A stretch of 63,426 bases of DNA, filler included, from Octopus bimaculoides (lineage: Eukaryota): the NCBI RefSeq assembly GCF_001194135.2. It is 6 parts of 6 records of this genome, joined end to end, with 100 filler letters (N's around TTAATTAATTAA, not from the genome) between each part and the next. Parts side by side here need not be neighbours in the genome. Positions count along the whole stretch, not along the records: positions 17,948 to 29,622 come from NC_068981.1; positions 29,723 to 41,976 come from NC_068982.1; positions 42,077 to 52,078 come from NC_068994.1; positions 52,179 to 58,599 come from NC_068983.1; positions 58,700 to 63,426 come from NC_068997.1; 1 more part is not named here. One strand, 5' to 3'. Of the stretch, positions 1 through 63,426 are shown piece by piece. The notes beneath the pieces were generated by a model that saw nothing but the letters and a program-made list of their open reading frames with translations, did no database searches and had not been told where the DNA came from. The position numbers and the translations under genes were made by a program. Position 1 is the stretch's first letter; each line of letters opens with the position of its first letter.

Positions 1-40
<40 letters not shown>

Positions 41-356
41 GTAAAATCTATGTAAAACCATATATATATATATATATATGTAAAAAGCTACATATATATA
101 TAAACACATTTATGCGTGTGTGCATGTATATATGTATGTATGTATGTGTATGTGCGTGTATCGTTGCACATACATGTCTATATATATATATATATATAGT
201 TGTATATATAGTTATATATATAGTTATATATGCATGTATATGTGTGTACAAACATGTGAGTATACGTAAGATAAGGTATACAATTTCGTGGTAGGTATCC
301 GTTTAACAAACAGAAACACGTATTGAAAGTAATATCCAAGAAATAATAACGCAGGA

Positions 357-404
<48 letters not shown>

Positions 405-627
405 AACGAAGGAGGGAAGGAAGGAAGGAAGGAAGGAATGAAGAAAAATGTAAAGAAAACGTTCAGAAAATGGTAGCCGGTCCTCTTCTGCATTTTTCAT
501 TTTGATACCTTTGTTGTTGTTAATGGCGGCATAGTATGTTGTATGTTGAACCAGAAAGTTTATTTCGTACGTGAATGTACTGAAAAAGAGAACGATTTCA
601 TTCTGTGTTTTATCCCTTCGTTTTTAC

Positions 628-682
<55 letters not shown>

Positions 683-808
683 TTATGGCGTAAGAATAAG
701 ATAGTATATATATTAGAATGAGATCGTTCACTTTTCTTGTACATTCATATGCTGTATGCGTGAGTGTGTGTGTGTATATACATATATATATATGTACACA
801 CAAACATA

Positions 809-843
<35 letters not shown>

Positions 844-970
844 NNNNNNNNNNNNNNNNNNNNNNNNNNNNNNNNNNNNNNNNNNNNNNNNNNNNNNNNN
901 NNNNNNNNNNNNNNNNNNNNNNNNNNNNNNNNNNNNNNNNNNNNNNNNNNNNNNNNNNNNNNNNNNNNNN

Positions 971-1010
<40 letters not shown>

Positions 1011-1051
1011 AATTTGTATTATACATATTCTTACACTTGAATATATGTGTT

Positions 1052-1107
<56 letters not shown>

Positions 1108-1179
1108 CGGACAGAGAGAAGACAGACAAACACACAGACAGACAGTCAGACAGATATTAAGAAGGAAAGAAAGAAAGTT

Positions 1180-1210
<31 letters not shown>

Positions 1211-1213
1211 AAA

Positions 1214-1273
<60 letters not shown>

Positions 1274-1302
1274 AGGAAAGAAAGAAAGAAAGAAAGAAAG
1301 GT
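1..1302. repeat. Mosaic of microsatellites: (TG)n, (TA)n, (GAAA)n, (GGAA)n, (GATA)n
   Basis: Direct reading: TG 1-36, GAAA/GGAA about 355-438, GATA about 1053-1106, GAAA about 1160-1300. Similar TA/TG/CA/GATA/TATG tracts recur throughout the window and border almost every N gap. Confidence 0.97.
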
Positions 1303-1647
1303 AAATAAACACAGGTAAGCTTGTGATATATATTTACATGGAACGCAAAATGTACATTGCAGAATAATAGAAAAAATGAACAAAAGAGGAATCGTGTAAA
1401 TTTTTATCACAACAGCCGTTTCAAGACGGTAATAACTAAAAGTAATAATCATATTCCTATGTAATATGTGTATAAAATCATAGATGTATGTCCTGTGACA
1501 CATCCCAATGAACATAAAATAAGTAATGGAATCGATGTCTTAGGCTGAAACCCTTCCAGGCCATTCCTCAGCATGTCTAAAATATAATAAAAGATAATAA
1601 ATAAAATAGATAGATAGAGAGACAGACAGACAGACAGACCGACATAG

Positions 1648-1707
<60 letters not shown>

Positions 1708-1718
1708 TGGTGGACACA

Positions 1719-1768
<50 letters not shown>

Positions 1769-1829
1769 CACATACACGCACGCACGCACACACATGCACA
1801 CACGCGATAATGTGTGGGAAATCACCAAA

Positions 1830-2540
1830 TGCTCAGACAAATACATATTGGAACAGATGGAAATTACTTTATGTAATTCTTCATTAACTCGTGACGATTA
1901 AATTTAGACGTGAACACATAAAATAAGCAACATAATAATTAGTTAAATTTGGACACTCATAACGTAAACTATACAAGAGAATGAAATGTGAGAATGAGGT
2001 AAACTTTAGAGGTACTAGGAGTCACAATGTTACACCTATAAATGATATTTTTAGTTAAGTATTCGAAAGGGTACCGATGAGCTATATTACAATTGCAGTC
2101 AGTTTTGTCAGAATGTAAATTAGATCAAATTCTGCCAAGTGAGAAAATACAATGTTACGTACAAGTTTAAATGTTGCACAAGAAAGTTTAATAGTGCCTG
2201 GCAGGAGAGTGAATAATCACTTAGAACAGAGACAAATATACGCACGTCAGATATATATATACAAACTTCTATATTGCATGGTGGATTATACCAACACGCA
2301 TTTCTTTTACAGTGTCTCATATTTTTATCTGCAACAATATTAAGAATATACTAAAAATTAGCAGAATATTAACAGCTAGTGCTCGTTATACTAAGAATGA
2401 TATTTAAAATCTTCATTAGAAGAAATATTTAATAATCTACACAAAGTGTGTTTAACTAAATCATTAATAAAACATCGATGGTAATTCGAAAGCATATGTG
2501 CATATTTTAAATGCTCATTAGGTTTATCATGACATATAAC
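1830..2540 (-). mobile_element. Decayed Penelope-like element: RT C-terminus followed by GIY-YIG-side region
   Basis: Manual minus-strand translation gives HDKPNEHLKYAHMLSNYHRCFINDLVKHTLCRLLNISSNEDF, then KRNACWYNPPCN, then DCNCN...LTKNIIYRC. These resemble recalled PLE motifs KPN..LY....SNHP..I......RLS.ISSNE, RKRNIIWFNPP and CNC...CL.KN.IY, in the expected order, with stops and frameshifts. Confidence 0.65.
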
Positions 2541-3071
2541 CATAAAAATTCTAAAACTTTCTTAAATTCAAATCTTTGCATACGAATAACTAATTTTATA
2601 CATTAAGAATATTATCGTAATTTTCGAATTTCTTCTATACTATTAACATATTGTTATTTCTAACGGCATTTTATAATTTCATTATACAATTNNNNNNNNN
2701 NNNNNNNNNNNNNNNNNNNNNNNNNNNNNNNNNNNNNNNNNNNNNNNNNNNNNNNNNNNNNNNNNNNNNNNNNNNNNNNNNNNNNNNNNNNNNNNNNNNN
2801 NNNNNNNNNNNNNNNNNNNNNNNNNNNNNNNNNNNNNNNNNNNNNNNNNNNNNNNNNNNNNNNNNNNNNNNNNNNNNNNNNNNNNNNNNNNNNNNNNNNN
2901 NNNNNNNNNNNNNNNNNNNNNNNNNNNNNNNNNNNNNNNNNNNNNNNNNNNNNNNNNNNNNNNNNNNNNNNNNNNNNNNNNNNNNNNNNNNNNNNNNNNN
3001 NNNNNNNNNNNNNNNNNNNNNNNNNNNNNNNNNNNNNNNNNNNNTGTGTGTGTGTGTGTGTGTGTATAGTG

Positions 3072-3128
<57 letters not shown>

Positions 3129-3129
<1 letters not shown>

Positions 3130-3360
3130 GTGGCGAGCTGGCAGAAACGTTAGCACGTCGGGCGAAAAGCTTAGCGATATTTTGTCTTCTGTTACGTTCT
3201 GAGTTCAAATTCCGCCGAGGTCGACTTTGCTCTTCATACTTTCGGGGTCGATGAATTAAGTACCAGTTACGAACTGGGGTCGATGTAATCGACTTAATCC
3301 CTTTGTCTGTCCTTGTTTGTCCCCTCTATGTTTAGCCTCTTGTGGGCAATAAAGGAATAA
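3129..3360 (+). mobile_element. tRNA-derived SINE, family S1, tail variant a
   Basis: Head GGCGAGCTGGCAGAAACGTTAGC, B-box-like GAGTTCAAATTCC, body GTCGACTTTGC..TCAT..TTTCGGGGTCG; closely matches the copy at 45801-46036. Confidence 0.9.
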
Positions 3361-4487
3361 GATAGATAGATAGGTAGATACATACATACATACATACATA
3401 CATAAATAGATAGATAGGTAGATAGATAGATANNNNNNNNNNNNNNNNNNNNNNNNNNNNNNNNNNNNNNNNNNNNNNNNNNNNNNNNNNNNNNNNNNNN
3501 NNNNNNNNNNNNNNNNNNNNNNNNNNNNNNNNNNNNNNNNNNNNNNNNNNNNNNNNNNNNNNNNNNNNNNNNNNNNNNNNNNNNNNNNNNNNNNNNNNNN
3601 NNNNNNNNNNNNNNNNNNNNNNNNNNNNNNNNNNNNNNNNNNNNNNNNNNNNNNNNNNNNNNNNNNNNNNNNNNNNNNNNNNNNNNNNNNNNNNNNNNNN
3701 NNNNNNNNNNNNNNNNNNNNNNNNNNNNNNNNNNNNNNNNNNNNNNNNNNNNNNNNNNNNNNNNNNNNNNNNNNNNNNNNNNNNNNTATATATATATATA
3801 TATATTCACACATACACACGCATATTTGTGTTTGTACACACGCAGTGACCGAACAAGCGAAAAAGCAGGAATCAGTACGTCTCCTTGGAGTTACATGTAC
3901 TTAATAACAATTTGATTAAGCTTCGCATTATTAAGAATTTTGTGGGTTTGTGATGCGTCAGCATAATCACTTTCACACACAAAGTGTTATATTGCATGTA
4001 ATAATAGGCTGTATTTTTTAGGGTCTGCCGGGTATACATAGACCGCCTACTTTATACTTATGACACTCACGCAAACTCATGTGCAGCCTGAGACCTCGCG
4101 AACTAAAACAATCAACTCGGTGTCTACGTGATTTACTGTTGCTGCTGTAATACAACACATTGCAGAATAACGCTTAACTGGCGCCAATATCTTGTCTGTG
4201 CTACCACGTGCATTATCCAGTATAAAGAGCTGATGTCGCTGATTTTTACCACATCCTGTAGAATACCAATAATGTGACACCAACATACTGTCTACTTCAC
4301 CACGTAGATTAACCAATTATGTAACTGACATCAATATATTGACCGAGAATAACCAGGTGACCTGAACTGTGCAATGGATATATAAGTTCTCTTGTCAGGA
4401 GAGCATTTTAAAATCTTTTTAAATTCTTTCTTCTCTGTCTCCATAATTCTGATCATACGGAAACAGAGGTGAGTCAAATGGTTATCA

Positions 4488-5251
4488 TTATTATCATTGA
4501 GTGAGAGAGCAGTGTTATCAAATTGACACTGGGGTAAAATATATAAAGCCTAATATACCCATCATGACTACCCGTCTCATAAGTGTACACCAGGCATAGG
4601 CATCACAACCATATGTGCGCAACATGGTGACCACATATCAAGATAAATAGCGCATGACCTTGCAGGTGAGACCCAGTTAGAATTTTCTTCAGGTCGAGAA
4701 CCCCTACCGCTCAAAATGTCCCTGAATGTTGAACGAAACACCTATATTTCCAGAGATGAATTTTTCAGACCCCAAAGAATTCCTCTCAACACATGCTTAT
4801 GATGGTCCCCAACTACTTCTGCTCGTAATCAGAGATGCTCATATTGTCAGCCACCAAGAGGCATGCTCAACTAGTTATGGTCAAGCAAGTGACAAGCAAA
4901 TGTGTTATTCTTTTCTACTCTATGCACAAGGACTGTAATGTTTGGGGAGGGGGCCAGTCGATTAGATCGACCCAGTACGCAAATGGTACTTAATTTATCG
5001 ACCCCGAGAGGATGAATGGCAAAGTCAACCTCGGCGGAATTTGAACTCAGAACGTAAAGACAGACGAAATACCGCTAAGCATTTCGCACGGCATGCTAAC
5101 GTTTCTACCAGGTCGCCGCCTTAGCAAATTTGTGTTACTGAGCAGGATATTTGCTGTAGCCCGTCTTTTATACCAAGACAAAACATGTACATGATAACAC
5201 TTCAAATCAGTTAAGATCAGAAGCCATGAGAGCGAGTGCCTGGTACTGCAT
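4488..5251 (-). mobile_element. About 550-bp non-coding interspersed repeat with (AAT)n tail, interrupted by a SINE
   Basis: 4488-4907 plus 5124-5251 align, inverted, with 58966-59520; both copies have the same two ends. Confidence 0.85.
4908..5123 (-). mobile_element. SINE S1, tail variant b, with target-site duplication
   Basis: Reverse complement of the S1 head, body and tail; flanked by AGCAAATGTGTTA (4895-4907) and AGCAAATTTGTGTTA (5123-5137). Confidence 0.88.
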
Positions 5252-5252
5252 A

Positions 5253-5420
5253 TCATTTCGTCCCGACTTTACGCTCTGAGTTCAAATGTCACCGGGGTTG
5301 AGTTTGCCTCTCGCCCTTTAGGGATCAGAAAAATAAGTATCAGTTAAATCTTAGGGTCGAAGTAATCGATTGGTCCCCTTCCCACTAATTCCAAGTTTTG
5401 TGCCTTTAGTAGAAAGGATT
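5253..5420 (+). mobile_element. 5'-truncated SINE S1b ending in (ATT)n
   Basis: CTGAGTTCAAAT B-box, S1 body, tail TTGTGCCTTTAGTAGAAAGGATTATC. Confidence 0.8.
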
Positions 5421-5427
5421 ATCATCA

Positions 5428-5503
<76 letters not shown>

Positions 5504-5504
<1 letters not shown>

Positions 5505-5720
5505 TTATGTTTGACTTTTGCTTTGCATTTGTACAAGTTGGATCCAAGTCTCACCCAGAGACCTCAAGAGACAACAAGTTAGAAGTTCATGTAGGTGTTA
5601 TGCCTAGGGTACCATATATTTGGATTGTGTTTGTTTTAAAATTTGAGATCACATAGACAGTATTTTACGTAGGATATGGGCAGTTCCCATGAGCACAATC
5701 TTTTGAACTTCAGCCATTTT
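5504..5720 (-). mobile_element. R4/Dong-like retrotransposon 3' end, lineage A, within an (ATT)n tract
   Basis: Reverse complement of 29780-30050 (MAEVQKIVLMGTAHILRKILSM* plus 3' UTR) with a short internal deletion; ATT repeats on both sides. Confidence 0.88.
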
Positions 5721-5734
5721 TATTATTATTATTA

Positions 5735-5837
<103 letters not shown>

Positions 5838-5860
5838 TGATATATTTATTTATTCATTAT

Positions 5861-6082
5861 TAAGGTGAGGAGCTGGCAGTATCGTTAGCACGCCGGGTGA
5901 AATGCTTAGCGATATATCTCGTCCGTCTTCACGCTCTGAGTTCAAATCCCGCCGGGGTCGACTTTGCCTTTCATCCTACCTGGATCGATATATAAAGTAC
6001 CAATGAAACACTGGGGTTGATATAATCGACTAGTTTCCTCCCCACAAATTTTCAGGCCTTGTGCCTTTAATAGAAAAGATTG
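5861..6082 (+). mobile_element. SINE S1b, full length
   Basis: GGAGCTGGCAGTATCGTTAGCACGCCGGG head, GAGTTCAAATCCC B-box, b-type tail then ATT repeats. Confidence 0.88.
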
Positions 6083-6107
6083 TTATTATTATTATTATTA
6101 TTATTAT

Positions 6108-6452
6108 TTGATGAAATCTCACAGCTTATTTTGCTGAGTATGATGGAAAGCGTCAGCTGTCCGCAGCCAGCAGACTAACGCGACACTTGTTTACTGGTCA
6201 TGCTTCAAGACCCCTGCAGAGAATTCTTGCAGTTTCAAGCAATGCTGATTGTTGTAGGTGTTCTACTTTCACATTTGTACCAATTTTTTTTCCAGCCATG
6301 TTGGTAGTTGAATGCCGATACTTCGAATTGCGCCAATTACTATTGGTACCACGTCTACTCTCCTCATAGATCACAATCTTCGTATTTTTTTACTTCAACT
6401 TGTCATAGCTGTTCAGTTTTTTTTCTTCTATCTCTTTGATCCTGTTGACACC
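6108..6452 (-). mobile_element. R4/Dong-like 3' end, lineage D
   Basis: Manual translation EKKLNSYDKLK...RVDVVPIVIGAIRSIG..LPTWLEK..GTNVKVEHLQQSALLETARILCRGLEA*, typical of the C-terminus after the RLE domain; (AAT)n tail on the sense strand. Confidence 0.8.
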
Positions 6453-6474
6453 ATTATTATTTTTATTATTATTA

Positions 6475-6512
<38 letters not shown>

Positions 6513-6513
6513 G

Positions 6514-6930
6514 TTCAGTAGTTTTATTTTTATAACGTGCTTTCACTTCACTACCGAGCGCAGCTCTGTGCGCCTTGGGTATGTGCTGTGGTTTGCTGTG
6601 GTGCTCTTATGTTTACTGTATTGAAAGTGTTTTGCGTAGAATGTGTGCAGGACCCAGTAGTGCAATTTTCTGTATGTTATATATATTTGTAAGTCCTGGT
6701 GTTTTTGTTATGTATTTGTCTGAATATTTTTTTATTATACCTAAGGCACCTACTATGATAGGAATAGTTTCTGTTTTTAGATTCCACATTCGAGTTACCT
6801 CTATTTCCAGGTCTTTGTATTTTGAAAGTTTTTCCATTTCTTTTAGAGAAACGTTGTCATCTGCTGGTATTGATACATCAATTAGAAAGCATTTTTTTTC
6901 TTCATGATCTTTGACAACTATATCTGGTCT
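6514..6930 (-). mobile_element. R4/Dong-like 3' end, lineage B (RLE domain)
   Basis: RPDIVVKD..EKKCFLIDVSIPADDNVSLKEMEKLSKYKDLEIEVTRMWNLKTETIPIIVGALG...QKIALLGPAHILRKTLSIQ* (supplied ORF 6613-6837), PD-(D/E)xK motif, AAT tail. Confidence 0.92.
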
Positions 6931-7210
6931 AGTTTGAAGTTTGCTTTGTATTTGTACAAGTTGGTTCCACGTCTAACCCAGAGACCTCAAGAGACAGCAG
7001 GCTAGAAGTTCATGTTGGCGTTATGCCTAGGGTGTCGTATATATGGTTTTACACAAAAGTATTGTTCTAGGGAATGTTTAAGAAAGCATAAGAAAATTAT
7101 GAGTTTGTTTTAAAATTTGAGATTACATAGACAATATTTTACATAGGATATGGGCAGTTAACATGATATTGGCAGTTCCCACGAGCAATATCTTTTGAAT
7201 TTCTGCCATT
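6931..7210 (-). mobile_element. R4/Dong-like 3' end, lineage A, abutting the lineage B copy
   Basis: Homologous to 5504-5720 and 29780-30050; its tail is replaced by the 5' end of the lineage B fragment. Confidence 0.85.
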
Positions 7211-7211
7211 A

Positions 7212-7266
<55 letters not shown>

Positions 7267-7277
7267 TATTATTATTA

Positions 7278-7312
<35 letters not shown>

Positions 7313-7356
7313 TATCTATTTATTTATTTACATATTTATTAATCTATTTATTTATT

Positions 7357-7550
7357 AAGGCGACGAGCTGACAGAATCGTTAGTATGCCGGGCGGTAAAT
7401 AATTAAAGATATTTTGTCCGTCTTCACATTCTGAGTTCAAATTTCGCCGAGATGGACTTTGCCTTTCATCCCTCCGGGATCGATAAAAGAAGTACCAGTT
7501 GAATACTGGGGTCAATGTAATCCACTTACCTACTCTCCCTCGTGCCAAAA
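7357..7550 (+). mobile_element. SINE S1
   Basis: GGCGACGAGCTGACAGAATCGTTAG head, CTGAGTTCAAATT B-box, S1 body. Confidence 0.85.
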
Positions 7551-7621
7551 TTATTATTATTATTATTATTATTACTACTACTACTACTACTATTATTATT
7601 ATTATTATTGTTATTATTATT

Positions 7622-7653
<32 letters not shown>

Positions 7654-7865
7654 AACTATTATTGTTTGTAAATTACAACAGGTATATAGTGCATTGTTGT
7701 ACCATTCAAAACTTTTTATTCTTTACAAACAATACACAATGCTTCAGGCGAACTACAATACTCTCCTATTATTGTTGTTGTTGTTGTTATCATTATTATC
7801 ATTATTATTATTATCATCATCATCATTATTATTATTATCTATTTATTTATTTATCTGTTTTACTA

Positions 7866-8075
7866 TTAAGACCGTTAGCACATCGGACAGGATGTTTTGT
7901 AGTATTTTTTCTTGCTTTATGTTCTGAATTCAAATTCCGCCAAGCTTCCCTTTGATTTAGAACCTTTCGGAGACGATAACTTAAGTGCGAGTTAAGACAC
8001 TGAAATCGATATAATCACCTAGCCACCACCCCACCCCCTTTGAACTTCCGGCCTTGTACTGATAGACGAAAGGAT
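7866..8075 (+). mobile_element. Diverged SINE S1b
   Basis: CCGTTAGCAC head remnant, CTGAATTCAAATTCCGCC, b-like tail GGCCTTGTAC...GAAAGGATTATT. Confidence 0.7.
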
Positions 8076-8094
8076 TATTATTATTTGAGTATGC

Positions 8095-8395
8095 TAAACA
8101 TCACAACACCCTCCAAGGCACAAGTCCGGGCAAGGTTGTTTATGGAAGACCAGCAGTTGCCCATGCATACCGGCCTCCCCACTCCCCACCACTGATATCA
8201 TCCAAGGGAAAGGCAAAGGCTGATACAGCTTGGCACCTGTGACGTCACAACTCATTTCTACAGCTGAGTGAACTGGAGCAATGTGAAATAAAGTGTCTTG
8301 CTCAAGAATACAACACACAGCCCAGTCCAGGATTCGAACTCACCACCTCACGGTCGTAAGATCGACAATCTAACCACTGAGCCATGTGCCTTCAT
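8095..8395 (-). mobile_element. tRNA/CORE-like SINE, head S4 with tail S6
   Basis: Minus strand has TGGCTCAGTGG A-box, GAGTTCGAATCC B-box and CORE-like TTGAGCAAGACACTTTATTTCAC; tail related to 45187-45310. Confidence 0.82.
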
Positions 8396-8738
8396 ATATA
8401 TATATATATATATCTATATATANNNNNNNNNNNNNNNNNNNNNNNNNNNNNNNNNNNNNNNNNNNNNNNNNNNNNNNNNNNNNNNNNNNNNNNNNNNNNN
8501 NNNNNNNNNNNNNNNNNNNNNNNNNNNNNNNNNNNNNNNNNNNNNNNNNNNNNNNNNNNNNNNNNNNNNNNNNNNNNNNNNNNNNNNNNNNNNNNNNNNN
8601 NNNNNNNNNNNNNNNNNNNNNNNNNNNNNNNNNNNNNNNNNAGAGAAAGAAGGCGGAGAAAAAGAAACAGAGTGGGAGAGTGAGAGAAAGAGGAAGAAAG
8701 AAGGAGTGACAGACAGACAGACAGACAGACCGACAGAC

Positions 8739-8802
<64 letters not shown>

Positions 8803-9565
8803 GTGAATATTCATGTAATGCTGGCGGGCGTAACCAACACAAAGTCAAGGGGAGGTAATCAAAACTTCTGCAATCAGTTTTTCTATAAATAATATAGACT
8901 AAATTATTAACTATGGAAAATTAATAGAACAAATTGTTTATAAACACAATTTTTAGTTTAATAAATTTTGTTTGTTTACTCTGTTCATTATCCAGCTATT
9001 TATCCGTAGAAACAGTGAATTGCAATAATAAATGAAAGTTTTGATCAACTGTACATTGTTTCCTTATTGATTATTTTTAATTATAATCAAGACATTTAAT
9101 AATGAAAGTTCTTTTCCTTATTGAAAGATCTATTTATTATTAGAAGTATTGAAATCGGTAAGTCGGCCGAATCGTTAGCATGCAAGTATAAAGACTTGAA
9201 GTTACTGAAACTGCCATTTTAAGTTACCCCCGGTAATCTGAACTCGATTTCCAATTGACTCTACTCTGTTCAAATTTCCCCTCTTCGATTACACTAAATT
9301 GATAAATTCTACCGCTTACAACACATAATATGTTCATGGCATTAATCACGTGTAACATTCAAGATCGTAAACTAATCTTAAAATTTGAAAATATAAAAAA
9401 ATATTTGATTTATAAACATCCCCAAACATTTTTATGATGCCCTTAAAAAAAAGACATTGAACATCAAAGATTTTAAGTCTGCAATTTTTTTAAAAATAAA
9501 ACCATTACTATCTGATAATTTAAAACTGTTATTTCAGTTGGAATTCATAAGAGATAAAATTTAAT

Positions 9566-9792
9566 TACAAATATATTTATACATTTCAAATGCAATCGAA
9601 ATATATATAATTCAAAACAACATATATTAACGCACATACACTTTAAAATGCAAGCGAAATATCTTTATTATACAAAACAAAATATATCAATACACTTTAA
9701 ATGCGAACGAAATGTATTTATGTATAAAACAAAATATATTTATACATTTTAAATGCAAACGATTTGTATTTATATAAGAAAATGTTTATACA
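9566..9792. repeat. AT-rich minisatellite, about 52-bp unit, about 4 copies
   Basis: Recurrent ATACA(C/T)TTTAAATGC..ACGAAAT....AAAACAAAATATAT units starting at 9579, of 57, 54, 52 and 46 bp. Confidence 0.8.
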
Positions 9793-9874
9793 GTTACTGG
9801 TAGTTGTTATAAATATTAAGCTGCAGAAAAAAGTGATGATAATAATGGTATGAAATTTTGGAGCGGAGCAACCG

Positions 9875-10220
9875 GTATTTGTGTGCGTGGGTTAATGGCT
9901 AGTGGTCGTGAGTTCGATTCCGGCGTCGCGTTGACCCCTTGAGCAAGACACTTTATTTCACGTTGCTCCAGTCCACTAAGCTGTGCCTTTGTCTGTCTTC
10001 GTTGCCCCTCCACACACACACACACACACGCTATCACCTGACAACTGATGCTGGAGAGTTTATCTCTCTGTAACTAAGCGGTACGGCAAAAGACACCGAT
10101 AGATTAAGTACTAAGCTTACAAAGAATAAGCCCCGTGGTCGATTACTTCGACTAAAAACCCGTTAAGGCGGTGCTCCAATATGGCCGCAGTCAAATCACT
10201 GACCGAAGTAAAAGAAAAGG
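9875..10220 (+). mobile_element. SINE, head S4 joined to tail S3 through a CA tract
   Basis: GAGTTCGATTCC and TTGAGCAAGACACTTTATTTCACGTTGCTCCAG, followed by the GACAACTGATGCTGG...AAGGCGGTGCTCCA tail. Confidence 0.78.
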
Positions 10221-10676
10221 ATTATATATACACACACACACACACACACNNNNNNNNNNNNNNNNNNNNNNNNNNNNNNNNNNNNNNNNNNNNNNNNNNN
10301 NNNNNNNNNNNNNNNNNNNNNNNNNNNNNNNNNNNNNNNNNNNNNNNNNTGTATGTATGTATGTATGTATCTATATATAAATATACATAAATACATACAT
10401 ACATACATACATGCATACATACGTACGTACATATACGTGCATAGATGCAAATAAATATACATAACAAAAGTATAGTAATATAAGGGTGTGAGGTGGGGCT
10501 GGGCATTGTTTTTTTTTTCAGGCATGTTTAGATGTATGCATGTGTGAATGTGTACGTTCGTTGCAGATGAATAAATGTATGCAATGATGCATAGTCCTAA
10601 ATATACACAGACACACGCGCGCACACAGTGGCTCATATACAAGTGTGTGTGTTTATGCGTGTATGCATGAATGTAC

Positions 10677-10735
<59 letters not shown>

Positions 10736-10769
10736 CAGGTTGATAGATTGATAAAGATAGATGTGTGTG

Positions 10770-10831
<62 letters not shown>

Positions 10832-11046
10832 CGTGCGTGTGTGTGTGTGTGTGTGTATCATATATATATGGGAGGTTGCATAGCTGTATGTGTGAGTATG
10901 AACATGTATATATGTATATGTCGATATGTTTATTCACACCCAAAAATCCCTATATCGCAACCGCTGACCCCCACCTCCCATATACATACACCTGTTTCAC
11001 ACATCAGGAAATAATAGACTATCCCCCCACACACACACACACACAA

Positions 11047-11079
<33 letters not shown>

Positions 11080-12896
11080 ATCACACACACACATATTATA
11101 TATATAGTCTCATAAACTACCACGAAAACGTCCTACACACACTAACACAACTCACACATCACGCCTCCGTCAAACACTAAACAGCACATATACACAAACG
11201 TACACACACACATAATCACACACATACATGCATAGTGCTCCTCCGCATACAACTTCCTAGTCGAAAGCCACACCANNNNNNNNNNNNNNNNNNNNNNNNN
11301 NNNNNNNNNNNNNNNNNNNNNNNNNNNNNNNNNNNNNNNNNNNNNNNNNNNNNNNNNNNNNNNNNNNNNNNNNNNNNNNNNNNNNNNNNNNNNNNNNNNN
11401 NNNNNNNNNNNNNNNNNNNNNNNNNNNNNNNNNNNNNNNNNNNNNNNNNNNNNNNNNNNNNNNNNNNNNNNNNNNNNNNNNNNNNNNNNNNNNNNNNNNN
11501 NNNNNNNNNNNNNNNNNNNNNNNNNNNNNNNNNNNNNNNNNNNNNNNNNNNNNNNNNNNNNNNNNNNNNNNNNNNNNNNNNNNNNNNNNNNNNNNNNNNN
11601 NNNNNNNNNNNNNNNNNNNNNNNNNNNNNNNNNNNNNNNNNNNNNNNNNNNNNNNNNNNNNNNNNNNNNNNNNNNNNNNNNNNNNNNNNNNNNNNNNNNN
11701 NNNNNNNNNNNNNNNNNNNNNNNNNNNNNNNNNNNNNNNNNNNNNNNNNNNNNNNNNNNNNNNNNNNNNNNNNNNNNNNNNNNNNNNNNNNNNNNNNNNN
11801 NNNNNNNNNNNNNNNNNNNNNNNNNNNNNNNNNNNNNNNNNNNNNNNNNNNNNNNNNNNNNNNNNNNNNNNNNNNNNNNNNNNNNNNNNNNNNNNNNNNN
11901 NNNNNNNNNNNNNNNNNNNNNNNNNNNNNNNNNNNNNNNNNNNNNNNNNNNNNNNNNNNNNNNNNNNNNNNNNNNNNNNNNNNNNNNNNNNNNNNNNNNN
12001 NNNNNNNNNNNNNNNNNNNNNNNNNNNNNNNNNNNNNNNNNNNNNNNNNNNNNNNNNNNNNNNNNNNNNNNNNNNNNNNNNNNNNNNNNNNNNNNNNNNN
12101 NNNNNNNNNNNNNNNNNNNNNNNNNNNNNNNNNNNNNNNNNNNNNNNNNNNNNNNNNNNNNNNNNNNNNNNNNNNNNNNNNAACAGTGGTGGTGGATGAT
12201 GATGATGATGATGATGATGAAGGTGGTGTTGGTAGTGGTGGTGGTGGTGGTGGTGTTGGTGGTGGCGGTGGGGAGTTTATGATGACGGTGATGGTGATGA
12301 CTTGCCTCTTCCTTACTCCTATTCTTACCCACGCATGCGTGCATGGGCAAAAACACACACACACACACACACATACCCGTATATTCGTTATTAGTTATTA
12401 TTATTATTAGTTATTTATTTTACTATATACAAATACTCACAACAAACATTCTCAACGCATACATATACACACATATATATGCATATATATATGTGTGTAT
12501 ATATATACGTATACTATTTTGCCCTTTCGCTCCAACTTTCTCTCACTCTTTCTTCCTGTTTCTTGAGTAACGCTGCGATGGACTGGCGTCCCGTCCAGCT
12601 GGGGGGGGGGGACACACACATATGCCACAGAAACCGGGAAACCGGGCCCATGAACCTGGATGGGCTTCAAAAGGGCCCATAATATATATATATGCATATG
12701 TGTGTGTATGTATATGTATACATAAGTATAAATGTATATATATATATATATGTATGTATACAACCACATATATTATATACATATACATGTATTTATAGAT
12801 TCATTCATATATATATATAATATGCTTCCAGTTTAGCATTCTGGCTTTTTTTCATTTTCCTATATATATATATCCTATATATATATATATATATAT

Positions 12897-12938
<42 letters not shown>

Positions 12939-13309
12939 TACACACAGACATATATAGATATATTACATGCATGCATACGCACACACACACACACAATCAC
13001 TGCTGTAGCTTTCTCATTTTCATAGTTTGACCTTCCTGGTAGTAAATATGGAAATCAATACCATTTATTAGTGTCATTCTTATTAACATCATTGTTATTA
13101 TCGTAGTTGATCCTGTGCTTACGATTGCTGTTGTTTGTATTGCTGTTGCTGTTGTCGCTGTTGGTGTTGTTGTAGTTGCTGTGGTCGTCGTCGTCGTCAG
13201 CATGGTTGGTTGCTATTTTTGCAAGTACGACCTGAACAGTTCGCTTAACCAATAACAGTGTCAAATGTACAATGTCTTTATACGTGGTAAACATTGAATC
13301 TAGCGTTCA

Positions 13310-13410
13310 GGAGGAGAAGAAGGAGGAGGAGGAGAAGAAGGAGGAGGAGGAGAAGAAGGAGGAGGAGGAGAAGAAGGAGGAGGAGGAGAAGAAGGAGGAG
13401 GAGGAGCGTG
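13310..13410. repeat. Purine 18-mer tandem repeat (GGAGGAGGAGGAGAAGAA)n
   Basis: Direct reading, about 5 units. Confidence 0.9.
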
Positions 13411-13573
13411 AGGAAGAGGAGAATAAGGTGCAGAAGGAGGAGGAATAGGGCGTTTGTGGTGTAACGCCCTCCGCTCGAAATTGCTGACTTTGCGCCTAAA
13501 TCATCTCCGACAACATTAACATCATTCTCGTTATCATCAACTTCATCATCATCATCGTTATTGTTCTTGCTAT

Positions 13574-13662
13574 TAAATTAAGTACCAGTTATATACTGGG
13601 GTCGATGTGATCGACTTATCCCCTCGCCACAAATTTCAAGCCTTGTGCCTATAGTGGAATGA
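13574..13662 (+). mobile_element. 3' fragment of SINE S1b
   Basis: AATTAAGTACCAGTT..ACTGGGGTCGATG..ATCGAC body and CCTTGTGCCTATAGT tail, then ATT repeats. Confidence 0.75.
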
Positions 13663-13704
<42 letters not shown>

Positions 13705-13707
<3 letters not shown>

Positions 13708-14128
13708 TAGTTTTATTTTTATAACGTGCTTTCACTTCACTACCGAGCGCAGCTCTGTGTGCCTTGGATATGAACTGTAGTTTGCTCTGATGCTCTTATG
13801 GTTACTGTATTGAAAGTGTTTTGCGTAGGATGTGTGCAGTGCCCAATAATGTAATTTTCTGTATGTTATATATATTTGTAAGTCCTGATGTTTTTGTTAT
13901 GTATTTGTCTCAATATTTTTTTATTATACTTAAGGCGCCTACTATGATAGGAATTATTTCTGATTTTAGATTCCACATTCGAGTTACCTCTATTTCCAGG
14001 TCTTTGTATTTTGAAAGTTTTTCCATTTCTTTTAGAGAGACGTTGTCATCTGCTGGTATTGATACATCAATTAGAAAGCATTTGTTTCCTTCATGACCTT
14101 TGACAACTATATCTGGTCTATTGGCCTT
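13705..14128 (-). mobile_element. R4/Dong-like 3' end, lineage B, second copy
   Basis: Highly similar to 6514-6930; ATT tracts on both sides. Confidence 0.92.
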
Positions 14129-14170
14129 AATTTCTCTATTTGTGTGTATTTATTATTATTATTGTTGTTG

Positions 14171-14208
<38 letters not shown>

Positions 14209-14210
<2 letters not shown>

Positions 14211-14378
14211 AGCGGCGAGCTTGCAGAACCGTTCGCGCACCGCGAAAAACTTATTGGCTGCATTTCATCCGTCTTTCAGGGTCCATGAAATAAGTGCCAA
14301 CTGACCACTGCGATTGATGTAAGCGCCTAGCCCCGTCTCCCCCAAATTTAAGGCCTTCTGCCTATAGTAGAAAGGATT
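14209..14378 (+). mobile_element. Internally deleted SINE S1b
   Basis: GCGGCGAGCTTGCAGAACCGTT head and b tail; B-box region missing. Confidence 0.72.
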
Positions 14379-14559
14379 ATTATTATTTTATGTAAGGTTT
14401 TGTTTGAACTCCTGAACTCATGCATGTGTAGCGGGCTTTCTACCAGCAGTCTATGGTACCATGTTATCTGTTCTTTATCAACTAATACTTTCGCGATGGT
14501 TCTAGCCATACCAAGGAGGCAAACCTTTCGTAACAGTTCTACGGGGCACTATACCGATT

Positions 14560-15257
14560 TCCTATAAATTCCTTGCAGTCCAGGGACAGGAAATATCAAC
14601 CAAATACCTGATGCACAAAAGGGACAGAGATGCAGGAAAAACAGTAAAATGTGATAACCGATGTAGACTTTGTGGATTTAACACCGAAAACATCACCTGC
14701 ATTATAAGCATTTGTTAAAAAATGTCACCACGATATTATCTACCGATGAGACATGATGTTGTAGCCAGGACACTGTATAACGAGATCCGTCGAAAGGGTA
14801 AACCCGAAGACAAAGAAATAAGAACCTGCAGTATGGTGGAAGCCATAGTTACTCATAATAAAAAGGAATAGAGGTGGAATGTCCCATTGAAAACTTCAAT
14901 AAAATGTAAACACAATAGACCTGATATAATGATTGGGAATAGAGAAAAGAAACTGCGTACAGTTGTGGAAATTAGCTGCCCAGCGGATGTAAACATAAAA
15001 CTGAAGATCAGTGAAAAAGAAAACACCTATGCTGAACTATTGAGGAATCTACAGCTATTTTATCCAGATTACGAGTTCAGGTTAAATACCTGTAATTATT
15101 GGGGCACTGGGATATGTAACAGACTGTCTAAATACCAATCTTGAGAAATTTGGTTTCTCAAAACTAGAAAGGAGAAAGCTAATTCGAAGACTTACAAATC
15201 CAAGCCATCAGTGGAACTGTAAAAATCTGTAAAACTTTCCATAAGTTTATCATTTAA
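14560..15257 (+). mobile_element. R4/Dong-like retrotransposon, lineage E: CCHC knuckle plus RLE domain, decayed
   Basis: AVQGQEISTKYL...CRLCGFNTENITCIISIC...RHDVVA...KCKHNRPDIMI..REKKLRTVVEISCPAD...PVIIGALG...KTFHKFII*; part in supplied ORF 14887-15144. Confidence 0.85.
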
Positions 15258-15270
15258 GTATATATAAGCA

Positions 15271-15460
15271 TGAAATTTTGGGGAAGGGGCCAGTCGATTA
15301 GATCGATCCCACTACGCAACTGGTACTTAATTTATCCATCCCGAAAGGGTGAAAGGCAAAGTCGACCTCGGCGGAATTTGAACCCAGAACGTAAAGATAG
15401 ACAAAATACCGCTAAGCATTTCGCCCGGCGTGCTAATATTTCTGCCAGCTCTCTGCCTAA
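15271..15460 (-). mobile_element. SINE S1
   Basis: Reverse complement of the S1 head and body. Confidence 0.88.
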
Positions 15461-15484
15461 CTGAATACTGACATACATATATGT

Positions 15485-15808
15485 AGACACTCCGTCTGTT
15501 ACGACGACGAGGGTCCCAGCTGATACGATCAACGGAACAACTTGCTCGTGAAATTAACGTGCATGTGACTGAGCAATCCACAGACGCGTGTACCCCTAAC
15601 GTAGTTCTCGGAGAGACTCAGCGTAACACATAGCGTGACAAGGCTGGCCCTTTGAAATACAGGTACTACTCATTTTTGCCAGCTGAGTGGATTGGAGCAA
15701 CGTGAAATAAAGTGTCTTGCTCAAGGACACAATGCATCGCCGGAAATCGAACTCACGACCTTATGATCATGAGCCGAATGCCCTAACCACTAAGCCACGC
15801 GCTTTCAC
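15485..15808 (-). mobile_element. SINE, head S4 with tail S5
   Basis: Minus strand has TGGCTTAGTGG A-box, GAGTTCGATTTCC B-box and a CORE-like block; tail homologous to 23449-23640 and 43900-44090. Confidence 0.85.
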
Positions 15809-15842
15809 ACATACATACATACATACATACATACATACATAC

Positions 15843-15873
<31 letters not shown>

Positions 15874-16433
15874 CATACATAAAGGAACTGCGGATCGTAT
15901 GTGAATGCATGATATAGCTAGCATATGCCTATGTATACGTTGTGCTTCTATATCTCCATATCTCTGCGTGTGCTTAAAAACATCTAGACAGCTGCTACAA
16001 CCCGGAAGACGTAGTTTCTATCAAACCTATTCAGGGCAATGTCGTCCTTTCCATATTAAAAAAAAAAATCTCATTAGACATTTACAACCGAAAATCTAGT
16101 CGTGAAGAGAATTGCGACAGTCAACTATTTATCGATTGTTTTGGACGTCTTCTCAGTCACTTCCTTCCTCTTTACGTTGTACGCTGCTGCAGATGTCAAA
16201 AGGATTTTGTTAATAACTGTCGCTAACCTCTTAGTCCCAGATTTATATCTTGTGTTTTTGTTTGTTTTTCGTTTGTTTTTGTTATTTTTGTCTTATACTT
16301 GCAGTTCACAAGTTAAGGATCGTTAAAGCAATCCTAGTGAATAAATTTGTTTCCTGTCTTTCGGCTGTCTTAAGTGGCTTTCATCACTTTCCTGATCATC
16401 TATGAGCGCACGTGTATGCGTATATAACCATTC

Positions 16434-16528
<95 letters not shown>

Positions 16529-17246
16529 CGCATACACATGAATGTATGTACGTATGTATGTATGTATATATATATATANNNNNNNNNNNNNNNNNNNNNN
16601 NNNNNNNNNNNNNNNNNNNNNNNNNNNNNNNNNNNNNNNNNNNNNNNNNNNNNNNNNNNNNNNNNNNNNNNNNNNNNNNNNNNNNNNNNNNNNNNNNNNN
16701 NNNNNNNNNNNNNNNNNNNNNNNNNNNNNNNNNNNNNNNNNNNNNNNNNNNNNNNNNNNNNNNNNNNNNNNNNNNNNNNNNNNNNNNNNNNNNNNNNNNN
16801 NNNNNNNNNNNNNNNNNNNNNNNNNNNNNNNNNNNNNNNNNNNNNNNNNNNNNNNNNNNNNNNNNNNNNNNNNNNNNNNNNNNNNNNNNNNNNNNNNNNN
16901 NNNNNNNNNNNNNNNNNNNNNNNNNNNNNNNNNNNNNNNNNNNNNNNNNNNNNNNNNNNNNNNNNNNNNNNNNNNNNNNNNNNNNNNNNNNNNNNNNNNN
17001 NNNNNNNNNNNNNNNNNNNNNNNNNNNNNNNNNNNNNNNNNNNNNNNNNNNNNNNNNNNNNNNNNNNNNNNNNNNNNNNNNNNNNNNNNNNNNNNNNNNN
17101 NNNNNNNNNNNNNNNNNNNNNNNNNNNNNNNNNNNNNNNNNNNNNNNNNNNNNNNNCATACATACTCATACACAGATGTATATTCATATATATATATATA
17201 TACACATATATACATATACCTGAATCTCTGTCCTCTTTTGCCCCGT

Positions 17247-17277
<31 letters not shown>

Positions 17278-17847
17278 GTACACATATATATATGTGTGTG
17301 TGCCTGTGTACTTATCATGTATATACATATTATCCTGGTTTTACTTTTCTTACACTGGGAATTAACAGAGAGAGATGGGGAATTAGTAAACATACAGAGA
17401 AAAAGAGAGAAGTAGATAAATATGAATGCACAGGCATACCTTCACATATACATACGTTTACAAACGTACACTCGCATGCATGTCTATACGCAAACTAAAC
17501 AGACAGATATACAAACGGCCACACACACCTATGCAATCATACACACAGATACGCATATACACATCTCAATATACACACACATTCACACACGACTCTAGAT
17601 AAATGCACATAAACAAACACACACACTTACATACATACCTATCTTCAGTCTTCAGTACTAACCATCATTACTATACATGCACCCATTTCCTCACATCACT
17701 CCTCCATCATAGAACCTCGTCTTTTTACCATTGTCCTTCAAGTACTTAATGTTTTAGTTCTTTTGAAAGATCACCATTCCATATTTATGTTTTAGACATA
17801 TTTATATCCTAGGGAATTTCTTCGACAAAACGTTTCTCTTCAAAGTC

Positions 17848-17947
17848 NNNNNNNNNNNNNNNNNNNNNNNNNNNNNNNNNNNNNNNNNNNNTTAATTAAT
17901 TAANNNNNNNNNNNNNNNNNNNNNNNNNNNNNNNNNNNNNNNNNNNN
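17848..17947. other. Artificial scaffold spacer N44-TTAATTAATTAA-N44
   Basis: Exactly 100 bp; the palindromic 12-mer places a stop codon in all six frames. Confidence 0.95.
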
Positions 17948-18314
17948 CACAAATAGTCCCGTATAGGAAAAAAGTCCCGTATGAAGGGTTACGGTTTAAC
18001 CATCCAACTTAGAGGCATCAATATAAAATATACAGATGTAGGGCAGGGAATCGTCAATTAGTAATAAAATTAATAATTAACAATTTTGCCGAGTAGTTCA
18101 GTATGTAAAAACCTTTATCGGTAAAACCAAATATCGCCATCCGTTAGAGAAAAAATTTGTAGTTTGGAATCAGTAGTTCTTTGACTGCTATTTCTAAATT
18201 CTCAGTATGTTGGAGAAGCAACTCATGCTAATCCCTGTATATTTATGGTTATATATATATATATATTATACACAAACACAGAGAAAGAGAGAGAGAGAGA
18301 AATAGAGATGTCTT

Positions 18315-18575
18315 TTCTGTTGCTCGCGGATGAGTTAGTGTGCCGACTTGACAAGCATCGTCTGACATATTTCCTCTCAGCCTCGAAACTCACAGTGGAA
18401 CCCGGCCCAATGCGGTGCCATCATTCATTCGCAACTGGCACTCAGCTTGCTAGCGACTGTCTGTGCATCGGCGTTTCCCTGAGGCTTGGCCTTCAGATTT
18501 GTGAGCCTCACGAATGCCGCCGCGGATCCACTGTGGGTTCTTTTGGCCTCCATTCACTGTCATGCCGTCATTCAT
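18315..18575 (+). mobile_element. CRE-clade non-LTR retrotransposon fragment (zinc-knuckle region)
   Basis: GTQLASDCLCIGVSLRLGLQICEPHECRRGSTVGSFGLHSLSCRHS in supplied ORF 18245-18613 resembles the recalled CRE motif LRLG..ICEPH.C.CG..VD..GLH.LSC. Confidence 0.7.
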
Positions 18576-18614
18576 TTCAGAAAAATTTTTGGAAAATGTT
18601 ACAGGTGCAGTAGT

Positions 18615-19183
18615 GGCTGTGTGGTAAGTAGCTTGCTTACCAACCACATGGTTCTGGGCTCAGTCCCACTGCGTGGTACGTCGGGAGTGTCTTCTACTAT
18701 AGCCTCGGGCTGACCAAAGACTTATGAGTGGATTTGGTAATATATATATATATANNNNNNNNNNNNNNNNNNNNNNNNNNNNNNNNNNNNNNNNNNNNNN
18801 NNNNNNNNNNNNNNNNNNNNNNNNNNNNNNNNNNNNNNNNNNNNNNNNNNNNNNNNNNNNNNNNNNNNNNNNNNNNNNNNNNNNNNNNNNNNNNNNNNNN
18901 NNNNNNNNNNNNNNNNNNNNNNNNNNNNNNNNNNNNNNNNNNNNNNNNNNNNNNNNNNNNTATATATGTATGTTTGTGTGTCTGTGTTTGTCCTCCCAAC
19001 ATCGCTTGACAACCGATGCTGGTGTATTTACGTCCCCGTCACTTAGCAGTTCGGCAAGAGAGACCGATAGAGTAAGTACTAGGCTTACAAAGAATAAGTC
19101 CTGGGGTCGATTTGCTCGACTAAAGGCGGTGCTCCAGCATGGCCGCAGCCGAATGATTAAAACAGATAAAAGAATAAAAGGTT
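18615..19183 (+). mobile_element. Bipartite SINE: head S2, TA tract or gap, tail S3
   Basis: GTGGTAAGTAGCTTGCTTACCAACCACATG head and CORE-like block before the gap; GACAACCGATGCTGG...GGCGGTGCTCCAGCATGGCCGCAG after it. The same layout is ungapped at 44651-45038. Confidence 0.85.
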
Positions 19184-20024
19184 TAAATTTCATAATTCTT
19201 ACTCAATCAGAAAACAGAATTTGAAAGCTACCATTTTCTGCGTGATCGCTGTCTATCATAAAATGAAAGTAAACATCACACCGACGACTGAAAGCAATTA
19301 CATGTCATTTAAAGAGAGATTGAGAGAGAAATAGAGAAATAGAGAGAGGGATAGAGAGATAGCAATAGAGATAGAAAGGGGGGGGGAAGCATGTGTGAAA
19401 GATAGGAATATACAAAGAGAGAGTGATAAAGAATGTGGTAAACGTATATAAAGAGAGGGGAAAGCATAAAAGAGAGAGAGATTCTGATGGAGACAGAATT
19501 ATTTCTTGAAGCAAATTAAATTTTCTGTTTAATTATAACCAAATACTTCGTCGTTGGGACACAGATCACGAAAATCGAATCCGTTTTCTCGAGGACGCAC
19601 CGTTTCGGAGCCTTTCCGTGACGTATTTACATACGTACATGCATACATACACTCACATTTACACACACACACACATATGTACATATATGTATGTGTGTGT
19701 GTGCGTGTGTATATATATATATATATCCACAATGCATACATACTAATATGTATTATTTCATACATAAATTATACACACGTGCGCGCGTGCACACACATTC
19801 GAACACACACACAAATATATATGTGTGTGTGTGTGTGTGTTGCTATACAAACAACCATCTAAACCACGGAATTTCAGTTTGAAAACGGCTATCGAAAGGC
19901 TCGAAACTCATTAGAATAAATGGAAACATTATCATTAAAATAAAAATTATCCCTGCAAAAGCCATCTCTACTCTTTTTATTCAAATATATTATACTGTAC
20001 CAAGAACATTTTTTTTTATTATTC

Positions 20025-20061
<37 letters not shown>

Positions 20062-20226
20062 NNNNNNNNNNATATATATATATATATATATATATATATC
20101 TTGTCTGTCAATATGTCTGTCTCTGTCTGTCTATTTATATATATATATATACATACGTACGTACATTATACATATAATATATAAACATACACACACAGAT
20201 ACACACGCACATATATATGTATATAT

Positions 20227-20300
<74 letters not shown>

Positions 20301-20302
<2 letters not shown>

Positions 20303-20559
20303 GGTGGTGGTTGTCTACTCCTTAAACAGAGTTTGACCACCTCCTGCACCTACACCTTAGCCCTTTCATGGCGTCTGATGTGGCTTTTTAAACCAGACAG
20401 TGTTTTGAAAAAACACCCACACAGATTGCACCTCTGATTTGCACTACCAATACCTGCAAGTAAGTTCTGCTCATTGTGGATCCTAACATGTCTTTTAAGA
20501 CCCCCATTGGATTTGCAAACCCTCTGGCACACACCACATTCAAACGTGTGCACAGACAT
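20301..20559 (-). mobile_element. Fragment with two C2H2 zinc fingers between TA tracts, probable 3' end of an RTE-like LINE
   Basis: CGVCQRVCKSNGGLKRHVRIH and [21 protein letters not shown] (both C-x2-C-x12-H-x3-H), 15-aa non-TGEKP linker, stop at 20350-20352, about 50-nt trailer then (TA)n; no splice acceptor upstream. Confidence 0.6.
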
Positions 20560-20639
20560 ATATATATATGTACACACACACACACATATATATATGACAC
20601 ATACACGTATGTCTGACTGAATGATTTGCAGTGAATAGT

Positions 20640-20685
<46 letters not shown>

Positions 20686-21034
20686 CGCTATACATTTCAG
20701 GAATTCCATGTATGTTCCAGTTTTCTTCCCGTGTTTATTATACCTTTCCATTCATACACACCTGATTTACAGGTGTCACACCGACTCCATTCATCGACTC
20801 ATGTTTTTTGATTTATATTCATTCGTTTTCCAGTTCGTTCATTCACTTTATCATCTATTTACAGAGAGGAAATAAATTTGCTACAATTTGTTATAAACGC
20901 CTTCGATCATTTTTTTTAATCAAAGTTGAATTTATATTTTATCGCGGTTTTCTTACGCATCGCTTATTCCATGCGCATACGATATGTATATATATACGTG
21001 CATCTCTCTCTCTCTGTCTTCCCCAGCTCTCACC

Positions 21035-21095
<61 letters not shown>

Positions 21096-21186
21096 CATTG
21101 TCTCTCTTACTCTCTCTCTCCCTTTCTCTATGTGAAGGCGAAGAAGCCGATAACTTAGACGACTTTGTCAAATTTTATCTTGTAGA

Positions 21187-21340
21187 AAGTAGTTGCTGTG
21201 TGATACGGAGTTCGTTTCCCAACCACATAGTTAAGGGTTCAGTTCCACTGCGTGACACCTCGGCAAGTGTCTTCTACCTCAGTTCGACGAAAGCCTTGTG
21301 AGTGGATACAGTAGACGGAAACTGAAAGAAACCTGTTATA
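21187..21340 (+). mobile_element. SINE head S2 (diverged)
   Basis: CCAACCACATAG..GGGTTCAGTTCCACTGCGTGACACCTCGGCAAGTGTCTTCTAC...GTAGACGGAAACTGAAAGAA. Confidence 0.8.
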
Positions 21341-21469
21341 TATATATATATATATGTTGTTGTACTTGGGGATGGTCATATTGCCAGTTTAGCCAATAAA
21401 AACACACGCACTGTATATTTGGTGTTAATTTGCTTCAGCTTTATATTACATTAATCTTAATCTTATTTC

Positions 21470-21513
21470 GACCAGAGTTCTTTCGTCACACTTCTGTGAC
21501 CTCATCAGTGGTC
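21470..21513 (-). ncRNA. Minimal type I hammerhead ribozyme motif
   Basis: Minus strand GACCA-CTGATGA-G-GTCACA-GAAG-TGTGAC-GAA-AG-AA-CTC-TGGTC: 5-bp stem I, intact core, 6-bp stem II, 2-bp stem III, CUC cleavage triplet. Confidence 0.8.
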
Positions 21514-22416
21514 CTTTGTTTCCTTCTTTCTTATGTGTGTCTCACCTTGCTAACTATCAGCCATTTTGTATTTTGTATTCCTATTGTATGTGTCTATGCA
21601 TGCGTGTCCTTCAATGTGTCTGTGTCTTTTGTAAGTGCATGTGTGTATGGGGAGTGTCTGTATCACCTATATTCTCTGTTAATACGTGTTCGTTTNNNNN
21701 NNNNNNNNNNNNNNNNNNNNNNNNNNNNNNNNNNNNNNNNNNNNNNNNNNNNNNNNNNNNNNNNNNNNNNNNNNNNNNNNNNNNNNNNNNNNNNNNNNNN
21801 NNNNNNNNNNNNNNNNNNNNNNNNNNNNNNNNNNNNNNNNNNNNNNNNNNNNNNNNNNNNNNNNNNNNNNNNNNNNNNNNNNNNNNNNNNNNNNNNNNNN
21901 NNNNNNNNNNNNNNNNNNNNNNNNNNNNNNNNNNNNNNNNNNNNNNNNNNNNNNNNNNNNNNNNNNNNNNNNNNNNNNNNNNNNNNNNNNNNNNNNNNNN
22001 NNNNNNNNNNNNNNNNNNNNNNNNNNNNNNNNNNNNNNNNNNNNNNNNNNNNNNNNNNNNNNNNNNNNNNNNNNNNNNNNNNNNNNNNNNNNNNNNNNNN
22101 NNNNNNNNNNNNNNNNNNNNNNNNNNNNNNNNNNNNNNNNNNNNNNNNNNNNNNNNNNNNNNNNNNNNNNNNNNNNNNNNNNNNNNNNNNNNNNNNNNNN
22201 NNNNNNNNNNNNNNNNNNNNNNNNNNNNNNNNNNNNNNNNNNNNNNNNNNNNNNNNNNNNNNNNNNNNNNNNNNNNNNNNNNNNNNNNNNNNNNNNNNNN
22301 NNNNNNNNNNNNNNNNNNNNNNNNNNNNNNNNNNNNNNNNNNNNNNNNNNNNNNNNNNNNNNNNNNNNNNNNNNNNNNNNNNNNNNNNNNNNNNNNNNNN
22401 NNNNNNNNNNNNNNNN

Positions 22417-22447
<31 letters not shown>

Positions 22448-22449
<2 letters not shown>

Positions 22450-22556
22450 CAGTCAATAGGTGAGAGCTAGATATGTTCAGTCTGGGAAACACGTAGTAAT
22501 GCTGAAATGAAATGAACTCAAACTCCGAATTCTTCATCTAGAACTAGCTCCACGGC
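22448..22556. repeat. 109-bp direct repeat, copy 1
   Basis: Identical to 24984-25092 except one base (CAGTCTGGG vs CAGTATGGG); both copies follow a (CA)n tract. Confidence 0.92.
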
Positions 22557-23235
22557 GTCATGAATGCCTATAAAAGAAATCAAACACGAGCTGAAATGGA
22601 GATAGTGATGCAGATATACACAATTAGGCCTGACATATAGATCGCCATGATAGATCGCCATGATAGATCGCTAGCCACTACACATTCTTTTTTTCTCTCC
22701 TTGTTTCTTTCGAAACGTTAAAGACTTTTTCACTTTCCGAGCGTTATACTAATACATCTGTTTGTTGTCTACACCACCTGTCTTCGTCTTTTTGGGTTTT
22801 TTTGTGAATTCTCCCTATATATACNNNNNNNNNNNNNNNNNNNNNNNNNNNNNNNNNNNNNNNNNNNNNNNNNNNNNNNNNNNNNNNNNNNNNNNNNNNN
22901 NNNNNNNNNNNNNNNNNNNNNNNNNNNNNNNNNNNNNNNNNNNNNNNNNNNNNNNNNNNNNNNNNNNNNNNNNNNNNNNNNNNNNNNNNNNNNNNNNNNN
23001 NNNNNNNNNNNNNNNNNNNNNNNNNNNNNNNNNNNNNNNNNNNNNNNNNNNNNNNNNNNNNNNNNNNNNNNNNNNNNNNNNNNNNNNNNNNNNNNNNNNN
23101 NNNNNNNNNNNNNNNNNNNNNNNNNNNNNNNNNNNNNNNNNNNNNNNNNNNNNNNNNNNNNNNNNNNNNNNNNNNNNNNNNNNNNNNNNNNNNNNNNNNN
23201 NNNNNNNNNNNNATATATACATATATATATATACT

Positions 23236-23405
23236 TGTTTCAGCACCACCTTTAATCGAGCAAATCGACCCCAGGACTTATTCTTTGTCAGCCTAGTACT
23301 TATTCTATAGGTCTCTTTTGCCAAACCACTAGGTTACGGGGACGTAAGCACACCAACATCAGTTGTCAAACGATGATGGGGGCACAAACAGACACACAAA
23401 CACAC
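23236..23405 (-). mobile_element. SINE tail S3
   Basis: Reverse complement of 18970-19180. Confidence 0.85.
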
Positions 23406-23448
23406 ACACACACACACATATGTTTGTATATATATGTGGTGGTGGTGG

Positions 23449-23690
23449 CACTCCGTCGCTTACGACGTCGAAGGTTCCATTTGATCCGATCGACGGAACA
23501 GCCTGCTCGTGAAATTAACGTACAAGTGGCTGAGCACTCCACAGACATGTGTACCCTTAATGTAGTTCTCGGGAATATTCAGCGTGACACAGTGTGACAA
23601 GGCTGACCATTTAAATTGCAGGCACAACAGAAGCAGGAAGTAAGAGTGAGAGAAAGTTGTGGTGAAAGAGTACAGCAGGGTCCTCCATAT
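23449..23690 (-). mobile_element. SINE with tail S5
   Basis: Inverted homolog of 43855-44090. Confidence 0.85.
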
Positions 23691-23694
23691 ATAT

Positions 23695-23856
23695 ACACGA
23701 CGGGCTTCTCTCAGTTGCCGTTTACCAAATGCACTCACAAGGCTTTGGTTGGCCCGAAGCTGTAGTAGAAGACACTTGCCCAAGGTGCCATGCAGAGGGA
23801 CTGAACACGGAATCATGTGGTTGGTAAGCAAGCTACTTACCACACAGCCACGCTTG
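23695..23856 (-). mobile_element. SINE head S2
   Basis: CATGTGGTTGGTAAGCAAGCTACTTACCACACAGCCAC and AGAAGACACTTGCCCAAGGTGCCA on the plus strand. Confidence 0.88.
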
Positions 23857-24772
23857 CGTCTATAGATACACATACCAAAACATGCGAAGGTGTACTTGGC
23901 ATGTAGGTGTCCTATGCTCCGTTCTTCTGTTGGATTTGTAGCGAAAGTAAATGTGTCATAAACGTAACCATTATTTGGCAGTTTAAGTGGCTGAAATGTT
24001 TCTCAATCATGCAATGGTGACGACCCGAGACTTGTATATAGGCCGCTTGGGTACACTTTGAGTTATTTGTTGGATTTCTCGTTTATTGTGGCAATAATGA
24101 CCGTTATACTTCCCATTCTTGCGTAAATCGAAGACCTGCACTGATATATTTTAAAAAGTTGAACCAGTTTCCAGATCGGTACCGGAACCAAGACTTTTTA
24201 TATGTAGCAGAGAATATTTGAGTTCTTACGGATCACACTGTAACAAAGTTACCCCTTTGTCCGTTTGTGGGTTGGGATTGGAACCAACCCAAGAGTTTCT
24301 TTAACCAAATATCCTACACGATGATATAGCCTTATGAAACTCGAGTTCCAATTTACTTAACATCTTTCGAAGTTTCTAAATTCTTATAATTCTTATGGGC
24401 CACACTGTAGCTGGCTGTCCCCACTGTTTTCCATGCACCCACCTCACTAACGAGCCCCGATGCGGCAAAACTTTTGGATACTCGCCGACAATCTGAAAGT
24501 TCTCTCACATGTGTCTTCCACATTCATTAAGAAACATTTCCTGTTTTCCTTCTAGCTCGCCAATCAATGTTTTGTTATCCTCCTTAGCCATTGTGGATCT
24601 TGCTACAATCCCGCATCTATAGGAAATACCCTACACTGTCGTTCTCGGAAATACCCTACACTGTCATTCTCGTGTATCGTATGATTCCCTAAACCCTTCA
24701 TATTCTACGCTTTTCTTTTCATGGTCCCACCACTATATTGCCTTTCTAAGACGTCCGCTTAGAACATTTTAT

Positions 24773-24955
24773 GACAACCGATGCTGGTGTGTTTATGTCA
24801 CCGTAACTTAGCGGTTCAGCAAAAGACACCGATAGAATAAGTACTAGGCTTACAAAAAATAAGTCCTGGGGTCGATTTGCTCGACTAAAGGCGGTGCTCC
24901 AGCATGGCCACAGCCAAATGACTGAAACAAGTAACAGAGTAAAGAGTAAAGAGAA
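24773..24955 (+). mobile_element. SINE tail S3
   Basis: GACAACCGATGCTGGTGTG...GGCGGTGCTCCAGCATGGCCACAG..ACTGAAACAAG. Confidence 0.88.
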
Positions 24956-24983
24956 TATATACACACACACACACACACACAAG

Positions 24984-25092
24984 TGCAGTCAATAGGTGAG
25001 AGCTAGATATGTTCAGTATGGGAAACACGTAGTAATGCTGAAATGAAATGAACTCAAACTCCGAATTCTTCATCTAGAACTAGCTCCACGGC
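24984..25092. repeat. 109-bp direct repeat, copy 2
   Basis: See 22448-22556. Confidence 0.92.
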
Positions 25093-25371
25093 ATTTTATG
25101 TCCTGTTACACGATGCCATAACGACAGAGTGTTGCATTGTATAACATATATGCACCCAGAACATACCCTCGCCACAATGTAAATCTTCCTCACCGAATGA
25201 TATTCGGGTGTTTCGTTAACGACCCACTGTCTGATAGGGGAGAAATGCAATCTTGTTGGTTTTGTTTTCCTCAACATAGTCTATGATAACTTTCTCTGCT
25301 CAACTCTCCTCCTTGCATCTTATATGCATTGACTTTCTAATTATTCATCTTTTCGTTGCTTACTCCACTTA

Positions 25372-25449
25372 TGATTGAGACAGCTTTGTAGCTGGGAACT
25401 GCAAGAGGTAATCCTCTTGCAGTTCCCAGCTACAAAGCTGTCTCAATCA
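25372..25449. repeat. Perfect 37-bp inverted repeat with 4-nt spacer
   Basis: TGATTGAGACAGCTTTGTAGCTGGGAACTGCAAGAGG-taat-CCTCTTGCAGTTCCCAGCTACAAAGCTGTCTCAATCA. Confidence 0.97.
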
Positions 25450-25930
25450 CTGTGGTTCCCGGTTATTATTGTTTCCATTATAGCAGTTCCTAGCTACAAC
25501 GATGTCTTTCACGAAGATGTCTTCGTCGAGGCACTTCCCAGCCACGTGGTTGTCTTTATCACGCCAGTTTCCAATTACCAAGCTATAGCCATCAAGGAAA
25601 TTCCTGGTTATCAGGTTTACTTCTTCGTGATAGTTTGCAAACACTGGGCTCTCTATAGCAATTTCTAGAATCCCAAAACTCCTCATTACAGAACCACCAG
25701 GTTCTTTTTGCTGCGTCACATTCCAACCACCAGACTCTTTTTACGACAGTTTCCAGCCACCTGTTTCTCTTCGTTACACCAGTCTTCAGTCACCAAACTG
25801 TCACTGTTTTGACAATTTCCATCCAATAAGCTTTCTTCGCTACGTCAATTCCTAACCATGGTATTTTCCGTCATAGATGTTCCCAGGCACCATGCTGTAT
25901 TCGTCACATTAGTTCTCAGTCATAAAGCTG
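25413..25930. repeat. Diverged minisatellite, about 31-35-bp unit, about 16 copies
   Basis: Recurrent CAGTTCCCAGC(C/T)AC....CTGTCTTCGTCA-like units, heavily mutated. Confidence 0.65.
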
Positions 25931-26750
25931 TTTAACTTTAAGGTTCTGAAATGGGCCAAGAATAAAATTAATGAAAGAACAAAACCTGCTATTTGCATCC
26001 ACGAAATAAATCACACGAATACATTATATGCATTGACACTTTGCATTCTTCTTTCAACTCCATTATATATAAATATGTGAATATTGAGCCATTCACGTAA
26101 AACAGCTTTATATATTTCATACTGTAATTTTAGTTCCATCCTTCCATATTTACCTCAGACTAACTGTCTACCCTTTCACTTTTCCATTCTTTCTTTAGTT
26201 CGTCCGTTCATCTCTCTAGTCTTCCATCTTCCCACTCTTCACTCTATTTGATTATTCTTTCAACTATTCCTCAGCCCTTCTGTCTATTCGTCCACATTGC
26301 AATACATTCTTCAGTCCATCTAACCATCTAACTTAATATCTTTCCCTCATTTCTTCTGTCCATCTCTCTCTATCCCTTCGTCATTCAATCTGTCTGTCCT
26401 TCCATCCTTTCATATTTACTTCACACCATATACCTTCCTTCTTCCCTTCCTTCCTTCCTTCCTTCCTTCCTTCCTTCCTTCCTTCCTTCCTTCCTTCTAA
26501 TTAGCCTTCTATCAAATATTANNNNNNNNNNTCCTTCCTTCCTTCCTTCCTTCTAATTAGCCTTCTATCAAATATTACATCCTTATTTCTGATTCTTATA
26601 TTTACCGTCTATCCTGCCATTCTACATCCATGTAAAAGTATTTGTCTGTCTGCCCGTCTGTCTGCCCGTCTGTCTGCCTGTCTGTCTGTCTGTCTGCCTG
26701 CCTGTCTACCTGTCTACCTGTCTACCTGTCTACCTGTCTGTCTGTCTGTC

Positions 26751-26801
<51 letters not shown>

Positions 26802-26841
26802 GTCTGTCTGTCTGCCTGTCTGTCTGCCTGTCTGTCTATCT

Positions 26842-27568
26842 ATGAAATTAGAAGAGGCACTTAGAAGTGGCATCGCGACCAACGTGCTGGTGGCGAGGTT
26901 GGCCCTTGACCAACACTTAAACGTCAAACACGAAGGTTTCGTTGTCAGAGCTAGGATGCATGCCTCAAGAAACGAGGGAATTGGAGCCACCGGAGAGGCC
27001 CGGGCGGCGGAAGCGCAACGTGGCAACAAAGCCATCATTCAGTCTTTGATAGACCAACATGGCCACGAGTTACTCAAGTGCGAAAGGATGCGTGAGGCCT
27101 TTCAGCAACATTTTGTCCGATTGTTCAGGACAACTGGTGAGTCGGAACGCAGGATAGACATCTACATAGCCTGCCACGACTTTCGGCAGGAGAGGCGGAG
27201 TGTTGCGAACGTCCCATTACAGCCAAAACCTCCAAATGGAGAAGAACTGGGATGAGATAACGAGCAGTGGGGTCACTCTCACCCAGCTATGGGCCAAGAG
27301 GAAGCTATCTCTAAAAGGTCTGGCTGAGGTGGCGAATGCGTACATCGCATCCGTCATCTATTACCGTCTTACCGTCGCGCCTTGTCCCGACCCCACCAGT
27401 ACGAAACTGGAACGCATACTCTTCCACGTTTTGTGGAGGGAAAGCGTTCCAATTGTTAGGCGGTCCATTTATTGTCAACATCCGCTAAATGGCGGGCTGA
27501 GTATGTCGTGGTTGATGATGCACAGACATGCGCAGACATGCGCTGAGACTGCGACATCTCCAGCGTTT
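26842..27568 (+). mobile_element. L1/Tx1-like ORF2 remnant with the RT domain deleted
   Basis: Linker region (HEGFVVRARMHA...EAQRGNKAIIQSLIDQ...EAFQQHFVRLF) followed within about 100 nt by the post-RT region (WAKRKLSLKGLAEVANAYIASVIYYRL...QHPLNGGL...RHALRL). Confidence 0.72.
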
Positions 27569-29097
27569 GTGGTGATCTCCTGTTCCTGAATTGCAAACGC
27601 ATAGCCTTCAAAGTGTGATGTGATGTAGTGGTCTTGTGTCCAAGAGGGGCTGCGCTTCGTATCAACTCTACCGCCTTATTCAAGCTTCCGAGCAACATAC
27701 CCATGCATGGTCTTTTTTTTTCTTTTGTATGCGGAGTACTTCCCATCCAGGTCTTCTCTGAGGTAAGAGAGCCCAGCTGTCTTGGAGCTGCAAAGATCAT
27801 CTGGAAGAGAGTGTTTCTTAAAGAGCTCACTGCCAACTCGTACAATGTTCCTCGCTTCACTTTTCAGGACTACATTAATATATTTACTTTTGCTGCTGTT
27901 GTTTAGCAGGTGCTGCCTGAGTGATACCATACAGCATTCGAAGGTCGTCTGCACTGATCTCAGGCCTCTACCACCTTCATTTCTTTCTTGGTAGAGCCTG
28001 TCAACATCACTGTTTCTGTGGAAGTTCTCAGTTGTTGTCAGGATTTTGCGGGTTTTGATATCTATGGAGTGGATTTCCTCTACAGACCAGTCAAGTATCC
28101 CAAATATTGGGATTAGCACTGGTACTGCAAATGCATTGTGGGATATTATTTTTTTGTGAGAGGAGAGTTCCAACCGCCATATTTTCCTAAGTCTGGTGCA
28201 ATATTCTCGGGCCACTCTATATTTATTCCTTTTCGTCTATGCCTAGGTACTTGTAATATTCTTTGTGTGGAATGGGGGAGATAGAGAGACCGTTGTTGCA
28301 CAGGTTTTGGGGGACTAACTTTCCTCGTTCTATAACCAAATACGAACATTTCTTTTGGCTAAATTCCAAACCTGTATCAGCTGAAAATGTTATTAATTCC
28401 AGTTGTTTTTTGGCATTGTTAACACTTTTAGCATAAATCTTCAGGTTGTCTACAAAAAGATTATGAATTACATTGATATTGCTGGCAGTTGAAGATCCTA
28501 GCAAGTAATCATTTGTTTTCTACTGTATTCTCTCTCAATTGAATTTAACCATGATACATTCAGGTTGAAATTTCTCTTTTCGTTCCAAATTTTTGACCAG
28601 AATGAGTGTAGATTTTCTTGGGAGGGAGCTTTCTTAATGGTAATATTTTTCCTCCTCATCTCTCTGTATAATGCTTGTAGGTTGGAAGCAAACTTGCGAT
28701 TGATACTGGTTCGCTCAAACATTCGCTTGCGATAGCGGAGTTTCTTGCTCAACGTCCTGAGTTCATGTTTTAAAGTGGTTAGTTTTCCCTCAAGAGCTCG
28801 GTGTGAAGAATTGCCATAAAGTTTCATTAATTTTTGGCTAAGGTAGAGTTAGTGAGGTGTAAACACATTTTTCTCCTTACATTTTATTGTTGTAGTTAAC
28901 CATCCAATATGGCGGCGCATGTTGTTCATGCTTTCCATCTAAGTTGTTTCCGTTTAGTAATTTCGTTAATTTGTTCACTGTAGATTTCTCCTAGGTGTTC
29001 TTTAAGAGTAATAACGGCTGTGTATATAAGAGTATTAATATTCCAGTAATTAACATCACATGATTCCATGTGCTCTCCAGCAACATCGTCAATAACC
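27566..29097 (-). mobile_element. R4/Dong-like retrotransposon, internally deleted
   Basis: N-terminal/RT0 region (FWSKIWNE), then HNLFVDNLKIYAK (decayed YMDD), YKYLGIDE, HNAFAVPVL, SDVDRLY..RNEGGRGL and SHFEGYAFAIQEQEITT; RT domains 1-4 absent. Confidence 0.88.
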
Positions 29098-29155
29098 TTA
29101 TGTATGCATGCATGTATGTATGTATGTATGTATGTATGTATGTATGTATGTATGT

Positions 29156-29378
29156 CCAGGGGTCCATATATTACCTTTACAATTTGAAAAATTCCGACAA
29201 AAAGACATATTAGAATAAGTTAGCAGAGTTTATTGGCAAACATAGGCAAATAAATAAAATTTTATTAGAAATATCAGAAGACGTCCACATGGGCTCCATT
29301 GCTCGTAATCTGTTGCGTTAACCTATTTTTTTTTCTCTGAATTTTTTGAAATTCTAAAGGTAATTTATGGGCACCTAT
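29156..29378. mobile_element. Tc1/mariner-type MITE with imperfect TIRs of about 38 bp
   Basis: CCAGGGGTCCATATATTACCTTTACAATTTGAAAAATTC matches the inverse of GAATTTTTTGAAATTCTAAAGGTAATTTATGGGCACCTA. Confidence 0.7.
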
Positions 29379-29431
29379 ACAATCCTCTATCATCAGATGA
29401 TTTTAAACATATCTAACTATCTATCTATCTA

Positions 29432-29485
<54 letters not shown>

Positions 29486-29622
29486 AAGGAAAAATATTGG
29501 CTTGCTCATATAACCAGCAGAATGGCGTCATTCGAAGGCTAAAATAGTGCAAAGTACTTTGTAACTAGCGACATGGAACAATATCTGATAGTCCGGCTGG
29601 TCACGTGATCACGATATATATA

Positions 29623-29722
29623 NNNNNNNNNNNNNNNNNNNNNNNNNNNNNNNNNNNNNNNNNNNNTTAATTAATTAANNNNNNNNNNNNNNNNNNNNNN
29701 NNNNNNNNNNNNNNNNNNNNNN
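29623..29722. other. Artificial scaffold spacer N44-TTAATTAATTAA-N44
   Basis: Same 100-bp format. Confidence 0.95.
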
Positions 29723-30083
29723 GCCCTGGGAATGACAGCGAAACGGGCTGATTACTACCTAGCTCAGATACCAGGAAACCCCAAAATGGCTGAAGTTCAA
29801 AAGATAGTGCTCATGGGAACTGCCCATATCCTACGTAAAATACTGTCTATGTGATCTCAAATTTTAAAACAAACACATAATTGTCTTATGGTTTCTTAAA
29901 CATTCACTAGAACAAAACTGTACAAATCCACATATATGTACCCTAGGCATAACACCTACATGAACTTCTAACTTGTTGTCTCTTGAGGTATCTAGGTGAG
30001 ACTTGGATCCAACGTGTACAAATGCAAAACAAAAGTCAAACATAAAATAATAATAATAATGATAATGATAATAATAATAATAA
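29723..30083 (+). mobile_element. R4/Dong-like 3' end, lineage A, with (AAT)n tail
   Basis: ALGMTAKRADYYLAQIPGNPKMAEVQKIVLMGTAHILRKILSM*, 3' UTR, AAT repeats 30047-30083. Confidence 0.9.
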
Positions 30084-30085
30084 AA

Positions 30086-30430
30086 CCAACGAATATAAAA
30101 ATCGCCATGATAGGGTAGGACAGTATTTACATTGGAATATATGTAAACACTACAAAATAAGCGCTTCTGCATACAGTTACGAACATCATCCTGAGCCAGT
30201 CGTTGAAGGTAAAAATATCACTATCTTCTGGGATTTTCCAGTCAACACTGACAGAACGATCCAGGCTAATCGACTAGACATAATTATCAAACACTGGGAA
30301 GAAAAGGCTTGTACAGTAATAGATGTAAGTGTTCTCAATCATTGAAAAATATACATGCCAAGGAATTTGGCAAACTAGGTAAATTTCCAAACTTAGAAAT
30401 TAAAATACAATAGATGTGTCTCTAAAAATC
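30086..30430 (+). mobile_element. R4/Dong-like fragment, post-CCHC to RLE domain
   Basis: NEYKNRHDRVGQYLHW...EHHPEPVVEGKNITIFWDFPVNTDRTIQANRLDIIIK...IDVSV; starts immediately after the AAT tail. Confidence 0.88.
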
Positions 30431-30439
30431 GCAGGGAAG

Positions 30440-31373
30440 CCATTAGCAACCTGGCACTTCCAGTTGTTTAATACAGTTTTAACATCATTGACTGGAATCT
30501 TACGGAGTTCCAATGCCTGGACAAGAAGGCAAGAGAAATACTAACTTTTAACATGCACCGCCCAAAAGCACATATTGATAGTCTGTACCTACCTAGAAGT
30601 AATGGCGGAAGAGGAATGATGCTGGTAGAGCTGTCCTATAAGACTTCCACAACAGCACTGAACAAGTACTTATCTAGTGCAGAAGACTGGATGCTGCGAC
30701 TTGTGTGCAAACACGAAAGCAGCAAAAAAAATCGTATTCGGTTGTCAAGGAAGCTTTCAAATTGACAAGGGAACATGGCATTAACCGGGATATAGTTGAG
30801 CAACCTGACACCAGTGCCACAAAACAAACAAAATAGCTCGAACAATCTGCAAAAAAGAACTGGAAGAAAAAACTTGCCGAGCGATGGATGCAGAAGCTTC
30901 AGCATGGACAGTATATACTTCGAGACGAAATGTTGCTGTAGATCAAGCAATAACCCATCAATGGCTGTGAAGTTCAGGATTGAAAGCAGAGACTAATGGT
31001 TTCAGATTGGCGGCACAAGAGCAAAGCTTGATCACTAAACACTACCAGGCTAACGTTCTTCAAAACGGTTCTGACATTAAATGCAGATTCTGTAACACTT
31101 TTCACGAAATAATAGACAATTTCGTGTGGGGACTTTATGTCCTACCACCAAACGAATATAAAAATCATCACGATAAGGTAATACAATATTTACATTGGAA
31201 TATATATAAACACTACAGAATCAGCACTCCTGCTTACAGTTAGGAATAACATCCTGAACCAGTCGTTGAAGGTAAAACTGTCACTATCCTCTGGGATTTT
31301 CCAATCAATACTGACAGAACGATCCAGGATAATCGACCAGACATAATTATTAAAGACTATGAAGAAAAGATTT
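30440..31373 (+). mobile_element. R4/Dong-like fragment: thumb, CCHC knuckle, start of RLE
   Basis: MHRPKAHIDSLYLPRSNGGRG, KAETNGFRLAAQEQSL, CRFC, ILWDFPINTDRTIQDNRPDIIIK; ends in (GGT)n(AGT)n. Confidence 0.9.
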
Positions 31374-31388
31374 GTGGTGGTGGTGGTG

Positions 31389-31462
<74 letters not shown>

Positions 31463-31479
31463 CAACAGCAGCAACTACA

Positions 31480-34400
31480 AACACGGCATGAAGAACAATA
31501 AGAATGATGGAATGGACAGAGTTATCTAGCTAGTAAAGTTATCTCGGACAACGAAAAGGACAATAAAGACAGCCCTAACCACATAAGTAACAATACAGTT
31601 TACAATATCATCAACAATAATAACCTTATTTAAGCAAACAAGTCTAGTGCAGAGCCAAATAATCATTCCTCGCCAGTAAGTTTTAAATGAAACAAAAAAT
31701 GCAAGTGCAAATCAAATCTAAATCATAACACATCGGTCATCGTGAGAGTTACCAAAGAGCGCGTCTCTGAGCTGGCAACCAATCTGAGTTCATAAATTTA
31801 GCTTCTGGAAGGAACTCCTCCGGAGATCGATCCGAGGAGAAATTGGAACCAAGAACTTAAGTCTGACACGTCAGATCAAATACCAACAAATAGCGTCAAA
31901 TGAATTAGAAATATATGGACCACACGCGTAGTATAAACGGGTTGTCACAGCATTTTAAAGAACACTGAAAAAACACGAATATCACTAAGCAGTGCTATAA
32001 CATCTGGAGAGTCGATGTCGGAGAAAGGTTTTGCCAGTATATAAACCCAAACAAGCTAGTAAATGTACGCAGAGATACCCTGTGTAACCACAGATTCACT
32101 CCTGATGAAATAGGGTATATCAAAATCACCGTTAACACTAACTTAAATAATGACAGTGAAGACCGTGTACTAGAAATTAACAAAGCAAATTCAGTATGGA
32201 TTACTGCCGTTAATAAACCACAGTATCAAGCCGATTATATGTCAGAGTATGGGGCACACCGAAACATGAGATTCTTCACAAATTATATACCACTACACAA
32301 GCTTCGTTTATAGAAGATAATATCGGCAAAATCCAGTACACAAAAGTGACGCCATTCATGAATGCCGTATCTTACAGCCTACAGAAATTAATGACAGAGA
32401 ACAGCTTCCTAATTTCCGAAGGAACAAGTCTAGCCTACTCATAATATAATATTTATGGTATTGCCCTGAAGCAAATCCTTGCGGAATCTAAATTCGGCTT
32501 GACGTCATTAAATTGCTTCATATATGAAGTATCATCTGCAGATATTATGGGATTAGATATCAAGCTAAGAAATAAGACTTCCAAAGAAAACATGAAAAAA
32601 AAATCAAAAGAAATGGAAAGAACGAATAAATAAAGGAACGGAACTGCTTAGATATGAATTGGTTATATTAAATGAATTATCTAAAGAGAACAACGTCAAC
32701 ACAAGGCAAGCTAGAAGGCCAAGGTACGAGTACAAATTAAATTACTTGAATGCAGTAAAATACAAAGGGTTAGTAAAATCACATATATAGATTAAGGCAC
32801 AGTGTATCCATAATTTTGATAATTGAAGTAACGTCTGTAGACAAAAGAAAATATTCAAAACGGATGCGAAAAATGTTCAGAAAACTTGGGAAGAAAACAA
32901 CAGAAATTAAGGTTCTACCTGAAATGCATGAGATAAAAACCTTGTGGAAAAGTATGTAGAGTAATAACAATTGCTTTGATGAATATTGAAAATTGATCAT
33001 AAGTTTGGAACAAAGAAAGCTGAATATACAAGAACAATCGGGAAGACATTACCATCAATGATCTGATAAAAGCCTTATCAAAGACTCAAAAATAAAAATG
33101 CTGTGGCATGGTATGATTCCACACTTTTGGTTGAATGCTCTGATAACACACAATCAATCTTCTGAGATTGTTTCTAACATGATGAAAAACGCAGAAGAAA
33201 CGTCATGTTGGTTGACTCAAGAGTTTATCTATGCGATGCAGAGCAATGACGGATATAAACCCCGAAGAATTGAAGGGCAATTACGTACTTTACTACCGCT
33301 TACAAATTATTGAAAATAATTCTAACAGAGTGCGCATGCAAGTACGGCATTCTGGTTTTAGAGCAAAATAACTATCGTGGTAATTCTTATGACTGCAAAG
33401 ATCAACTTCTGATTAACCGAATGATACATGAAAACTGCTCCACTAAAAGCCATCATCTTACTACAGCCTGGTTAGATAACCGCAAGATATTCAGTAGTGT
33501 CCCTCACCTGTGGATCGCAAAAACTCTAGACTTGTACAAGAGATCAGCAATTATTAAAGGTTTTCTTCGCCGAATGTGGGCAGGTCATACACAAAATTGT
33601 ACCTCAATCATAACAAAGACATAAGTACATCTGGCAGTATTATGATTAACCGAGGTATACGCCAAGGAGGCTCATTGACACCATTCTATTTTTGATTAAC
33701 AGTCATATATCTGGCATATGAATTGAACCATACACAATATCGAAACAAAATCTTTGATTGAAACATCTCATTATTATGGATGACCTCAAGCTACATGTAA
33801 AAAACAATAATGATATGAAGGGATTACGAACAACTGTAAAGAGTATTTCTGACAATATCAACATGGAATTTGGCTTGGATCAGTGTGCCGGAGCAACGTT
33901 TAAACATGGAAAACTCATTTCTATAACACCAACTTCGCTAAATGACAACCCTATTATCAAAGAATTAAACAAGATGGAGCATACAAATATCTGGGACTAA
34001 ATTAAGGGAAAGGAAGCAAACACAGTACTATGAAGTAAAACATCAAGGAGGAATATTATAGGAGAATAAGACTGATCATTAAAATGGAAGTGAATTCTCA
34101 GAATACGATTCAAGCTATTATGTTGCTGTCCCAGAGTCACATTTTAATCATAATACAATTAACTGCAATATATTAATGAACTCCAACGTATGGACACCAG
34201 AACGAGAAGACTAATGGCTACAAAGAATTTGCATCATCCGAAACTTGCTATTCATGCAGTCTACGGTATTTCAATAGAAGGTTGTATAGACCCCATTCAA
34301 TTAGAATGATCTTAGAAGACCACCACAATAAGACTTATTCCATACATCTCAAATAGCTACGATTGGTTGATACAATTACTAAACCAACATGAAGGGAACA

Positions 34401-34740
34401 AAACTCTACATTCTGCAATTAGGGAGGCACAGAAGCATAAAGAACTAAAACTAAATGCAACTTCGTATGGCTGACGTCAAACACTATGATTGTAACGTTA
34501 TCCACAAATATTGATTTGACTCTTTCACATCATAACATTCTTTAGCATATACAGAGAAAAGTGGCAACAACCTGGATGGAATAACTGCATAATAATGAAA
34601 GATTCCAACACTAGACCGTTAGGCAATCCAAATGTATTTGACATGGCCGAATCAGGTGCAAGAAATGGCCCAAGATAAAGCAATTCCTGTAGATTCAAGC
34701 AGAGATGGTAGGGGTCCATCCTATTAGAAAGCATAATAAT
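31480..34740 (+). mobile_element. Long decayed R4/Dong-like element: N-terminus, RT, thumb
   Basis: YNIWR..VG...YINPNKLVNVRRD, EQ....SYDCKDQLLINRMI, AWLDNRKIFSSVPHLWI, RGIRQGGSLTP, HLIIMDDLKLH, FGLDQCA, MDTRTRRLM..HHPK; many stops and frameshifts; 5' boundary approximate. Confidence 0.88.
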
Positions 34741-37238
34741 TCATCTAAATCTATAAGGAAGCCAGTAATATCAATTTATTTACTTATCAGCTCACTAATG
34801 CATCACATGTGGTGGATGATGTTGTGACCATCCATGGCACATGTTTCGTTCATAAAACATTTGAACATTGACAAACGCCAACCTCTTTCTGAAAATTTCA
34901 ATATTTTACAGAATTGTGGGCCAAACGTTATCAAGGCTCCCCGTCTTTGTTTTGGTTTTTTCTGAGCAATACTATGACTCCTCGACACATAGAACCAGTG
35001 CTAGTGGATATACATATATGTCAGATGTTTGTAAAGTGTCTAGTATGTAAAAATAAAGCTTGTTGGTTATCATTTCAACAAGGCGTATTGGCTTCCATAT
35101 AGCGAGCCATTACACCTTGTAGTTGCACATCTGTTATCGGATTTCTAAATCATTTTGCCTCTGTTTGCATGGGTCGCAGAAGACCGTCGGAGTAGACATT
35201 GAAACTCATCTTGCATTCGGGCTTGTCACTCAAACGTAAATGCCTCAATAAATGCTGTTGAAGGAATGCACTCATGCGAGCGGCTGAAGTAACGTGTCCA
35301 TTTCTGCCTATCAAAGATGGGTTTTAAACGATCGTTGTCAATTACATTCATGCGAGATCTGAGATAAAATTGACGTAAGAGCGCAAGAACGACACCGTTT
35401 TGCTGCGGCTTACCAGTATCACATGACAACTTGTAAAAAAATATGTTAGGCATTATGCAATTATTTTCGTTGACCGAACATATCATAACCCATGACACGT
35501 ACAAATATTTGCGATTTCAGAGGGTAACTTCATGTTGATATTTTCAGAGGATTACTACTAACGTGGGCATTATATTAGAAAATACAGTCAATCTTTTGAC
35601 ACAGATAATGCAAAATATTGGATATATGGGCTACCAATTTATCATTTTAAAAGCAAGCATTAGTAATCTGAAATACTCGTTAAATCTGGCAAATAATATT
35701 GGACAGAGATTGATAATAATTTTCAGGTAATATTCCATCAACATTTTTATGTTTGTGTGTATGGGAGTGTGTGTGTGAGTGTGTGTGTATGTGTGTGTGT
35801 GTGAGAGTGAGAGTGAGAGAGAGAGAGAGAGTGTGTGTGTATGTGTGTGCGTGTGTGTGTGTGTGCGTGTGTGTGTGTGTGTACACATTAGTACTACCTA
35901 AAGATTGAAATGGGTTATCGATGTTGAATGTTTTTTCAAACGATTGGAAATTATTTCCTTAATGGTTAATGATCCTGATCAGATATAAATCTCATTGATT
36001 TGTTAAATCCTTTGAGATATTCATAAAAGTCAATTAACTAACCTTGTGACATTGGTATAGATGTGAGAAAATACTATCATAAACACGAATAATATGAAAC
36101 GTTTGTGATTGCGTAAACTGTGGGCAATAAATATGTATTCTTACTTGATATTTCATGGTTTGTCTAGGATTGTAGACAAATTTGAGTAGAAAATATAAAA
36201 TTAGGATACACATTACCTGAAAAATATATTCAGAAAATATACTGAGAAAATGGTAAACAAAATAATTGGAGAAAGCAACGCATTAGTCATTTGTAACAGA
36301 TTCAACTCTATTAATTGTCCAGACGATGGCGTAACGTCTAGCGACAGATTAAATCTAATACTTTTATTCGAGTAATGGCATTATGCTAATACAGGAGAAT
36401 GCACGAACAAGTAGCTCGGGTTCCGGTGCATAGTGGAAATAGTAAAGTAAGTTACCATACACGAAAAGCACCTAGTGTTTCGTTTACAAAAGTCATTATG
36501 TTTGTTCGACCGTTTGTAACTGCTGAACAAAGATGGTACACTAGTAGACCGTTTGCTATCTTACCCTCACTGCATGCGAACCACATTCGTTGATTATAAG
36601 CAAGCATTGAGTGAAATTCTCTGGCCTTGTCTTTAACGTCGCGTATTTGATAGCGGGAAAGAGTGAAAATTGTTGAAGCATACCCTATAAATGATTTTTT
36701 TAAACAAAGGTGAAACACTTTTGAAGTCAAATGTCCGGGTAAAAGCTTACCGGAAAAGAGAACGACACAAATGCTGGCTGAGAACTTGCGCACTACGGGG
36801 TCAGAACACAAAACCCCAAAACAAAAACATGCGACATTTCGAACGCCGGAAGCTAAAGAAATCAACAAGTAAATCGGAACAGCTGTCTCACATAAGCAGT
36901 GTGTCATGCTAACATGTGTTGAAAAGTCAGAAGGTGAAGTTTTTTTTTTTTTTTNNNNNNNNNNNNNNNNNNNNNNNNNNNNNNNNNNNNNNNNNNNNNN
37001 NNNNNNNNNNNNNNNNNNNNNNNNNNNNNNNNNNNNNNNNNNNNNNNNNNNNNNNNNNNNNNNNNNNNNNNNNNNNNNNNNNNNNNNNNNNNNNNNNNNN
37101 NNNNNNNNNNNNNNNNNNNNNNNNNNNNNNNNNNNNNNNNNNNNNNNNNNNNNNNNNNNNNNNNNNNNNNNNNNNNNNNNNNNNNNNNNNNNNNNNNNNN
37201 NNNNNNNNNNNNNNNNNNNNNNNNNNNNNNNNNNNNNN

Positions 37239-37313
<75 letters not shown>

Positions 37314-38755
37314 ACATACATGCATGTGCTTATGTCTCTGTATGTGTGTAGTTCACAACGCGATGTATTAAAATTATATTTGTAACGTATTTTGAAACGG
37401 AGAGAAACGAAAGAGGGAGCTGGTGCCATCGAATGCCATCTACAATGATGTATTTCCAAATCTTCCTGCTTATTTTTCATGAATTCCTAGGGATTTCTGC
37501 ATTTTTAAGTGTGCCAGATAACGCTTATCTTTTTGTAAGGTATACAACAGTCTTCGGAGACTTTTGAGATTTCAACGTTTTAAGATTCTGGAAACACGAT
37601 TATTCAAGTCTACTATTTACAAAATCTTCCGAAGCTGGCTGCGAAAGAGGCATTACGGTCAAGAATAGGTTGAGGTGAATAACAATTAGAAGGCTGTAAC
37701 TAAATAATTCAAGTGCGTATTTGCTTCTCTGATATTTAACTACAACAATGTTTCATTCTGTTTCATTATTATCACATGACATTCATTTTATTAATTCTTC
37801 TAACGCCAACATTGATTATATCAAATATTTCTCTAACCCGTTCCCACACAAGAAAATGAAAGAATATACACATGTATATGCACTTGTATACACATATATA
37901 CACATATGCACTTATATCTGTACATATATAAGAAGAGAAGATTCCTTCTATCGCTATGTTATCCAAGGCGAATATAAGTTGTGAAATTACAACACTGGCA
38001 TTCATTTACATCAATATCGCAGTTTTTGCTCCCGTTTGACTTAACTGTATTTCTCATATAATCCCCGCCCCACAGATACACAGTGGAGCTCTTCTTATCA
38101 TCGACATAGTAACATCTTCCCTATCACCACTACCACATATATTATTATCTTACAATTGCTGTTGCCATCATGCTAATTACATTTGTGACGTTGATACATG
38201 TTATTTTACAGCTTACTACAGCTATCTTCCATTTATGTTTTACTTCGTTTTTTCTTTGTTTTGTTTTTACATCAGCGATAGCCCCAATGTACAACTGCAT
38301 CATGATTACAAGTGCTGCAAGATAAAAACATCATATACAGCAACAGCAAACAAAATGAAAAATAAAGATTAATATACAAGGTCCCTTGAAAGCAGCAACA
38401 GAATAGAAGTATTAGCCAAGTCTAGTAATCAATGCCCACAGGCCTCACTGGCGTTGAAAATGCAGCAGCAAGTAAATGATAACATTCAAATATTCATCAT
38501 CCAATGCGCAGTTGCGATTATGCTGCAAGGAGGTTCGATAAATATTGAACGGAACCACTGCAATAACAATTCTCAATATATGAATAAGATACATTTTGTA
38601 CGATTTCACCCTGTAATAGATCATCACCTCATGCATTTCTTCAACGATTTGTTTCAAGAATTTAACATGCGTTGAATCAATTTCTTTCTTTAGAATATTT
38701 TAAACACGAAAGAGGCCAATAGAGCCAATGAAATCTTCATTGTATAACATGTTAA

Positions 38756-38819
<64 letters not shown>

Positions 38820-39250
38820 ATATATATATATATANNNNNNNNNNNNNNNNNNNNNNNNNNNNNNNNNNNNNNNNNNNNNNNNNNNNNNNNNNNNNNNNNN
38901 NNNNNNNNNNNNNNNNNNNNNNNNNNNNNNNNNNNNNNNNNNNNNNNNNNNNNNNNNNNNNNNNNNNNNNNNNNNNNNNNNNNNNNNNNNNNNNNNNNNN
39001 NNNNNNNNNNNNNNNNNNNNNNNNNNNNNNNNNNNNNNNNNNNNNNNNNNNNNNNNNNNNNNNNNNNNNNNNNNNNNNNNNNNNNNNNNNNNNNNNNNNN
39101 NNNNNNNNNNNNNNNNNNNNNNNNNNNNNNNNNNNNNNNNNNNNNNNNNNNNNNNNNNNNNNNNNNNNNNNNNNNNNNNNNNNNNNNNNNNNNNNNNNNN
39201 NNNNNNNNNNNNNNNNNNNNNNNNNNNNNNNNNNNNNNNNNNNNNNNNNN

Positions 39251-52646: not shown

Positions 52647-53262
52647 GATTTTAGTTTTGATCACTTGGTTTTGATTGCCTCGATTGCATAAAATTGTTAT
52701 TGCGCTGAAGTTTGGTTTTGCTTACAATTTCGCAATCTTTGTTTGTATTGTAGATTGCTGTATTTTTTGTTGATTAAAACCTCTTAAACTTAGATATTCT
52801 CGTTTGGGTTTATAATGATTTAACTAAAAGTAGCTAGAGAGAGAATGGACAGTGAATTTATAAACCAAATTTGTGTCAAGCTTCAAAAGAATAGAAATAT
52901 TGGTAGAGAACTTTTATAAATTTTTGAGAATCATTTCCTGCTGAACCACCTATCACCGACGAAAGCAAGCTTAAGTGTTTAACAGCGCACATAGATAAAG
53001 AGGTTTACGAACTCATAAGTGAATGTGAGAATAACGCAGAAGCAATTCAAACTCTGGAGAGATTGTACGTGAAACTCTTAAACATTATTTTTGCAAGACA
53101 CCTTTTAATGCCATGCAAACAAGAACCAGGTCAATCAGTTGACGATTATTTACAGAAATTGAAATGACTAGCTAAAGATTGCAGGTACAGAGCAGCGCAC
53201 GCTGAGACTCACAAAAATGAAGCTGTTTGTGACGCATTTATCTTGGGATTAACGTCATCTTC
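52638..53262 (+). mobile_element. Gypsy-like LTR retrotransposon fragment: possible LTR plus gag
   Basis: KLKCLTAHIDKEVYELISEC...AIQTLERLYVK...IIFARHLL..CKQEPGQSVDDYLQKLK*LAKDCRY...EAVCDAFILGL is a typical Gypsy gag; starts TGTTG after (TA)n. The LTR call is weak. Confidence 0.78.
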
Positions 53263-53272
53263 AACATCTTCA

Positions 53273-54088
53273 AGTTATTCAATTTTAAATTTTTATCACA
53301 CAGTCATTTATCTCTATAATTCTGTCTTAGATTAGCTGACCGAAAACTTTTATTTTTCAATTCTATATTACTATCATTCAATATTTACTGTCTCTTTAAA
53401 CTAGGCGACAGATATCCCAAAAGAATATTTCTGTCTCTCTCCCTCGTGTTCTGGCCACTAACCCTAACTCTCTCTGTCTCTCTCGATCTCACTCTCTCTC
53501 TCCTTCTCCATCTTTCGATTACTTCTAGCTTTGCCAGGACTATAAACTAGTGTACGCACCCTGATTTCACCACTCGTTCCAAGAACCTCTGCTGAATAAA
53601 TATACACATATATATATATGCTCTTGAATCATTTGATATCCAAGAAACCCAGAATCATGACCAGATAAATTTTCTGGCTTCCCAACTTCGCTCATACCTT
53701 TCTATTTATGCACTGATTCACAACACCTTACTTAGTGCTTTCACTATTCTGTCTATTTCATTACGATGTCGTCAAATTCATTCAGTTATTCAATTTTAAT
53801 TTTTATCACACAATCACTTATCTCTATAATTCTGTCAAAGATTAGCTGACTGAAAACTCTTATTTTTCAATTCTATATTACTATTATTCAATATTTACTG
53901 TCTCTTTAAACTAGGCGACAGATATCCCAAAAGAATCTCTCTCTCTCTCTCTCCCTCGTGTTCTGGTCACTAACCCTAACACTCTCTGTCTCTCTTGATT
54001 TCACTCTCTCTTTCCTTCTCCCTCTTTCGATTACCTCTTGCTTTGCCAGGACTATAAACTAGTGCATGCACCCCGCTTCTCCCACTCG
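53273..54088. repeat. Two direct repeats of about 305 bp (53273-53576 and 53784-54088)
   Basis: Colinear copies offset by 511 bp, e.g. CTAGGCGACAGATATCCCAAAAGAAT and CTTTGCCAGGACTATAAACTAGTG in both. Confidence 0.9.
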
Positions 54089-54140
54089 ACCTTAATACCT
54101 TTGCAGACTATGCCAGTGGTGCAGTCACCCTCCCACCCCC

Positions 54141-54302
54141 TCCACCAGTACCGGAAGTTCCTATCCTCTCCACCAGTACCGGAAGTTCCTATCCTCTCCA
54201 CCAGTACCAAAAATTCCTATCCTCTTCACCAGTACCAGAAGTTCCTATCCTCTCCACCAGTACCGGAAGTTCCTATCCTCTCCACCAGTACCAGAAATTC
54301 CT
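54141..54302. repeat. 28-bp minisatellite, about 5.8 copies
   Basis: TCCACCAGTACCGGAAGTTCCTATCCTC units at 54141, 54169, 54197, 54225, 54253 and 54281. Confidence 0.95.
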
Positions 54303-55201
54303 GGCTGTCTCCTCTGAACACTTCTAAAGGCTTCACGCTACCCCTACTTAAGGTTTATCTCCTCCTATGTAAGGTAGTGATCATATAGTACAAAATATGA
54401 TAGTGTAGTAGATGCAGGTTGAAATGAAGGCTACTGCTTGTNNNNNNNNNNNNNNNNNNNNNNNNNNNNNNNNNNNNNNNNNNNNNNNNNNNNNNNNNNN
54501 NNNNNNNNNNNNNNNNNNNNNNNNNNNNNNNNNNNNNNNNNATATTCTTTGTATTATTACATCATTGAACGCACACGTCCTTTTTGCAAGTCTGTACTTT
54601 ATTATTCTGACGTGACTCTATTTTTCTATGTATCTATCTATCTATCCCTCTATCTACCTATCTATCTTTCTTCTTACCCATCTCCCCCTCTAGCTCTGCT
54701 CCGTTCTGTTGTCCTGGCTTCTACTTCATTGCTATACACTTCTGTCTCTTCCTCCTTGTTCCACTTCCTCCCTCTACCATCCTCTCTGCTCTCGTGTGAC
54801 CTGTGGTCAACTTTCTTTTCACTCTAGCCACTGTGAAGACGAACTACTAGCGTTCTACATCAGATTCGCATTTGGCCGTATGGCTTTTTAATGTTGTTTT
54901 CACTGTCCAATTTTTCCTGTCTTGGTTTGTGTTTGCCACCTTGGAATCCTCTGTTTAGTGGGTTGATCCACTACTCAGGAAGAGACTATTCTAGAATATG
55001 TTCTGCCTTATCTTCGAAACATTGAGTTAGAATAGAGGCAGCTGATGAAGGAATAATTCCAAGTGGCTTTCTGTTTTCCTATGTGTTCGTTCCGTTGTCT
55101 GTAGTTCATTGTTCTAACGTCCTGTACCCTGATATGCATCTATATACACATATAGATGTAAGTATGTACATATATGTGTGTATACATGCATATATATTCT
55201 T

Positions 55202-55252
<51 letters not shown>

Positions 55253-55267
55253 ACATACAAAAACAAA

Positions 55268-56950
55268 TTGAGTGCATAAACTTTGAAGAAGATCTAATAC
55301 TGGCCACTGATGAGGTTGACACAAACTCAGTGGTTGGCCTGGATGGGTTTCCAGTGGTCCTACTCAAATCATGAAAACAAGCTCTTACAAAACCACTGCA
55401 CCTTCTCTTCCAGAGCTTCCTTGCAAGTGGTAAGCTCCTAGACAAACTGACGGAAGGGATACTATGCCCTATCCATAAGGGAGGAAGTAGAGCAGATGCT
55501 AAAAATTATAAGCCTATCTCTCTGACTTCCCACATCAGTAAAGTCATGGAATGAATAGTCCGCAAGAAACTAATGTTCCTAGAAGAAAATGACTTGCTGA
55601 CTGACACCCTGCATGGATTTCGTCCAGGTAGAAGCTGTCTGACACAGCTCCTGCAACACTACGACTGGGTGTTAAAATAGCTGCTGAATGACTCAAGCGT
55701 TGATGTGATATATTCGACTTTGCAAAAGCCTTTGATAAAGTTCACCATGGTATGATATGTCACAAACTATGTGATCTTGGCATATGCGGAAAACTTGGAG
55801 AATGGTTGCACAACTTTCTAAAGGATAGATGTCAGGCAGTAGTGGCCAATAGAGCCACCTCCAAGGAAATGCAAATAGCAAGGGCACTGTCTTGGGGCTG
55901 CTGTTGTTCATAGTGGCCCTCTCAGACATGCTCTCGGTGGCTCAGACAGCCACCCTTGCTAGCTATGCAGATGGCACAAAAGTCTCTCAGACAATACAAA
56001 ATCCTGGAAATATTGCACATCTGCAACAGGAGCTGGACAGAATATACAGGTGGGCTGAGGACAACAACATGCAGTTTAATGCAGGAAAATTCCAGGCCTT
56101 ACACTACCAGCACACAAAGCTAAATGACATGTAAACAGGATACACTGGCCCAGGAAGAACTGAAATCCCTGAATCAAAGTCAGTGTGTGACCTGGGCAAT
56201 GACATAAGCAATGATGCATCTTTTCAAGTGCATATTATCAATTTGGTAATAAAATGCAGACGGCTGGCTGGCTGGGTCCTCCAAACTTTCAAAACAAGAG
56301 AAAAGGAGACATTGATGATCCTTTGGAGGACATACATTCTCAGCCGCTTAGACTATTGCTCCCAACTATTGTCACCACACAATAAAAAATCCACGGCAGA
56401 ACTCAAAGCAATCCAACAAAGCTGCACTAAGAAAATCATCTTGATGCAACATGTCAGCTACTGAGAAAGACTTAAAGAATTAAAACTCTTCTCTCTGGAA
56501 CAAAGGTGGGAGAGATATGCAGTGATATACATCTGCAAAATCCAAGAAGGCCTTGTACCAAGCTTTGGCACTGAAAGTTACTAAACTACACAACGGGGCA
56601 CCACTGCAGAGTGCCAAAGATCCCAGCATCACCAGCAAAATACAAGACCAGATACTGCAACAGCTTGGGCTTTAAGGGACCACAGCTCTTTAATATCCTT
56701 CCAAAATGCCTGAGAGATCTGCATGGTGTGGATGCAAGTATCTTTAAAACAAAACTAGATCTTTTCCTTTCATGGGTTCCAAACGAGCCCACCTCACGGC
56801 AGGAATCACAGATGAGGGCAGTAGCATCAAACTCCCTCAATGACCAAATGCTACATATCAGAGGAGGTTCCAAATAATGGTGTAGTTCAGTCAATGGTGG
56901 TGCTCCAGCATGACCGCAGATTTGCAGCTGAAACATTTTAGAATAAAATA
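55268..56950 (+). mobile_element. 5'-truncated CR1-like LINE (RT to 3' end)
   Basis: NYKPISLTSHISKVME, HGFRPGRSCLTQLL, DFAKAFDKVHH, QGTVLG.LLF, SYADGTK, KFQAL, RLDYCSQL, KGPQLFNILP; stop at 56875-56877, short 3' UTR, TA tract. Confidence 0.92.
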
Positions 56951-57073
56951 TACATGTATACATATACATCTATATATATATATATATNNNNNNNNNNNNN
57001 NNNNNNNNNNNNNNNNNNNNNNNNNNNNNNNNNNNNNNNNNNNNNNNNNNNNATATATACATACATATATATA

Positions 57074-57629
57074 TAAAAATTTAAGGAATGGAGAAAACGC
57101 ATGTTATAATTGCATACTTTATTCCTACATATGTTTCAAAGGATTACAACCTATGTGATCCATAGGGATCTATGATGTTAAAATTGTAACCTTCTCTTCA
57201 GGGAATGCATGGGAATCATCTTAAACGTAAGATATTATGACCGAGTATGAAACCAATAGATGGATAAGGTTATGACGTGATTCATTTGAAAAACACTGTT
57301 AGAGAATTGGATGCTACCGGATAGTGGGTTGGACAACACATACATATAAATGAATATACATACATGCATACATAATTACATATACATATATACACACACA
57401 CATATATATATATATATACACACATATATACATATATATGTGTATATGTATATATACACACACATACACACATATGCCCACATTTACACATATGCACATA
57501 CGGACCTACGCATATACAAATATACATATATGTGTGTATATGGATCACATAGGTTGTAATTCTTTGAAACATATGTAGGAATAAAGTATGCAATTATAAC
57601 ATGCATTTTCTCCATTCCTTAAATTTTTA
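57074..57629. mobile_element. 556-bp unit bounded by 91-bp inverted repeats, carrying a hammerhead
   Basis: 57074-57164 and 57539-57629 are reverse complements with 2 mismatches; TA at both ends. Confidence 0.85.
57112..57211 (-). ncRNA. Type I hammerhead ribozyme motif with extended stems I and II
   Basis: Minus strand CATGC-ATTCC-CTGAAGA-GAAGGTTACAA-[34-nt loop containing a CCTATG/CATAGG hairpin]-TTGTAATCCTTT-GAA-ACATATGT-A-GGAAT-AAA-GTATG; palindromic stem III, GUA triplet. Confidence 0.85.
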
Positions 57630-57958
57630 AATATTCTCAAATACCCAAAATTTCAAGGAGTTTCTGCCTCAAAAACAGGAACTACACCACAGTTATTTTG
57701 TGTTCTTTGCTACCTTGGTTTCTATTAACCCATTTATTCTATCCGAAGAATCTTTATTCATTAAGATAGAAGAAATACATATAATTAAACATATATATAT
57801 ATATATATATATATATAGCAATAAGAAAATGGAGGGATTAACAGGTGGTATTCATCAACTTATAGACATTATATTATGTCAGTTTACTTGTTTATTTACT
57901 AAAAGGATAATTATAACAATATACAGACACATATGACATATTATGTCTTATATCAGTA

Positions 57959-58560
57959 ACTAACAGTATAGCCCAGTGCTGCCCGGGATTAAGCTAGGAT
58001 TATTAAGTGATCCAAGTGCTTTATTTCAAACCAAAATAAGTAACATCAACATCAGATTTGAACGAAATCCGTTGAAATTGGTTTGGCTGAAAATGGTTTG
58101 CTGGCAATTTGATTGGGAAATCCCATAAGGAATCAGTTTATTGGTTATTTCCACTCATTGACTGCTTTTTTTAAAGTTGCATTAGAGATCTGCATAGGAG
58201 AAGGTTGATCTGAAGGTTTGCATTGGGGATCTGGATTGGAGTAATTTAGGAAAACTTACCAACAGCCTTAACCAAAAAATAAGGGGCCTGTCCCTTTTAG
58301 GTTAACTCTAACCCTAACCCTAAACCCTAGCCCTAACCCTAAAACCCTAACCATGATCCTAAAACCATAGCCCTAACACCAACCCTAATCCTGATCCTAA
58401 CCCTAACCCTAACACTAACCCTAATCCTTACCGTAAAACCCTAACCCTAAAACCCTAACCTCAACACCATAGTGGAAATCGTGTGGGTGTTAATCTGAAA
58501 AATTACCAAACCCTTTTTGTGGTCCAAAAAACGAGTTGTGGGTGGAAGCCTCAGAAATTT
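57959..58560 (+). mobile_element. Possible non-autonomous Helitron/Helentron-type repeat
   Basis: 5' end ACTAACAGTATAGCCCAGTGCTGCCCGGG resembles recalled DINE-1/HINE-like termini, and internal short tandem repeats are present; 3' end not seen. Confidence 0.4.
58303..58461 (+). repeat. Degenerate interstitial (CCCTAA)n telomere-like array
   Basis: About 25 imperfect CCCTAA, CCTAAAA and CCATAG units. Confidence 0.85.
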
Positions 58561-58599
58561 TAACCATTTATATTGTGTAATTCACTGACAAATTGTTAC

Positions 58600-58699
58600 N
58601 NNNNNNNNNNNNNNNNNNNNNNNNNNNNNNNNNNNNNNNNNNNTTAATTAATTAANNNNNNNNNNNNNNNNNNNNNNNNNNNNNNNNNNNNNNNNNNNN
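58600..58699. other. Artificial scaffold spacer N44-TTAATTAATTAA-N44
   Basis: Same 100-bp format. Confidence 0.95.
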
Positions 58700-58881
58700 T
58701 TTAAAGCAAACATAATTTTCTTATGGTTTCTTAAACATTCACTTGAACAAAACTGTACAAATCCAAATATATGGTACCCTAGGCATAACACCTACATCAA
58801 CTTCTAACTTGTTGTCTCTTGAGGTCTCTGGGTGAGACTTGGATCCAACTTGTACAAATGCAAAACAAAAGTCAAACATAA

Positions 58882-58920
<39 letters not shown>
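58700..58920 (+). mobile_element. R4/Dong-like 3' UTR, lineage A, with (AAT)n tail
   Basis: Matches 29865-30083. Confidence 0.88.
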
Positions 58921-58921
<1 letters not shown>

Positions 58922-58965
58922 GATAGGCTACAGCAAATATTCTGCTTGATACTACAGATTTTCTA

Positions 58966-59530
58966 TGCCAGGATGCAATACCAGGCAGTGGCTCTCATGG
59001 CTTCTGACCTTAACTGATTGGAAGTGTTATCATGTACATTGTTTTGTCTTGGTATAAAAGATGGGCTACAACAAATATTCTGCTTAATACTACAGATTTG
59101 CTTGTCAGTTGTTTGACCTTAACCAGTTGAGCATGTCACTTGGTGGCTGACAATATGTGCATCTCTGATCATGAGCAGAAGTAGTGAGGGAGTATCATAG
59201 CCATGTGTTGAGAGGAATTCTTTGGGGTTTGAATAATTCACTTTTGGAAACAGGTATTTTGCTCAGCATCCTTAAACAAACCTTATTCAGGGACCTTTTG
59301 AGTGGGATGGGCTACTTGACCTGAAGAAAATTCTAACTGGGCCCCACATGTGCTGTTTATCTTGATATGAGATCACCATGTCATGCACATATTGTTGTGA
59401 TGCATGTGCCTGGTGTACCCTTATCAGACGGGTAGTCATGATGGGTATAATGGGCTTCGTATATTTTACCCCAGTGTCACTTTGATGACATGCACTGCTC
59501 TCTCACTCAATAATAATAATAGTAATAATT
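58966..59530 (+). mobile_element. About 550-bp non-coding repeat with (AAT)n tail, second copy
   Basis: Inverted homolog of 4488-5251; ends CTGCTCTCTCACTCAATAATAAT. Confidence 0.85.
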
Positions 59531-59599
59531 TTGAAGGGAGATAATCATGTTTTCATAGCACACTAATACCCTCTACACTCTATAAGATGTCCACAAATA

Positions 59600-62520
59600 A
59601 TATTTAGCCTGCTCAACAATTCTTGCTACTATTTTCCAATATCCATCGACTCTCATTGAATTACATCCCAAACATTACTGCTTACTAAACTGTAAACCAT
59701 ACATACTTTTACTCAATTATACACAAATCACTCAACTCTTACCAATTATCCATCTCTGCTGAATTATGCAAAACTCTCTGCTCAAACTTTGAAAGCTGGG
59801 GCCTGTGCATATATAGATTCCACTCTTCCTATCACTGACCAGTATATCATAAACAATTAAACATAGATTTCAAGTCCTTGTGGATCAAAGTCTTGCCTTC
59901 CTGAAATGACATATTGCACCCCTTTCTTCATATACATGGAAACCCACCTAAATAACACTCACACGGAAGTGGAAATATAAAATTTCACCATCATCCATGC
60001 AGATCGAGCAGACCAAAATAAAGGAAGGACAACCAATTTTCTCCATGACTCTGTTCACACGGATGCCAAGGATATATTTTCGAATGTCTGCCATGAATCC
60101 ATATCGCCATACAACAAAGTTGTCTCTACAGACATCCCCAAATCCCTCTACAGTTATTTGAAGAGTGCCTCAATAAAATCAAGTCTTTTCTTAAAAATAC
60201 AAATCCGGGACATATTGATGATGGGCGATTTGAACCCCCTTTATCTAAACCAGTTTACAAATACTTTAAAGCTACTTAACTGCACAGCACCAGACGAAAC
60301 AGCTGCAGAATTACATTCTAATTAATGAATGAATTTTTCCTATCCCCACTGGTGCTTTAACCAATAAAACAAGAAAAAACGGTCCAGAATCTGATATTAA
60401 GAAACCACTCTAGCTCCATCCATAGAATTTCAGTTGAAAAAAATCTTTTGAAACCTTAGTTTCTGGCTCACCAAAACCAACCTAGTCACTCTCCTCGCCT
60501 CTGCACCAATTCAACATCAATTTTCACAAAGGAGACTGGGAAGAAATTATTAACAGAAAGGTCTATCACTTATCGATTGGGCCTCCACCCACAGTTCCTC
60601 TGACATTGAAACAACATGACAGCGACTTGAGAATGTCACTTATACATGATCAAAACATGCATCTACAAAACACATAAACATGAACAGAAATAGGCTCCGA
60701 AGAGAGAAGAAAACACTCATCTGGAGAATTAAATAGCTCAATAAAATCAAATCAACCAATTACAATACTACCGCCAAAATGCAACCATATTCAACATAAT
60801 AAAAATGGCTTGAGTTGAAAAGCATCACCTACATCGACATGAAAATCTACATCGACAATCAAACAGCTGCAGAGGAAAACTGGGTAATCAAACCAAAATC
60901 AGAATCCAAAAGTGTTCTATTTATTTGCCAATAAGCATAGGTTCTTTTTGTTGGCCACTGATTGATGATAAGATCATTCTCTGCCATGATGTTAAAGAAA
61001 TGACAGAAGTACTGAAGAAATAATACTGAAAGAAGTGAGATCAAGTACTCATCTACAGCAGACCCTGAGAGATTCCCCGCTAATGTCTTGAAAGAATGTG
61101 GAAACCAATTTGCAACCCCTCTAACCAACCTCTGAAGAAATTCTTTAAGCTCAAACTATATACCGAAGTAGTTCTTATTTCAATCTGTCATCCGGTTTTT
61201 AAAAAGGGAAACACGTCTCTCGCAGTTAACTACATCCCAGTCACATTCGCCTCTCATCAAATTGTTTGAAGAGGAGTTGAAATAAAGAAAAGCTGACTTC
61301 TTTGAGAGCGACAAGCCTCTAAATTCCAACCAGCTTGGCTTTTGCTGCAGCAAGGATTAGCTTACATCACCACATCGATGATGTCTTTAAAGTCTTGGGT
61401 TCAGGTTCGAACTCTGACTTCAGAAAAATGTTCAAAAGAGTCGACCGCAATACTCTATTGACAAAATTGTCAAATATTGGAATCCGTGCAAAATTGCTAC
61501 ACTGGTAAACTATTTCCTGGAGAACAGAATATAATATGCTGTGATCGGTGGAATCCACTCAAAGCCCAGAAAAAAATTACCAGTGATTTTTTCCTCCAGG
61601 AAGCTGTTTGTCTCCCGCTTCTCTTTATAGTCTATACAAACGACATCTCAAGCGCCATCAAGCAGATCAAATAAAAACATTTGCAGATGACTTCAAGATC
61701 CATGAAATTATCAATGGAGAAGAGTTAACTGAACTCTAGTCTGATCTACATGCTTTAAGCCAATGGGCGGGCAAAAGTAAATGTAGTTAAATGAGGGAAA
61801 ATTTGAACTGATGCATTTTGGAAAAAAGAAGACTGCACTCAAGCAACAATATTCTCTTCCTTCAGGGTTACCATATACAGCATCCAATAATATCAGGAAG
61901 TAAGGTGTGATTGTTGATGACAATCTCATCTGGAGTGCCCACATCAATAATAAAGTCGAAATGGCTCGCAGAATGAGTTCATGGATTCTCAGTACTATCC
62001 TATCCAGAGAGCAAGATGTCATGATTCTTCTCTTATCCTCCTTTCTACGACCACACCAAGGATACAGCCGCCTTCTGCGGTCTCACCAATCCATGCAAAA
62101 CATTACGAAAATAGAGTCACTGCAGAGAACATTCACTGTAAAATTGGGACCGCTTTAAATCATTGAAACTTTATTCTTTTCAGCGCAGCCGTGAGCACTT
62201 TGTTATTTGCATGACATGGAGAATATAGCACCAGCATTGTCGAAACGACGTTAACAATAGATTCAGAATTCCTCCAAGGCTGGGGCTACGTGCCATACGT
62301 TCTCTACACAATACAGGCTCACAAAACAACACCACTGCAACATAATTTCTTTTTCTGATCAGGCCCTGCTCTATTTAACATTATCCCACAACAAATAAAA
62401 GAAAAAGATTTCATCATCTTCCAATGAAAACTCAAATTTCCTCAAGGAATACCAGGTAAGCCACCTACACCTGGATAAGTATTAGTCAACATCTCATTGA
62501 TTGAATTGATGGTAATATCG
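59600..62520 (+). mobile_element. Heavily decayed CR1-like LINE ORF2 (APE endonuclease plus RT)
   Basis: ILMMGDLN (GDFN motif), FPANVLKECGNQFATPLTNL, NSNQLGF, DFRKMFKRVD, LLFIVYTNDI, TFADDFKI, GVIVDDNLIWSAHIN, IESLQRTFT, GPALFNIIP; many stops. 5' boundary approximate. Confidence 0.85.
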
Positions 62521-62886
62521 CAAAATTTGACTAAAAGATGACTTGAATTATTTTCTTCGTTTGTGTTATTAAGCTAGACATAGCCTGGGCCAATCTTGGA
62601 CCGAAACATATCTAAGTTAATTTATCATACAGATACATATACGTATGAATGCGCTACGAAATATTTGTCACCATAGTTATCCATTCTGATACACATGCTT
62701 ATGCGTAAACACACACCAATATATATATATAAATATCGGTTGTGTAGGAATCAATTAGAGGGGTTTTAATATCTCTAAGGGATAATCAAAGTCGCTCCTG
62801 GTTATTACCTGAGTAGGTACAGTCTTTTGTAAGGTTGCACGGTAGCAGGTAGTTCGGCTGGTAAACCGTAGTTTAGGTTATATAGG

Positions 62887-63399
62887 AGAAGAAAATGGAT
62901 ATAATAAGGAGGGGAAACTGGTGATTTTCGCTGGTATACCTTTAATTTGATTCACCTACACCGCCGTTGATAACCAATTGCAGAATGTAAACATATTGAA
63001 TACACACATGCGAAAAAAAATGTGCTTAATTAAACTAGGATCCCCGCATCTAAATCATACTCACCCCGCCCTAATTACCCACCGAAACTAACCAGTCTAC
63101 CACAATCAAACCTCTACCCAGCGAATTTACCAGCGCAAGAACAAAATTTAATGTAAGACTTACTACCTTTGTTTATATTACCACCACATATGTATTGATT
63201 ATGTATCAATTATTTTCGCATCCTAACCGATGCATCTATCTATATTCGCATTCTGATGAGATTTACTTAAATCAGTGAATTGAAACGATCGTAAATGCTG
63301 CCTTCATTTCTGCTTCCTCCTTCTTTGTTATCTAATTAAATTAAAGGCATACCAGCAAAAACCATTAGTATCCCCTTGTTATTATATCCATTTTCTTCT
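62887..63399. mobile_element. 513-bp unit bounded by 62-bp inverted repeats, carrying a hammerhead
   Basis: 62887-62948 against 63338-63399: 54 of 62 positions complementary; (TA)n follows on the right. Confidence 0.8.
63248..63298 (+). ncRNA. Minimal type I hammerhead ribozyme motif
   Basis: GCATT-CTGATGA-GATTTACT-TAAATC-AGTGAATT-GAA-ACGATCGT-A-AATGC: 5-bp stem I, 8-bp stem II (2 G-U), palindromic stem III, GUA triplet. Confidence 0.85.
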
Positions 63400-63426
63400 A
63401 AATATATATATATATATATATATATA

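Follow-up and report, generated by a model that had tools for sequence, protein, structure and literature searches.

What are the non-coding, TA-anchored sequences of Octopus bimaculoides that carry hammerhead ribozymes? Do they form a ribozyme system of their own, or are they fragments of a known retroelement? We examined a window of 63,426 nucleotides, the whole stretch of DNA analysed, in which six parts of the genome are joined. Our reading, to which we give a probability of about three in four, is that the fragments bearing its three hammerhead folds, each close to a TA-anchored 3′ end, are the pseudo-LTR ends of 5′-truncated copies of Penelope-like elements (PLEs), from three families. 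The hammerheads are likely further examples of those in PLE pseudo-LTRs, in an arrangement known from other animals; their cut sites are predicted ones.

Three type I hammerhead folds

Are the folds real? The preliminary description had reported three type I hammerheads on three scaffolds, and both statements stand. A type I descriptor run over both strands of the whole window returned three sites in total, HH1, HH2 and HH3 (table 1), which lie on numbers 2, 5 and 6 of the six joined parts. For HH2, first placed at 57112–57211 on the minus strand, the motif was confirmed while its extent was not, the remainder of that interval being flanks. Under a strict criterion (helices I and II each of at least 5 bp), local dinucleotide shuffling gave no match in 200 shuffles; a palindromic helix III of at least 6 nt likewise appeared in 0/200, and one loose match arose in 9/200. 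The motif frequency of the window, three against none of equal quality, thus exceeds that of dinucleotide-shuffled sequence, as had been anticipated. The Rfam covariance models that had been suggested as a check gave no such support: local scans of the three sites matched no hammerhead family at E ≤ 10, and for the whole window no hammerhead was among the 150 of 365 matches listed. Such motifs escape Rfam, whereas three of them in 63 kb were picked up by the descriptor. The free folding energies are unexceptional (z = −1.87, −1.34 and −0.32), and exact-pattern scans of metagenome contigs gave 0 matches for HH1 and 0 for HH3.

Helix I is 5 bp in all three motifs. Helix II is 6 bp in HH1, 8 bp in HH3, and longer and bulged in HH2. 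Helix III is an 8-nt palindrome in HH2 (ACAUAUGU) and in HH3 (ACGAUCGU), with self-duplex energies of −7.0 and −10.0 kcal/mol, respectively; that of HH1, AGAACU, is non-palindromic (+1.4 kcal/mol). HH1 has one extra G between A9 and G10.1, and a G10.1–C11.1 pair. Helix I of HH2 is disfavoured in context, its pair probability being at most 0.06 with 30 nt flanks. A type I fold near the 3′ end, with a short helix I, a long helix II and a minimal or palindromic helix III, is the anatomy of PLE hammerheads, and this is what we find, the helix III of HH1 being non-palindromic. Pairwise alignments of the three elements are not clearly above those of shuffled sequence (score reached by 189/200, 16/200 and 7/200 shuffles).

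Table 1. Features of the three hammerhead loci and of a claimed PLE remnant; positions count along the window.
Feature	Position	Strand	Remarks
Claimed PLE remnant	1830–2540	+	stops in every frame; no database match
HH1-bearing element	21355–21695	−	3′ end abuts (TA)n at 21354
HH1 type I hammerhead	21470–21513	−	descriptor scan; predicted cut after C21475
HH2 short arm, likely pseudo-LTR fragment	57069–57340	−	TA about 51 nt past predicted cut; 5′ boundary set at microsatellite edge
HH2 type I hammerhead	57121–57206	−	descriptor scan; predicted cut after A57126
TA/CA microsatellite separating the two HH2 arms	57342–57538		
HH2 inverted 5′-truncated copy of 3′ end	57539–57634	+	96 bp, 97% identical to 57069–57164
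HH2 inverted-arm run-on	57629–57790	+	162 nt beyond short-arm stop; ends at (TA)n 57791
HH3 inverted-arm run-on	62732–62886	−	155 nt; ends at (TA)n 62720–62731
HH3 inverted 5′-truncated copy of 3′ end	62887–62952	−	66 bp, 86% identical to 63334–63399; arms head to head at 62952/62953
HH3 forward arm, likely 5′-truncated PLE 3′ end	62953–63399	+	
HH3 type I hammerhead	63248–63298	+	descriptor scan; predicted cut after A63293

Element ends, inverted arms and the HH3 family

How do the elements end? The TA anchoring noted at the outset is supported, with tracts lying 121, 51 and 109 nt beyond the predicted cut sites of HH1, HH2 and HH3. A TA tract occurs within 125 nt at 12% of positions, so that three of three would arise by chance at about 0.002, the distance threshold having been chosen after the fact. 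All five readable element ends meet TA; insertion bias towards microsatellites such as (TA)n is one mark of PLEs. The Penelope link and the ribozyme-type fold proposed at the outset are likewise supported, and the former is strengthened by inverted truncated copies, unseen in the preliminary description, at HH2 and HH3. At both loci a 5′-truncated copy stands inverted next to the 5′ end, a second PLE mark, and in the HH3 family the joints are variable. The HH2 copy begins in the loop of helix II and so has the 3′ half of the hammerhead only; the two HH2 arms, with a 200-bp microsatellite between them, could be two separate insertions. The HH2 run-on is a putative member of the HH2 family. The run-ons of HH2 and HH3 share no sequence (144/300 shuffles score equally), and both long arms have a TA-like word where the short arm stops. 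The insertion structure of HH1 is unreadable because its 5′ side enters an adjoining assembly gap (N, 21696–22416).

The HH3 family is dispersed, appearing in 575 and 553 contigs of two public DNA runs, of which 395 and 382, respectively, are below 95% identity; the summed contig depth was not taken as copy number. The family 3′ end is fixed at 63399–63400 and gives way to TA at other loci, TA-rich loose ends having been found there in 4/4 runs. Six of the 15 of 16 joints listed link the inverted to the forward arm at differing points, and four are inversions inside the forward arm, each supported by a single contig; the inversion point therefore varies among family copies. One contig joins the forward end, at 63396, to 62886 on the opposite strand. 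The HH3 run-on is repetitive from about 62780 in two DNA runs.

Does variation within the family preserve the fold? Five hammerhead variants are among the 40 of 145 variant rows listed. Four keep both core and pairing (N7 U>A, a change in loop II, U·G to U–A, and G·U to G–C at 10.1–11.1), an outcome with P of 0.02–0.09 according to the transition weight. The fifth, 63287 G>A, disrupts the palindromic helix III, and 6/10 and 8/10 of the RNA reads there carry it. As to the stem covariation that had been looked for among copies, in the HH3 family the fold is kept in 4/5 listed variants, and two-sided compensatory change is absent from the 40 of 145 rows.

Alternatives to truncated Penelope-like ends

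Could the elements instead be one or more dedicated non-autonomous PLE derivatives, retrozyme- or SINE-like, that lack a coding parent and have short linear or circular RNA, with PLE proteins acting in trans? This was the reading of the preliminary description, and we regard it as rather unlikely. It fits the want of coding sequence: the longest stop-free frames of the elements are 34–98 aa, and two of them, in the HH2 run-on (54 aa) and upstream in HH3 (46 aa), match nothing in Pfam or the Atlas. Missing coding capacity would likewise be expected of truncated PLE ends. Retrozyme families also include monomers, with consensus lengths of 51–972 bp, and are argued to derive from pseudo-LTRs (10.64898/2026.07.22.740005). 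Family depth in HH3, high over 63011–63399 and low over 62919–63010, could mark a preferred short unit. Loose ends at 62951 and at 63014–63015 belong to copies that continue upstream. The tandem arrangement expected of such a system did not materialize. None of the three motif sites has a tandem unit, and head-to-tail joints number 0 among the 15 of 16 HH3 joints listed, short-read assemblies being liable to collapse arrays. The HH3 run-on has no match in its own upstream arm (180/300 shuffles score equally), and a monomer would therefore exceed about 600 nt, the length over which the unit runs without repeating.

The RNA evidence also leans against that reading. HH3 reads number 60 of 12.9 million and 26 of 11.5 million (two cDNA runs, about 6% of each); none is 99% identical, and 77–81% continue into other sequence. 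The pile-up of read ends suggested for the predicted sites is absent for HH3 from both runs, as are circular joints, small circles being readily lost from such libraries. A drop in read depth over 63287–63309 in run X22 was considered as a sign of cleavage and rejected: it affects the strand that is antisense in most cases, 63285 is the end of a truncated copy, and run X24 has no drop. The claim of a retrozyme, dedicated non-autonomous family or circular RNA is accordingly not upheld; ordinary 5′-truncated PLE copies explain elements that are non-coding, hammerhead-bearing and dispersed, and no new system is needed. It is very improbable that the insertions at HH2 and HH3 represent miniature inverted-repeat DNA transposons that target TA and carry a hammerhead incidentally. 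Inverted repeats (96 and 66 bp) and the TA at both ends would suit such elements, but the repeats are not terminal, one arm extending 155–162 nt, the inversion point differs among HH3 copies, and the HH2 inverted copy begins within the hammerhead, as expected of a truncation. Scarcely tenable is the view that DNA rich in AT and microsatellites produced these folds by chance. The absence of Rfam matches, the unexceptional energies and the loose matches in shuffled sequence speak for it; against it, the shuffles and the mostly fold-preserving variation of the HH3 family largely refute it, and the location near a TA-anchored 3′ end recurs.

Is a mobilizing PLE itself present? A remnant had been claimed at 1830–2540 and taken as a sign of the mobilizing clade. 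The interval is riddled with stops. Read through them, it matched 0 Pfam families in 3/3 frames; word-based searches with one frame gave 0 matches, and phmmer with another gave 0 of 1.84 billion. Nothing ties it to the three hammerhead families, and neither claim is confirmed. Its order of motifs, which we take to resemble that of a PLE endonuclease, is not counted as evidence. Beside the motifs themselves neither the telomerase-like reverse transcriptase nor the GIY-YIG endonuclease of a PLE was found in arms that are only 270–450 bp long or enter the gap. These protein-search blanks are weak because Pfam also overlooked evident LINE fragments elsewhere in the window. One LINE fragment of the window is 91% identical to an O. 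bimaculoides protein.

Relation to known elements and a possible mechanism

How closely do the window elements resemble those already described? Metazoan PLE pseudo-LTRs carry hammerheads (Cervera and De la Pena 2014, PMC4209133), which are of type I, with a helix I of 4–5 bp (here 5) and a helix II of more than 4 bp. Their additional nucleotide following A9 and their G10.1–C11.1 pair recur in HH1, and the small palindromic helix III in HH2 and HH3. Several unrelated families per genome, and motifs that mostly occur singly in association with truncated copies, are again common ground, and the opposite-strand motif pairs 100–700 bp apart described there may be compared with the inverted arms here. 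On the other hand, HH2 and HH3 are without the extra base and have G·U at 10.1–11.1 in the window copies, the helix II of HH2 is far longer than 7–8 bp, and the link between hammerhead and open reading frame was not found for the window motifs. Two of that paper's supplementary files hold rows for Lottia and Crassostrea and none for a cephalopod.

PLE insertions are described by Craig et al. (2021, PMC8557442) as having an inverted 5′-truncated copy, a 30–40 bp tail on one end and a microsatellite bias. The inverted truncated copy by the 5′ end, the one-arm extension and the (TA)n ends agree with ours; the extensions of 155 (HH3) and 162 nt (HH2) do not agree with 30–40 bp. The (TA)n bias is clearest in the Naiads, described there as lacking canonical hammerheads, and the window elements would therefore belong to another PLE clade. 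A microsatellite bias is also reported for Neptune PLEs. With the non-LTR retrozymes of animals (Cervera and De la Pena 2020, PMC7229834; Li et al. 2026, 10.64898/2026.07.22.740005), the window elements share a type I hammerhead, low GC, non-coding sequence and likely PLE ancestry. Those retrozymes are repeats of about 150–450 bp with at least two complete same-direction hammerheads, whereas here tandem units are absent, the HH3 unit is over about 600 nt, and two RNA runs give no indication that HH3 RNA is abundant or circular. Their canonical helices I and II, of 6 and 4 bp, contrast with our 5 bp and with 6 bp, 8 bp and longer, a difference that also weighs against the retrozyme-like reading. 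Poseidon PAc of Anolis (Frangieh et al. 2024, PMC11167929) likewise ends shortly past the hammerhead in an AT-rich target, and there too RNA-seq reads do not terminate where the cut is predicted. Its reverse transcription starts at an RNA site non-homologous to the target, in contrast to the TA-like word that both long arms have here at the stop point.

How might truncated PLE ends of this kind arise? By analogy with published PLE biology, a full-length parent would provide reverse transcriptase and GIY-YIG endonuclease and nick (TA)n DNA, and reverse transcription would be primed inside the PLE RNA a short distance past the hammerhead. Early termination would leave coding-free stubs, and copying on the opposite strand would yield the head-to-head partner arm. 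Within a tandem transcript of the parent, two motifs may pair through the palindromic helix III of HH2 and HH3; such paired motifs would, on this model, cut slowly, possibly aided by protein. The solitary copies here are predicted to be mostly silent.

A bolder suggestion, which we put forward at long odds, is that (TA)n-targeting cephalopod PLEs prime when the nicked TA repeat base-pairs to a UA-rich word of their own RNA, and that two such sites exist, separated by about 160 nt. If true, this would explain why the long arm is 155–162 nt longer and why a TA-like word stands at the short-arm stop, and it would be unlike both the non-homologous priming and the 30–40 bp tail described. The similar run-on and TA-like stop word in two unrelated families, that is, at two loci, bear on how PLEs choose the start of reverse transcription.

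The three motifs are likely octopus examples of the association of ribozymes with retroelements described in 2014, as may be expected from the annotation of recent Penelope families in Octopus vulgaris. They offer a handle by which to find short PLE fragments and assign them to a class, where repeat libraries may fail to do so.

Anatomy of the three hammerhead motifs

When both strands of the whole window were scanned with a type I hammerhead descriptor, three matches were obtained (HH1, HH2 and HH3, on separate scaffolds) and no fourth complete type I hammerhead. Could such folds have arisen by chance? A single loose hammerhead match appeared in 9 of 200 local dinucleotide shuffles; helices I and II both of at least 5 bp appeared in 0/200, as did a palindromic helix III of at least 6 nt. 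Counted against the hammerhead reading are the absence of Rfam hammerhead matches at all three loci in local scans, the modest folding z-scores of the three motifs (-1.87, -1.34 and -0.32), and helix I of HH2, which is disfavoured once its flanks are included in the folding. Given three descriptor matches and no shuffle of equal quality, we conclude that the motifs reported in the preliminary description are real; chance folding is scarcely credible. The elements that carry them are not clearly related in sequence, their pairwise scores being reached by 189, 16 and 7 of 200 shuffles.

Coordinates of hammerheads, inverted arms, HH3 variants and other repeats
Feature	Position	Strand	Description
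HH1	21470-21513	minus	core start 21508; unpaired G between A9 and G10.1; helix II 6 bp; helix III AGAACU
HH2	57121-57206	minus	core start 57201; helix II long, bulged; palindrome ACAUAUGU
HH3	63248-63298	plus	core start 63253; helix II 8 bp; palindrome ACGAUCGU
HH2 inverted 3' end	57539-57634 vs 57069-57164		96 bp, 97%
HH3 inverted 3' end	62887-62952 vs 63334-63399		66 bp, 86%
HH3 variant T>A	63257		position N7
HH3 variant	63272		loop II
HH3 variant G>A	63277		U.G to U-A
HH3 variant T>C	63281		G.U to canonical G10.1-C11.1
HH3 variant G>A	63287		palindrome broken
Possible half-hammerhead	22700-22825	plus	GAA ACGT T, then possible helix I strand
Terminal word	63388	plus	TA within ~20 nt
Terminal word	57091, 57832, 52573	minus	TA within ~20 nt
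Fragment with terminal word	52555-52605	minus	~50 bp, TA both sides
LINE fragment, broken	6616-6972	minus	
LINE fragment, broken	14872-15144	plus	
LINE fragment, broken	27676-28848	minus	
LINE fragment, broken	30046-34000		
Telomere-like (TAACCC)n	58303-58460		~25 copies, 70% matches
Broken frame	52638-53260	plus	TGTTG directly after TA tract, leading into the frame

A fourth hammerhead, of minimal form, may also be represented by its 3' half. This sequence lacks the 5' core, lies some 105 nt ahead of a short TA end and a gap, and, as one among about 30 half-core rows, is a lead only.

TA ends, inverted arms and the HH3 family

The predicted cut sites lie 121 (HH1), 51 (HH2) and 109 nt (HH3) from a TA tract. 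The window, built of six scaffolds with N-padded spacers between them, is AT-rich, with abundant microsatellites, and a TA tract falls within 125 nt of 12% of its positions. The 5' side of the HH1 element enters a gap of 721 N, and arm structure is readable only for HH2 and HH3. In both, part of the 3' end is duplicated in inverted orientation, a feature missed in the preliminary description, and the 3' ends of the paired arms face outwards. The inverted, longer arm runs on beyond the point where the other arm stops, for 162 nt (HH2) and 155 nt (HH3), before reaching TA; at that point its sequence is TAAATAT in HH2 and TATATA in HH3. The two run-ons show no match to one another, and neither matches the upstream arm of its own element. 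Three contigs of one DNA run carry 6 bp at 62786-62787 that the window's HH3 long arm lacks, with which the HH3 run-on would measure 161 nt against 162 nt in HH2. A short 3'-terminal word, CCATTTTCT or CCATTCCTT, is common to the HH2 and HH3 element ends and to two TA-anchored fragments in which no hammerhead is recognisable; it may mark related ends of Penelope-like elements (PLEs).

How widely is such an element dispersed? For the HH3 family, the only one followed, we used four of 24 listed runs (two DNA, two RNA). The DNA runs, under two organism labels, yielded 575 and 553 contigs matching 62735-63402; since these are many and mostly below 95% identity, the family is dispersed and fairly old. 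TA-rich loose ends occur at 63399-63400 in all four runs. Sixteen joints were found, each resting on a single contig, with the identity threshold relaxed. Among the 15 listed, six connect the inverted and forward arms at differing places, four are inversions inside the forward arm, three are ambiguous because they fall within the inverted repeat or next to it, one skips 93 nt, and at one (62886/63396) the forward end carries on into the run-on; none is head-to-tail. At least five variants fall within the hammerhead among the 40 listed of 145. The fold tolerates four of these five (P 0.02-0.09), modest support for its having been kept; two-sided covariation was absent from the same 40.

In about 6% of each RNA run, the HH3 element was matched by 60 of 12.9 million and by 26 of 11.5 million reads; identity reached 99% in none of them, and no position gathered many read ends. 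Between 77 and 81% of the matching reads continue into unrelated sequence, and 6/10 and 8/10 of the reads covering 63287 carry the palindrome-breaking base. The signal looks like read-through of old copies.

Origin of the elements

We read the motifs, at a probability of about three in four, as pseudo-LTR hammerheads of 5'-truncated PLE copies. The folds, TA ends, inverted arms, and HH3 dispersal with its variable junctions are all observed. According to PMC8557442, PLE insertions frequently lack their 5' part and carry a truncated copy in inverted orientation together with a tail on one side only, and certain clades favour microsatellites. PMC4209133 describes PLE hammerheads with a short helix I, a long helix II, and either an additional base following A9 or a helix III that is a small palindrome, mainly single or in opposite-strand pairs and cutting weakly as dimers. 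Each of the three families would have a coding PLE parent, and HH2 and HH3 (computed self-duplex energies -7.0 and -10.0 kcal/mol; HH1, +1.4) would be predicted to cut as dimers. In the only PLE studied in vitro (PMC11167929), reverse transcription begins within the RNA, the hammerhead is protein-dependent and not needed for insertion, and no RNA-seq ends were observed at the cut site. Target-complementary priming at two sites some 160 nt apart, proposed from two loci, is doubtful.

The link to PLEs drawn in the preliminary description stands on arms, ends and fold anatomy; the searches brought up no PLE protein-coding sequence. The PLE remnant it placed at 1830-2540 was not confirmed: stop codons interrupt every frame, Pfam, two word-based searches and phmmer gave no match, and no DNA is held in common with the three hammerhead elements. 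These negative results carry little weight where a gene has decayed and shifted frame, because Pfam also missed LINE fragments of the window, one of which word search found at once.

Might the motifs instead belong to a dedicated non-autonomous family or a retrozyme? This is unlikely: neither tandem arrangement nor helix sizes fit a retrozyme, and the circular-RNA system envisaged earlier gains no support from the few reads, the joints or the read ends. A recent preprint (10.64898/2026.07.22.740005), in its available part, treats retrozymes as pseudo-LTR derivatives; the retrozyme and truncated-PLE readings are therefore close kin. A miniature DNA transposon is very improbable.

PLE-associated hammerheads are a known kind, of which HH1-HH3 are new members. 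Among the papers listed in searches on hammerheads, Penelope and retrozymes in octopus and cephalopods, we found no description of octopus PLE hammerheads. In the giant squid genome paper, 235 matches to Rfam hammerhead 1 are counted. The repeat study of O. vulgaris has 31 Penelope-like families in one table, the words hammerhead and ribozyme being absent from its accessible text. The three families may already be catalogued in Repbase or Dfam.

Other repeats in the window

The broken LINE fragments are many and probably belong to the R4/Dong group. The fragment at 6616-6972 has 94 database relatives, the closest among those named by taxon being an Octopus bimaculoides protein that aligns with 62% of the query at 91% identity; an octopus is therefore the likely host. 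The telomere-like array is degenerate and lies near the end of scaffold 5. The broken frame into which the sequence from TGTTG leads may be an LTR-retrotransposon gag.
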